In this document: in pieces, positions 1 to 32,000 of the stretch | Position numbering within the stretch: position 1 is the stretch's first letter | Layout of the letters: each line of letters begins with the position of its first letter | Source: Pyrodictium delaneyi | GTDB taxonomy: Archaea > Thermoproteota > Thermoprotei_A > Sulfolobales > Pyrodictiaceae | NCBI RefSeq assembly: GCF_001412615.1 | Contig: NZ_CP013011.1 | Coordinates: 690,001-722,000, forward strand | Direction: 5' to 3' | Length of the DNA stretch: 32,000 nucleotides | The notes under the pieces: model-generated | Databases searched by the model: none | What the model saw: the letters and a program-made list of their open reading frames with translations, nothing else | What the model was told of the DNA's origin: nothing | Position numbers and translations under genes: made by a program

Positions 1-137
1 CGGAGAGCGAGGATGCTCCTCCGGTTCGAGCAGGGCCCCGCATGGGGGTGTACCGGGGTTCTACTGCGAGGAGGGGCATGGAGATGGGATTGCAGAGCAG
101 TAGAGGCTGATGACTAGCGGCCGGAGGTGAGCCTCCT

Positions 138-752
138 TTGCCCGGCGAGCGGTGGGCTAGGGAGAGGATGGGGCTAGCACTCAACGCGTATAACGAGTTT
201 ATGCTGGCCGTGGCCCGTTCCCTGAGGTTTGTGCGTGAGAAGCTGGGGCTGGAGGGGCTGCGCCCCCGCTTCGACGAGGGCAGCAGCGATAGGAGGGTCT
301 TCCTCATCGAGGTAGAGCTCCCGGCCTCAGCGCCCCTGGTGATAGCGGTCTACTCCACCACGGAGGAGGCTCGGCCGCTCACCTGGAGCAGGGTGGAGGC
401 GAAGCTCCGCCGGCTACGCCGCTACGCGGCCCAGCGGGCCCCGCCAGCCCGGGACACCTTCGTAGCCGTCGTGACGGCGTCGCCCCGGGCCCGGGCCACA
501 GGCCCCGCCCAGAAGAGGGCCAGGAGGAGCAAGGTGGCCCTAGGCACGGTAAAGGACGCCCTAAAGGCGCTACGGGGCTACCTGGTCAAGAGGCTCCGGG
601 GGCTAATCAAGAGCCTCAGGGAGAAGGAGGCCAAGGCCTACGGCGAGCTGGCAGAGCTGCTCCGCGTCCTCTACCTCCTAGCCTCCAGGCTAGGGCCAGT
701 CGGCATACCCCTCCACGAAGTCGAGGCCATGATTCGCGCCCGCCGCGCCTAG
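138..752 (+). CDS. hypothetical protein (204 aa), Ala/Arg-rich, no domain recognised
   Basis: Only sensible ORF here. TTG start lies 7 nt after GGAGGTGA (124-131); alternative ATG at 168. Confidence 0.55.
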   Translation: MPGERWARERMGLALNAYNEFMLAVARSLRFVREKLGLEGLRPRFDEGSSDRRVFLIEVELPASAPLVIAVYSTTEEARPLTWSRVEAKLRRLRRYAAQRAPPARDTFVAVVTASPRARATGPAQKRARRSKVALGTVKDALKALRGYLVKRLRGLIKSLREKEAKAYGELAELLRVLYLLASRLGPVGIPLHEVEAMIRARRA

Positions 753-1287
753 CCAGCCAAGGACCCCCTATGCGCATTTGGTTAAAAGGTAATACTACCT
801 TTTCCCTTAATCGCTAACCTCTCCTAATGGGTAATACGTGTAGAACAAGTTACCAGGCCCCAGGCTATAGCCTGTAGCCTGTCCCAGGGCAGACCGGTTC
901 TCCTCGAGCTATCCCCGGTAAACTGGTCCTAGAACAAAGGCGGCCGGAACTGTCCTGGGGCAAGGCCTGGGCCGGAAGTATTCCATGTTGTCAACGGGTG
1001 TGAGCTCTCCCCGGGATCCCCTATGCCCGGTGGAGTAGCTTCGGCCGGGTGCAGACACCGCCGCTTCTATGGCTGGGGCCTATCGCCTGACAGCCATGAC
1101 ATGGCAAGGCTTATCGCCTAACCACCGGGTAAGCCCACAGAGTAAGATTAGCTGCCAGGCTGACGTATTCTCCTCGAGCTCGCAGCTGTTAGCCCGTCTG
1201 CAGAGGAGAGGCATGTGGAGTTGCACGGGGCCGGGGCCTCTTCGCCTGAGCTCTCCCTAAACACGTGGTGGGAGTCAATCCGGGCCT

Positions 1288-1340
1288 AGAATACTACAAA
1301 GTATTCTTTCCATAGTAGTATACATGTTATTTATACTACT
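1288..1340. repeat. two adjacent AT-rich perfect hairpins/palindromes
   Basis: AGAATACT-ACAA-AGTATTCT (1288-1307) and AGTAGTATA-N9-TATACTACT (1314-1340), inside a 730-nt ORF-free gap between convergent genes. Confidence 0.7.
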
Positions 1341-1480
1341 GTGGTTTGCAGAGGGGGTTCTTTCACCGCTGGGTTCTTTGCCTGGTCTCTCTTTGTCGGT
1401 TGAGTGCTCTCAGTTTAGCATCCTTTGCTCTGTGGTGATTCGTGGCTGTGGCGGTTAGCCTGCTGCGCGAACGCTATTCG

Positions 1481-2221
1481 CTATTCACGGTTCGCCTCCG
1501 GCCATGGACATAGGTCTTTTGAGGGGTAGAGTATCTTTGCGAGGATTGTGGCGGTGTAGACCGGGCCTTGGGGTCTGCATTCTATCTCTGCTAGTCCTAG
1601 GTCTAGGAGTCTCTTCACCTTGTACACGACATGGTCTGAGGGCTCATTAACGGCGTCTGCGAGCTCCCTTAGCGTGCGGGGCTTCTCTATTATGAGCCTG
1701 ACTAGCCGGCTGTCTACTGCTAGTGTATTGAGCGGGTCCAGGAGCCTCGGCGGCGGTAGTATGGTGTAGACTTCCTTCTTCTTCCCCTTGCTCTCTATGT
1801 TGTATACGAGCACCTCTATTGAGGGTGGGTATATGCCTCCTATGTAGTCTATCGCGGCTGCTGTGTAGAAGAGCACTATTGTGAGCCATTCGTGGCTGAG
1901 CGGTAGTATTATCTTCACAGCGTGGATGTGCGTGTTTGGCTCGTCGAGTACGCGTAGATAGCATGCGGTCAGCTTCGCAATGTTGTCCTCTATGGGCTTT
2001 GTCATGTCAAGCATTACGTGTACTATGCGTGAGCTTGTTTTGCCTCCCAGGCTTCTTACTAGGTCAAGCTCTCGCTGCTCCACCGTGTACTTCTCTGTGA
2101 CCACTATGTTTACGTCGCGGAGACCGTGGCGCAGTACATCGTCGGGGCGCCCTATGGCGAGTATGGTTGTTATTTCGTCGTACACCATGTCCGTAGCACC
2201 GCTGGGCTCTATAGGGTGCAC
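1481..2221 (-). CDS. putative Csa3-like regulator (CARF-like N-terminal domain + C-terminal winged HTH)
   Basis: 246-aa ORF with clearly lower GC than its neighbours. N-terminus ILAIGRPDDVLRHGLRDVNIVV resembles the start of Csa3/CARF Rossmann-like domains. C-terminus RTLRELADAVNEPSDHVVYKVKRLLDLGLAE is a typical wHTH. Family call is from memory only. Confidence 0.55.
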   Translation of the reverse strand: MHPIEPSGATDMVYDEITTILAIGRPDDVLRHGLRDVNIVVTEKYTVEQRELDLVRSLGGKTSSRIVHVMLDMTKPIEDNIAKLTACYLRVLDEPNTHIHAVKIILPLSHEWLTIVLFYTAAAIDYIGGIYPPSIEVLVYNIESKGKKKEVYTILPPPRLLDPLNTLAVDSRLVRLIIEKPRTLRELADAVNEPSDHVVYKVKRLLDLGLAEIECRPQGPVYTATILAKILYPSKDLCPWPEANRE

Positions 2222-2250
2222 TGTGTGCCGCCTATATAGGCCTGGGGCCC

Positions 2251-2592
2251 GTGGTGGATTATGCTGGGCTGCTAGCTCGCATCCTGGGTGTCTTCGAGAG
2301 GCTGGGGTTCCGGGACCCGTACGAGGCGTGGCTCTGCGTAGAGCACCGCTGCCGTTGCCCTGGGGGCGTGGACCTCGGGCTAGCTAGGCGGGCGGTCTGG
2401 CTCTACGTGGAGGCTGTGGAGGTGTTTGAGGGCAGGGACGTGGTCGAGGAGTGGGAGGACCGCTACATGGAGGAGGCGGGTAGGCGGCTCCGCGGAGAGT
2501 GCGAGGAGCGGGTAGTAGTGCTCCCCTCATGGGTGCTGCTGGTCCCGGGCCTGGTTGTCCTCGCTGTCCTCCTAGCCCTTCTCGCGCTCTAG
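2251..2592 (+). CDS. hypothetical protein with C-terminal transmembrane anchor
   Basis: 113-aa ORF with GTG start. C-terminus VVVLPSWVLLVPGLVVLAVLLALLAL is hydrophobic. Confidence 0.5.
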   Translation: MVDYAGLLARILGVFERLGFRDPYEAWLCVEHRCRCPGGVDLGLARRAVWLYVEAVEVFEGRDVVEEWEDRYMEEAGRRLRGECEERVVVLPSWVLLVPGLVVLAVLLALLAL

Positions 2593-2627
2593 GCTATGGG
2601 CTTGTAGGCTGGTTCGCCCGCGCCGGG

Positions 2628-2655
2628 TTTAAATAGCTGTGTAGCGTAAGCTACA
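2628..2655 (+). promoter_or_regulatory. TATA box (TTTAAATA, 2628-2635) plus 16-bp palindromic operator TGTAGCGTAAGCTACA (2640-2655)
   Basis: The motif ends exactly 17 nt before the GTG start at 2672. The same motif with the same 17-nt spacing occurs before the gene at 3311. Confidence 0.65.
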
Positions 2656-2671
2656 TGGTGGGTGTGGGGCT

Positions 2672-2998
2672 GTGGAGCGGGAGGAGCTGGTGCTCCGCAG
2701 GATAGAGTACCTGGAGAGGCTGGCTGAGAAGCTGGAGAGGCTCGCCGCGGTGCTCTTCGCCGCCGCGGTGGCCTCCCCGGTGCTGGAGAAGCTGACGGGG
2801 CTCCGCCTAGCCGCTGCGGTGGCGATGGTGGCGGTGGCGCTCGCCGTGCTCCTGGCTAGCGTTTATACGCTACGGATGGAGTCTGAGAGGCTCTGGGGGA
2901 AGCTGTTGGGCCGGGACCCGCGGCTGCTAGCGTTCCCGTGGGGCGTGCTAGCGCTGCTGATAGCGACCATAGGGCTGCTCCTAGCCCTCGCCCACTAG
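2672..2998 (+). CDS. small membrane protein (about 3 TM)
   Basis: 108-aa ORF. A coiled N-terminus is followed by hydrophobic stretches AAVLFAAAVASPVL, AAAVAMVAVALAVLLASVY and WGVLALLIATIGLLLAL. Confidence 0.6.
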   Translation: MEREELVLRRIEYLERLAEKLERLAAVLFAAAVASPVLEKLTGLRLAAAVAMVAVALAVLLASVYTLRMESERLWGKLLGRDPRLLAFPWGVLALLIATIGLLLALAH

Positions 2999-3201
2999 CT
3001 TTCTTCTCCCCGGCTGCGGGGTATGGGCTCCAGGGTTATCCTCCCGGTCTCCTCGTCGACTAGGACCCGGTAGGCCTCGACCCGCTCTGCGATGCGCTCC
3101 GGGATGTCTATCTTCACGTAGTATGAGGGGTACCGCCGCCCCCTCACGGTCTTGGTTGTCCGCACTACCCTGGCCAGGCGCTCCCTCCTCTCCCCCGGCA
3201 A
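2995..3201 (-). CDS. small AbrB/SpoVT-like DNA-binding protein (putative)
   Basis: 68-aa ORF with TTG start. YYVKIDIPERIAERV...RVLVDEETGRITLEP resembles a swapped-hairpin AbrB-type fold. It is divergent from the gene at 3311, with operator motifs in between. Confidence 0.55.
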   Translation of the reverse strand: MPGERRERLARVVRTTKTVRGRRYPSYYVKIDIPERIAERVEAYRVLVDEETGRITLEPIPRSRGEES

Positions 3202-3242
3202 GCCTCCCCTCCCCCATCCTCTCGCAGCCCATGCGAGATATT

Positions 3243-3294
3243 TGTAGCGTACGCCACAAGCCTTTTATACCCCCGCCCTGTAGCGTAAGCTACA
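3243..3294. promoter_or_regulatory. divergent promoter with two copies of the 16-bp operator
   Basis: Degenerate copy TGTAGCGTACGCCACA (3243-3258), TATA TTTTATA (3263-3269), perfect copy TGTAGCGTAAGCTACA (3279-3294). Confidence 0.65.
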
Positions 3295-3310
3295 CAGGGG
3301 GCTGAGAGCC

Positions 3311-3514
3311 GTGAAGGCCCCCGAGACCCTCCGGGAGCTAGTAGCCCGGTTCACCGGGCTAGGCTTCAGGGTGGTTTTCATGGACCGGGCGCCCATGGAT
3401 GCTGTGCTGTACGGGGCTGGCTGGGGCGTCTACGTATTCGAGAAGGAGGGGTGGCTGTGGCAGCTAGTACCCAGCCCCTCCAAGAAGCTAGCAGTAGTCT
3501 CCAGGCTAGGGTGA
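3311..3514 (+). CDS. hypothetical protein (67 aa)
   Basis: GTG start 17 nt after the operator motif. Its stop overlaps the next start (GTGA at 3511-3514). Confidence 0.55.
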   Translation: MKAPETLRELVARFTGLGFRVVFMDRAPMDAVLYGAGWGVYVFEKEGWLWQLVPSPSKKLAVVSRLG

Positions 3515-3819
3515 GACCCGTGGCAGTAGCCGCGGCCTATGTTGTTAGGCTCTACAGGGTAGTGTCAGAGGACCCGTGGCGCGTCGAGCCGGAGCAAGAG
3601 CAGCGTTTCAGCGACTGGGAGGAGGCCAGGGAGGCCTTCATAGAGAGGCTAGAGGAGCTGGAGGCCAGCGGCTTCCGCTGCAGCGACTACGCTAGCGCAT
3701 GGCACCAGATGTGCAGCAGGGTGACGGGCACCCGGAGGGTCTTCCTCGAGGAGCTCGGCGACGCCGTGGAGCTGGTAGAGACCGAGAAGCTCTTCCTGGC
3801 GCTCGAGCCCACAGGCTAG
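3511..3819 (+). CDS. hypothetical acidic protein (102 aa)
   Basis: GTG at 3511 overlaps the upstream TGA. The sequence VRLYRVVSEDPWRVEPEQEQRFSDWEEAREAFIERLEELE looks like genuine protein. The longest ORF starts at 3451. Confidence 0.6.
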   Translation: MRPVAVAAAYVVRLYRVVSEDPWRVEPEQEQRFSDWEEAREAFIERLEELEASGFRCSDYASAWHQMCSRVTGTRRVFLEELGDAVELVETEKLFLALEPTG

Positions 3820-3935
3820 CCCATGCTCCGCAGCACTTATCCCAAAGTGGATATAGCCTAGAATTGGAGCCCCGGGCTGCCGCCCCCGCCCTCTTGCCGC
3901 CGCCCCCTGCCGCCCTCCTTCGCACCCCTCCCCTC

Positions 3936-4157
3936 CTACTTCTCCCGTTCTAGCCTGGCGCTAGGCTGAGTTCTATTGTCTCCATGTGTGTCTTCTTCGC
4001 CTCGTACGGGTTCTATCTTGACCTCTAGTAGTCTCCATAGCTGGATGTGTATCCTGGCGTCGCGTCTCAGTAGTGCCAGGATTGTGGCTGTGGCTAGGGC
4101 TGCGAGGGCTAGAGCTGCAGGGGCTAGGGCGTAGAGGGGGTCCAGGCTATCACCCAC
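3936..4157 (-). CDS. small single-TM protein (73 aa)
   Basis: GTG start. Hydrophobic segment LYALAPAALALAALATATILALL. Divergent from the traG-like gene. Confidence 0.4.
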   Translation of the reverse strand: MGDSLDPLYALAPAALALAALATATILALLRRDARIHIQLWRLLEVKIEPVRGEEDTHGDNRTQPSARLEREK

Positions 4158-4175
4158 TATTTAAGGCACGGCTAC

Positions 4176-4253
4176 TATAAAAACGTGCAAATTCTTGCAA
4201 TTCTGTTTCTCCCGGCCCCGGGGCTATCTGGTGGAGGGCTTGTAGCCCCGGGG
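4176..4253 (+). promoter_or_regulatory. promoter/leader of the TraG-like gene: TATAAAAA box and 11-bp perfect inverted repeat
   Basis: TATAAAAA lies at 4176-4183. CCCCGGGGCTA (4216-4226) and TAGCCCCGGGG (4243-4253) are separated by 16 nt and end 12 nt before the GTG at 4265. Confidence 0.55.
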
Positions 4254-4264
4254 GTGCATGGGCT

Positions 4265-7200
4265 GTGCCTCTCAGGTGGTTCCGCGTCAGGCCCCTCCTG
4301 GGCTCCAGGGAGCGGGTTCTGCCGGTCCTCGGCCTCGGCTTCGTGCTGGAGTATCACAGGAGCGAGGACCGGCTCGAGATATACTACCTGTCCGAGGCGT
4401 CTCGGGTCAGCTTCAACAGGGTGGCCGCCGCCGAGGAGAAGGCTCCGCCCGAGCTGCCTCCGTACGGCTACGAGGTTAGAATACGCGGCAAGGAGTGGTG
4501 GCTCCCCGTAGAGGTCCGGGACTGGCACGGGCTCCTAGAGGCTATGGGGCCGGGGACCGTTGTCCAGGTCGTGGCCCTCCGCGACTACAAGCTGAAGGAG
4601 AAGCTCTTGAAGAAGGCTGAGAGCCTAAAGGAGGGGAGAGAGTACACGGCTGGCCGTGTCCTAGCGAGCGTGCTTCTCGGGGAGTCCGTGTTCAATGTTA
4701 AGCGGGACGAGCAGCTGGCGCAGGAGCTCCGCCGCCGGGCGCAGAGCGTCTGGCAGCTGGCCTTCCGCGTCTACGCCGGAAGCGAGGAGAAGGCCCGGGA
4801 GCTGGCCGAGCAGCTCATAGCCCGATTGCTCGTGGATGATGAGAAGCACTGGCGGCTGGAACGCATCAAGGTCAAGAAGAGCAAGGACATGGCTAGGCTG
4901 AGGGACCCGCTGCGGCTGAAGAAGGGCGACACCTCGCGGCCCTGGCTCCCCGAGGACCGGCTCAAGGCGGTACTAGAGCTGCCTGAGCCCTCTAGCCCGC
5001 TCCCCGTGGACTTCGCCCACCGGGCTGGGCTTCCCTCGATAGCGCCGCGGCGCAGCGAGATAAGGATAGGGGTGCTCCATGACGGCCGGGAGGTCCGTAT
5101 CGACGTAGACGACCTGTACCGGCACGCCTACGTCATAGGCAGTACTGGTGCGGGGAAGTCCACGTTCCTCCTCAACCTTGTTTTGCGGCTATGGGAGACC
5201 GGGCGCGGCGCCGTATTCGTTATCGATCCTCATGGCGACCTTGTGCGGGATATACTGGAGCGTGTCCCCAGCCTCGAGCGGGTATACTACCTGGATGCGC
5301 GGCGCCGCGACTTCGCCGTAAACCCGCTCGTGCCGCCGCCTATACCCGATAGGGAGCTCGCTAGGGCTGTGGCTGTCGACAACACCGTGAAGGTGATGGA
5401 GAAGGTGCTGCGGCTCCCGGAGACCGCTGTAAACGTGAAGTTCATCGTCCGTACGCTGCTGCAGGTTCTCTATGCCCGCGGCGGGGTGCCGACCTTCGAG
5501 CAGCTCTTCGAGGCTGTGCTAGCCCTCTACGGGGGCGAGCTGGAGCTAGACCTGGGGGACGAGAGGCTCGACCGTGTCTGGAGGGCGCAGGTGGAGCTTC
5601 TCCGGAACATCCAGGAGCAGAGCTTCCTCTCAACCCTAGTGAGGCTCCAGCCCTTCGCTACGCATCCCTTGCTCCGTGACCTTACCAGCGAGGATACGTT
5701 GCCGGTGGAGAGGCTGGTCGAGGAGCGCGCCCTGGTACTGTTCAATGTGCCCAAGGACCTGGGTGAGGAGTTCTCGGAGCTGCTCACCAGCCTCATTGTT
5801 ATGAAGCTGTGGTTCTTCGCCGCCGCCCGCCGCGAGGCGCGGGAGAGGGGCATGGATGTGCCTATGGTCCCTGTGTTCCTTGTTGTCGACGAGTTTCAGA
5901 ACCTGTCGGGCCTCCCGGTGCTGGAGACCATGTTGTCGGAGGCGAGGAAGTATGGCTTACACGTCATTGCTGCGCATCAGCATACCCGGCAGCTTCCGGA
6001 GGAGCTGCTGCGGAGCCTGTTCAGCAACACAGCGTTGAAGGTTGTGTTTAGCGTCGAGGGCCCGGACGTGGACCGGCTGAAGAGCATTGACCCGAGGTTC
6101 GCGGAGGCGCTGGAGGAGCTGCTGCCCTCGCTGGCTACTGGCATGGCTGTTGTGCGTATACGCGGGGGCCCTGGCGAGGAGCGGTATCCGCCTATCCTCG
6201 TCCGGACCGACCCGGCGCCTCCCAAGAGGAGGGAGCTCGAGGAGGCCCGTGGCCGGCTCCCCCGGTTCCCGCCGCGGGGCGCTGTGAGCCGGCCGGTGGA
6301 GGAGCTGCTCAACCCCGTGCTCCGCTACCTGCCGAGGGAGCGGCTCAGCCCCGTCGAGCAGCTGGTGCTCTACCATGTCTACGTGTTGTCGAGGGGGTCT
6401 AGCGACGGCTGGGCCCAGTGGAGCGATGTGCGGATGCGGCTGGGGCTGCCGCCTAAGCGCGCCGAGGCTGCCCGGGACCAGCTGGCTGCCCGGGGCCTCG
6501 TGGAGGTGCGGCGGGAGGGGAACAGGCTGCTGCTCCGCTACCGTGGCGGCCTCTTCGCCGGCCTCCGCCAGGTGGCTCCCAGCGACGAGGGCTGGAGGCT
6601 CGCGGTCGCGGCGGTGCTCTACTACCTGGAGCACGGCTACTATGTGGCCCCGGCGCGGCAGGACCCGGGGCTGAGCGCTAAGCCGGACCTGGTCGCCATA
6701 CCCTTCGACAAGGCCGGCCTGGCGCTGAGGTACAGCCAGGCCGTCGCCGTGGAAGTCGAAACTTGTAACGAATTGTCGACGCACCCCGAGCAGGTGGCGC
6801 GTAACATCGAGAAGCATGGTTCTACGCCGTTCGTTGAGGTCCACCTGTGGTTCCCCAAGAAGTGCCTGGCCGATATGCAGCGGCCCTTCGGCGCCGCCCG
6901 GAAGCCTAAGCCGGTGAAGCTGTTCCCGGTCTCGTTCACTGGCCGCCGCGCCGTGCTGCTGGAGGCGGCGCTCGAGGAGATCAGCGGCGGTGGCGGCGCC
7001 GCTTCGCCGGCCGCCCCGGGTGCCGGCGTGGAGGCTGTCGAGGGCGCAGAGGCCGGTGATGTGGGGGAGGTCCTCGGGGAGGCTCCGGGTGGCGAAGAGG
7101 CTGGGCCCGTCGAGGAGGCTGGGGAGGGATCTCCGGGGCTGCATGGAGGGCCGGCGGGGAGCCTCAAGGAGCCCGTGGAGGATCATGCAGGGGCCGGGGA

Positions 7201-7915
7201 GGCTGGTGCCGGCGTCGAGGGGGAGCACGAGGAGCCCCAGCGGGGGCAGCCCAGCGTGGAGGATCTCCGGGGGCTGCTCGAGGCCCAGGCTAGGATGTTG
7301 GCGGCGCTCGGGGAGACGGTTCGGGGGCTCGCTGAGGCGCAGGCGCGGCAGACCGAGACGCTCCAGAAGCTGGCGGAGAACATGGACCGGGTAACGCAGC
7401 TCCTAGCGGGCCTCATGGAGAGGCTCGACCGGCTAGAGGCGGCAGCCCAGCAGCATGGAGCCACGCCGGAGACACGGGGGTCAGCGGCACAGCCCCACGG
7501 GCCCAGGCCAGCCAGGGAGGAGAGAGGCGCAACCCAGCCCAGAGAGACGCCGGAAACCCCGAGAGGAGAGGCACAGGAAACACCGCCGGAGCCCCAGGGC
7601 CTCGAATACGACCCCGAGCAGGACTGCTACTGGATCACGCTAGACCAGCCCCCAGGCCACAGAGTATGCCTACCCGGCGACAAAGCCCGCGAAGCACAGG
7701 AGTTCCGCAGACGCGGCTACAGGCTAGTAGCCAGAGGAAACTGGCTCTACGCCAGACGCACCGGATACACACGACCACTAACACAGCTACCCCAGAACCA
7801 GCAACCCAGCCCAACCCCAGAAACCAGACACACAGGCCAACCCACAGCCCAGACACACCCCTATAGAGTGAAACCGGGCGCCGCGCGCGGCGGCGACGAT
7901 CCACCCCCGGCCTAG
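4265..7915 (+). CDS. TraG/VirD4-like conjugative coupling ATPase (FtsK/HerA superfamily) with long C-terminal extension
   Basis: 1216-aa ORF. Walker A GSTGAGKST (5138-5164) is followed by VFVIDPHGD. Walker B VFLVVDEFQ lies at 5873-5899, then AAHQHTRQL. Downstream are a wHTH-like segment, a PDLVAI...VAVEVET nuclease-like motif (about 6680-6775), a Gly/Ala/Glu-rich tract, a coiled coil and a Pro/Thr/Gln-rich tail. Confidence 0.9.
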   Translation: MPLRWFRVRPLLGSRERVLPVLGLGFVLEYHRSEDRLEIYYLSEASRVSFNRVAAAEEKAPPELPPYGYEVRIRGKEWWLPVEVRDWHGLLEAMGPGTVVQVVALRDYKLKEKLLKKAESLKEGREYTAGRVLASVLLGESVFNVKRDEQLAQELRRRAQSVWQLAFRVYAGSEEKARELAEQLIARLLVDDEKHWRLERIKVKKSKDMARLRDPLRLKKGDTSRPWLPEDRLKAVLELPEPSSPLPVDFAHRAGLPSIAPRRSEIRIGVLHDGREVRIDVDDLYRHAYVIGSTGAGKSTFLLNLVLRLWETGRGAVFVIDPHGDLVRDILERVPSLERVYYLDARRRDFAVNPLVPPPIPDRELARAVAVDNTVKVMEKVLRLPETAVNVKFIVRTLLQVLYARGGVPTFEQLFEAVLALYGGELELDLGDERLDRVWRAQVELLRNIQEQSFLSTLVRLQPFATHPLLRDLTSEDTLPVERLVEERALVLFNVPKDLGEEFSELLTSLIVMKLWFFAAARREARERGMDVPMVPVFLVVDEFQNLSGLPVLETMLSEARKYGLHVIAAHQHTRQLPEELLRSLFSNTALKVVFSVEGPDVDRLKSIDPRFAEALEELLPSLATGMAVVRIRGGPGEERYPPILVRTDPAPPKRRELEEARGRLPRFPPRGAVSRPVEELLNPVLRYLPRERLSPVEQLVLYHVYVLSRGSSDGWAQWSDVRMRLGLPPKRAEAARDQLAARGLVEVRREGNRLLLRYRGGLFAGLRQVAPSDEGWRLAVAAVLYYLEHGYYVAPARQDPGLSAKPDLVAIPFDKAGLALRYSQAVAVEVETCNELSTHPEQVARNIEKHGSTPFVEVHLWFPKKCLADMQRPFGAARKPKPVKLFPVSFTGRRAVLLEAALEEISGGGGAASPAAPGAGVEAVEGAEAGDVGEVLGEAPGGEEAGPVEEAGEGSPGLHGGPAGSLKEPVEDHAGAGEAGAGVEGEHEEPQRGQPSVEDLRGLLEAQARMLAALGETVRGLAEAQARQTETLQKLAENMDRVTQLLAGLMERLDRLEAAAQQHGATPETRGSAAQPHGPRPAREERGATQPRETPETPRGEAQETPPEPQGLEYDPEQDCYWITLDQPPGHRVCLPGDKAREAQEFRRRGYRLVARGNWLYARRTGYTRPLTQLPQNQQPSPTPETRHTGQPTAQTHPYRVKPGAARGGDDPPPA

Positions 7916-7999
7916 AAGCTCGTCGGCGAGCCTCCACCCTGAGCATGGACCGCTGTTTCCCACGCTCTACCCGGCTTCTAGGCCCCGCATGGACCGCTG
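7909..7999. repeat. inverted repeat plus direct repeat just after the TraG-like stop codon
   Basis: GGCCTAGAAGC (7909-7919) pairs with GCTTCTAGGCC (7974-7984). The direct repeat GCATGGACCGCTG occurs at 7943-7955 and 7987-7999. Confidence 0.6.
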
Positions 8000-8239
8000 C
8001 CCCCACATGACTATGCTTTTTCTCACTGCCCGGCGCCCAGGACATACACGCCACCGGGTATGCTTCGGACCGTAACCGGCCCGTGGGAGGCGTAGAGGAG
8101 ACGCGTAGACAGCCGTCACCCGCATAGAGGCCTCACGGAGAAGCACAACACTGGTGTAGAGAAGCCGAGGAGAAGGCATGGAGGAGTACATGGGGGAGAA
8201 AACACGGGGCCATAGCTACGGCGCGTAGGCCCTACGGCC

Positions 8240-8527
8240 CTACTCCTCGGACCTTCTCCCGCCGCGGCTCTGCTTGAAGTACCACACCACCTCATTGGTG
8301 ACCGGGTTCAGCCGGCCCTCGATAAGCCCCTTGGCCTCTAGGCGGCGGAGGAACCCGTACACGGTCTTGTTGCTCTTCCCCTCGACGAGCGCTGCTGCCT
8401 CGCTGGTGGAGAGCGGCCTCCTCCTCAGCTCCTCCAGGAGCCGCGCATACTCCGGGTTACGGGCCTTAAGAGACTCCATTATTATCTCCAGGTCCACGAG
8501 CCTACGCCTCCTAGGCACAGCCACCAC
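8240..8527 (-). CDS. winged helix-turn-helix transcriptional regulator
   Basis: 95-aa ORF. LSTSEAAALVEGKSNKTVYGFLRRLEAKGLIEGR is a typical MarR/ArsR-like wHTH. Start is GTG at 8527 or ATG at 8479. Confidence 0.75.
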   Translation of the reverse strand: MVAVPRRRRLVDLEIIMESLKARNPEYARLLEELRRRPLSTSEAAALVEGKSNKTVYGFLRRLEAKGLIEGRLNPVTNEVVWYFKQSRGGRRSEE

Positions 8528-8681
8528 CCGGCTCCTCCACCCCTACCGGCCCCTGCCGGGAGAAACTCTTGGCGGCAATCGGCAGCCTCCGCTGCCACCA
8601 GCATCTAGTAGCCGCTCCCCGCGCCCATCCAGCCCATGGCTTTCTCCCGGCGCGGGGTAGTGTGGGTGGAGGCGGGGAGCC

Positions 8682-8810
8682 GTGCCCCTCTACCTGTGCT
8701 GGGTCACATACGTGGTCGAGGTCGAGGCCGGCAGCGTGGAGGAGGCGGAGAAGCTAGCGCAGCGGGAGGCCCACGGCAGCCCCGACGAAGTGATATGCGA
8801 AGAAGCATAG
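8682..8810 (+). CDS. possible small protein (42 aa)
   Basis: Not in the ORF track because it is under 60 aa. From the GTG it reads VPLYLCWVTYVVEVEAGSVEEAEKLAQREAHGSPDEVICEEA. It ends 13 nt before the next gene, whose ATG is preceded by GGAGGTGA. Confidence 0.3.
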   Translation: MPLYLCWVTYVVEVEAGSVEEAEKLAQREAHGSPDEVICEEA

Positions 8811-8823
8811 GAGGTGACAAGAC

Positions 8824-9147
8824 ATGGCAGGGAAGCATGACAGGCAGCGTAGGAGGATAGAGCCCCGGGAGCTGCTGCGGAGGAGGGGGGTAATCACCGA
8901 GACGGAAGTCGCAGAATGGCTCCGGGAGGGGAGGCTCTACGTCTACAGGGATGAGCGCGGAGAGCCGGTAGCGTTCTACGCCGCCCCAGAGCTGCTCCAT
9001 GGCGAGCCCTGGTGGGTTCTCGATAGAAGGCTGGAGGAGAGGAGGCGCCGGCTCCTAGAGCAGCTGAGGAGGGAGCAGCGCCGAGACAGCGGCGGCGCCG
9101 GCGATGCCCGGGAGGAGCCCGCAGGGAAGCTAGCCGGGACAGGCTAA
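8824..9147 (+). CDS. small HTH protein, excisionase/MerR-like (putative)
   Basis: 107-aa ORF with an ATG preceded by GGAGGTGA. ELLRRRGVITETEVAEWLREGRLYVY resembles excisionase-type HTH. The tail is Arg/Glu-rich. Confidence 0.55.
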   Translation: MAGKHDRQRRRIEPRELLRRRGVITETEVAEWLREGRLYVYRDERGEPVAFYAAPELLHGEPWWVLDRRLEERRRRLLEQLRREQRRDSGGAGDAREEPAGKLAGTG

Positions 9148-9154
9148 TAGGAGT

Positions 9155-9262
9155 TGCAAGTACCCACCCCTGCTATAGAAATATCCCCATCAAATTCTCT
9201 CAATTCCGTAAAGCTTTTAAATAGAGGCTAAGTACCCACCCCTGGAGGGGTGGGTACTTGCA
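9155..9262 (+). promoter_or_regulatory. promoter with 30-bp perfect palindrome and a third copy of the half-site
   Basis: TGCAAGTACCCACCCCT lies at 9155-9171 and the TATA TTTTAAATA near 9214-9223. AAGTACCCACCCCT-GG-AGGGGTGGGTACTT spans 9230-9259 and runs into the TTG start at 9258. Confidence 0.7.
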
Positions 9263-11057
9263 GATCCACTCCCTATCCGAAGACGAGGCATTTAGCCGGA
9301 TAGTACGCTCTCCACGTGCACTTGAAGCCTTAATAGTTATAGCAGCAAAGAACAAGGCTGGCATAAACGCCACAGTAAAGGATCTTATAGAATGGCTTGG
9401 TGTCAACGATAACCGTGCATGGAAGATACTCTCTAAACTCATTTCACTAGGCGTTGTTGTTCATGATGAAAACTATAAGCTATCACTATCAGACCTCGGA
9501 TGGAGAGTAATTTCGAGAGTAGAGAATGTCTTAGAGCAGCAAGTCGATATTGATATCTCCTCATTGATAAAAACGGTGCGCGAGAAACATATATTCTACA
9601 AGGTACGCAGTGTCGCAAAAATACGTGACTCACCCCTTGAGGCGTTCAACGGCGATATAGCTCCATCCCCTAAAATCATCCTCCAAAAAGCACTTTGGAA
9701 GGGTTTACCCTTAATTCGGCGTTTCTCGGGAGCTATATACATAGTTACAGATTATGAACGTGTAAAGGCTAGTGGCATGCTCGACAATAACAGTATGGCT
9801 AGAGCTGAAAGGGCAGAGCTTTCAGGAATTTTGAGAGTAACGCGTCTATTTGCTCTCTCGCTTCCACCCAACCTTTTAGGCGAACCAATGGACATCAATA
9901 AACTAATAGAGGAAGTTGGAAGAAAATGGGCTTTTGTCGAGAGCCTCGCAAGGCATAGAAGCGTAAGATACCGTTACCTCGAACAAGTAGACGCATTGTA
10001 TCTTGCCAGGTTTGATAAGAACCGTAAGATACTCTATCCACTCCATGAAACAGGCCTTGAAGCATATAAGTGGTTAACAAAGAAGCTTGACTCTGTAATG
10101 TCTTCAATACCAGATTTCTATCAGCCCATAGCAGTAGCACTTTACAGCATAGCCTATAATAAAGTTCTCACGCGCGACGAAATCCTAGAAGGCATAGGTG
10201 ACCCCATACTAGAGCGTGCACGGGAAGAGGCGGGTACGAAAACGTATACAGAGGTAATGGAGAGAGTATTCATGCGTAGACTACTTCGGTACCGCATAGT
10301 AGAGCTTATAGGACCGGACAGGTTTGTTGTCCCCAAAGCTATCTTCCATAGGCTTGTCCTTCTACGCGGTACCGAGTTGAGTGACGTAATTAGGAGCGTT
10401 AACCAGTTATTTGAAAGATCTTCACGAATCATGAGAACGGTACTTGAATACATAGTGACCAATGTGAGCGTATCGCCGGGAGATCTAGCACGTTCACTTA
10501 AGATAAGTGAAGAAGCCGCAGTAGGCATTATACGGGTTTTAAGCGACCATGGCCTCCTTATACCTTCAAGTTATCGGTATCTATGGGTTGGAGTTGCACC
10601 AGCAAAATTCATAGAAGAAGCAATTGATAGGGACCTATACATCTACCTGTACGATATTACAAAAAGGTATGATACCGTTCTCGCGCAAAAAGGTATAGAT
10701 CTTCTGGAAATACTTGAAAGATTGCTGCGAAGCGGTGTCGTGGATCTCTTCGAGGAAGCAGGCGACAGGCGTACGTTAAGTATACTATCGAAGTACTTCT
10801 TTAGGCTAGAAGAGATAGGGCTTATCAACCTTGAAGAAGGATTTATAGTTAGGCCGGCGTCGGACAATGCTGTTAAGCTACTAAAGGTGTTTACAACTAC
10901 GTATGTACTTCCGAGAGGTCTTGACATACTAGGCGACCGTGTAGTAGCTGAGTCTAGCCTGATAAGCTCTCTGCGTGAATTTAGAGAAACCATAGCTGAA
11001 GTGCTACGTGAGACTATATCGAGAAGCAGGTATGAAGCCCTTGACTCCTCTAGCTGA
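9258..11057 (+). CDS. large multi-winged-helix DNA-binding protein (599 aa), AT-rich foreign-looking gene
   Basis: Uninterrupted 599-aa ORF with TTG start. At least three wHTH-like segments: VKDLIEWLGVNDNRAWKILSKLISLGVV, PGDLARSLKISEEAAVGIIRVLSDHGLL and TLSILSKYFFRLEEIGLI. GC is about 37-47 % in counted lines versus about 63 % in the flanks. Confidence 0.8.
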   Translation: MQIHSLSEDEAFSRIVRSPRALEALIVIAAKNKAGINATVKDLIEWLGVNDNRAWKILSKLISLGVVVHDENYKLSLSDLGWRVISRVENVLEQQVDIDISSLIKTVREKHIFYKVRSVAKIRDSPLEAFNGDIAPSPKIILQKALWKGLPLIRRFSGAIYIVTDYERVKASGMLDNNSMARAERAELSGILRVTRLFALSLPPNLLGEPMDINKLIEEVGRKWAFVESLARHRSVRYRYLEQVDALYLARFDKNRKILYPLHETGLEAYKWLTKKLDSVMSSIPDFYQPIAVALYSIAYNKVLTRDEILEGIGDPILERAREEAGTKTYTEVMERVFMRRLLRYRIVELIGPDRFVVPKAIFHRLVLLRGTELSDVIRSVNQLFERSSRIMRTVLEYIVTNVSVSPGDLARSLKISEEAAVGIIRVLSDHGLLIPSSYRYLWVGVAPAKFIEEAIDRDLYIYLYDITKRYDTVLAQKGIDLLEILERLLRSGVVDLFEEAGDRRTLSILSKYFFRLEEIGLINLEEGFIVRPASDNAVKLLKVFTTTYVLPRGLDILGDRVVAESSLISSLREFRETIAEVLRETISRSRYEALDSSS

Positions 11058-11172
11058 TGCCAAGTATCACCCAAGATAAAGTGTTGAGGTGCAAAATGAG
11101 TGCCGCAATAATCGCTGGGGCTAGAAACGTCGTACTAAGTAACGTACTGGAGCTCCTCGACAGGCTAGGCGG

Positions 11173-11499
11173 CTAGAGCTTCTCCCACATCTCTGGGCAC
11201 TTCTCCTTTGCCTCGTCCAGCAGCCTCTTTGTAGGGTAGCAGCTCGTCCGCCCCTTGCTGTGCCTCTTGCAGGTGATGAGCCCCTTCCTCTCGAGCCACC
11301 GTAGGGTCTTCGAGAACCTGTCTCCCGGTAGGCGGGCGAGCCGCCGGATAGCCTCCAGGGGAGCATGGCAGTTCGGGCTCGGGCATAGCTCGTAGAGCGC
11401 GCACATCACGGCCTCTATCTCTTCCGGCTCGGGCCTGCCCACAGCCCGCTCCCTGGATAAGGGGGCCCGGAGGGGGTAAATATTCCGGCCGGAAAACAT
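11173..11499 (-). CDS. winged helix-turn-helix protein
   Basis: 108-aa ORF. LEAIRRLARLPGDRFSKTLRWLERKGLITCKR is wHTH-like. The start is uncertain (ATG 11499, or internal ATG giving MCALYEL). Confidence 0.65.
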   Translation of the reverse strand: MFSGRNIYPLRAPLSRERAVGRPEPEEIEAVMCALYELCPSPNCHAPLEAIRRLARLPGDRFSKTLRWLERKGLITCKRHSKGRTSCYPTKRLLDEAKEKCPEMWEKL

Positions 11500-11567
11500 T
11501 ATTTCCGGCCGCTCCGGCGTACATACCTATGCCTGGGGGACCGCCCGGGGGGAAGAACCCAGGCATA
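11483..11567. promoter_or_regulatory. palindromes in the divergent control region
   Basis: 12-bp palindrome TTCCGGCCGGAA (11483-11494), partial copy TTCCGGCC (11503-11510), and 10-bp inverted repeat TATGCCTGGG (11528-11537) / CCCAGGCATA (11558-11567). Confidence 0.55.
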
Positions 11568-11611
11568 CATGAAAGCGACATACCATCGCGGCCCCCGGGC
11601 GGCCTCCCGCG

Positions 11612-12130
11612 ATGCCAAGGAGGCAATGGTGGTTCGCGTTGGAGGCCGTAGCCAAGAGGGCGGCTGGGGAGAGCGAGCTGGAGGAGATACTGGGGCCTGT
11701 TGAGCCCCCGAAGCCCCTAGAGTGGGTCCCCCTGGTGGCGGCCCTGGGTGTGGAGAGGAAGCGTGTCAGGCTACGCAGCGGCGAGGAGAGGGTCTACACG
11801 GGCTACCGGGTAAGGATACCCAAGGAGGTGGTGGAGCGCCTAGGCCTCCGGGGGGAGGCCACGATACTCCTCCAGGCTGCCAGGCCCCGGTGGTACCACC
11901 TCCTAGACTACCGGGAGGAGCCCCTACGCAGCCGCTTCAAGGCGATTAAGAAGCCCTGGGTAAAGGCCGAGATATGCATGCTAGGCCACGCCCCAGAGGA
12001 GCTCTGCAAGGAGTACCGCACAGTGACCGTGATAGCCAGCGAGGAGGAGCTCAGGCGCCTCGGCCTGGAGCCCGGCAAGCCCGTGACCCTCAGGGAGCTG
12101 CTGGAGCGGGCTAGGAGCGTGGAGGGCTAG
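11612..12130 (+). CDS. hypothetical protein with AbrB/SpoVT-like segment
   Basis: 172-aa ORF. YRVRIPKEVVERLGLRGEATILL resembles the AbrB/MazE-type DNA-binding motif. Confidence 0.65.
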   Translation: MPRRQWWFALEAVAKRAAGESELEEILGPVEPPKPLEWVPLVAALGVERKRVRLRSGEERVYTGYRVRIPKEVVERLGLRGEATILLQAARPRWYHLLDYREEPLRSRFKAIKKPWVKAEICMLGHAPEELCKEYRTVTVIASEEELRRLGLEPGKPVTLRELLERARSVEG

Positions 12131-12155
12131 CACCCCTCCCGGCGGGGGCTCTCCC

Positions 12156-12455
12156 TTGGCTCGCTGCCTGTGGCTCGACGGGAGCCTGTTGAAGGCCTGC
12201 CGGGTGCTCCGGGCCCGGCTAGAGCCGCTGGGCGTCAGGGTGGTGTGCCGGAGCGGGCTACCCGACCGCGCCATAGACTACATGGCCTCCAGGGCCGGCT
12301 GCGCCGTAGCCACCACAGACCAGCGCATAGTCCGGGCCACGATGCAGGCCTGCTGGGCCAAGATACCACAGGGGTACGCGGAGCGGAAGAGCGCCAGAGA
12401 CCTCGCGACACACATATTGAAGCAGCTCCGCCGCCAGTGCAGCTGGGGCCGATGA
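12156..12455 (+). CDS. PIN-like domain protein (DUF5615/Mut7-C-like, putative toxin-type nuclease)
   Basis: 99-aa ORF with TTG start. CLWLDGSLLKACRVLRARLEPLGVRVVC...GLPDRAIDYMASRAGCAVATTDQRIV matches the layout of small PIN-like DUF5615 proteins as I remember them. Confidence 0.5.
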   Translation: MARCLWLDGSLLKACRVLRARLEPLGVRVVCRSGLPDRAIDYMASRAGCAVATTDQRIVRATMQACWAKIPQGYAERKSARDLATHILKQLRRQCSWGR

Positions 12456-12712
12456 GCCCAGAGCCGTGCCGTGCCTCCTGCACACGGCCCGCGGGCACCG
12501 AGCGCACCCGAACAGAGCCCTAGACAAGGGCGTAGAGCCGTGCCCCCTCCACGGGGGCCGCGGCGAGGCCCCCCGCGCCCACAGGCAGAGATACACGCAG
12601 GGCGGAACCGGTTAGCCCACCGCCTCGCCGGGGCCCCGGCGAAACTACTCGATTTTAACGCGCGTAGCATCCCCGCCTATAAGGGCATAGCTCTCGGAAT
12701 TGGCGACCGAAA

Positions 12713-13246
12713 CTATTCCATTCGGTTCCGCAGCGTAGCTCCGGCTGTGTCTCTCCGGCTCCTCCTCAGCTCCTCCAGGAGGGCGTGTAGCGCCCTGCTC
12801 CGGGAGGGGATGCCCGCGGCGAGCTCCTCTAGGAGCGCTAGGAGCCACCAGGCGAGCCCGCGGACGCCGACGCTGCTGAGGGGGAGGACGCGGAACCAGC
12901 GCTTCCGGAGCGCGAGCCGCAGCGCGCCGCTCGTTAGCCGCGGCACCACGAGGAGGAGCCGGGCCCTCCTACCGTAGTCCCTCGAATGCCTCAGCAGCAT
13001 AGCGGCGTAGCGGGCTAGGAGCCGCGGCGGAACCCTCCACGCCCTCTCCACCACCTTGACCGAGACAGCCCAGCGCCCATCGACGACCACGTGTACCTCC
13101 TTGAGGCTAGGCACCCTGACAGCCTCTACCCGGGCCTTAGACCTAATCGACGCCCTCCACGCCGCGCCAGCAACCTCCATAGCAACCATCCTGTACAGCC
13201 GCCCAGGCCCCCGCGGCACCCCCACACCCCGCTCCCAGAGAGGCAT
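12713..13246 (-). CDS. hypothetical protein (177 aa), possibly nuclease-fold
   Basis: ATG start. Divergent from the RHH gene. HVVVDGRWAVSVKVVE is faintly PD-(D/E)xK-like, which is weak evidence. Confidence 0.55.
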   Translation of the reverse strand: MPLWERGVGVPRGPGRLYRMVAMEVAGAAWRASIRSKARVEAVRVPSLKEVHVVVDGRWAVSVKVVERAWRVPPRLLARYAAMLLRHSRDYGRRARLLLVVPRLTSGALRLALRKRWFRVLPLSSVGVRGLAWWLLALLEELAAGIPSRSRALHALLEELRRSRRDTAGATLRNRME

Positions 13247-13263
13247 GGATGTGTCATATAGGC

Positions 13264-13341
13264 CTACCGCACTACCCTACATGCTACCCCGGGTAACCCT
13301 TATATGCTACCGCAGGGTAGTATATGCTACCTGGGGGTAGC
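13264..13341 (+). promoter_or_regulatory. array of palindromic operators GCTACC-N4-GGTAGC with 20-bp periodicity
   Basis: Three sites: GCTACC..GGTAAC (13283-13298), TATATGCTACCgcagGGTAGT (13301-13321) and TATATGCTACCtgggGGTAGC (13321-13341). Extra CTACC half-sites lie at 13264 and 13272. Confidence 0.7.
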
Positions 13342-13345
13342 GGCT

Positions 13346-13723
13346 GTGGTCCGTAAAATAAGCGTCAGCGACCAGGCATACGAGCTTCTGAACAGGCTCC
13401 GCGAGGAGCTCGGCACAGCCACGCACAGCGAGACCATACTAGTCCTAGCAGACCGGGCCCGGCTCTGCAGCGACATAGAGCCCAGGCTCCGCAAGATAGA
13501 GCTCCTACTCCACAGGCTCCTAGAGGAGCACACAGGCAGAACAGCCGGGGAGGAAGAGGGGCCCGAGAGCCCCGCCGGAGGGGCCGTGAAGGAGGGGCGG
13601 AAGGAAGAGCACGCGCCACGCAGAACCGTGACGAGACCGCTCGACGCAGACCGCTCCGCCCCAGAGCCCCTCCGGCGGGGCCGGGAACCCCGAACACAAC
13701 ATATAGAACAGACCAGCGAATAA
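13346..13723 (+). CDS. ribbon-helix-helix/antitoxin-like small DNA-binding protein with disordered tail
   Basis: GTG start gives VVRKISVSDQAYELLNRLREELGTATHSETILVLA, like archaeal RHH/VapB-type 'KISVSDEVYE' proteins. The longest ORF starts at 13304, inside the operator array. Confidence 0.65.
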   Translation: MVRKISVSDQAYELLNRLREELGTATHSETILVLADRARLCSDIEPRLRKIELLLHRLLEEHTGRTAGEEEGPESPAGGAVKEGRKEEHAPRRTVTRPLDADRSAPEPLRRGREPRTQHIEQTSE

Positions 13724-13726
13724 ACC

Positions 13727-14200
13727 TTGAGGAGGCGCCCCGCCATGCCCCTCCTAGGCCTAAAGAGGCAAAAAGACAAGGAAAACGACGAGCTACAAGA
13801 ACTGCTGAAAAGAGCAAAGCCACTACCCAACATCTTCAAGCCGGATTGGACTGTTGATGATGCTCTTGTGGGCTGGGTCGCACTGAATGCCGAAAAATGG
13901 AAGCCCCGGAGAAACCCAGCGGCTATCGAAGGGAGACCACTACCCAAGCCTATAGAGATTGACGGTGCACCCTACGCGGGCCTCATTATAATGGATGATG
14001 GCCGTGTATTCCTTGCGGATAATATAACTTACGATATAATGGCCTTAGCTGACGGCACGAGGACATTAAACGAGATATTGGCAAAAATAGCAGCTGATAT
14101 AGCTAGAGTTGATGAAGTCATAAGGAGAGCATTGGAGGAGAATGATGAAAAAGAGCTGTTGGGGCTCTACTCAGGCCTGACCTCCTCCCCGCCCCTTTAG
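13727..14200 (+). CDS. PqqD/RRE-like domain protein, copy 1 (C-terminus replaced by IS end)
   Basis: 157 aa, a paralog of 16396-16899. FLADNITYDIMALADGTRTLNEILAKIAADIA resembles the PqqD family. The alignment with copy 2 breaks at ...LYSGL, where the IS hairpin begins. Confidence 0.7.
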   Translation: MRRRPAMPLLGLKRQKDKENDELQELLKRAKPLPNIFKPDWTVDDALVGWVALNAEKWKPRRNPAAIEGRPLPKPIEIDGAPYAGLIIMDDGRVFLADNITYDIMALADGTRTLNEILAKIAADIARVDEVIRRALEENDEKELLGLYSGLTSSPPL

Positions 14201-14225
14201 GGGCGAGGGTTCCCCTTGGGGCGGT

Positions 14226-15566
14226 TCATTGGTTTGAGGGGCGGGGATAGGCCCCGCCCCTCGCCCCCGGTCTTGGGGGTGTTACCCCTACCCCGAGGCG
14301 GTGGGGGTGTGTGAGGGCCTCGGGGCTCGGGGTTATGGTTCGCTTTGTGCCCTTGGCTAGTATGTTGTAGGCTGCAGCCATGTCGGCGTTCATTGCTAGC
14401 CTGCGGTGGGGGCAGATGTAGAGGCCTCTGTGCACACGTGCACGGGGGTGTACGGCGCCGCATAGGGGGCAGCGCTGGCTAGTGTATGCCTCGTCTACCT
14501 CCACAACCTCTATCCCGTACTCCCATGCTACCTCCTTTAGGCGGCGGAGGAGGAGCCCGTAGGTCCAGACATGGACCCGCTCAAAGTTCAGCTTCCCGTT
14601 GCCGTCCCCACGCCGGGCTATGCCCCTCGGGTAGCCCACGTATATCCTCGCGACGCCGCGGCTGTAGAGCTCCTCCATTGCACGTCTCACGGCAGCGTCT
14701 ATGTAGGCTCTTATCCTAGCCCTCCACCGGCGGTACATTAGGCGTAGCCTGCGGCTCGTACTCCCCGCGCCATCGGCTCTGTCGAGAACACTCTTGTACC
14801 TGGCTATGCGGCGCTGCCAGTAGAAGCTCTCAGCCTTCAGGGGACGCCCATTCACGAGGAAGCCTTCGCCGTTCTCAACGTAGACCGCCAAGAGGTTGTC
14901 TACTCCAAGGTCTACCCCCGCCTCCAGGCTCCCGCGGGGCTTCATGGGTACGCGGACCCAGCCCCTTCCATGTATCAGCTTCTCCTCCACAGTGTACGAT
15001 ATCGCTATGTACCAGCGCCTCCTATCGTGGTCGTACCATATCTCGGCGCCCCTTTGCCTGCCCCGGACATGGATTAACCCGCGGTACCTGACACGCACCA
15101 CGCCGGCAACGCCTAGGCGCCTTATCTCGACAATACCTCTCTCCGTGTCTACGCGGTACTGGTCCTGCCTGAGGGCCAGCCATAGCCTCCTACGCCGCCG
15201 GCTCCTCTTACGGTAGCCCGGCGGGCTGGCCTTCGCTATGTGTGGTGGCAGCCTCCCCTTCTTCTTCAATGCTAGGAGCCGGAAGAAGCTTCTCCACGCG
15301 GTATCGTTCTTAGCTATAATTGCCTGTGTGGTGGCGCTGCCCAAGAGCCTGTTGTACATGTAGTAGAACTCCTTGTAGGTTTCGTAGAGTTTTTGCTGGG
15401 TCAGCTTTCCCTCGAAGAAGAGGCGTCTACGGCGGTAGTTGAGCTCGTTCCAGAGCTTCGACGCTAGCTCGCATACTAGCCTTAGCTTCTCCTCTTCCTC
15501 CGGCCCGGGCTCCAGGCGGAGCACCACTGTCCTAATGACGCCGTTTGCCCGCCTCCCCCACGGCAC
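14226..15566 (-). CDS. tnpB: TnpB (OrfB) RNA-guided nuclease of IS200/IS605 family
   Basis: 446 aa. C-terminus TSQRCPLCGAVHPRARVHRGLYICPHRRLAMNADMAAAYNI is the Zn-ribbon/RuvC-III signature. It begins 1 nt after the tnpA stop. Confidence 0.93.
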   Translation of the reverse strand: MPWGRRANGVIRTVVLRLEPGPEEEEKLRLVCELASKLWNELNYRRRRLFFEGKLTQQKLYETYKEFYYMYNRLLGSATTQAIIAKNDTAWRSFFRLLALKKKGRLPPHIAKASPPGYRKRSRRRRRLWLALRQDQYRVDTERGIVEIRRLGVAGVVRVRYRGLIHVRGRQRGAEIWYDHDRRRWYIAISYTVEEKLIHGRGWVRVPMKPRGSLEAGVDLGVDNLLAVYVENGEGFLVNGRPLKAESFYWQRRIARYKSVLDRADGAGSTSRRLRLMYRRWRARIRAYIDAAVRRAMEELYSRGVARIYVGYPRGIARRGDGNGKLNFERVHVWTYGLLLRRLKEVAWEYGIEVVEVDEAYTSQRCPLCGAVHPRARVHRGLYICPHRRLAMNADMAAAYNILAKGTKRTITPSPEALTHPHRLGVGVTPPRPGARGGAYPRPSNQ

Positions 15567-15567
15567 T

Positions 15568-15981
15568 CTAGCAGCACCTCTTCTGCCCCGCTATGTAGCG
15601 CCCCACTATGGCGGCGTCGTGGCCGACGCTTGCCACGTAGTAGCCTGGCGCCCACAGGCTGCCGCGTGAAGCCCCGCTCTCCAGCCAGGGCAGCGCCCTG
15701 AGCAGCATGTAGCCCGTATAGCCCTTCAACACGTTGGCTACGCGGGAGGGGCTGGGCCGAGGAGGGCACTGCACAAGGACATGCACATGGTCTATGGGGG
15801 CGGCCCACTCTACTAGCCTGCACCCAGCCCTCTCAGCCGCCTCACGGAGCAGCCTACCCAGCATCCTCTCCACAGGCTTCGAGAGGATACACCGCCGGTA
15901 CTTCGGCACCCAGACGTAGTGGTATAGGAGCACACTCACGCTATGCCGGCGCCTCACCGGCTCCGGGCCGCCCCAGCCCAA
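15568..15981 (-). CDS. tnpA: IS200-type Y1 (HUH) transposase TnpA
   Basis: 137 aa. Carries LLYHYVWVPKYRR, the HUH motif DHVHVLV, and the C-terminal GYYVASVG tyrosine region. Confidence 0.93.
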   Translation of the reverse strand: MGWGGPEPVRRRHSVSVLLYHYVWVPKYRRCILSKPVERMLGRLLREAAERAGCRLVEWAAPIDHVHVLVQCPPRPSPSRVANVLKGYTGYMLLRALPWLESGASRGSLWAPGYYVASVGHDAAIVGRYIAGQKRCC

Positions 15982-16071
15982 CCCCGGCCCAGCCCCCGGG
16001 AATTACGGGGCCACAGGTAACACCCTATAGGCTTTCTGGCAGTCTTTATAAGCTTCTGCCAGCCAGAGATA

Positions 16072-16392
16072 GTGTGGGTGCCAGGCTTGGGTGTAGTCGT
16101 GCTCCACGCGCGGGTTGTGAAGTACTCGGGTGACAGGGTCTGCCTCTACCCCCCAGCCGAGCAACAGGAAGAGCTCAAGAAGCTCCACGGGGAGACAATC
16201 CCAGTCATAGTCATACTGCCCGAGAAAGAGGCCGGGGATAGAGACAGGCTAGAGCAAGCCATGAAGAAGATAGCGGCAACGCTAAGCCTCATCGCTCAAG
16301 CACTATTCTACGGCGGCCCCAGGCAGCGTATGTTTGTCCCAAAGATAGAACAACATTTACGTGAGCTACAACAGCTACTAGAGAAGGGCTAA
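16072..16392 (+). CDS. small hypothetical protein (AbrB-like N-terminus?)
   Basis: 106-aa ORF ending 3 nt before the paralog copy 2 start. The start is uncertain (GTG at 16072, 16099 or 16117). Confidence 0.55.
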   Translation: MWVPGLGVVVLHARVVKYSGDRVCLYPPAEQQEELKKLHGETIPVIVILPEKEAGDRDRLEQAMKKIAATLSLIAQALFYGGPRQRMFVPKIEQHLRELQQLLEKG

Positions 16393-16395
16393 ACC

Positions 16396-16899
16396 ATGCC
16401 ACTCCTAGGCCTAAGGAGGAGAAAGGAGGAGCCTCAGGCTACAGACGACGACATAGCCATAGAGCTTACCGAGGAGCAACTAAAGAGAGCAGAGCCGCTG
16501 CCTCACTTTGCCGACGACTCGTGGGGGCCTGGCGACTACATAACGGGCTGGGTCACACTAAATGCCGAGATATGGAAACCCAGGAGAAATCCTGCTGCGG
16601 TTGAGGGGCGCCCGCTTAAAAAGCCTATAGAGATTAACGGGTACCCCTACGGGGCGGCTATCTTCATGGATGATGGAAGAATATTCCTTGTGGATATAAT
16701 CACGTTCAATATAATGGCTGAGGCTGACGGCTCTCGGCCATTGAATGATATAATTGCGAAGCTCGTTGCCGAGATAGCGGAAGAGGACGAGTGGGTAAGG
16801 GAAAAGCTAGAGAAAAACGATAAGGAGTTCCTTACAGGCTTCTACTCCATGCTCTATCGCTCCACTGCTATGTTGAAGGAACGTGGCCTCCTCTACTAG
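16396..16899 (+). CDS. PqqD/RRE-like domain protein, copy 2 (intact)
   Basis: 167 aa. IFLVDIITFNIMAEADGSRPLNDIIAKLVAEIAEEDEW...MLKERGLLY matches the PqqD-family layout, including the terminal ..RGLL. Confidence 0.75.
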   Translation: MPLLGLRRRKEEPQATDDDIAIELTEEQLKRAEPLPHFADDSWGPGDYITGWVTLNAEIWKPRRNPAAVEGRPLKKPIEINGYPYGAAIFMDDGRIFLVDIITFNIMAEADGSRPLNDIIAKLVAEIAEEDEWVREKLEKNDKEFLTGFYSMLYRSTAMLKERGLLY

Positions 16900-19081
16900 C
16901 CCACATTTTCCTGCCGAGCCTTGTACTAGTAAGGTGCCTTGATAGCGCCTTCATCCTCTCCCTAGCACTTCTTGCAAGCTCTACACTCTTCGACTTAACG
17001 AACCTGCCAGTTCTTATCCCAACCTCAGCTGTTATTTCTCCCGCTTTTTCGCCTATGCGTGCTGCCCTGTAGGCTCGTGTCTCTATATCGTATTTGTCTA
17101 GGACGCGTGGCTTGAAGCGCTCTGGGATGCGTATGCCCAGCTCTTTTTCGGCGATGCCTATGAACTCTCTCGCGAAGCCCCTCGCCCTGTTCTCTAGGAG
17201 CGAGGCCGCCTTGACGCCTATCTCGGCGGCCTTTGCGGCTACCGCCGCGGCCCTGGGGTGTCTTAGCCTGTGCTCCTCTATGGCCGGTCTGGCCTCCTCG
17301 ACGGTTTCTGCTGCTCTTGCTGGGGCTGGTGTTATGGGCTTCGGTTGCAGCCATTTCTTTCTCAGCTGGAGTGCCATGCCCTGTGTCGTTGCTAGCTGTC
17401 TTGCCGCCTCGGTGTGCCTGTAGGCTGCCGCTGCTGGTGCTGCTGCGGCGCCGGCGGCGGGGAGTGTTGTGGCTGCTACCGGGGCTGCCGCTATGGCTCC
17501 TGTGGCTGCTCCTGCTGCCGCCCCGGCGGCTGCCGCGGGGGCGGCTCTGGCTGCGCGGATTGCCCTGAGTGCTCCGAGGCCGGGGAGCCCGCCTAGGCCT
17601 AGCTGGTTGAGTATGATGTGGCCTCCGAGGGTTATGGCTATGGGGAGCGCGTAGGCCACGGCTATGTTGACTATCTCGCGGCCCGCGTAGAGTAGGCCCT
17701 GGCTGGCTAGGAAGAGCATGCCGGCGGCCACGAGGCCGAGGACTGCTATCTTCTCTAGCAGGAGGGCGGCGCTCCGGGCCATGCCGCGTAGCGGCGGGAA
17801 GAGCCACGCGGCCGCCCAGACGGGGGCGAGGCCTATTATCGCGCCTGCTGCGAGCCACTTGAGAACGCCTATCACCACCACGGCTATTATCGCTATGAGC
17901 GCTGTCCACGCGACGGCGGCGGCGCCGGCGTTCCAGCCCAGCGCGACCCCGAGCAGCACGTGGCCCAGCAGGAAGCTGTACGCCACGTTAGCCTGGCTGA
18001 TGTTGGCTATGCTCAGCGCAAGCGCGTTGTATAGCTTCGCCAGCGGCGCGTAGAGGGCCAGCCCCGCCACGGCGACTATCAGGCTGAGCACCATGTCGCT
18101 AGCGTACTCGTAGAGGTCCAGCCCCTTGGGGTCCCGCCAGACCCTCCAGAGCGCCCCGGCTATCGCGGCTAGGGGCCAGAGGAGGGGCATCCACACCGAG
18201 GCCCTGGCCCAGAGCTGCTCCATGCCCGGCATGTCGGGCGTTGGGAGCGCTAGCAGCCAGTAGAAGGCCTCCCCGGGGCTGAACCCCGACACCTCCATGA
18301 CCTTCGCGGTCGCCTCTACCGCGCCGCCGAACACGGGCCCCATGACCTTCAGCAGCCTAGCCAGCACCTCCTTGATGCTGTTAGCGATGAAGCCGCCGGC
18401 GTCCTGCCTCTCCAGCGCGTCGCCCGCCTCGATGAAGAGGTTCGCCACACGGTAGCCCAGCTTCTCCACCGTCAGCGTCATCGAGGCGAGGAGCCTGGCT
18501 CCCGCCGGGATGCTCCCACAGTCCCCAGTCCACGCGTACATCTCCACATTGAAGCTCCTCTCCATAGCCGTGCCGAGCGCGTAGTTGTGCACGAGCTTCA
18601 GGCTCCCGCCGGGCGCCAGCGTAGCCGTGCTCTCGCTTCCGTCACCCCACCGGACCCCGACGCATACACTGGTATTGGTCAGCCATGTGTGGACAAACCA
18701 AGCCTCGACAGGGAACTCCTCAGCTACCCTGCTAGGAGGTGGCACAGCAACCACGAGGCTCGCCGTGGCGGCCTGTACCTTCAGGTCCTTGGTGAGCCAC
18801 TTCAGCGTCGCCGGCCCAGCCGCGGCTATGAACAGTGCCACGAGGCCTGCTACTAAGAGCCTCTTCGCCTCCTCCGGGTTATTGGCCATGAACTTGATGG
18901 CAGCGGCCACGAAGAGGAACACCGAGGTCCACATACCCGCGGCGGCGACCCAGCCGTAGGCGTCTCCCACTGCTCCCAGCCCCTGGGTGCTCCACCCTCT
19001 AGCCCCGGCCCGGGAGACGCCCGGGGAAGCAGCGGCCACCCAGCACGCGATGCACACAGCTACACTGCCGCCGTGAATCAC
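16868..19081 (-). CDS. VirB6/TrbL/CedA-like polytopic membrane protein with poly-Ala linker and basic C-terminal domain
   Basis: 737 aa with GTG start. From the N-terminus: a two-helix hydrophobic hairpin, a soluble beta-rich segment, at least 6 further TM helices, an (A/G/P)-rich tract (nt about 17400-17600) and a charged tail. The family call rests on topology and context only. Confidence 0.75.
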   Translation of the reverse strand: MIHGGSVAVCIACWVAAASPGVSRAGARGWSTQGLGAVGDAYGWVAAAGMWTSVFLFVAAAIKFMANNPEEAKRLLVAGLVALFIAAAGPATLKWLTKDLKVQAATASLVVAVPPPSRVAEEFPVEAWFVHTWLTNTSVCVGVRWGDGSESTATLAPGGSLKLVHNYALGTAMERSFNVEMYAWTGDCGSIPAGARLLASMTLTVEKLGYRVANLFIEAGDALERQDAGGFIANSIKEVLARLLKVMGPVFGGAVEATAKVMEVSGFSPGEAFYWLLALPTPDMPGMEQLWARASVWMPLLWPLAAIAGALWRVWRDPKGLDLYEYASDMVLSLIVAVAGLALYAPLAKLYNALALSIANISQANVAYSFLLGHVLLGVALGWNAGAAAVAWTALIAIIAVVVIGVLKWLAAGAIIGLAPVWAAAWLFPPLRGMARSAALLLEKIAVLGLVAAGMLFLASQGLLYAGREIVNIAVAYALPIAITLGGHIILNQLGLGGLPGLGALRAIRAARAAPAAAAGAAAGAATGAIAAAPVAATTLPAAGAAAAPAAAAYRHTEAARQLATTQGMALQLRKKWLQPKPITPAPARAAETVEEARPAIEEHRLRHPRAAAVAAKAAEIGVKAASLLENRARGFAREFIGIAEKELGIRIPERFKPRVLDKYDIETRAYRAARIGEKAGEITAEVGIRTGRFVKSKSVELARSARERMKALSRHLTSTRLGRKMWASRGGHVPST

Positions 19082-19100
19082 TCAAGCCTATCAGTGATTC
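19075..19100. promoter_or_regulatory. perfect 8-bp inverted repeat over the start of the VirB6-like gene
   Basis: GAATCACT (19075-19082) - N10 - AGTGATTC (19093-19100). The GTG start of the minus-strand gene is at 19079-19081. Confidence 0.55.
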
Positions 19101-19172
19101 ATTGAGGTAATGTAGAGTCTATGGCTCCCGGCCCGATACTGTAGAGATAGAACGCGTGTCCACTGTATACAC

Positions 19173-19547
19173 ATGACTACCATTGATAACCCCGATGGAG
19201 AGATTATCAATGGCTGTAATGTCTACGCGGCAGTCACGCACGGGTGGAGCACGGCGATGGAAGCCCTGCATACATATATTACATGTATTCTGGGCCCATA
19301 CTACACCAGGGGGCTACAGGCTATGAGCCGCGCAGAGGCGACGAAGAGCACAGTGGGGGACACGGTGCCCATGGAGGTTCTGGAGCGGGTGGCTGGGGAG
19401 CTGCGGCGCTTCGGGGTGAGGGTCTACGTTATGCCCGACCCCCGGGGCGTACCGGACCTCTATATCCGGGAGGAGGATAACGCGCTCCTCGACAGGCTGT
19501 GCGACGAGAAGAAGCTGAGCAAGGCCGCCGAGGAGCTGCTTTGCTAG
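19173..19547 (+). CDS. hypothetical protein (124 aa; may start at ATG 19323, giving 74 aa)
   Basis: The C-terminal half MSRAEATKSTVGDTVPMEVLERVAGELRRFGVRVYVMPDP... looks coding. The N-terminal part is AT-richer and contains a 10-bp inverted repeat. Confidence 0.5.
   Translation: MTTIDNPDGEIINGCNVYAAVTHGWSTAMEALHTYITCILGPYYTRGLQAMSRAEATKSTVGDTVPMEVLERVAGELRRFGVRVYVMPDPRGVPDLYIREEDNALLDRLCDEKKLSKAAEELLC
19180..19213. repeat. perfect 10-bp inverted repeat
   Basis: CCATTGATAA (19180-19189) - N14 - TTATCAATGG (19204-19213). Confidence 0.6.
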
Positions 19548-19810
19548 CAGCCAAGCTCCTCGTACACGTTCTCCCGGTAGCCCACAGCCTCCACGACCAC
19601 CATGCACTTCTCGGGGAGCACCCTGTAGGCGAGCCTTATCCTCCCCACGCGTAGCTTCCACAGCCCGCGGCAGCGGCCGTGCAGCGGCTCCCCCGCATAA
19701 GGGTCGGCTGCGACGACCTACTTGGCTCTCTCATAGTACTCCATGGCCTCGGGGTGGCGGCGCAGCCACCGACGAGCACGACGCGGCCCGGACAACCTCC
19801 CACTCCACAC
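19544..19810 (-). pseudogene. RelE/ParE-family toxin gene interrupted by an in-frame TAG
   Basis: From the GTG the N-terminal part reads WSGRLSGPRRARRWLRRHPEAMEYYERAK. TAG lies at 19718-19720. The same frame then continues VVVAADPYAGEPLHGRCRGLWKLRVGRIRLAYRVLPEKCMVVVEAVGYRENVYEELGC, a classic RelE C-terminus. Confidence 0.6.
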
Positions 19811-20013
19811 ACTTCTCGGGCACGGATTGACCCCCATGCACCTACGCTGGACCCATTCAATCGTAAAAACGTTGTGCAGCCAGACTGCCTCTAGAAATGC
19901 ATACATTGCCTCATGGCTCTACATCGCTGAATATTGTTCAGGCATGTGGGCTCGGTACCACACTCTAGCTCAAGGAGTAGTATATGCGTGTACTATGTGT
20001 TATACTTTGCGTG

Positions 20014-20031
20014 AAACGTGTTAAACGTGTT
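20014..20031. repeat. tandem 9-bp direct repeat AAACGTGTT x2
   Basis: Read directly from the sequence. It lies in the AT-rich spacer upstream of the relE-like pseudogene. Confidence 0.6.
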
Positions 20032-20046
20032 AGGCGTGGACGCCGG

Positions 20047-21507
20047 CTATACCCGTACCCACTTGCGGCCCGTCATTGTGCCCAGCCCCGCCAGCGCCAC
20101 TAGCAGCACTAGTGCCGGCGCCAGCCACCGGCCCTGCCTCGCGGGCTCTACGTGGAGCCTTACCTCGATGCTGTTGCCTGCTTGGTCTACAGCTATGACG
20201 GTGTAGTTTCCTGGGGGCAGCGAGGCGGCGTCGAGCCTGTAGACCCTGCCCCGGGGCTCTAGCTCCCTGTAGACCCCGCCGCCCCTCTCTATGACTATCC
20301 TCGCCAGGCTACCGCACTCCCCGGGATCCTCGAAGACCAGTGTGTCGCCGCTCCGGCTCCACGTCGGCGCACGGTGGTCCTCTACCCGCTCTACCACCGT
20401 GGGCTCCTCCGCCGGCTCCCAGTGGATTATGCGGCACTCATCGTCCCGGACCAGGAGCCAACCGTACGGGTATACTATACTAACATTGTACTCTAGCCTC
20501 TCCCTGTAGGCCTTCCCGCTGGTAGCATCATCCACCGTGGCCTCGATTATTACTCGTAGCTCGATACTCCTCGAGGGCGGCGTGGGAGGCGCCAGGAGGA
20601 ATGGTAGCTCCAGTGCCGGCTTGTCGAGGCTAGGCGGCCAGGTGTAGTTGTCCGCGCTCCACGCTGTGAGCAGCTGCCAGCCCCTCCACACCTCGACGCG
20701 GGGCATGTAGACCAGGAGCTGGCCCATGAGGGGCTCCAGGAGCTCCTCGCCATGCTCCTCCAGGCCTGTGGCTATGTTCCATACTCTCAGGGTGCAGTTG
20801 CCCGGGAGCCCCGGGCTAGGCCACTCGCAGTAGACGTCCACGGGCAGGTAGGTCTTGTTGAGCACACGGGGGATGATGGTCACGGTCGCGGCGTCCGCAA
20901 GCGTGATGGTGGTCGTCTTGGTCCTTGTCTTGGTGAGCGTCTCATAGCCGGCGCACTTTTTCTTAGTAGTAGTCGTCGTGGTGTTGACTACCGTAGTGGT
21001 TGTTGTGTTGCCTATCGTGGTGGTCACCGTGGTCGTGGTCGTTATCGTCTTTGTCTCCGTCTTGGTCCTGGTGCAGATGCTCGTGGTGTAGCGCTGCCAC
21101 GCAATGTAGCTGCACCTGCAGCCGTAGCCCAGGACGTGCCCTCTCAGGCTCGCCGCCTCGCCGGCGTGCCACACAGCGCTGCACGCCACGCCCTCGCTCT
21201 CATTAAGCGTGATAGCTGCGGGGCAGTTGCTGCCGAGCAGCTCTAGGTCGCCGCGGAGGCTGCAGGTGCACGTCAGCAAGGCCGGGGGGCTGGGGCCCCA
21301 GCGGGGGCTCCACGGTGGCGGACTAGTGTCAGCCAAGGTGTTCGAGACGTGGTAGTAGGCGGTGGCGTTCATGCAGCGGTACATGCTGTCCTCGAGCCAC
21401 GGGTCGAGGGCCGTACCGGCATCGCCCGGCCGGGCGTGGACCACCGCAGCGAGGAAGGCTACCACGAGGGCAGCGCCGGCGTAGAGGGCTAGCCTCGAGG
21501 AGTCCAT
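20047..21507 (-). CDS. secreted, C-terminally membrane-anchored Cys- and Thr-rich glycoprotein (putative surface adhesin)
   Basis: 486 aa. It has an N-terminal signal peptide (LALYAGAALVVAFLAAVVHA), many N-x-S/T sequons, the Thr tract TKTETKTITTTTTVTTTIGNTTTTTVVNTTTTTT and the C-terminal TM WLAPALVLLVALAGLG + RKWVRV. Its start lies 1 nt after the VirB4-like stop. Confidence 0.85.
   Translation of the reverse strand: MDSSRLALYAGAALVVAFLAAVVHARPGDAGTALDPWLEDSMYRCMNATAYYHVSNTLADTSPPPWSPRWGPSPPALLTCTCSLRGDLELLGSNCPAAITLNESEGVACSAVWHAGEAASLRGHVLGYGCRCSYIAWQRYTTSICTRTKTETKTITTTTTVTTTIGNTTTTTVVNTTTTTTKKKCAGYETLTKTRTKTTTITLADAATVTIIPRVLNKTYLPVDVYCEWPSPGLPGNCTLRVWNIATGLEEHGEELLEPLMGQLLVYMPRVEVWRGWQLLTAWSADNYTWPPSLDKPALELPFLLAPPTPPSRSIELRVIIEATVDDATSGKAYRERLEYNVSIVYPYGWLLVRDDECRIIHWEPAEEPTVVERVEDHRAPTWSRSGDTLVFEDPGECGSLARIVIERGGGVYRELEPRGRVYRLDAASLPPGNYTVIAVDQAGNSIEVRLHVEPARQGRWLAPALVLLVALAGLGTMTGRKWVRV
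20897..21072 (-). repeat. low-complexity Thr-codon (ACN) tract inside the glycoprotein gene
   Basis: The plus strand reads as runs of GGT/GTG/GTC/GTT, encoding a mucin-like Thr/Lys linker. Confidence 0.7.
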
Positions 21508-21508
21508 C

Positions 21509-23410
21509 CTAGACCTCTACCTCCTCGAGGCCTGCTGGCTCGGGGGCGGTGTGCGCTGGTTTCTCGCTGAACGGTGTTGTAGAGAAGGCTTCGAGCTCGT
21601 CCTTGCTTATCATTACCTCTACTCTTAGCCTGTAGCCGCCGGCGCGGAGGAGCGCGTAGCCTCTTGGAGCGTCTAGGAGGAAGCTCTGCTCGTTCTCGCT
21701 CAGCGGTATAACCTTGACAAGCTCGTCGAGGGCTGCCGCGTCGAGCCCTAGCAGTATCTGCACCTGGGCCTGCGTCACCACAGTCTTCCCATGGGGGTTC
21801 TCGAGGACGTCCCCGGGCTTCTGGCTGATGAACACGAAGTGTATCCCGCGCTTCCTGCCACGCCTAGCAATGTCAGCCATAAGCGACGCCAGGCTCTCGT
21901 ACTGCATGAAGAGCCATCCCTCGTCCACCACTAGGATGCTCCGCCTGCCTAGAAGCGCCGAGAGAAGCGACGAAACCAGGCTCGCCACCAGGGCCTTTGT
22001 ATCCTTGTCCTGTATCCCGCTTAGGTCGAATACCGCGCCGTGCCGCAGCCCCCGGGGCGGCTCGCCCTCGTATATCCACGCGTCGGCGCCAACCACGTTC
22101 TCCATGTAGTTCTTCAGCTTCTGCGAGGCCTTGTCGTACACCTCGAAGATGCTAGTAGAGGAGCGCACTAGCCTGGTAAGCTCGCCCTCCAGCTCCCGGG
22201 GTATACCGTAGACGTCACGGAGAATCGCTACAGCCTGCTTGGTGGTGATTAGCTCGCTCTGGGCGAGCCGGACCGGGTCCAGCCCCGCGCCCTTCCCATG
22301 TAGCCTGACTACAGCGGCGCCGGGTGCTAGGCGGTCTACGATCCTCGCATACTCCCCCTCGGGGTCCACTATGTAGGGCGGGTACGGGTAGCGCTCCCTT
22401 AGCCGAGAGAGGTAGACCTTGGTGAGCATGCTCTTGCCTTTGCCGCTCTGCCCTATAATGACCCAGTTGTAGTTATCGTAGGCGAACGGGTTCACAATAA
22501 CCGGCGTGCCAGTGTCAACGTTCCTACCTAGTAAGACACCGTCCGGATGAACTAGCTCCTCGCTAACAAAGGGGTAGAAAGCTGCCAAGCTGAACGTGTC
22601 CGTCACGAAGCGTGGCACGAGCCAGTGCCTCGACAACAGCGTGAATGACCTGCGTAGCTCGTAGAGGGGTGCTTGTAGGCTCCCGGGGGCGTAGAGCTCT
22701 ATCCTCCTAGAGGCCGCCAGGCTCTCAAGGTCATAGCATTTCTCGACTAGCTCGTGTTCACTCCTGGCACGGACAACTAGTATCGCAGAGAACCGGAAGA
22801 GGGCCGCAGCCTCAGCCTGCAGCTGCTCTAATGCCCGTAGCTTTGCTATCCTCCTCTGCAGCTCGGCGTTCGAGGGATCATTCGCAAGGAGTGCCTCGAG
22901 CCGCCTTATGAGGCCTGGCAGCTTCTTGCTGGCCTCCCGAGGCTCAATACGGTTAAAGAACAAGTGGACCTCTGACGCAATACCGTAGAACTCTCCTACC
23001 ACGGCTTCAGGCAGGAACGCTGGCAGCCCTGTTACCACGTAGCTCCTCGCCAGCGAACCGTCCTCGAGGATAACAGCAGGCATAGAGACAGTACGGGTCT
23101 TCGCTTTCCCCTCCTCATCCTCGCTATAGACTGGTACCTCTCCACGCGCTATAGTCCGCCCCCTAGGCCTCGGCCTCGGTGGAGGCTCAGCGGGCTCTGC
23201 CTGGAACCCGAAGCTAGAGGGGTCTACGGGGCTCTTCGCGAAGAGGCTGAACCGGTAGAACCTGAAGCCCCACGCCTCCTCCTCTAGGAGGAAGAACGAT
23301 ACAAGGAGCCACGGGCTGGCGTTTAGCAGGGACATCCACCGGGCTAGGAGCTTAGCTCTCTCCCGCTCGCCTAGGGCGGCGAATGGCTCGGGTATGATAT
23401 GGTACCACAA
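21509..23410 (-). CDS. VirB4/TrbE/CedB-like type IV secretion ATPase
   Basis: 633 aa. Walker A GQSGKGKS (22430-22453), Walker B ILVVDEGW (21914-21937), then HFVFISQKP. Size and motif spacing resemble the TrbE homologues of crenarchaeal conjugative plasmids. Confidence 0.92.
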   Translation of the reverse strand: MWYHIIPEPFAALGERERAKLLARWMSLLNASPWLLVSFFLLEEEAWGFRFYRFSLFAKSPVDPSSFGFQAEPAEPPPRPRPRGRTIARGEVPVYSEDEEGKAKTRTVSMPAVILEDGSLARSYVVTGLPAFLPEAVVGEFYGIASEVHLFFNRIEPREASKKLPGLIRRLEALLANDPSNAELQRRIAKLRALEQLQAEAAALFRFSAILVVRARSEHELVEKCYDLESLAASRRIELYAPGSLQAPLYELRRSFTLLSRHWLVPRFVTDTFSLAAFYPFVSEELVHPDGVLLGRNVDTGTPVIVNPFAYDNYNWVIIGQSGKGKSMLTKVYLSRLRERYPYPPYIVDPEGEYARIVDRLAPGAAVVRLHGKGAGLDPVRLAQSELITTKQAVAILRDVYGIPRELEGELTRLVRSSTSIFEVYDKASQKLKNYMENVVGADAWIYEGEPPRGLRHGAVFDLSGIQDKDTKALVASLVSSLLSALLGRRSILVVDEGWLFMQYESLASLMADIARRGRKRGIHFVFISQKPGDVLENPHGKTVVTQAQVQILLGLDAAALDELVKVIPLSENEQSFLLDAPRGYALLRAGGYRLRVEVMISKDELEAFSTTPFSEKPAHTAPEPAGLEEVEV

Positions 23411-23444
23411 CCGGCCTCCCCGCCCTCTAGCCGGGGCGGGGAGA

Positions 23445-24080
23445 CTAGCGCTCCACGAGGACGCGATACCTCGCTAGGAGGGCCGGGGGCTCGGCGCTAT
23501 ACACCTCTACCGTGTGCTCGCCGGGCTCCTCGAACTCCACCCTCGAGGACCACTGCCCGGCGACCCGGAGCCTGCGCACCTCGACACCGTCTACAACTAT
23601 GCGGAGCACAGTCTCCCGCTCAGCAGAGCCGCTAAGAGTCATAGCCGCGTAGCCGGTCTCGCGCATCCTAAGCGTGACACGCTTCTCGACCACCCGGGGC
23701 TCCTCCCGCTCCTCTGCCCCGGCTTGCTCCTCCCCGCTCCGCCCCCTCCTCTTCCTGCCAGCCTTCTGCGTCTTCTGGCCCAGGAGTGTGTAGAGCAGCA
23801 CCGCCTCTGGACGCACAGGCCTGTCTACGAGAAAGAAGTACACGAAGGGGAGGAGGGGTAGGAGCCCCAGGAGCTTGAAGACTCCGGCCTCGAGCTCGAG
23901 GCCGGGCAGATAGACCCTAGGCTCCGAGGGCATCTTGAGTGCGTCCACGAGGGCCAGGGCTATGATTACAGCTAGGTAGGCTAGGCGGCGGAGGGTGAGA
24001 GCAAAGGAGCCGAAGTAGACGAGAGGCTCGTCAAGAAAACCCCGCTCGGGCTCGGCTACCACGTCGACCACTATTCTCAC
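23445..24080 (-). CDS. membrane protein in VirB3 position, with C-terminal beta-rich domain
   Basis: The GTG at 24078-24080 overlaps the upstream TGA (GTGA). Two TM segments: LAYLAVIIALALV and FKLLGLLPLLPFVYFFLV. The longest ORF extends to 24224 but overlaps the upstream gene by 148 nt. Confidence 0.7.
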   Translation of the reverse strand: MRIVVDVVAEPERGFLDEPLVYFGSFALTLRRLAYLAVIIALALVDALKMPSEPRVYLPGLELEAGVFKLLGLLPLLPFVYFFLVDRPVRPEAVLLYTLLGQKTQKAGRKRRGRSGEEQAGAEEREEPRVVEKRVTLRMRETGYAAMTLSGSAERETVLRIVVDGVEVRRLRVAGQWSSRVEFEEPGEHTVEVYSAEPPALLARYRVLVER

Positions 24081-24406
24081 CCGAAGAGGAAGTAGGCTAT
24101 CGTCAGCGCGAAAGTTATTATGAAGCCGCCTATCAGCACGTTCCGCAGCTTCTGCGGAGCCTCCTTGTCGCCCTGGTAGAACTGTATCCCCGTCCATATC
24201 AGCCCGCCGAGGAACAGCATCCATGCTATGAAAATGATGAATCCTAGGAAGCGGCTGAAGAAGCCCTTGACCTCCGGCGGAGCATCCGGCGTTATGTTCA
24301 GCTCTGGCGGCTTAACCACTGTAGCTGTCTCCGCGTAGGCCACCAAAGGGAACTGCCCCACGAGCAGCACGAGAGCGGCTACCGCGCATAGCTCCACACG
24401 CCTCAC
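24077..24406 (-). CDS. VirB2/TrbC/CedA1-like conjugative pilin candidate
   Basis: 109 aa with GTG start. A Sec-type signal peptide ends AYA/ETA. The mature protein has two hydrophobic helices, FLGFIIFIAWMLFLGGLIWTGI and VLIGGFIITFALTIAYFLF, joined by the short polar loop QFYQGDKEAPQKLRN. Confidence 0.65.
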   Translation of the reverse strand: MRRVELCAVAALVLLVGQFPLVAYAETATVVKPPELNITPDAPPEVKGFFSRFLGFIIFIAWMLFLGGLIWTGIQFYQGDKEAPQKLRNVLIGGFIITFALTIAYFLFG

Positions 24407-24450
24407 GGCTATGCACCTCCACGGCGTGGATTGGAGATGAAAAAGGAGGG

Positions 24451-24864
24451 CTAGACCTGGAATGAGAATTCATCCTCCTTGGTCTTTCCGCCTTCCTCGT
24501 AGACCACCTTTATGACGTGCTTGCCGCCGGGCAGCAGCTCGTCGAGGTCTATGGTTTTCTTGTGCTCGTCGCCGGGGCCGAGGCTCTTCGGGAGCCCTAG
24601 GTCGCTCGTTATGTTCCTCGTGCCGTCGATGTAGACCTGTAGGACCTTTATCGCCGAGCCACCGCTGTTACGCAGCGCTATGACCAGGTGTGTCTCGTCG
24701 TCCAGCGTTATCGGCTTAACCGTTACATCAAGGCTGCCGTGCGTCATCGAGGATACTTGGCCCTGAGCCCAGCTATAGATGCCGTAGGCCGCTACGATGC
24801 TGACAATCGTCAGGGCTATCGCGGCTACCACGTAGCTTACCCCGCGCAGCTTCGAGCGCCCCAT
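24451..24864 (-). CDS. archaeal type IV pilin (class III signal peptide)
   Basis: The ATG at 24864 gives MGRSKLRG/VSYVVAAIALTIVSIVAAYGIY followed by a beta-rich domain. The 46-codon upstream extension of the longest ORF looks non-coding. Confidence 0.8.
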   Translation of the reverse strand: MGRSKLRGVSYVVAAIALTIVSIVAAYGIYSWAQGQVSSMTHGSLDVTVKPITLDDETHLVIALRNSGGSAIKVLQVYIDGTRNITSDLGLPKSLGPGDEHKKTIDLDELLPGGKHVIKVVYEEGGKTKEDEFSFQV

Positions 24865-25058
24865 AGCCCCACCCCGTTCTCTCCGCCCTACAAGCTGGCA
24901 AGGGAGACTGCCATGACGTGGAGGCTCTGCTAGCCGGGGCGAGACCGGGAGAAAGAGCAGCCACGGGGCCATGGCTGAGGAGAGTAATGCATGGAGAGGC
25001 ATGGAGGGGCGTAGATGCGTGGGGGTTAAAGGGGGCCGTGTAGAAGAATCAAGTCGTT

Positions 25059-25080
25059 CATCGGTCTCCGATGTGTTTCT
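25059..25080 (-). terminator. possible terminator after the regulator gene
   Basis: On the minus strand a hairpin CATCGG-AGA-CCGATG is followed by the T-rich run TTGATTCTTCT. It lies in the 230-nt gap before the pilin gene. Confidence 0.3.
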
Positions 25081-25095
25081 CCCGTAACACCCGCT

Positions 25096-25905
25096 TCATG
25101 GAGTGTCTCCCAGGAGCCGCCACCGGCCCTCCGCCACCCGCGCTACGTAGCCCATGTCTGCTAGCTTCCCTAGCAGCTTGCCAGCAGAGTTCGGCGTCAG
25201 AGCCATTAGCTCTGCGAAGTCGTCTGTAGAGAACTCTCTATCCCCGAAGACTCTCCTCATGCTGCTGAGGAGCGCGTGCACGTTTATCTTGACCCGTGCG
25301 GATATGTAGTGCTCGCCCACGCTCCCAGCCCTCCACTCGTTAGAGCGTGCCGGGAGAAGGAGAGCAGCCACCTCGCCACGCCACGTGTCGCCGACGTAGC
25401 ACGTCTCTATGCCGCGGCAGAGCGGCGTATAGCCATCGAGGGCCACGACTATGGAGGCGTACGCCTTGACCCTGCCAGCGTGGACGCCCAACAGCTTGTA
25501 GGCGTAGCCGCCGCGTAGGAGCTCGCGGTGGGGTATGCCTAGCCTCTCCGCCACAAGCCTTACGGCTCGGTAGAAGCTAGCCCTCGAGGACCCTGCTAGG
25601 CTCCAAGCCTCCTCAGGCTTCATCCTCTCCCGCCGCTGCCGGGCAGCCTCGACAGTATCTATCCAGAATATCGTGGCTGCCGCTAGCGCCCTGGGGTCGC
25701 GGCCGCGGCCTGGGCCCACCAGCTGGGCTAGGAGCCTGGCGAGACGGGCAGCTTCGAGCGCGTTGTATCCCTGGCTCCTGGCTAGCCTGTCGACGTGCTG
25801 AAGGTACTCGAGAGCCCCGGGCATCTCCGGTATCGGTGGTGGAGGAAGACGTCGCACTAGCACCTCCAAGACACTTCTCCCGAGGGCCATCTCCGAACAG
25901 GTCAT
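25096..25905 (-). CDS. putative transcription factor: TFB-cyclin-like segment + C-terminal winged helix
   Basis: 269 aa. GRGRDPRALAAATIFWIDTV...SRASFYRAVRLVAERLGI resembles a TFB/TFIIB cyclin repeat. C-terminus FSTDDFAELMALTPNSAGKLLGKLADMGYVARVAEGRW is wHTH-like. This is a tentative call. Confidence 0.6.
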   Translation of the reverse strand: MTCSEMALGRSVLEVLVRRLPPPPIPEMPGALEYLQHVDRLARSQGYNALEAARLARLLAQLVGPGRGRDPRALAAATIFWIDTVEAARQRRERMKPEEAWSLAGSSRASFYRAVRLVAERLGIPHRELLRGGYAYKLLGVHAGRVKAYASIVVALDGYTPLCRGIETCYVGDTWRGEVAALLLPARSNEWRAGSVGEHYISARVKINVHALLSSMRRVFGDREFSTDDFAELMALTPNSAGKLLGKLADMGYVARVAEGRWRLLGDTP

Positions 25906-25967
25906 ACCCGTTTAGCGTTGCCCGCTTGCAATTCTTGAGGATTTGTATGGAGGGGGTGGAAGAGGGG

Positions 25968-28010
25968 CTAGCGGGGGAGGGGCAGCGGGGCCATAGCAGC
26001 CAGTGCTGCAAGCAGCACGGCCAACAGCGCGTAGAGGGTGTTGCGCAGTGTCTGGTCGCTGGCCTTGGCCGCGAGCAGCCCCATAGCTAGCCCCGCTAGC
26101 CCGGCGAGGGCTAGGCTCCACTGGTAGGCTACGTCGAAGGCCGCGAGGACCTCCCGGGGCAGCGCCATGGGGCCCTTGGAGAGCACAGCCGTCTCCAGGT
26201 AGCGGCGGGCTATCGGCGCCAGGAAGCGCAGAGAGGCCACGGCGCCAGCGGGCGTCAGCACCGCCATGAGCTGCAGCATCCTCAGCCTCTCGCGGGCCTC
26301 CCTCCATGCCTGCAAGTGCATCTCTACGAGCCTTACAAGCCTCTCCAAGGCCTCCGGCGACGCGGCGCCATACCTTGACATGAGGTGTAGCGTCGAGAGC
26401 ACGTAGCGGAGGAGCCACGACTGGGCCTCGACGCGGCCACGGGCTGCTGAGCGCAGCCTGAGCGCCAGCACACCGCCCACGTGCTCGGCAGCCAGCTCCA
26501 GCGCCCTAGGGACCGGGTGCCCCATCTTCACGTACTCTACCACAATCCTCAGAGCGTCTGCCAGCCTAGCCTCCTCGGCCCTCTTCACGTTGTACTGTGT
26601 GAGCCACATGGCGCCGTAGGCGCCGGCGGCGAGCGCTAGGCTCGCAAACACCACGCCAGCGCCGGGCTCGAGGAAGCCTAGGAATGCCATGAGTGGCGGG
26701 ATGCTCGCAGCTATGGCTGCCGCAGCCACGCCAGCGGCGTCCCGGTACTTCTCGCGGAGCCGAGGCTGCACTGCGTTCAGCATGAGGTAGAATGCTGTGG
26801 CTAGCAGCGGGAGGCCAGCAGTCATCGCGGAGAGCATCGCCACTACAGCGTGCATGTTCAAGACCAAGGCGAAGGCGGCGAACAAACCGACGCCGAGGAA
26901 CACGACAACGAGCGCCATAACGGCGTTTGCGCGCTCCGCGTACTCCACCAGCCTGACGCGCAGAGCCTCCATCGCCCTCCAGACAGCGTCGCCGAGGTAG
27001 GCTGCCACGTCCCCACCACTGCTCTTCACAGCGTCCACGAACCTGTAGAAGTCCCTCAACACCTTGCTAGGCTGCATGGCAGCTACGAGGCCTAGTCCGC
27101 GGCGGGCATAGACCCCGTCGAGCCATGTGCCGGGAAAGAGCTCCCTGTGGCGCGCCGCCTCTATCAGCGCAGCCTCGGGCTCGGCGCCCCCGCCCGAGAC
27201 CATGAGCCACATCCAGAACGCCACGTAGGGGTGCTCCTCCTCCGCGAGCCTGGCTCTCTCGGCTAGCTTCGCCCTGGCGTAGGACTTTATCCCGAGAACC
27301 GTTAGCAGCGGCAGAGGGGCTGCGGCTACGAGTATCCACGGCGAGAAGAGCAGCGCCAGGGGTACCAGTGCCAGGACAGCCACAGCGGCCAGCAGTATAC
27401 TACTAGATACCAGGTATACTGCCTCACGCCGGGTGAAGCCAGCGCCGGATAGCCTTAGGTCCTCGCTGACACGCAGCTTCTGGTCGAGCCGCTCAGCCAG
27501 CCTATCCATGGCCGGAAAGGTGCTCCGGGCAACCACGTACCACGGCGGCCGTCTCTTACCTACCCTCACTACGGGGTGGTAGAGAGACCGGCCTAAGAGC
27601 CATACACCGGCGGCGAGGGCCCCGGCGCCCGGCAGCAGGCCGCTCTCGACAGGCAGCATGCCCAGCGCTGTGGAGGCTATGAGCACCGTGGCCTCGGCTA
27701 TGACTAGCACGGCAGCGATGAATGTGTAGGGGTTGCTGAGACGTATCCTCCAGAGCCTGTAGGGCGCGTGGCGGCGGCGCTCCTCCATGACAGTTATGAG
27801 TCTCCATAGTGCCTCGCTGAGGAGCCGCCCGGTCAGCCTGACGTAAAGCCATAGTGCTATAGCCAGCCCAGCCAGCAGCGAGAGAGCCACAACAGCGAGA
27901 AGGATGCCGCGCGTGGGGACCTGTGGGCGGAGGGCGAGCCAGAGGGCGAACCCTAGGGCTGTGAGGCTCACGACGGCGTACGCCAGCTCCTCGGCTCGGC
28001 CCCGCTTCAC
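25968..28010 (-). CDS. polytopic pilus-assembly platform protein (TadC/FlaJ/UpsF-like)
   Basis: The GTG at 28008-28010 overlaps the ATPase TGA. It encodes 680 aa with many TM helices and cytoplasmic helical segments, immediately downstream of the secretion ATPase. The family call rests on position and topology. Confidence 0.8.
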   Translation of the reverse strand: MKRGRAEELAYAVVSLTALGFALWLALRPQVPTRGILLAVVALSLLAGLAIALWLYVRLTGRLLSEALWRLITVMEERRRHAPYRLWRIRLSNPYTFIAAVLVIAEATVLIASTALGMLPVESGLLPGAGALAAGVWLLGRSLYHPVVRVGKRRPPWYVVARSTFPAMDRLAERLDQKLRVSEDLRLSGAGFTRREAVYLVSSSILLAAVAVLALVPLALLFSPWILVAAAPLPLLTVLGIKSYARAKLAERARLAEEEHPYVAFWMWLMVSGGGAEPEAALIEAARHRELFPGTWLDGVYARRGLGLVAAMQPSKVLRDFYRFVDAVKSSGGDVAAYLGDAVWRAMEALRVRLVEYAERANAVMALVVVFLGVGLFAAFALVLNMHAVVAMLSAMTAGLPLLATAFYLMLNAVQPRLREKYRDAAGVAAAAIAASIPPLMAFLGFLEPGAGVVFASLALAAGAYGAMWLTQYNVKRAEEARLADALRIVVEYVKMGHPVPRALELAAEHVGGVLALRLRSAARGRVEAQSWLLRYVLSTLHLMSRYGAASPEALERLVRLVEMHLQAWREARERLRMLQLMAVLTPAGAVASLRFLAPIARRYLETAVLSKGPMALPREVLAAFDVAYQWSLALAGLAGLAMGLLAAKASDQTLRNTLYALLAVLLAALAAMAPLPLPR

Positions 28011-29242
28011 CCAGCCTCCCCGCTCTCCTGGCCGGACGGGGAGACGCAGCGCCGCGGCTCGCCGCGCTCCTCCCACGTATCGGTGTCGCTGCTCCACTCC
28101 CATAGCAGCCTGAACTCTCCCTCCCAGCGCTCCCAGAGCCCGAGCATCCTCCGGGCCCTGCCTCCCTCGGGCAGCTCGACGATGCCGAGCAGTGCCACGG
28201 CGTGGAGGTTGTCTAGCAGCTCCTTGGGGACTCCTAGCAGCGTGAGCCTGGTTGTTAGCTCCTCGATGTTGCGGGCGTGGAATGTGGCGGCGCTGGCGAC
28301 CCCTAGGGAGGCGGCGTGGAAGAGGTACACTACCTCGCGGAACCGTGCCTCCGCGACCGCGACCACATGCGGCCGGAGCCGGAGGGCGTGCTTCAGCAGG
28401 TGCTCCATGGTCACGGTTATCCTCTCGGGCTCGGCTAGGCTCCTTGGCTCCCTTGTGTGGAAGCTGCTCCAGTTACGCCTCCGGAGCCGGACCTCCGGGG
28501 TCTCCTCGACAACCACCACCTTCCAGTCGGGGTCCGGCAGGCTGTCGAGCAGCGCGGCCATGAGCGTGGTCTTCCCCGCGCCCGGCGGCCCTATCACGAA
28601 CACCATGCCGCCGCCGAGGAGTAGGCAGCGCAGGTACTCGGCGGCCTCCCTGGGGAGGAGCCGGAGCTCCACGAGCCGGTCGAGGCTGTAGGGCTGGCTG
28701 GGGAACAGCCTGACAGTCAGGCTAGGCCCCGTGGAGGCCACCAGCCCCAGGGCCGCGGCTACCCGGGCCCGCCCGTAGTCGAACTCCGCGATGGGGTAGG
28801 CCGGGTTGATGCTGGTCCCCGCGCGTACGCTAAGCTCCCGTATAACGTCCTCCAGCGCCTCCCTCTCCAGGACCACGCTGGACTCCAGGTAGACGCCGGG
28901 CACCTCCCTGTGGACCACGTACACGGGCCCAGGCCGCGGCACCGACACCTCCTCGAGGCCCTCGTCCAGCACCATGGGGTAGAGGGGGCCCCAGCCGCTC
29001 ATGAGGCGCCGGACATGGTACTCTATCGCCGTGGCCTCGCGCTGGTAGACCTCCGCGTAGCCCAAGTGATCGGCGGCCGTCGCGATATTGTCGCTCTCGG
29101 GCTCCAGGCCCCGGAGCGATAGCCACTCCTCGATGGCCTTGACGGCCTCAGCAGCCTCTGGTGACAGCGCCGGCTCCTCGACGACGTAGCTCCGGGTCCT
29201 TGGGTCCACCATGTACCTGACAGGCCCTATCGTGTACTCCAC
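28007..29242 (-). CDS. type II/IV secretion-family ATPase (PilB/FlaI/VirB11/UpsE-like)
   Basis: 411 aa. Walker A GPPGAGKTT (28565-28591). Other motifs: VVVVEETPE, RLRPHVVAVAE, ATFHA. Confidence 0.92.
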   Translation of the reverse strand: MEYTIGPVRYMVDPRTRSYVVEEPALSPEAAEAVKAIEEWLSLRGLEPESDNIATAADHLGYAEVYQREATAIEYHVRRLMSGWGPLYPMVLDEGLEEVSVPRPGPVYVVHREVPGVYLESSVVLEREALEDVIRELSVRAGTSINPAYPIAEFDYGRARVAAALGLVASTGPSLTVRLFPSQPYSLDRLVELRLLPREAAEYLRCLLLGGGMVFVIGPPGAGKTTLMAALLDSLPDPDWKVVVVEETPEVRLRRRNWSSFHTREPRSLAEPERITVTMEHLLKHALRLRPHVVAVAEARFREVVYLFHAASLGVASAATFHARNIEELTTRLTLLGVPKELLDNLHAVALLGIVELPEGGRARRMLGLWERWEGEFRLLWEWSSDTDTWEERGEPRRCVSPSGQESGEAG

Positions 29243-29246
29243 GCTC

Positions 29247-29579
29247 TCACCCGCATACGGGCGGGGATACGACGTAGTACTGGCCGGGCGGGATAGTGCC
29301 GTTAAAGACGGGGACCGTCTCGTTCCAACCGTCGTTATCTATATCCGCAAAGACCCAGACCTTCAGCCCCATCTCCCGCAGCTCATCCACGTCTATGCTG
29401 GTGAAGGCGTAGCAGACGGCATGGGTGCTGTTGACGCGTATGCTCTGGAACGCGTCCACATCACCGGTATGCTGGAGCAGCTCAACCCTCGGGGCAAGAT
29501 AGCTGACCAGGAGAGCACCGAAGACGGAGGCTATGACGGCGAGGGCCACCGCGCCCACTATCTCCGAGACCCCGCGCAC
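29247..29579 (-). CDS. small pilin-like protein with class III signal peptide
   Basis: The GTG at 29579 gives (M)RG/VSEIVGAVALAVIASVFGALLV. An alternative GTG lies at 29591. The gene ends 4 nt before the ATPase start. Confidence 0.65.
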   Translation of the reverse strand: MRGVSEIVGAVALAVIASVFGALLVSYLAPRVELLQHTGDVDAFQSIRVNSTHAVCYAFTSIDVDELREMGLKVWVFADIDNDGWNETVPVFNGTIPPGQYYVVSPPVCG

Positions 29580-29609
29580 TCCTCCGGGCACCCCGCTAGG
29601 AGAGCAGGC

Positions 29610-29633
29610 GCCGGGAGACGCGCGTCTCCCGGC
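29610..29633. promoter_or_regulatory. perfect 24-bp palindrome in the divergent intergenic region
   Basis: GCCGGGAGACGC|GCGTCTCCCGGC, located between the minus-strand pilin-like start (29579) and the plus-strand start (29655/29664). Confidence 0.7.
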
Positions 29634-29654
29634 CCGCCCCTCTAGGACGGAGGG

Positions 29655-30944
29655 GTGGGAGAGGTGCGCGGACAGGGCACGGTCGTTGCAGCCGCGATAG
29701 TCCTCCCCATCCTCATAGCAGCCACGGCGGCCGCTATACTGAAGTGGCAGCAGATGGCGAGCGTCGAGGAGCTGGTGCAGACCAGCAGGAGCCGCGTCGC
29801 CCACGCAGCGGAGATGCTCAACGACACAGCGCTACATGCTAGGGATAGTGCCCTCGTGCTCGTGCAGACCAGCGACGGCCAGCTCTTGCTGAGGCAAGTG
29901 GACCCGGGCGAGACGCTAGCCCTGCCACAAGGTAGCCGGGGCTGGATCCTCGTGGGGCCCGCAGCCCAGCCCCTACAATCACTCATAAACGCCACGAGGG
30001 TCTACGAGGCGCTGGGCGAGATTGACAGCACAGTAGAGCAGCTCAACAACACCCTAAGCCAGCTCAGCTCCACTATATCTGCGGTAGAGCTGATAGCTAA
30101 TGGCTACCTGGATCCACTCTTCGTGGAGTATAGCGACGTGCTGGATCCGAACGCGTACCGTGGCTACGTGTACGTGGGCGGGTACACACTGGGGCCTCCC
30201 ATGGTGCAGCTTAGGAGCCCATATGTCTGCATAGACTATGGTAGAAGGACTGTAGAGATGAACCTGATGACAATAAGTCTGCCCGATGGGGGTAGCATCA
30301 GCGTCGTCGGCACGAAGAGTAGCGAGGGCAGCGACAGGGTTTACGTGGAGTGGTGGGTGACTTGGCCTAACGGGACCAGCGTCCTCGTAGCAAACATTAC
30401 GGGCAGTGCGTGGCGTAGCTTCAGCTTCACCGTCGGGAGCTACACGGTCACTGTCAGCGGCTACTTCTCCTGGACGAGATATACGTGGTGCGGAGAGTAC
30501 ACGTATATCCCGTGGCTCTACAGGGTCACAATCCGGATCATTGGCGAGAGAAGCGCTACACTATATATATCCACGACGGACGTGGAATGGCCCGTTGACT
30601 GGTTCAGGTGGACCGGGAGCTACAGATACGACACAATAAACGAGCTCGCTGCGAACCAGGTACTCCTAGTAGACCTCCAGACGCTCTACTGCCGCCAAGT
30701 ACAGAACTATGGCGCGAGCTGCGTCCTCGTGAGCAGCCAGCTCGATAAGCCCGTACTAACGCCGGGTAGCGCCAGCAGCATAGTGTATAGTGTCTCGTCA
30801 GAGGCGACAACAAGCTGGACGACATGCAGGTGCATAACCGTGACCAACCCCGGGCCATCGAGATACATAACGGTAAACTTCGACGGCGTGTGGATAACAC
30901 TACCACCAAGGACATTCACAGGCTCGCTCTTCGAGAACCCCTAG
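29655..30944 (+). CDS. large extracellular protein with pilin-type N-terminus (putative minor pilin/tip adhesin)
   Basis: 429 aa. The GTG at 29655, or the GTG at 29664 giving (M)RGQGTVVAAAIVLPILIAATAAAIL. The remainder is aromatic- and beta-rich with N-x-S/T sequons. Confidence 0.8.
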   Translation: MGEVRGQGTVVAAAIVLPILIAATAAAILKWQQMASVEELVQTSRSRVAHAAEMLNDTALHARDSALVLVQTSDGQLLLRQVDPGETLALPQGSRGWILVGPAAQPLQSLINATRVYEALGEIDSTVEQLNNTLSQLSSTISAVELIANGYLDPLFVEYSDVLDPNAYRGYVYVGGYTLGPPMVQLRSPYVCIDYGRRTVEMNLMTISLPDGGSISVVGTKSSEGSDRVYVEWWVTWPNGTSVLVANITGSAWRSFSFTVGSYTVTVSGYFSWTRYTWCGEYTYIPWLYRVTIRIIGERSATLYISTTDVEWPVDWFRWTGSYRYDTINELAANQVLLVDLQTLYCRQVQNYGASCVLVSSQLDKPVLTPGSASSIVYSVSSEATTSWTTCRCITVTNPGPSRYITVNFDGVWITLPPRTFTGSLFENP

Positions 30945-30996
30945 CCTGCCAGCCTTTTCTTTGAACAGCCCCGTGTCCCCTACCCTCCGGTTTACG

Positions 30997-31107
30997 CTAG
31001 CCGGCTAGAGTGCTCGAGGGTGGGGTCTCGGCCTAGGAGCTGGCTGACAGTAGTCAAAGAGCCGGCTGACGCCCCGGCTTCCCGGGCGCCGTCTCCCCGG
31101 TCAGCCG
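30997..31107. promoter_or_regulatory. repeat motifs upstream of the wHTH gene
   Basis: 12-bp palindrome CTAGCCGGCTAG (30997-31008). GCTGGCTGAC (31039-31048), GCCGGCTGAC (31061-31070), and the inverted copy GTCAGCCG (31100-31107). Confidence 0.5.
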
Positions 31108-31130
31108 TTTCTTAGACGGAGGGATGGGCT

Positions 31131-31436
31131 GTGGGCGACTGGGTCCTCTGCCGGATATTCTTCTACGGCGAGAAAACCGTGGAGATATGCAACCAGTTGC
31201 TCGACGAGCTCGTAGAACGGGGCTACATACACATAGCCCGGAGCGACCCAGAGAAGAGCATCAAGTACCACGTAGCCAAGAGGCTACGAGAACTAGGCAT
31301 ACTAATGCACCGGACCATAGAGAACTGCCGCCTCGACCGCATACACCGCATCTACGTAGCCGACCGCAAGAGGATGGCAAAGCTACGCCTCGAATTCGAC
31401 CAGCTCGACCGCCCATGGCCCATATGCATAGACTAG
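31131..31436 (+). CDS. small winged-helix protein
   Basis: 101 aa with GTG start. VEICNQLLDELVERGYIHIARSDPEKSIKYHV is wHTH-like. Preferred over the overlapping frame 31124-31510, which is Arg/Pro/His-rich. Confidence 0.6.
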   Translation: MGDWVLCRIFFYGEKTVEICNQLLDELVERGYIHIARSDPEKSIKYHVAKRLRELGILMHRTIENCRLDRIHRIYVADRKRMAKLRLEFDQLDRPWPICID

Positions 31437-31618
31437 TGCTCCAGCCCTATCTCCTCTTTTCGTCCCGTCTCTCCTCCCTCCAGGCACGTGGATGCGGCAT
31501 CCATGTCTAGCTATCCTTCTATACTAGCTCAGTACCAGCGAAGACAGTACTATCAGGTATACATTACCGATAGGGATAACGTTAGCTATCGCCGCTACGG
31601 CCATGAACGGGTGACACA

Positions 31619-32000
31619 ATGCGGGCCAGAGAGGCTGTCATAGACTGGGAGGGGTTCGGGGAGTATCTCGAGCTCCTCGGGCTGTCGAGGAAGCGTCGTA
31701 GCGACCTCCTGCGCTATGCTAAGCGCTACTATAGGCTGCTATGGGCTAGCCCGGTGGAGGCTGCTAGGGTCATCGCCGTGGAGAGCCCTCATGTGGCTGT
31801 GAAGGTCCTCGCGGCCCTCTCGAGGCTGGCGGAGCATCTTGGCGTCGAGGAGGACTGGGCCCGGCGCCGGCGTGCGATACGCCGGCTCCTCAGGTATAGG
31901 CTCCGTGGGGCGCTGCCCCGGAGTCGTGTGCCCAGGTACCTCCGCGAGGAGCCTGGGTTCGTGGAGAGGCTGCTGTCCATAGCGAGGAGGCTGCCGGGCA
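31619..32000 (+). CDS. probable tyrosine recombinase/integrase, N-terminal part (runs off window)
   Basis: My own translation from the ATG at 31619: MRAREAVIDWEGFGEYLELLGLSRKRRSDLLRYAKRYYRLLWASPVEAARVIAVESPHVAVKVLAALSRLAEHLGV... It is open to the window end and resembles the SAM-like N-domain of archaeal integrases. Confidence 0.45.
   Translation, partial: MRAREAVIDWEGFGEYLELLGLSRKRRSDLLRYAKRYYRLLWASPVEAARVIAVESPHVAVKVLAALSRLAEHLGVEEDWARRRRAIRRLLRYRLRGALPRSRVPRYLREEPGFVERLLSIARRLPG

What the first reader, a model, noticed from the sequence alone, without database searches (positions are those of the whole stretch)
4265..7915. TraG/VirD4-like ATPase fused to wHTH, a nuclease-like motif and a long disordered tail: candidate relaxase substitute
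The P-loop core (GSTGAGKST, DPHGD, VVDEFQNL) occupies roughly residues 280-660. Downstream are a winged-helix-like segment (VEQLVLYHVYVLSRGSSDGWAQWSDVRMRLGLPPKRAEAARDQLAARGLVEV) and then YYLEHGYYVAP...KPDLVAIPFDK...AVAVEVETCNE. The latter has the D...ExE/K spacing of PD-(D/E)xK nucleases. No relaxase-like gene is visible in the window, and archaeal conjugative plasmids are known to lack recognisable relaxases. A coupling ATPase carrying its own DNA-binding and nuclease module could process the transferred DNA.
Basis: inference. Interest (0 to 1): 0.7.

Follow-up and report, generated by a model that had tools for sequence, protein, structure and literature searches.

The report
Archaeal conjugation ATPase with built-in nuclease-like domain
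The gene encodes the DNA-pumping "coupling" ATPase of an integrated archaeal conjugative element, and it carries a DNA-binding domain plus a restriction-enzyme-like domain found in every sequenced archaeal conjugative plasmid and in no bacterial one, which makes it a concrete, testable candidate for the missing archaeal relaxase.

Summary
ORF 4265-7915 (+, 1216 aa) is identical to Pyrodictium delaneyi Pyrde_0708. It is a VirD4/TraG-type ATPase (three T4CP Pfam models score above their cut-offs).

Downstream of the ATPase lie a winged helix (about residues 696-760) and a 126-residue domain (766-891). AlphaFold2 models this domain at pLDDT 95.9 with an alpha-beta-beta-beta-alpha-beta core. Its Foldseek hits are weak but are almost all PD-(D/E)xK nucleases: PaqCI, Hjc, Mrr, VRR-NUC.

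Across 98 representatives clustered at 50% identity or less, D808 and E830 are invariant, E832 is kept in 96/98 and K850 in 92/98.

The module matches only 17 of 72,556 plasmid records. All 17 are archaeal; those I identified by name are known conjugative plasmids (pNOB8, pING1, pKEF9, pARN4, pTC1, pAH1, pT33-3). Bacterial T4CP homologues lack it. No Pfam, NCBIfam or PDB sequence family covers it.

Bacterial MOBC relaxases have the same winged-helix plus PD-(D/E)xK layout, but profile-profile comparison finds no homology (probability 3%).

Nuclease activity and a relaxase-like role are inferred, not shown. Recent reviews still list the archaeal relaxase as unknown.

The parts
4265..7915 (+). 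Complete ORF (1216 aa): the VirD4/TraG-type coupling ATPase of an integrated conjugative element. Identical to P. delaneyi Pyrde_0708.
4265..5029 (+). N-terminal family-specific domain (about residues 1-255). No transmembrane helix is predicted anywhere in the protein.
   Evidence: Conserved in archaeal homologues. The highest Kyte-Doolittle 19-residue mean is 1.53 and lies inside the ATPase core.
5048..6214 (+). FtsK/HerA-superfamily P-loop ATPase core with a TrwB-type insertion (about residues 262-650). Walker A GSTGAGKST is at 5138-5164 and Walker B VVDEFQNL at 5882-5905.
   Evidence: Pfam TrwB_AAD_bind, TraG-D_C, T4SS-DNA_transf and DUF87 all score above their cut-offs. HerA 4d2i and TrwB 1e9r are hit by sequence.
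6350..6544 (+). Winged helix-turn-helix (about residues 696-760).
   Evidence: The AF2 model has pLDDT 93.4, with helices at 696-710, 719-726 and 730-742 and a beta-hairpin at 746-759. Foldseek hits are MarR/ArsR regulators and pNOB8 AspA with probability about 1.0. Weak profile hits to ArsR/GntR regulators.
6560..6937 (+). PD-(D/E)xK-fold (restriction-endonuclease-like) domain, residues 766-891. Putative active site: E775 (6587), D808 (6686), E830 (6752), E832 (6758), K850 (6812).
   Evidence: AF2 pLDDT 95.9 with an alpha-beta-beta-beta-alpha-beta core. Foldseek hits are PaqCI, SPARDA nuclease, Hjc and NotI, and Mrr, VRR-NUC, Hjc and MmcB. No Pfam or PDB sequence family matches.
6962..7264 (+). 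Acidic Gly/Ala/Pro/Glu-rich low-complexity linker (about residues 900-1000).
   Evidence: Composition 76-82% GAPEQST. Not conserved, and absent in P0008-P0012.
7265..7450 (+). Coiled-coil-like segment (about residues 1001-1062).
   Evidence: Weak DUF16 and KxDL hits. Partly alignable with P0002 and P0003.
7607..7765 (+). Short conserved C-terminal motif (about residues 1115-1167, DCYWITLD...GYRL...WLYARR). Possible partner-docking module.
   Evidence: Shared with P0002 and P0003 only. By analogy, the Sulfolobus plasmid tails behave as a swappable cassette.
21509..23410 (-). VirB4-type conjugative ATPase of the same element.
   Evidence: NCBIfam conju_CD1110 6.4e-30 and VirB4_CagE 1e-15. Pfam AAA_10 and P-loop_TraG. 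Also linked to the T4CP gene in loci L004 and L009.
25968..29242 (-). Type-IV-pilus-like module: a UpsF/TadC-like membrane platform protein (25968-28103) and a FlaI/TadA/VirB11-like ATPase (28007-29242).
   Evidence: NCBIfam UpsF 2.3e-28 and FlaI 1.7e-42. Pfam T2SSE. The ATPase is linked to the T4CP gene in L007, L008, L010 and L011.

Best explanation
The ORF encodes the coupling ATPase (VirD4/TraG type) of an integrated conjugative element of Pyrodictium delaneyi. A site-recognition domain (winged helix) and a metal-dependent PD-(D/E)xK-type nuclease domain are fused to the C-terminus of its motor.

Proposed mechanism:
1. The soluble hexameric FtsK/HerA-type motor docks at the VirB4 and pilus-like membrane machinery encoded nearby.
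2. The winged helices bind a specific site on the element.
3. The adjacent nuclease domains nick or cut the DNA in cis, through the D808/E830/E832 metal site with E775 and K850.
4. The motor then pumps the free end out of the donor.

The coupling protein would thus also do the job that a separate relaxase does in bacteria, but by hydrolysis and without a covalent protein-DNA intermediate, as reported for MOBC relaxases.

Shown here: the domain architecture, the fold, the residue conservation, the restriction of the module to archaeal conjugative elements, the linkage to VirB4 and VirB11-like genes, and the absence of a detectable relaxase.

Inferred: catalytic activity, site specificity, nick versus double-strand cut, and the role in initiating transfer.
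For: - T4CP signature above Pfam cut-offs. The same signature is found in pNOB8 ORF1025 and the pT33-3 1370-aa protein.
- High-confidence models of the winged helix plus an alpha-beta-beta-beta-alpha-beta domain.
- The named Foldseek hits are almost exclusively PD-(D/E)xK nucleases. PDB: PaqCI prob 0.97 and TM 0.52, SPARDA nuclease 0.98, Hjc 0.89, NotI, I-Ssp6803I. BFVD: best E 7.4e-4, with Mrr, REase, VRR-NUC, Hjc and MmcB.
- D808 and E830 are kept in 98/98, E832 in 96/98 and K850 in 92/98 diverse representatives. They are invariant with pNOB8, pING1, pKEF9, pARN4 and pT33-3.
- tblastn of the module against 72,556 plasmids hits only 17 records, all archaeal (Sulfolobus, Saccharolobus, Acidianus, Thermococcus).
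- Bacterial T4CP homologues lack the domain.
- In all 84 proteins where this family's ATPase was detected, it lies N-terminal to the module.
- A split form has the module as a separate gene whose start overlaps the stop of the ATPase gene.
- The gene is linked to VirB4 and VirB11-like genes here and in related loci.
- No relaxase family was found in the window.
- Reviews state that no archaeal relaxase is known, and that VirB4 and VirD4 mutants of pT33-3 lose conjugation.
- There is a precedent: MOBC relaxases are winged helix plus PD-(D/E)xK and form no covalent intermediate.
Against: - No biochemical data exist.
- Foldseek E-values are weak (best 2.6e-2 in PDB, 7.4e-4 in BFVD), so the fold call rests on topology plus the consistency of the hits.
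- The canonical Lys of (D/E)xK is replaced by Glu. The conserved K850 sits on the following helix, and I could not inspect the model coordinates to confirm that it reaches the acidic cluster.
- There is no detectable homology to MOBC relaxases (hhalign probability 3%).
- No oriT-like site could be identified near the gene.
- A hydrolytic cut leaves unexplained how the DNA is recircularised in the recipient.
- Some family members have a degenerate Walker A yet keep the module, and some carry the module with no ATPase. The module can therefore act outside a pumping ATPase.
Confidence: 0.5

Rival explanations
1. The domain is an active nuclease that works during transfer, but not as an initiator at a specific site. 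One option is that it degrades or resects the non-transferred strand while the motor translocates, as NurA does with HerA, to produce single-stranded DNA for the pilus. Another is that it resolves junctions or multimers, as Hjc does.
For: - The ATPase core's best solved-structure sequence match is HerA (4d2i, 4.2e-8).
- Hjc resolvases are among the best fold matches.
- HerA-NurA has been proposed as the generator of single-stranded DNA for archaeal DNA exchange.
- In Thermus ICETh1 a HerA-like translocase needs a NurA-like nuclease and a restriction endonuclease for DNA donation.
Against: - The winged helix immediately upstream, conserved with the nuclease as one module, suggests site recognition rather than processive degradation.
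- PD-(D/E)xK is not the NurA (RNase H-like) fold.
- There is nothing to distinguish nicking from resection in silico.
Confidence: 0.2
2. The domain is a catalytically dead PD-(D/E)xK fold used only for DNA binding or oligomerisation. The protein would then be a sequence-directed double-stranded DNA pump like Streptomyces TraB or FtsK, whose C-terminal winged helices read clt or KOPS sites, with no cutting involved.
For: - The canonical catalytic Lys is missing from the ExK position (the motif is ExE).
- Transfer of double-stranded DNA has been suggested for Sulfolobus plasmids.
- A winged helix C-terminal to an FtsK-type motor mirrors TraB.
Against: - Invariance of three acidic residues plus a Lys, Gln, Asn and His over more than 90 representatives at 50% identity or less is what a metal-dependent active site looks like, not a binding surface.
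- ExE variants are catalytically active in BamHI (D94/E111/E113; my own knowledge, not tested here).
- The experimentally active MOBC/TraX family also shows invariant D...ExE...K.
Confidence: 0.15
3. The nuclease has nothing to do with moving the element's own DNA. It would be an offensive or defensive activity carried by the element: for example degradation of host or competitor DNA, exclusion, or an ATPase-nuclease defence system.
For: - HerA-type ATPases paired with nucleases are common in defence systems. The ATPase core gives generic PADLOC HerA and mad8 hits.
- A paper title reports dramatic cellular DNA changes after pKEF9 conjugation (PMC4872121, listed; not read).
Against: - The PADLOC hits cover only the generic ATPase core, and the VirB4-like neighbour gives them equally.
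- The module is confined to the coupling protein of self-transmissible archaeal plasmids and ICE-like loci.
- According to a review, VirD4-type genes of pT33-3 are required for conjugation.
Confidence: 0.07

Closest known systems
Archaeal conjugative-plasmid TraG/VirD4 homologues (pNOB8 ORF1025, pING1, pKEF9, pARN4, pTC1 ORF1019, pAH1, pT33-3 WP_285519946)
   Same: Same family and same full architecture: N-domain, T4CP ATPase, winged helix, nuclease-like domain, variable tail. Module identity is 27-39% with E-values down to 2e-40. The putative active-site residues are invariant. The Pfam signature is the same.
   Different: The window copy is chromosomal (an integrated element in Pyrodictium) and has a different, longer low-complexity tail. 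In the databases and papers I could read, these proteins are annotated only as ATPase, DUF87 or 'T4SS DNA-binding domain'. No nuclease domain is mentioned.
MOBC relaxases (TraX of pAD1, MobC of CloDF13; Pfam Replic_Relax PF13814)
   Same: The same two-domain logic: a winged helix that binds oriT plus a PD-(D/E)xK catalytic domain, with no covalent DNA intermediate. The TraX-like family alignment shows invariant D151...E169xE171...K175, which is also an ExE-type site.
   Different: These are separate small proteins (about 260 aa), not fused to the T4CP, and they are bacterial. There is no detectable sequence or profile homology to the archaeal module (hhalign probability 3%; no PF13814 hit).
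Bacterial type IV coupling proteins (TrwB, VirD4, TraD, TraG)
   Same: Homologous ATPase core with a TrwB-type insertion. Genetic linkage to VirB4.
   Different: The bacterial proteins have an N-terminal membrane anchor and rely on a separate relaxase. The window protein has no predicted TM helix and carries the winged-helix plus nuclease module, which the bacterial homologues retrieved here lack.
Streptomyces TraB and FtsK (motor plus C-terminal winged helix)
   Same: A hexameric FtsK/HerA-superfamily DNA pump with a C-terminal DNA-recognition winged helix that selects the DNA to be moved (for TraB).
   Different: TraB and FtsK have no nuclease domain and move uncut double-stranded DNA. The window protein's ATPase core matches the T4CP and HerA models well above their cut-offs, but matches FtsK_SpoIIIE only weakly and below its cut-off (19.6 bits against 24).
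HerA-NurA, and Thermus ICETh1 TdtA with a NurA-like nuclease and a restriction endonuclease
   Same: A HerA-type translocase working together with nucleases to prepare and push DNA. This gives relaxase-independent DNA donation in Thermus.
   Different: There the nucleases are separate proteins, and NurA has a different fold. Here a PD-(D/E)xK domain is fused in cis, together with a winged helix.
Viral terminase large subunits
   Same: A single polypeptide combines a DNA-translocating ATPase with a nuclease that creates the DNA end to be pumped (my own knowledge; an analogy only).
   Different: The ATPase lineage is different and the nuclease is RNase H-like. Terminases package DNA into capsids rather than transferring it between cells. 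This was not tested here.

Membership tests
Type IV coupling protein (VirD4/TraG/TrwB) | FtsK/HerA-type P-loop ATPase matching the T4CP profiles | tested here: met
   TrwB_AAD_bind 40.9 bits (cut-off 20.5), TraG-D_C 33.8 (cut-off 22), T4SS-DNA_transf 24.3 (cut-off 20.1). The Walker A and B motifs are intact.
Type IV coupling protein (VirD4/TraG/TrwB) | N-terminal transmembrane anchor | tested here: not met
   The highest 19-residue Kyte-Doolittle mean is 1.53 and lies inside the ATPase core. There is no N-terminal hydrophobic segment. This was a crude method; no dedicated TM predictor was available.
Type IV coupling protein (VirD4/TraG/TrwB) | Encoded with a VirB4-type ATPase in a transfer locus | tested here: met
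   VirB4-like gene at 21509-23410. The same linkage is seen in L004 and L009.
Type IV coupling protein (VirD4/TraG/TrwB) | Required for conjugative transfer | not testable with these tools
   A review reports that VirB4- and VirD4-like gene mutants of pT33-3 lose conjugation. The pT33-3 homologue P0090 carries the same module.
PD-(D/E)xK (restriction-endonuclease-like) nuclease superfamily | Alpha-beta-beta-beta-alpha-beta core fold | tested here: met
   AF2 pLDDT 95.9, with H9-24, E27-31, E44-50, E62-66, H69-88 and E93-99. The named fold matches are nearly all PD-(D/E)xK nucleases, though with weak E-values.
PD-(D/E)xK (restriction-endonuclease-like) nuclease superfamily | Asp at the start of beta-2 and (D/E)xK on beta-3 | tested here: inconclusive
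   D808 precedes beta-2, and E830 and E832 lie at the end of beta-3. All are (near-)invariant. However, the third position is Glu, not Lys. A conserved K850 lies on the next helix. The spatial arrangement could not be checked because no coordinates were available.
PD-(D/E)xK (restriction-endonuclease-like) nuclease superfamily | Metal-dependent phosphodiester hydrolysis | not testable with these tools
   Needs biochemistry.
MOBC relaxases (TraX/MobC, PF13814) | Sequence or profile homology to the family | tested here: not met
   No PF13814 hit. hhalign of A2 and A3 against a 21-sequence TraX-like alignment gives probability 3.3-3.4%.
MOBC relaxases (TraX/MobC, PF13814) | Winged helix plus PD-(D/E)xK catalytic domain architecture | tested here: met
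   for the window protein. The TraX architecture is as described in the review.
HUH, HD, Rep_trans and Tyr-recombinase relaxases (MOBF/P/Q/V/H/T/M) | Match to any relaxase profile in the ORF or its neighbours | tested here: not met
   No relaxase family was found among the Pfam or NCBIfam hits for the ORF or about 30 neighbouring ORFs. The only HUH protein is the IS200 TnpA at 15568-15981.
Ced DNA-import ATPases (CedB, CedD) | Score above the NCBIfam equivalog cut-off | tested here: not met
   CedD 34 bits against a cut-off of 600. CedB 15.6 bits against a cut-off of 700.
HerA repair helicase | Score above the NCBIfam equivalog cut-off | tested here: not met
   HerA_Thermprot 32.4 bits against a cut-off of 800. 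The similarity covers only the region around Walker A.

The most novel reading that the evidence does not exclude
Archaeal conjugation has no separate relaxase because the coupling ATPase is itself the DNA-processing enzyme. Its conserved winged helix selects the element and its PD-(D/E)xK domain cuts it, giving a terminase-like 'recognise, cut and pump' mechanism. This mechanism would be shared by conjugative elements of Thermoproteota (Sulfolobales, Desulfurococcales, Pyrodictiaceae), Nitrososphaerota and Euryarchaeota (Thermococcales, Archaeoglobales), and would define a previously unrecognised nuclease family.
Probability: 0.4. Interest if true: 0.9.

Novelty: new variant of a known kind. 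Interest (0 to 1): 0.78.

Why it matters
How archaeal conjugative plasmids and integrated elements prepare their DNA for transfer has been open since pNOB8 was described in the 1990s. Reviews from 2023 and 2025 still say that no relaxase is known, and ask what brings the DNA to the transfer machinery.

This analysis points to a specific, universally conserved domain with a specific set of residues (equivalents of E775, D808, E830, E832 and K850). The domain sits in a protein that a review reports as required for conjugation of pT33-3, for which a genetic system exists. The question therefore becomes directly testable with point mutants and a nicking assay.

If confirmed, it would add a new solution to the initiation of conjugation: coupling protein and DNA-processing enzyme in one polypeptide. 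It would also give a sequence marker for finding archaeal conjugative elements, which MOB-suite typing currently labels 'non-mobilizable' or 'MOB_Unknown'. Finally, it would define a new PD-(D/E)xK family absent from Pfam and NCBIfam.

Tried and rejected
- **Foldseek on the two-domain model.** It returned only winged-helix regulators. I had to remodel the nuclease-like domain alone.
- **Sequence and profile searches of PDB and Pfam for the C-terminal domain.** There were no significant hits. Single-member weak hits to AHJR-like (0.013) and MTES_1575 REase (0.055) are suggestive only.
- **Homology to MOBC relaxases.** I built a TraX-like alignment from the pTEF1 'replication-relaxation' protein. 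hhalign gave 3% probability, so I rejected membership.
- **Search for an oriT- or clt-like repeat array near the gene.** I found only short two-copy repeats and palindromes, and nothing I could tie to the winged helix.
- **A conserved AbrB/MazE-like partner downstream.** This was suggested by L012 and L013 and by window 11612-12130. Pairwise comparisons showed no similarity, so I dropped it.
- **Defence-system reading.** PADLOC hits only the generic ATPase core.
- **Ced, Ted or HerA membership.** Scores are far below the cut-offs.
- **Phage collection.** No match.
- **Papers I could not read.** Catchpole 2023 (pT33-3), Iyer 2004 (FtsK-HerA superfamily) and Francia 2013 (TraX) are not held. I therefore cannot exclude that the domain was noted there. 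Full-text searches of the held library found no description of it.
- **Model coordinates.** They are not exposed, so active-site geometry was not checked.

Full report
**1. The observation.**
The ORF listing gives an ORF at exactly 4265..7915 on the + strand, GTG start, 1216 aa. It is 100% identical to 'hypothetical protein Pyrde_0708' of Pyrodictium delaneyi, on a 2.02-Mb contig. The window is therefore chromosomal DNA of a hyperthermophilic crenarchaeon. The N-terminus aligns with that of the closest homologues, so the start codon is reasonable.

**2. The ATPase.**
- Pfam places residues about 262-650 in the type IV coupling protein / HerA group. TrwB_AAD_bind, TraG-D_C, T4SS-DNA_transf and DUF87 all score above their gathering cut-offs.
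- The best NCBIfam hit is a VirD4-like conjugal transfer family. The CedB, CedD and HerA equivalogs score far below their cut-offs.
- By sequence, the nearest solved structures are HerA (4d2i) and, weakly, TrwB.
- No transmembrane helix is predicted. Unlike bacterial T4CPs, this one appears to be soluble.

**3. The C-terminal module.**
- An alignment of the 13 closest archaeal homologues shows that residues about 680-890 are as well conserved as the ATPase, whereas everything after about 890 is variable or missing.
- AlphaFold2 on residues 672-891 gave pLDDT 93.4. The model has a winged helix-turn-helix followed by an alpha-beta-beta-beta-alpha-beta-alpha-beta domain.
- Foldseek with both domains together found only winged-helix regulators (MarR, ArsR, and the pNOB8 centromere-binding protein AspA).
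- I therefore modelled residues 766-891 alone, using a 41-sequence alignment. This gave pLDDT 95.9.
- Against the PDB the E-values are weak (best 2.6e-2). However, the top hits with high probability are PD-(D/E)xK nucleases: the type IIS enzyme PaqCI (TM 0.52), the SPARDA nuclease domain, Archaeoglobus Hjc, NotI and I-Ssp6803I.
- Against predicted viral structures the best E-value is 7.4e-4. The named hits are Mrr-type and other restriction endonucleases, VRR-NUC proteins, archaeal-virus Holliday junction resolvases and an MmcB-like protein.
- In the model, D808 sits immediately before beta-2, E830 and E832 lie at the end of beta-3, E775 opens helix 1 and K850 lies on the helix after beta-3. 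This is the canonical PD-(D/E)xK layout, except that the third motif position is Glu rather than Lys.
- No Pfam model, NCBIfam model or PDB sequence matches this domain. By sequence it is an undescribed family.

**4. Conservation.**
An exhaustive HMM search of 1.84 billion representative proteins with the module found 136 proteins at E <= 1e-3 and 75 at E <= 1e-10. Among 98 representatives that contain the whole domain:

| Residue | Conserved |
|---|---|
| D808 | 98/98 |
| E830 | 98/98 |
| E832 | 96/98 |
| K850 | 92/98 |
| W862 | 91/98 |
| Y787 | 88/98 |
| N847 | 85/98 |
| Q843 | 83/98 |
| E775 | 66/98, plus 13 Asp |

**5. What family this is.**
- tblastn of the module against 72,556 plasmid records hit 17 records, all archaeal: Sulfolobus 12, Saccharolobus 3, Acidianus 1, Thermococcus 1. 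No bacterial plasmid was hit.
- The hits I identified by name or organism line are pNOB8, pING1, pKEF9, pARN4, pTC1 (S. tengchongensis), pAH1 (A. hospitalis) and the 103-kb plasmid of T. nautili strain 33-3. There was nothing in the phage collection.
- The matched genes are the 1025-1044-aa 'TraG/VirD4' ORFs of the Sulfolobus plasmids and the 1370-aa protein of the Thermococcus nautili 33-3 plasmid. That plasmid is pT33-3, the one euryarchaeal plasmid shown to conjugate. These proteins carry the same T4CP Pfam signature.
- In a direct alignment with pNOB8, pING1, pKEF9, pARN4 and pT33-3, the following residues are invariant: E775, G776, Q799, P807, D808, E830, E832, N835, E836, H840, E842, Q843, R846, N847 and K850.
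- Cluster look-ups add Metallosphaera, Stygiolobus, Pyrococcus kukulkanii, an Archaeoglobales MAG and Nitrososphaerota MAGs. The genome scan adds Pyrodictiaceae, Acidilobaceae and Desulfurococcaceae MAGs.
- The 63 bacterial T4CP homologues retrieved with the full protein have no trace of the domain.
- Of 142 proteins with the domain, 84 have this family's ATPase, and it is always N-terminal to the module. Most of the rest are short: fragments or stand-alone forms.
- One stand-alone form is a 187-aa gene whose start overlaps the stop of an 860-aa TrwB-like ATPase gene. This is a split version of the same architecture.

**6. Context.**
- The window also encodes a VirB4-type ATPase (21509-23410), a FlaI/TadA/VirB11-like ATPase (28007-29242) and a UpsF/TadC-like membrane protein (25968-28103).
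- This is the gene set described for archaeal integrative-conjugative elements.
- The VirB4-like or VirB11-like genes are also next to the T4CP gene in six related loci.
- No relaxase family was detected in about 30 ORFs. The only HUH protein is the transposase of an IS200/IS605 insertion.

**7. Mechanism.**
What is shown is a fusion of three elements: an FtsK/HerA-type DNA motor, a winged helix, and a PD-(D/E)xK-fold domain with an invariant acidic triad. The fusion is confined to archaeal conjugative elements that lack a relaxase.

The most economical reading is that the coupling protein processes the DNA itself. The winged helix selects a site, the nuclease domain nicks or cuts it, and the motor pumps the end.

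The bacterial MOBC relaxases provide a precedent. TraX of pAD1 is a winged helix plus a PD-(D/E)xK catalytic domain and forms no covalent intermediate. The TraX-like family also shows an invariant D...ExE...K pattern. However, profile-profile comparison gives no evidence of homology (3% probability). The archaeal module 'works like' MOBC at most; it is not a member.

The alternatives are listed in the rival explanations: a resection or resolution nuclease in the HerA-NurA / ICETh1 style; a catalytically dead DNA-binding module, giving a TraB-like double-stranded DNA pump; and a function unrelated to transfer. None is excluded without biochemistry.

**8. Novelty.**
The protein family has been known since pNOB8, and the ATPase is annotated. 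In every annotation and paper I could read, the C-terminal region is not described as a nuclease. Six full-text searches found no such description.

Reviews from 2023 and 2025 state that archaeal relaxases are unknown. Three key subscription papers could not be read, so prior mention cannot be ruled out.

I rate this a new variant of known kinds (T4CP, PD-(D/E)xK nuclease, MOBC-like logic). Its interest is high because it turns an old open question into a point-mutant experiment.

Noticed in passing
L016/L017/L018/L014 (pING1, pKEF9, pARN4, pNOB8 T4CP genes), last ~110 codons and the antisense gene downstream: The tail of the Sulfolobus coupling proteins is a recombining cassette. pING1 and pARN4 are 20-45% identical over the body but 90-100% identical over the last ~110 residues. 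pING1 and pNOB8 are 82-91% identical over the body but only 28-41% over the tail. The small antisense gene just downstream is the same protein (WP_011114787.1) in pING1, pKEF9 and pARN4. The terminal domain may be a partner-specific docking module.
   Followed up: partly
P0112, P0137, P0138, P0140 (940-1002 aa representatives): These family members keep the N-terminal domain and the winged-helix plus nuclease-like module, but they have a degenerate Walker A (for example 'HCLITGINYDLL') and no Pfam ATPase hit. They may be ATPase-dead paralogues that retain the nuclease-like site.
   Followed up: partly
P0132, P0153, P0161 (about 500 aa representatives): In these proteins the module is fused to N-terminal hydrophobic helices and a long coiled-coil-like region, with no ATPase.
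   Followed up: no
L013:6597-8591: A stand-alone 196-aa winged-helix plus nuclease-like protein sits directly after a tyrosine-integrase gene and before a MazE/AbrB-like gene, with no ATPase nearby. It may be a decayed element or an independent use of the module.
   Followed up: no
window 9258-11057 (and repeats at 9158-9172, 9230-9259): A 599-aa ORF with several winged-helix-like segments has 44-48% GC inside a roughly 64% GC region. It is 91% identical at the protein level to a Pyrodictiaceae MAG locus. It is preceded by a duplicated 15-mer and a perfect 14-bp palindrome, AAGTACCCACCCCT/AGGGGTGGGTACTT. It looks like recently acquired cargo.
   Followed up: partly
window 14226-15981 (-): An IS200/IS605 insertion: Y1 transposase TnpA (15568-15981) and a TnpB/Cas12f-like protein (14226-15566). 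pNOB8 also carries a TnpB gene just upstream of its T4CP gene.
   Followed up: no
window 3243-3258 and 3279-3294: Two copies of a 16-bp palindrome (TGTAGCGTACGCCACA / TGTAGCGTAAGCTACA) lie 36 bp apart, in the gap between the divergent small ORFs 2995-3201 (-) and 3311-3514 (+). They are operator-like, and both ORFs are conserved in the Pyrodictiaceae MAG locus L002.
   Followed up: no
PLSDB typing of pARN4, pT33-3, pNOB8, pING1, pKEF9: MOB-suite typing labels the conjugative pT33-3 and pARN4 as 'non-mobilizable' and the others as 'relaxase MOB_Unknown'. Current plasmid-mobility classifiers have no marker for archaeal DNA processing.
   Followed up: no
window 16868-19081, 20047-21507, 29655-30944: Large ORFs (737, 486 and 429 aa) within the transfer region have no Pfam, NCBIfam or PADLOC match. 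The 737-aa ORF has weak relatives next to the T4CP gene in L002 and L004.
   Followed up: no

Follow-up and report, generated by a model that had tools for sequence, protein, structure and literature searches.

Does a stretch of archaeal chromosome that carries type IV pilus genes next to VirB-like secretion genes encode one mating apparatus, or has it gathered two unrelated systems? We addressed this question in 32,000 nucleotides of the Pyrodictium delaneyi Su06 chromosome (hereafter, the window), three proteins of which are 100% identical to Su06 records. The reading we favour, to which we assign a probability of roughly 0.7, is that the window is part of an integrated, plasmid-like putative integrative-conjugative element (ICE), whose mating apparatus consists of two gene sets inherited as one unit.

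An integrated element with two gene sets

Every gene listed in a preliminary description of the locus was found again, in the same place or within a few codons (Table 1), and the assignment of the cluster to a mobile element was borne out. A tyrosine integrase gene begins at 31619 and continues past the end of the window; its translated part is identical to the N-terminus of a 286-aa integrase (L085:6760-7620) in the orthologous locus L085, where the gene is intact and shows a weak Phage_integr_3 match. The L085 integrase is directly flanked by host genes (nrdD and one for an MFS transporter) on its outer side and by the pilus genes on its inner side. In the window, the integrase lies at the right end of the element; the left end and the attachment sites fall beyond the window. 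Inside the element, the window contains one IS200/IS605 element and a decayed ParE toxin gene, as well as a low-GC insertion; together, these point to some decay. The major genes are all full length relative to their homologues. Pfam and NCBIfam profile searches of the window recognized neither a prepilin peptidase nor a relaxase or replication gene.

Table 1. Features of the P. delaneyi window, with coordinates counted from its first nucleotide
Feature	Coordinates	Strand	Basis
VirD4/TraG-like coupling-type ATPase, 1216 aa, long C-terminal extension	4265..7915	+	Pfam, NCBIfam
VirB6/CedA-like channel protein, 700 aa	16868..18970	-	deposited start is residue 38 of the 16868-19081 frame
Surface protein, 486 aa, with a signal/TM at the N-terminus, a linker rich in Thr, a TM anchor at the C-terminus and 9 N-glycosylation sequons	20047..21507	-	sequence, hydrophobic segments
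VirB4-family ATPase, 633 aa	21509..23410	-	Pfam, NCBIfam, PDB
Two-TM membrane protein, ~208 aa, C-terminal beta domain, bacterial VirB3 position	23445..24071	-	homologues, hydrophobic segments
VirB2/TrbC-like pilin, 109 aa, signal-peptidase-I type signal ending AYA, then two TM helices	24077..24406	-	alignment, Pfam, hhalign
Small pilin B, 137 aa (Pyrde_0728), class III signal MGRSKLRG/VSYVVAAIAL	24451..24864	-	motif, alignment; 100% identity to Pyrde_0728
Putative regulator with C-terminal winged helix-turn-helix	25096..25905	-	weak HTH matches; conserved position
Polytopic platform protein, UpsF/TadC/FlaJ type, 680 aa	25968..28010	-	GTG start at 28010; NCBIfam
Type IV pilus assembly ATPase, FlaI/GspE2 type, 411 aa (Pyrde_0731)	28007..29242	-	Pfam, NCBIfam, PDB; 100% identity to Pyrde_0731
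Small pilin A, 110 aa, class III signal MRG/VSEIVGAVALAVIASVFGALLV	29247..29579	-	alignment, weak UpsA match
Secreted protein, 429 aa, class III-type signal MGEVRG/QGTVVAAAIVLPILIAATAAAIL	29655..30944	+	N-terminal motif, conservation; divergent from pilin A gene
Small protein beside integrase, 101 aa	31131..31436	+	100% identity to L085:7803-8108
Tyrosine integrase, N-terminal part	31619..32000	+	identity to the L085 integrase; gene continues past window end

Both the type IV pilus set and the VirB-like set (VirB2, VirB4, VirB6 and VirD4) proposed for this cluster were recovered by Pfam, NCBIfam, hhalign and PDB searches. In the pilus set, the ATPase carries the motif GPPGAGKTT and matches Pfam T2SSE with 85.6 bits (3.4e-24; cut-off 24.9), as well as the NCBIfam profiles for FlaI (1.7e-42) and the conjugal-transfer-associated TadA (1e-35). 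Its PDB matches were FlaI (1e-32), Archaeoglobus fulgidus GspE (3e-32), CpaF (3e-18) and VirB11 (4e-12), with FlaI and GspE the best. The platform protein, with about 9-10 hydrophobic segments, resembles UpsF (2.4e-28) and BasF (1.2e-16), both below the curated family cut-offs, and Pfam T2SSF was sub-threshold in three of four members of its family. The putative regulator shows weak Fe_dep_repress, MarR_2 and ArsR matches at residues ~200-260 and keeps its place in L084-L087; homology to TFIIB was checked, and none was found.

The two small pilins match NCBIfam UpsA weakly and below its curated cut-off (pilin A, 8.5e-4; pilin B, 1.3e-5). Pilin A, which has the N-terminus MRG/VSEIVGAVALAV, aligns with homologues of 110 and 109 aa in L085 and L086, respectively. 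For pilin B, a single-sequence AF2 model (pLDDT 72) predicts an N-terminal helix followed by a beta sandwich, with full-length Foldseek matches to the Sulfolobus acidocaldarius Aap pilin (8q30, 8e-4) and a Haloferax volcanii pilin (8fj5, 5e-3). The 429-aa protein is a third class III-signal protein and part of the pilus set. It has five N-x-S/T sequons and homologues in L085 (98%) and L086 (27%), and an analogue of 366 aa in L087 also has a signal of this type. No Pfam or NCBIfam family matched it, and it may be a large minor pilin or an adhesin.

As for the VirB-like set, profile and PDB searches agree on the VirB4 assignment of the 633-aa ATPase. It contains the motifs GQSGKGKS and ILVVDEGW, exceeds the Pfam cut-offs for AAA_10 and P-loop_TraG, and matches VirB4 4ag5 (5e-57) and TrwK (6e-14) in the PDB. 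Its NCBIfam matches were CD1110 (6e-30), Mbov_0397 (9e-26), VirB4_CagE (1e-15) and CedB (4e-13). The VirB2-like protein reaches only 3e-3 against Pfam T4SS_pilin, below the curated cut-off, and its homologues give weak TrbC matches; in hhalign, its family aligned at 93.6% (E 2e-7) with a T4SS_pilin family derived from loci in bacteria. The VirB6-like family aligned over 240 columns with a TrbL_3/VirB6 family at 98.2% (E 3.9e-13), with every control below 9%. The proposed VirB6 assignment stands; the gene, taken initially as encoding 737 aa, is shortened by its deposited start. The protein comprises an N-terminal VirB2-like helical hairpin (hhalign against the VirB2-like family, 91.3%), a PKD domain (5e-6), a polytopic helical bundle and an Ala-rich charged C-terminal tail; its AF2 model (pLDDT 67) gave weak Foldseek matches to R388 TrwI/VirB6 chains (E ~0.09).

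The membrane protein said to occupy the VirB3 position does so and has two hydrophobic segments, but measures ~208 aa rather than 259, and homology to VirB3 was not detected (hhalign, 17%). L084-L086 encode homologues of 204-206 aa, and L087 shows an N-terminal fragment. The 486-aa surface protein matched no Pfam or NCBIfam family and is kept after VirB4 in L085, L086 and L082. The VirD4-like ATPase scores above the Pfam cut-offs for TrwB_AAD_bind (1.6e-10) and TraG-D_C (3.7e-8), and also matches T4SS-DNA_transf (1.7e-5) and the NCBIfam CD1115 VirD4-like profile (3.4e-14). No hydrophobic or TM segment was predicted in it, and a 51%-identical homologue adjoins the pilus genes in L086.

Linkage of the two sets across related loci

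From pilin A to the 486-aa surface protein, successive minus-strand genes in the window are tightly packed, with separations of 4, -4, 62, 231, 44, 5-11, 34 and 1 nt. The separation into two modules drawn in the preliminary description holds for gene content but not for layout: the two are not cleanly separable because the VirB2-VirB4 operon opens with the gene for pilin B, a class III pilin.

Only about five related loci, mostly from one archaeal family, were present in the collections searched. The composite is present again in P. delaneyi Hulk, in one further genome assembly and in one metagenome contig. The order ATPase, platform, regulator, pilin B, VirB2, ~206-aa protein, VirB4 and ~485-aa protein is common to the window, L085 and L086, and partial in L084. 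In L086, the pilus genes have the VirD4-like gene on one side and the VirB operon on the other, and the end is occupied by an integrase. The metagenome contig L087 (GC 50%), with an ATPase 41% identical, keeps the composite rearranged as two divergent operons. In a metagenomic variant (L082/L083; VirB4 92% identical), the stretch reaching from the platform gene as far as the ~208-aa gene has apparently been lost. Judged by sequence comparison, the two sets are linked in every related locus whose length allows a judgement, and independent insertion of two elements is not supported. Two outcomes would have overturned the preliminary description, namely an ATPase outside VirB4/TrbE/CedB together with a lack of VirB2/VirB6-like folds, or pilus and VirB-like genes that never co-occur; both were looked for, and neither was found. 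More distant kin of the VirB4 (in L002 and L003) and of the pilus ATPase (in L088), described below, likewise have a gene of the opposite kind nearby. Since the composite recurs even at 41% ATPase identity and in a new gene order, the modules are one linked unit rather than two chance insertions.

An unlikely alternative, though the best placed, is a single hybrid machine, in which the filament of class III pilins, assembled by the FlaI-type ATPase and TadC-type platform, would belong structurally to the VirB4/VirB6 DNA channel. It could serve there as a piston or pseudopilus, like those of bacterial competence systems, with the ATPase in the role that VirB11 plays in bacteria. Pilin B opens the VirB2-VirB4 operon in four loci, the rearranged L087 included, and the nearest VirB4 relatives in archaea have T2SSE ATPases beside them, including cases in which no TadC was seen. 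The closest VirB4 outside Pyrodictium is on the Archaeoglobi MAG contig L002, where the genes after it encode a TFIIB zinc-ribbon protein, an archaeal pilin and a T2SSE ATPase; in L003, VirB4 and a weakly matching T2SSE ATPase are 3 kb apart. The next-closest relative of the pilus ATPase, in L088, lies 4 kb from a TraG/VirD4-like gene, with no large platform gene called beside it. No VirB11 is present, and hhalign detected no VirB3 or VirB8 homologue (see also PMC11868833). Against such a machine, however, the ATPase is far nearer FlaI/GspE2 than VirB11 and has a complete UpsF-like platform as its partner and dedicated pilins, which amounts to a self-sufficient pilus set, and type IV pilus components are not needed by Ced, Ted or monoderm bacterial systems (PMC9905601).

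It is improbable that the pilus genes are cargo, encoding a pilus for adhesion or biofilms that is of use to the host, or helps it attach to surfaces or cells, and plays no role in DNA transfer. Adaptive cargo is frequent on ICEs (PMC5797428), the 231-nt gap and the regulator separate the pilus ATPase operon from the VirB operon, and the pilus end of the element has a separate history, with 89-100% identity to L085 over 29100-32000 against 55-75% for the rest. Cargo is usually variable, yet each related locus has kept the pilus set, even at 41% ATPase identity and after rearrangement; one pilin sits inside the VirB operon, and the ATPase lineage recurs beside conjugation genes (L086, L087, L088).

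A domesticated or immobilized remnant, now serving chromosomal DNA exchange or import as Ced and Ted do, would fit the lack of a recognized relaxase or replication module in the window, the IS insertion, ParE pseudogene and low-GC insertion, the position beside the same integrase in both P. delaneyi strains and the metagenomic deletion variant, but it too has little likelihood given a VirD4-like ATPase outside the listed Ced/Ted components (PMC9905601, PMC11868833), the intact L085 integrase, a between-strain mosaic pattern suggestive of exchange among related active elements, a VirB4 nearer monoderm-bacterial ICE-type VirB4 than CedB (6e-30 versus 4e-13), and proven Sulfolobus conjugative plasmids that also lack relaxases (PMC6563490).

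Proposed mechanism and known systems

Donor-recipient contact is made or stabilized by Ups pili in Sulfolobales and by the thin pilus of plasmid R64. By analogy, in a two-set mating apparatus, the FlaI/GspE2-type ATPase and UpsF/TadC-type platform would assemble the class III-signal pilins (two small ones, plus the 429-aa possible adhesin), whose processing would require a prepilin peptidase of the host, into a filament that makes or stabilizes this contact. By homology, the second set constitutes a minimal VirB-type system of the monoderm/archaeal kind, to which the two-TM protein and the anchored, glycosylated surface protein also belong. Its VirB2-like pilin, presumably exported via signal peptidase I, may build a conduit or pilus of the Ced/Ted type, and the soluble VirD4-like ATPase would hand element DNA to the VirB4-VirB6 channel. 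Integration and excision would probably be handled by the tyrosine integrase at the right end. The position of pilin B at the head of the VirB2-VirB4 operon and of a winged helix-turn-helix protein between the operons suggests co-regulation and physical cooperation, and we consider a division of labour between contact pilus and DNA conduit a reasonable inference from the systems compared.

The preliminary description implied that the arrangement was new for archaea, and this novelty is overstated, as similar gene sets have already been reported in other archaeal mobile elements. For thaumarchaeal integrative-conjugative elements, the conserved components listed by Krupovic et al. (2019) include VirB4, VirD4, VirB6, VirB3, TadC, FlaI/PilT, a prepilin peptidase and pilins (PMC6563490), the same kinds of components as in the Pyrodictium element. 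In Sulfolobales, the coupling of Ups and Ced is likewise already known: Wu et al. (2025) reported that Ups pilus components act with Ced in both DNA export and import (PMC11868833).

Type IV pilus genes

ORF listing and family scans of the window recovered every gene named in the preliminary description, which had placed a type IV pilus module and a type IV secretion-like module in one mobile-element cluster. Pilus ATPase (Pyrde_0731), pilin B (Pyrde_0728) and VirB6-like protein each match a deposited protein at 100%, which identifies the window as chromosomal DNA of P. delaneyi Su06, a hyperthermophilic crenarchaeon. The pilus-related part of that proposal, comprising pilin-like genes, a PilB/FlaI-family ATPase and a platform protein, was borne out by a T2SSE match above cut-off, by homology to UpsF and by class III signal motifs. 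Compared with solved structures in the PDB, the ATPase matched FlaI (1e-32), Archaeoglobus fulgidus GspE (3e-32), CpaF (3e-18) and VirB11 (4e-12), and it is, on sequence grounds, a pilus-type rather than a VirB11-type enzyme. The platform gene, whose start overlaps the ATPase stop codon by 4 nt, encodes a polytopic protein of 680 aa that matched the NCBIfam models UpsF (2.4e-28 over residues 342-700) and BasF, the bindosome platform (1e-16); these matches demonstrate homology, yet lie far under the equivalog cut-offs. Its Pfam T2SSF score was sub-threshold (14.6 bits, cut-off 25.2), its profile found nothing useful in the PDB, and its alignment found no relatives among metagenome and viral contigs.

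Class III signals, taken here as a short charged leader, a [KR][GA] cleavage site and then ~20 hydrophobic residues, with cleavage predicted, were detected in three proteins, all with an R-G site: pilin A, pilin B and a divergently encoded protein of 429 aa that was absent from the preliminary description. The single-sequence structure model of pilin B consists of an N-terminal helix and a beta sandwich, and its full-length Foldseek matches were solely archaeal type IV pilins (8q30 and 8fj5); the homologue search with pilin B returned only pilin B itself. No candidate prepilin peptidase (PibD/FlaK) was present among the scanned window ORFs. In archaea, the gene for this enzyme usually lies at a separate site of the host genome.

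Considering that TFIIB genes have been reported beside archaeal T4SS genes, and that a TFIIB zinc-ribbon gene occurs in the Archaeoglobi contig described below, TFIIB was considered as an identity for the winged-helix regulator; profile comparison gave no support for it, and the regulator profile found nothing useful in the PDB. Pilin A and the divergent 429-aa gene are separated by a short region that contains a perfect 18-bp palindrome, GGGAGACGCGCGTCTCCC, in a single copy in the window, which is a possible operator. The palindrome is also present at the orthologous locus of P. delaneyi strain Hulk (L085), but the region is ~95% identical there anyway.

Features of the Pyrodictium delaneyi window and the matches behind their assignment
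Feature	Coordinates	Strand	Size, match or composition
VirD4-like ATPase	4265-7915	+	TrwB_AAD_bind 40.9 bits (cut-off 20.5); TraG-D_C 33.8 (cut-off 22); CD1115 3.4e-14
Low-G+C segment	9000-11100		44-48% G+C
AbrB/MazE-type gene and small neighbour	11173-12130		
IS200/IS605 region	13727-16899		
Left IS-flanking paralogue	13727-14200		
TnpB	14226-15566	-	
TnpA	15568-15981	-	
Right IS-flanking paralogue	16396-16899		
VirB6-like protein	16868-18970	-	700 aa; deposited representative, 100% match
ParE-like toxin remnant	~19545-19745	-	Pfam ParE-like_toxin 4e-6, C-terminal 57 aa
VirB4 ATPase	21509-23410	-	PDB 4ag5 5e-57; family cut-offs passed
Pilin B (Pyrde_0728)	24451-24864	-	Class III signal; weak UpsA match
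Pilus ATPase (Pyrde_0731)	28007-29242	-	411 aa; Pfam T2SSE 85.6 bits (cut-off 24.9)
Pilin A	29247-29579	-	Class III signal; weak UpsA match
18-bp palindrome	29613-29630		
429-aa protein	29655-30944	+ (divergent)	Class III signal
Tyrosine integrase	31619 to past the window end		

VirB-like transfer genes

The two ATPases proposed as VirB4/TrbE-like and TraG/VirD4-like belong where they had been placed: profile searches and the PDB match put the first unambiguously inside the VirB4 family, and the second passed both VirD4-related Pfam cut-offs. Exact-sequence look-ups of VirB4 and of P0003 gave no match. The best family matches were CD1110 for VirB4 and CD1115 for the VirD4-like protein, both families of monoderm bacterial ICEs, while VirB4 reached only 49 bits against the CedB model (cut-off 700), a weaker match than to the bacterial ICE VirB4 models. 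The VirD4-like ATPase is atypical in having no TM anchor or other TM segment. Its C-terminal extension of ~550 aa, which includes a coiled coil and an acidic stretch rich in Gly, Glu and Ala, matched no family; residues ~790-850 look like a putative PD-(D/E)xK-type nuclease motif, again without a family match.

The protein described as VirB2-like with two TM helices has that architecture, with 109 aa, a signal peptide ending in AYA and two TM helices, and aligned with a T4SS_pilin family built from bacterial loci (hhalign 93.6%, E 2e-7). Its score against Pfam T4SS_pilin was 17.9 bits, under the 26.6 cut-off, and its profile matched no chain at E up to 10 in the PDB, which should include TedC and CedA1.

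For the protein presented as VirB6/CedA-like, the VirB6 relationship stands and the size does not, the deposited start giving 700 aa instead of 737 aa. The homology was detected by profile-profile comparison alone: a profile of this protein and its relatives gave a 240-column alignment to a TrbL_3/VirB6 profile derived from genes adjoining bacterial VirB4 genes (hhalign 98.2%, E 3.9e-13), whereas an unrelated polytopic family, a reversed profile and block-shuffled profiles, used as controls, all remained below 9%. The protein had no direct Pfam/HMM family match, nor did the TrbL_3 profile match any window protein when searched directly. Its layout consists of an N-terminal hairpin resembling the VirB2-like family (hhalign 91.3%), an extracellular PKD domain with a WGDG motif, a channel domain, an Ala-rich linker and a charged helical tail. 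A resemblance of this kind has been reported between the N-terminus of CedA and CedA1 (Beltran et al., PMC9905601). The AF2 model (pLDDT 67) gave weak Foldseek matches to R388 TrwI/VirB6 chains (E ~0.09). In the Ced/Ted literature examined, no PKD insert is reported for CedA or TedA.

The membrane protein in the VirB3 position (~208 aa, two TM segments) resembles VirB3 in position only: comparison with small proteins preceding bacterial VirB4 genes reached just 17% in hhalign, which does not support VirB3 homology. Directly after VirB4 lies a gene for a membrane-anchored surface protein of 486 aa with predicted glycosylation. The 486-aa and VirB6-like genes are separated by 1 kb, and this interval contains a ParE-like toxin remnant broken by an in-frame TAG.

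Element context and linkage of the two gene sets

The cluster sits in a mobile element, as had been proposed, with a tyrosine integrase at the element boundary. Positions 31619-32000 are identical to the N-terminus of the L085 integrase, which is directly bordered by two host genes, nrdD and one for an MFS transporter, on its outer side and by the pilus genes on its inner side. An integrase is also present in another assembly (L086). Both ends of the element lie beyond the window. No relaxase family match was obtained among the scanned window ORFs, which take in part of the small ORFs; relaxases have been reported absent from archaeal conjugative elements (PMC6563490). The window contains no Rfam families or tRNA genes.

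Several further features were observed within the element. The IS200/IS605 insertion is flanked by two paralogous genes with no assigned function, whose starts share a 34-nt repeat (85% identical). The low-G+C segment, set in a window of 62% G+C, encodes one 599-aa protein with several weak winged-helix matches (MarR_2, TrmB) and looks like a recent foreign insertion within the element. There are several small HTH and AbrB-type genes; one AbrB/MazE-type gene and its small neighbour, which has weak MerR-type HTH matches, have homologues (49% and 40% identical) at L086 16426-17271, where the pair has been inserted into the VirB operon and separates the ~204-aa gene from VirB4.

Judging by gene order, the pilus set and the VirB-like set are one unit. 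The window, L085 and L086 share one gene order, namely ATPase, platform, regulator, pilin B, VirB2-like, ~206 aa, VirB4 and ~485 aa; a short contig with a partial locus (L084) shares part of it. In L086, whose pilus ATPase is 67% identical to that of the window, the pilus genes are closely preceded by a VirD4-like gene and the integrase, which places the pilus set between two conjugation genes. More distant is L087, a 7-kb metagenome contig of 50% G+C with an ATPase identity of just 41%, in which one strand carries the regulator, ATPase and platform, and the other carries two pilin-like genes, one of them homologous to pilin B, together with a VirB2-like gene (E 1.5e-7) and the first part of the ~206-aa gene; the contig also encodes a class III-signal protein of 366 aa. 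That the linkage has been kept through this rearrangement and divergence argues for function. The preliminary description had named co-occurrence as a check, and the pilus and VirB-like genes do stay together in L085, L086 and L087; two independent insertions were rejected from the synteny of these loci and the window.

Outside Pyrodictium, the nearest VirB4 among the matches listed is that of the Archaeoglobi MAG WYZ-LMO2 (L002; 30% identity). There, positions 3900-8945 encode in a row VirB4, a TFIIB zinc-ribbon protein, an archaeal type IV pilin (Pilin_N) and a T2SSE ATPase, adjoining cytochrome bd oxidase genes, which makes this a euryarchaeal contig with the same VirB4-pilus linkage. A weak T2SSE ATPase lies 3 kb from VirB4 in a Thermoproteota MAG (L003), and the next-closest relative of the pilus ATPase (L088) lies 4 kb from a TraG/VirD4-like gene.

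DNA comparison with L085 over 17790-32000 revealed a mosaic. Identity is 89-100% across 29100-32000 (integrase, 101-aa gene, 429-aa gene and pilin A) and 55-75% over the rest, broken by islands of 82-91% in the regulator gene and where the 486-aa gene starts; the values for VirB4, pilin B and VirB2 are ~60-67%. Protein identities are 98% for the 429-aa protein, 62% for VirB4, and 57% each for the VirB2-like protein and pilin B. Such a mosaic suggests that related elements have recombined. Two metagenome contigs (L082 and L083) encode a VirB4 92% identical to that of the window, preceded by a short ORF in which part of the platform gene (window 27621-27707) is fused to the last part of the ~208-aa gene (window ~23565). 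This indicates a ~4-kb deletion; pilin B, VirB2 and the regulator appear to have been lost, along with the greater part of the platform.

Gene spacing is operon-like across both sets, and a division of labour between a contact pilus and a DNA conduit is probable. The FlaI-type ATPase and UpsF-type platform would build class III pilins, once a host peptidase has processed them, into a filament; this filament would bring cells together, with the 429-aa protein possibly acting as an adhesin. The VirD4-like ATPase would then feed element DNA into a VirB4-VirB6 channel, and the VirB2-like protein would form a conduit of the Ced/Ted type. A bolder version, which we regard as unlikely though not negligible, is that these genes encode one co-evolved mating apparatus, in which the class III pilin co-transcribed with VirB2 and VirB4 acts directly with the VirB4/VirB6 channel, and that the Ups/Ced pairing of Sulfolobales descended from such a composite and not from two acquisitions. 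Pilus-type and VirB-type parts might also be closely joined in a single machine, as the position of pilin B at the head of the VirB2-VirB4 operon would allow; we consider this rather improbable. It is quite improbable that the pilus genes are cargo, their linkage to the VirB-like genes having outlasted rearrangement, or, to a similar degree, that the locus is a domesticated remnant.

Archaeal conjugation is poorly understood and its substrate is debated. To our knowledge, no relaxase is known for it, and the structural data that we know of come just from the domesticated Ced and Ted pili. The element places an Ups-like pilus, a Ced/Ted-like DNA channel and a VirD4-like ATPase in physical linkage in a cultured hyperthermophile, a second strain of which carries a diverged variant. 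Such a compact and apparently intact linked set offers a concrete system for asking if DNA conduits and contact pili work together when archaea mate, and if mobile elements gave rise to the Ups and Ced systems of the chromosome.

Comparison with known systems

The gene anatomy and linkage put forward in the preliminary description hold, and a joint function in mating is one that we likewise infer; the implication that the arrangement is new for archaea was overstated. Two thaumarchaeal elements of this sort were described by Abby et al. 2018 (PMC5797428), and the conserved parts of thaumarchaeal ICEs comprise VirB4, VirD4, VirB6, VirB3, TadC, FlaI/PilT, prepilin peptidase and pilins, with relaxases lacking (Krupovic et al. 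2019, PMC6563490). Like the window element, these ICEs (NCAV2-E1/E2, NitIsl-E3 and others) are integrated archaeal elements with a tyrosine integrase (PMC5797428, PMC6563490); their described gene content likewise includes VirB4 with VirD4, VirB6, a VirB2-like pilin, TadC, FlaI-type ATPases and pilins, and both groups are known from genome analysis alone; relaxases, reported lacking in the thaumarchaeal ICEs, had no family match among the scanned window ORFs. The window element differs in belonging to another phylum and a hyperthermophilic marine host, in its genes being tightly syntenic across relatives, whereas the thaumarchaeal genes are reported not to be syntenic, in that neither prepilin peptidase nor PilT or ParB was recognised in the window, and in a regulator without detected TFIIB homology. 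The arrangement is not new in kind and represents no new kind of system; its new features are the lineage of the host, a synteny that is both tight and conserved, and the presence of a pilin gene within the VirB operon.

Sulfolobales exchange DNA through the joint action of the Ups pilus and Ced, with UpsC required for import as well as export of DNA (PMC11868833). The window has a comparable pairing of a UpsE/UpsF/UpsA-like pilus set with a VirB4/VirB6/VirB2-like DNA transfer set, and its channel protein has a pilin-like N-terminus, as CedA has in relation to CedA1. Ups and Ced, however, are chromosomal, occupy separate loci, are UV-induced and import chromosomal DNA, whereas the window sets are adjacent on an integrase-bearing element with VirD4; moreover, CedA1 has no cleavable signal and the window VirB2-like protein has one. 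On profile evidence, the window element is not a Ced orthologue, nor is its VirB4 a CedB orthologue. The Ted system of Pyrobaculum calidifontis (Thermoproteales; TedA/TedB/TedC) is also a minimal VirB6/VirB4/VirB2 set in a hyperthermophilic crenarchaeon, and TedC shares with the window pilin a cleavable signal of the signal-peptidase-I type (PMC9905601). Ted differs in that its published description is of a domesticated system in the chromosome, to which genes for HerA, Rad50 and ParA are linked, and reports no neighbouring pilus genes.

Among bacteria, the closest affinity of the window VirB4 and VirD4 is with the CD1110/CD1115 type of monoderm bacteria and Patescibacteria, and the T4SS_pilin and TrbL_3 neighbours of bacterial VirB4 genes provide the profiles that match the window VirB2-like and VirB6-like proteins. 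Identity of the bacterial VirB4 relatives to the window VirB4 is just 25-30% among the matches listed. The gene after VirB4 at the single bacterial locus examined (L001) encodes a CHAP hydrolase, in the place of the predicted 486-aa glycoprotein of the window element, and no pilus genes were called there.

The IncI1 plasmid R64 is a conjugative element that carries a full type IVb thin pilus set (PilQ/PilR/PilS/PilV) beside its transfer system; the thin pilus stabilises mating pairs, and PilV adhesins, switched by a shufflon, determine recipient specificity. The plasmid belongs to bacteria with two membranes, and its pilus and transfer genes are not known to be related in sequence to those of the window beyond the superfamily level. 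What it shares with the window element is the pairing of a type IV pilus set with a DNA-transfer system on one conjugative element.

Follow-up and report, generated by a model that had tools for sequence, protein, structure and literature searches.

The best-described archaeal relatives of the system considered here are the pili built from CedA1 and TedC, VirB2-like pilins that have been solved by cryo-EM (PMC9905601), as an earlier note on this DNA had correctly stated. TedC of Pyrobaculum calidifontis (Pcal_0765) has about 100 residues and a Sec-type signal peptide with a signal peptidase I site between AVA and QA (PMC9905601). The Ted system is encoded on the chromosome and is proposed to take up host DNA; a VirD4-like coupling protein has not been reported for it. 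CedA1, from Sulfolobales and Aeropyrum, is unprocessed and has no signal peptide. The Ced system uses CedB and CedD in place of VirB4 and works together with Ups type IV pili. In bacteria, the VirB2/TrbC (PF04956) and T4SS_pilin (PF18895) families combine a signal peptide, two hydrophobic helices and a short polar loop, and their genes are placed 5' of virB4. Archaeal conjugative plasmids are described in the literature searched with VirB4 and VirD4 as the only recognisable parts, and current reviews present the classic ones as having no recognisable pilus protein.

The window, i.e., the whole stretch of 32,000 nucleotides of the Pyrodictium delaneyi chromosome that was analysed, probably encodes a further pilin of this kind: a 109-aa protein, 100% identical to Pyrde_0727, that would serve a conjugation-type type IV secretion system (T4SS) as its VirB2-type pilin. 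This system would form one lineage with the transfer modules of plasmids pNOB8, pKEF9, pRT2, and pT33-3. The gene of the 109-aa protein is followed on the minus strand by those for a 211-aa membrane protein and a VirB4-family ATPase (Table 1). The three ORFs, described earlier as a virB2-virB3-virB4-like array, are tightly packed. The GTG of the second gene shares bases with the TGA of the first as GTGA, and 34 nt separate the second stop from the VirB4 start. Because of this gap, strict translational coupling, proposed earlier for the array, is limited to the first two genes. The three genes are real, since the same order recurs in several divergent archaeal loci. A pilin homologue lies directly 5' of a homologue of the 211-aa gene and of VirB4 in loci L001, L022, and L024/L025 and in pT33-3; in L024/L025 a 171-aa opposite-strand gene stands between the second gene and VirB4. 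In Ignisphaera (L026) the pilin homologue adjoins a VirB6-like gene, and in L028 and L029 it adjoins the coupling protein gene. More than 10 independent loci link the pilin gene to VirB4, VirD4-like or VirB6-like genes.

Table 1. Features of the Pyrodictium delaneyi locus (positions in the 32,000-nt window).
Feature	Position	Strand	Remarks
VirD4/TraG-like type IV coupling protein, 1216 aa	4265..7915	plus	Pfam TrwB_AAD_bind, TraG-D_C, T4SS-DNA_transf; NCBIfam conju_CD1115
Polytopic membrane protein, 737 aa, proposed VirB6-like channel/platform	16868..19081	minus	Hydropathy
Surface protein, 486 aa	20047..21507	minus	Starts 1 nt past VirB4 stop
VirB4-family ATPase, 633 aa	21509..23410	minus	TTG start, GGGAGG upstream
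Two-helix membrane protein, 211 aa	23445..24080	minus	GTG start overlaps pilin stop
Prepilin gene, candidate VirB2/TrbC-like T4SS pilin	24077..24406	minus	Pyrde_0727, 109 aa
Ups-like type IV pilus module	24451..29242	minus	NCBIfam and Pfam
UpsA-like prepilin	24451..24864 within ORF 24451..25002	minus	
Winged-helix regulator of Ups-like module	25096..25905	minus	
UpsF-like membrane platform	25968..28103	minus	
FlaI/UpsE-like ATPase	28007..29242	minus	

The candidate pilin gene starts with GTG at 24406, and a Shine-Dalgarno-like motif, GGAGGTG, lies 8-9 nt 5' of the start. By hydropathy and sequence, the protein has an n-region MRR, a hydrophobic h-region (residues 4-22) and then VAYA followed by E, so that residues 1-25 form a predicted signal peptide. 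The predicted signal peptidase cut between VAYA and E is based on the sequence itself and on the family alignment, where the A-x-A/Q motif is conserved. An extended N-terminal segment with the motif P-x-AP-P-E-V-K precedes helix 1. Hydropathy places hydrophobic helices at residues 53-71 and 90-108 with the linker YQGDKEAPQKLRN, the polar loop between them being GDKEAPQ(K). The AF2 model is a helical hairpin with helices at about 44-77 and 83-108 (pLDDT 86-90). Together these features agree with the signal and two hydrophobic helices proposed earlier. The architecture predicted from sequence and model is that of VirB2/TrbC, but the Pyrodictium protein gives no indication of the C-terminal processing or cyclisation known from TrbC and VirB2.

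Relationship to the bacterial pilins is detectable at the family level. The best Pfam match of the 109-aa protein is T4SS_pilin (E 0.0033), at a sub-threshold 17.9 bits against a cutoff of 26.6. The same model is the top Pfam match of the homologue P0002 (E 5e-5) and of the L001 protein (E 0.006). These two and the window protein are mutually divergent positional homologues. Full HMMER and profile searches give about 40 archaeal homologues, nine of them from the full HMMER scan of 1.84 billion proteins. Two exceed curated Pfam thresholds, P0008 for TrbC/VirB2 (30.6 bits, cutoff 27.9) and P0039 for T4SS_pilin (29.5 bits, cutoff 26.6); P0010 scores 66 bits on T4SS_pilin, and P0003, from P. delaneyi strain Hulk and 59% identical to the window protein, 27.7 bits on TrbC/VirB2, for which the cutoff is 27.9. 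In hhalign, 18 archaeal members align with bona fide bacterial PF18895 pilins at a probability of 93.1% (E 3.2e-7) over 61 columns that cover helix, loop and helix. Controls with other two-helix hairpins, with the reversed alignment and with 30 column shuffles all stay at or below 1.7%.

The 109-aa protein is thus supported, at the family level, as a homologue of the VirB2/TrbC pilin superfamily, which is what had been suggested for it; the homology is transitive or profile-level, because the window protein itself lies below the thresholds of both Pfam families. That sub-threshold score would also suit an unrelated two-helix membrane protein, resembling pilins through its hydrophobic composition. 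According to the literature, the PDB contains VirB2, TraA, CedA1, and TedC pilins. Foldseek of the 109-aa model against the PDB returns hairpins of a generic kind, ATP synthase subunit c among them, at E of 2 or above and no solved pilin. The comparison with pilin structures that the note had suggested is thus uninformative, a bare hairpin being non-discriminating, and PDB sequence and HMMER profile searches with the pilin give nothing significant (best pilin match 7jsv, E 0.26). Such chance likeness is nevertheless very improbable: it is largely refuted by the failure of the hairpin, reversed and shuffled controls beside the 93% of the real comparison, and the two family members above the curated thresholds and the consistent linkage to T4SS genes in the loci described above also speak against it. 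A predicted helical hairpin fold and VirB4-adjacent homologues in other archaea had been named beforehand as the points on which the pilin assignment could fail, and both were found.

The Pyrodictium protein resembles TedC in its archaeal origin, in length, in its predicted Sec-type signal peptide and in a cleavage site of the form A-x-A followed by Q or E. In both proteins a two-helix hairpin comes after a flexible N-terminal segment, and both genes have VirB6-like genes beside them and VirB4-like genes nearby. Unlike Ted, the Pyrodictium module includes a VirD4/TraG homologue and is of the plasmid type. No likeness to TedC appears at E up to 10 in sequence and profile searches of the PDB, which are expected to include the TedC chain. 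Likewise, CedA1 gives no PDB sequence match to the 109-aa protein. Ced and the Pyrodictium system share a two-helix archaeal pilin, a T4SS-derived apparatus for DNA transfer and a VirB6-like partner with a pilin-like N-terminus; Ced also works with Ups pili, and a Ups-like module adjoins the Pyrodictium T4SS genes. Unlike CedA1, the Pyrodictium pilin has a predicted signal peptide. Membership of the Ced system was considered and rejected on this signal peptide and on the score of the window VirB4 on the CedB model (49 bits, cutoff 700).

The 211-aa protein has hydrophobic segments at residues of about 27-47 and 67-85 by hydropathy. The earlier description of it as a two-TM protein whose GTG overlaps the upstream TGA is borne out. 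Four homologues begin at the same position in the alignment, and the start and a conserved N-terminal motif are supported by aligned homologues from L001, L022, and L024. A longer ATG ORF of 259 aa would overlap the pilin gene and was rejected. The AF2 model has a C-terminal Ig/FN3-like beta-sandwich (residues of about 131-210, pLDDT about 90), for which Foldseek returns only generic FN3/Ig/CARDB folds. Weak profile matches connect the protein with VirB4-adjacent proteins of pRT2 and pT33-3.

The assignment of this gene to virB3 is not supported. The protein matches no VirB3, PrgI or TraL model in Pfam or NCBIfam, and a PDB profile search gives no match. In hhalign, a four-member alignment of its N-terminal part reaches a probability of about 1% against VirB4-upstream proteins of Sulfobacillus, themselves unvalidated and weakly PrgI-like (best E 0.12), both alignments being shallow. 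Homology to VirB3 is therefore not demonstrable, and the protein is VirB3-like in position and topology only. It shares with VirB3/PrgI/TraL the two helices, a probable N-in/C-in topology, a position immediately 5' of VirB4 and a partner VirB4 that has no membrane segment of its own, but it is twice as long and has the Ig-like beta-sandwich that VirB3 lacks. The adjacency to VirB4 is conserved in L001, L022, L024, and pT33-3. The protein is proposed to be a membrane anchor or partner of VirB4.

The third gene product is, by its sequence, a VirB4, as claimed. Two Pfam models score above their cutoffs, AAA_10 with 41.6 bits against 27.5 and P-loop_TraG with 26.5 bits against 25.8. The protein also matches VirB4-like models of NCBIfam (CD1110 family, E 6e-30) and two VirB4 proteins of solved structure, 4ag5 (E 1.5e-14) and TrwK (E 2e-6). 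Walker A reads GQSGKGKS and Walker B LVVDEGW, and hydropathy predicts no hydrophobic or transmembrane segment. The protein is about 32% identical over 97% of its length to TrbE-like VirB4 of pNOB8, pKEF9, pHVE14 (NC_006425), pING1 (NC_004852), and Thermococcus pT33-3, with tblastn E of about 1e-92 for pNOB8, pKEF9, and pT33-3. With TraG of pRT2, pNOB8, and pKEF9, the VirD4-family coupling protein shares 31-36% identity across about 660-900 aa (E 1e-110 to 1e-122). The 737-aa protein has homologues among the large membrane proteins of pT33-3, pRT2, pNOB8, pKEF9, and Ignisphaera L026, with about 27% identity and tblastn E of 1e-4 to 1e-16 against the plasmid proteins. A two-helix hairpin at its N-terminus (residues of about 43-97) is pilin-like, with E 0.003 on the pilin profile and a probability of 43% in hhalign; VirB6-like proteins carry one or two such hairpins at their N-terminus. 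A direct VirB6 match for the 737-aa protein is found neither in Pfam nor in the PDB.

The T4SS module, comprising VirB4, coupling protein and VirB6-like protein, is thus homologous to those of Sulfolobus pNOB8, pKEF9, and pRT2 and Thermococcus pT33-3. The homology extends gene by gene to the TrbE-like VirB4, the large polytopic membrane protein and the small pilin-like protein in all four plasmids, and to the TraG-like VirD4 in pNOB8, pKEF9, and pRT2, the compared stretch of pT33-3 excluding the coupling gene. A pilin HMM built without plasmid sequences picks out one small signal-peptide protein per plasmid in pNOB8, pKEF9, pRT2, and pT33-3, at E of 1e-11 to 2e-7 among 5182 ORFs. Sequence likeness thus points to previously unnoticed pilin relatives in the classic archaeal conjugative plasmids. 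pT33-3 retains the order pilin, two-helix protein, VirB4, whereas in the Sulfolobus plasmids the pilin-like gene lies near VirB6-like or TraG genes, not directly 5' of VirB4. The Pyrodictium copy differs from the plasmids in being chromosomal, in the added Ig-like domain of the middle protein and in the attached Ups-like type IV pilus operon.

The balance tips slightly toward a wider reading, in which archaeal conjugative plasmids and integrated elements generally would have this family as their mating pilin, unrecognised until now. Among them would be pNOB8, pKEF9, pRT2, pT33-3, and the Pyrodictium, Ignisphaera, and Thermosphaera elements. Archaeal plasmid conjugation would then proceed via a Sec-processed VirB2-type pilus, built by VirB4, the two-helix partner and the VirB6-like platform, contrary to the current view of VirB4 and VirD4 as the sole recognisable parts. 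The Ced and Ted pili would in turn have arisen by domestication of such a mobile-element ancestor.

The earlier note had called the locus mobile-element-borne. The VirD4-like protein and the plasmid homology agree with this, but no integrase, att site, tRNA, relaxase, replication gene or element boundary lies within the 32-kb window, and mobility or integration of the Pyrodictium copy is not shown there. An IS200/IS605 element, a MazE-like gene and a low-GC island are present in the region. The lack of an integrase, replication gene, att repeat and tRNA target would fit a chromosomal system of Pyrodictiaceae that has been domesticated for DNA exchange, as a third one of the Ced/Ted type, and that serves for the import or exchange of host DNA. 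Precedents in related hyperthermophiles are Ced and Ted themselves (PMC9905601), and the co-located Ups-like pili parallel the partnership of Ups and Ced in Sulfolobales. Domestication is nonetheless improbable in view of the VirD4/TraG-like coupling protein, which has conjugative plasmid TraG proteins as its closest relatives, and of the position of the VirB4 far under the CedB model. The insertion element, MazE-like gene and low-GC island count against it too. Moreover, the equivalents in strain Hulk are only 59-62% identical, whereas PMC5556600 reports the two genomes to be 99.77% similar, a difference that fits acquired elements rather than vertical inheritance.

For the conjugation-type T4SS, sequence and conserved motifs suggest the following scheme. 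The prepilin would enter the membrane via Sec, and cleavage by signal peptidase I behind VAYA25 would leave a membrane pool of 84-aa two-helix pilin. The co-translated 211-aa protein would anchor the cytoplasmic VirB4 at the membrane. It would be a functional analogue and not a demonstrated homologue of VirB3, and its termini and Ig-like domain would face the cytoplasm, according to the positive-inside rule and the conserved adjacency. By analogy with bacterial T4SSs and the Ced and Ted pili, VirB4 may extract the pilin, with lipid, and pass it to the VirB6-like 737-aa platform. What crosses the S-layer may then be an extended mating pilus or a short conduit. The DNA substrate would be delivered by the VirD4-like coupling protein, and the cells probably brought together by the neighbouring Ups-like pilus. 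The Pyrodictium envelope, an archaeal membrane with an S-layer, differs from that of bacterial T4SSs, and it has no outer-membrane core of VirB7, VirB9, and VirB10.

Pilus formation by the 109-aa family is likely by analogy. However, T4SSs of monoderm bacteria commonly function with no pilus, so that a VirB2-like protein does not by itself imply an extracellular filament. A true member of the VirB2 superfamily could instead be part of a membrane-embedded or stalk channel, with contact made by the Ups-like pilus and the Thr-rich 486-aa surface protein. This is unlikely but deserves some weight: a complete Ups-like module adjoins the T4SS genes not only here but also in L001 and L024, the pilin-like hairpins of VirB6-like proteins fit an ancestral membrane role discussed in PMC9905601, and classical monoderm T4SSs without pili are described (PMC12102498). 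On the other hand, CedA1 and TedC, the sole archaeal VirB2-like proteins studied, both form pili, and the Ig-like domain found between signal peptide and hairpin in the homologues P0006 and P0007 makes most sense with an N-terminus displayed on the surface of a filament.

The operon extends past VirB4 into the gene for the 486-aa protein, which combines a signal peptide with a Thr-rich stalk and a membrane anchor at the C-terminus and matches no Pfam or NCBIfam family. This protein is a candidate adhesin or envelope-spanning accessory of the same operon. An analogous 575-aa Thr/Ser-rich anchored protein is encoded after VirB4 in L001.

The predicted VirB2-type pilin of the window is the product of the first gene of a minus-strand operon, in which it is followed by p211 (the 211-aa middle-gene product) and VirB4. 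ORF calls on this strand confirmed the coordinates of the earlier note and the GTG/TGA overlap it described. The operon is longer than the three genes first noted, since the gene of a 486-aa Thr-rich surface protein begins one base past the VirB4 stop. The 109-aa ORF, on the Pyrodictium delaneyi chromosome, is 100% identical to Pyrde_0727. Hydropathy indicates a signal-peptide-like segment at residues 4-22, ending VAYA/E, and hydrophobic helices at 53-71 and 90-108 with YQGDKEAPQKLRN between them, and a single-sequence AlphaFold2 model has helices at 44-77 and 83-108 (pLDDT 86-90). Foldseek with this model against the PDB returned generic hairpins alone (e.g. ATP synthase subunit c; E >= 2) and therefore cannot discriminate pilin identity. 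When the pilin, its homologues and two profiles of the family were run with phmmer/hmmsearch on PDB sequences, no solved pilin was matched significantly; matches to designed proteins and transporters were rejected as spurious.

Pfam T4SS_pilin (PF18895) is the best match of the window protein, below threshold (E 0.0033); the same applies to a metagenomic homologue with 88% identity (E 5e-5) and to the positional counterpart, highly divergent, from a Pyrodictiaceae MAG (E 0.006). An exhaustive scan with HMMER, over 1.84 billion representatives, found nine homologues, and an alignment-seeded search found 37; besides Hulk, a second P. delaneyi strain, their sources are MAGs placed in Ignisphaera, Thermosphaera, Sulfolobales and Nitrososphaerota. 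The family has in common a signal peptide ending A-x-A/Q, a P-x-(A/V)-P motif, helix 1, a G-D-x-E-K/A loop and helix 2. Two homologues exceed curated Pfam thresholds, P0008 for TrbC/VirB2 (30.6 vs 27.9 bits) and P0039 for T4SS_pilin (29.5 vs 26.6 bits), and P0003 has a TrbC score of 27.7 bits. In hhalign, 18 archaeal members aligned with bona fide bacterial PF18895 pilins, i.e., Sulfobacillus 77-aa proteins (32.7 bits) and the two domains of the homologue P0010, at 93.1% probability (E 3.2e-7, 61 columns), and the controls (two other two-helix families, a reversed profile and 30 column-shuffled profiles) all stayed at <= 1.7%. From these family-level Pfam matches and the controlled hhalign comparison, it was concluded that the family probably belongs to the VirB2/TrbC/T4SS_pilin superfamily, the window protein alone being under the Pfam cutoff. 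The proposal that the small protein is a VirB2-like pilin is thus supported; it has a predicted hairpin fold, and homologues lie beside VirB4 genes in other archaea. The nearest bacterial relatives found are pilins of monoderm lineages and Patescibacteria. P0006 and P0007 (~200 aa) have an Ig/MG2-like domain between signal peptide and pilin hairpin, which would decorate the filament surface if the pilin polymerises.

The comparison with conjugative plasmids is the most informative result of the analysis. In tblastn against a plasmid collection, VirB4 had ~32% identity, across 97% of its length, with TrbE-like proteins of pNOB8, pKEF9, pHVE14 (NC_006425), pING1 (NC_004852) and Thermococcus nautili pT33-3 (E ~1e-92 for pNOB8, pKEF9 and pT33-3). 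The window's coupling protein matched TraG of pRT2, pNOB8 and pKEF9 (31-36% identity over ~660-900 residues, E 1e-110 to 1e-122), and its 737-aa protein matched the large membrane proteins of these plasmids. An HMM built from 18 pilin homologues of non-plasmid origin was run on the full set of 5182 ORFs in the compared loci. It matched exactly one small signal-peptide protein in each of pRT2, pT33-3, pKEF9 and pNOB8, together with the N-terminus of the pRT2 VirB6-like protein; the next unrelated ORF had E 0.18, the N-terminus of the window 737-aa protein (E 0.003) being set aside. In pT33-3, which a 2025 review reported to be self-transmissible (PMC12857230), the pilin homologue is followed by a 157-aa two-helix protein that shares its N-terminal motif with p211, and then by VirB4, i.e., the three-gene arrangement of the window is repeated on a plasmid. 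For the pNOB8 pilin-like protein, T4SS_pilin is the sole Pfam match (E 7e-4).

Archaeal conjugation has been on record since pNOB8 was described in 1995, and a genetic demonstration was recently reported for pT33-3. CedA1 and TedC, of the archaeal Ced and Ted pili, were established as VirB2 homologues by Beltran et al. (2023; PMC9905601), who stated that a pilus protein is not recognisable in any archaeal conjugative plasmid. According to a December 2025 review, VirB4 and VirD4 alone are recognisable in pNOB8-type plasmids and pT33-3 (PMC12857230), and a 2023 Sulfolobus study gave traG and trbE as the sole discernible transfer genes (PMC9899855). Full-text literature search found no report of a plasmid pilin; subscription-only papers, including that on pT33-3, lay outside it, and an earlier description is possible. 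The window protein itself would be a VirB2-type pilin of an archaeal T4SS, a kind already known. The value lies in a conserved pilin family and candidate VirB4-anchor and VirB6-like partners, unrecognised until now in archaeal conjugative plasmids. This family is linked to VirB4/VirD4 ATPases in Sulfolobus and Thermococcus plasmids and in chromosomal loci or metagenomic contigs assigned to Pyrodictium, Ignisphaera, Thermosphaera and Nitrososphaerota; it provides candidate genes for the conduit, the VirB4 anchor and the VirB6-like platform, and ties the domesticated Ced/Ted pili to a plausible mobile-element source. The prediction is directly testable, because pNOB8-type plasmids and pT33-3 have already been manipulated genetically; a traG deletion, for example, was made in pM164, a pNOB8-type plasmid with a Sulfolobus host (PMC9899855).

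Positions of genes and other features in the window and in compared plasmids and loci
Feature	Sequence	Coordinates	Strand	Remarks
Pilin candidate gene	window	24406..24077	-	109 aa; GTG start, upstream GGAGGTG
p211 gene	window	24080..23445	-	211 aa; GTG overlaps upstream TGA as GTGA
VirB4 gene	window	23410..21509	-	633 aa; TTG start, 34-nt spacer with GGGAGG
Thr-rich anchored surface protein gene	window	21507..20047	-	486 aa
Polytopic VirB6-like protein	window	19081..16868		737 aa; N-terminal hairpin weakly pilin-like (HMM E 0.003, hhalign 43% probability)
VirD4/TraG-like coupling protein	window	4265..7915		1216 aa
Ups-like module	window	24451-30944
Further ORF by Ups-like module	window	29247-29804	-	class-III-signal-like N-terminus
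Further ORF by Ups-like module	window	29655-30944	+	class-III-signal-like N-terminus
IS200/IS605 region	window	13727-16899
tnpA	window	15568-15981	-
tnpB	window	14226-15566	-
IS-flanking paralogue	window	13727-14200
IS-flanking paralogue	window	16396-16899
Low-GC island	window	9000-11000		GC 0.44-0.48 vs ~0.63 elsewhere
ORF in low-GC island	window	9258-11057		599 aa
Pilin homologue	pRT2	18798-19124		E 1.3e-11
Pilin homologue	pT33-3	5934-6326		E 5.4e-10
Pilin homologue	pKEF9	5553-5873		E 3.9e-8
Pilin homologue	pNOB8	29626-29946		E 1.7e-7
VirB6-like protein	L032	12605-14386
VirB6-like protein	L026	2427-4469
Pilins with Ig/MG2-like domain (P0006, P0007)	L024	7360-7962		~200 aa

The 633-aa product of the third gene is a VirB4, as proposed: Pfam AAA_10 and P-loop_TraG are both over threshold, the NCBIfam VirB4-like CD1110 family is matched with E 6e-30, and PDB matches include 4ag5 (E 1.5e-14) and TrwK (2e-6). 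Against the CedB model, the protein reaches just 49 bits (cutoff 700). The reading of the middle gene as a VirB3 homologue is not supported. Neither Pfam nor NCBIfam matched p211 to VirB3/PrgI/TraL, a p211 profile search of the PDB gave no VirB3-type match, and hhalign with the weakly PrgI-like Sulfobacillus proteins encoded upstream of VirB4 (best E 0.12) gave ~1% probability, the two alignments being shallow. Since no test linked p211 to these families, it is called a positional and topological analogue of VirB3. Its GTG start is backed by alignment with four homologues, and the tail past the second of its two hydrophobic segments is strongly basic (KAGRKRRGR), as in homologues, so that by the positive-inside rule both termini would lie in the cytoplasm. 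Residues ~131-210 form a confident beta-sandwich (pLDDT ~90) in a single-sequence model, for which Foldseek found generic FN3, Ig and CARDB domains only. The window VirB4 has no transmembrane segment, and according to one recent paper archaea lack homologues of VirB3 and VirB8 (PMC11868833). For p211, anchoring of VirB4 would be the most economical hypothesis.

The 737-aa protein is proposed as a VirB6-like channel or platform; no PDB homologue was found that would tie it directly to VirB6. The VirB6-like proteins (window, L032 and L026) start with one pilin-like two-helix hairpin, or in pRT2 with two in tandem; their polytopic part has the motif LAP-x-x-AA-x-WLFPPLRG in common. The pilin-like N-terminus parallels the CedA-CedA1 and VirB6-VirB2 relation noted by Beltran et al. 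(PMC9905601). The coupling protein is unusually long, with a C-terminal extension of ~550 residues without assigned domain, comprising a Glu/Ala/Gly-rich low-complexity stretch and a coiled-coil-like region.

The gene context varies among loci. L022 has pilin, p211 homologue and VirB4 (35% identical); in L024/L025, an Ups-like module, pilin, p211 homologue and an opposite-strand 171-aa gene precede VirB4 (38-40% identical). The order in L001 (Pyrodictiaceae MAG) is Ups-like ATPase, UpsF-like protein, UpsA-like pilin, small two-helix protein, two-helix + Ig protein, VirB4 (29% identical), Thr/Ser-rich surface protein and polytopic protein. In L026 (Ignisphaera), the pilin is upstream of the 737-aa protein homologue, with VirB4 ~6.5 kb off, and in L028 and L029 it adjoins the VirD4-like coupling protein gene. 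A pattern-based scan of genomes placed the closest bacterial VirB4 matches in monoderms, i.e., Sulfobacillus (L002, L014), Dehalococcoidia (L003-L011) and Bacilli. Dehalococcoidia 194-aa proteins upstream of VirB4 had no similarity to the pilin family in profile comparison. In Sulfobacillus, the gene of a 77-aa bona fide PF18895 pilin lies ~1.7 kb upstream of the VirB4 match and is followed by VirB6-like and weakly PrgI-like genes; classical Gram-positive T4SSs are said to be without VirB2 pilins, against which this pilin is notable.

Most likely the module is an integrated relative of pNOB8 and pT33-3, possibly decaying. Its plasmid-type VirD4 and VirB4 bear out the mobile-element character suggested in the earlier note, and an IS200/IS605 copy, a MazE-like gene and a low-GC island in the region also speak for mobile origin. 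In strain Hulk, the counterparts Pdsh_02025 (pilin) and Pdsh_02035 (VirB4) are separated by one gene and share just 59-62% identity with the window proteins, whereas the Su06 and Hulk genomes are reported to be 99.77% similar (PMC5556600), which argues likewise. A domesticated system is improbable on these grounds; it would accord with the 32-kb window, which holds no integrase, att repeat, tRNA, replication gene or relaxase. PHROGs and NCBIfam searches turned up neither integrase nor relaxase nor replication protein among the other ORFs of the window, and an att-site repeat search of the window gave only short chance matches and the paralogue starts flanking the IS. These IS-flanking paralogues, of unassigned function, are 55% identical and have a 34-nt repeat at their 5' ends. 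The 599-aa ORF of the low-GC island gives weak winged-helix (MarR/TrmB) signals only and could be placed in no family.

The 486-aa protein combines a signal peptide and a C-terminal anchor with segments rich in Cys and in Thr (TTTTTVTTT...), and is a candidate adhesin or S-layer-spanning component; the analogous protein after VirB4 in L001 has no detectable homology to it. Directly upstream of the T4SS operon lies a complete Ups-like type IV pilus module with an UpsA-like prepilin (true start probably M47, MGRSKLRG/VS), a winged-helix regulator, an UpsF-like platform and a FlaI/UpsE-like ATPase. Two further ORF calls overlap by ~150 nt on opposite strands (Table), and hence cannot both be right as listed. 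The pairing of type IV pilus and T4SS is also found in L001 and L024, suggesting that aggregation and transfer are combined in one cassette.
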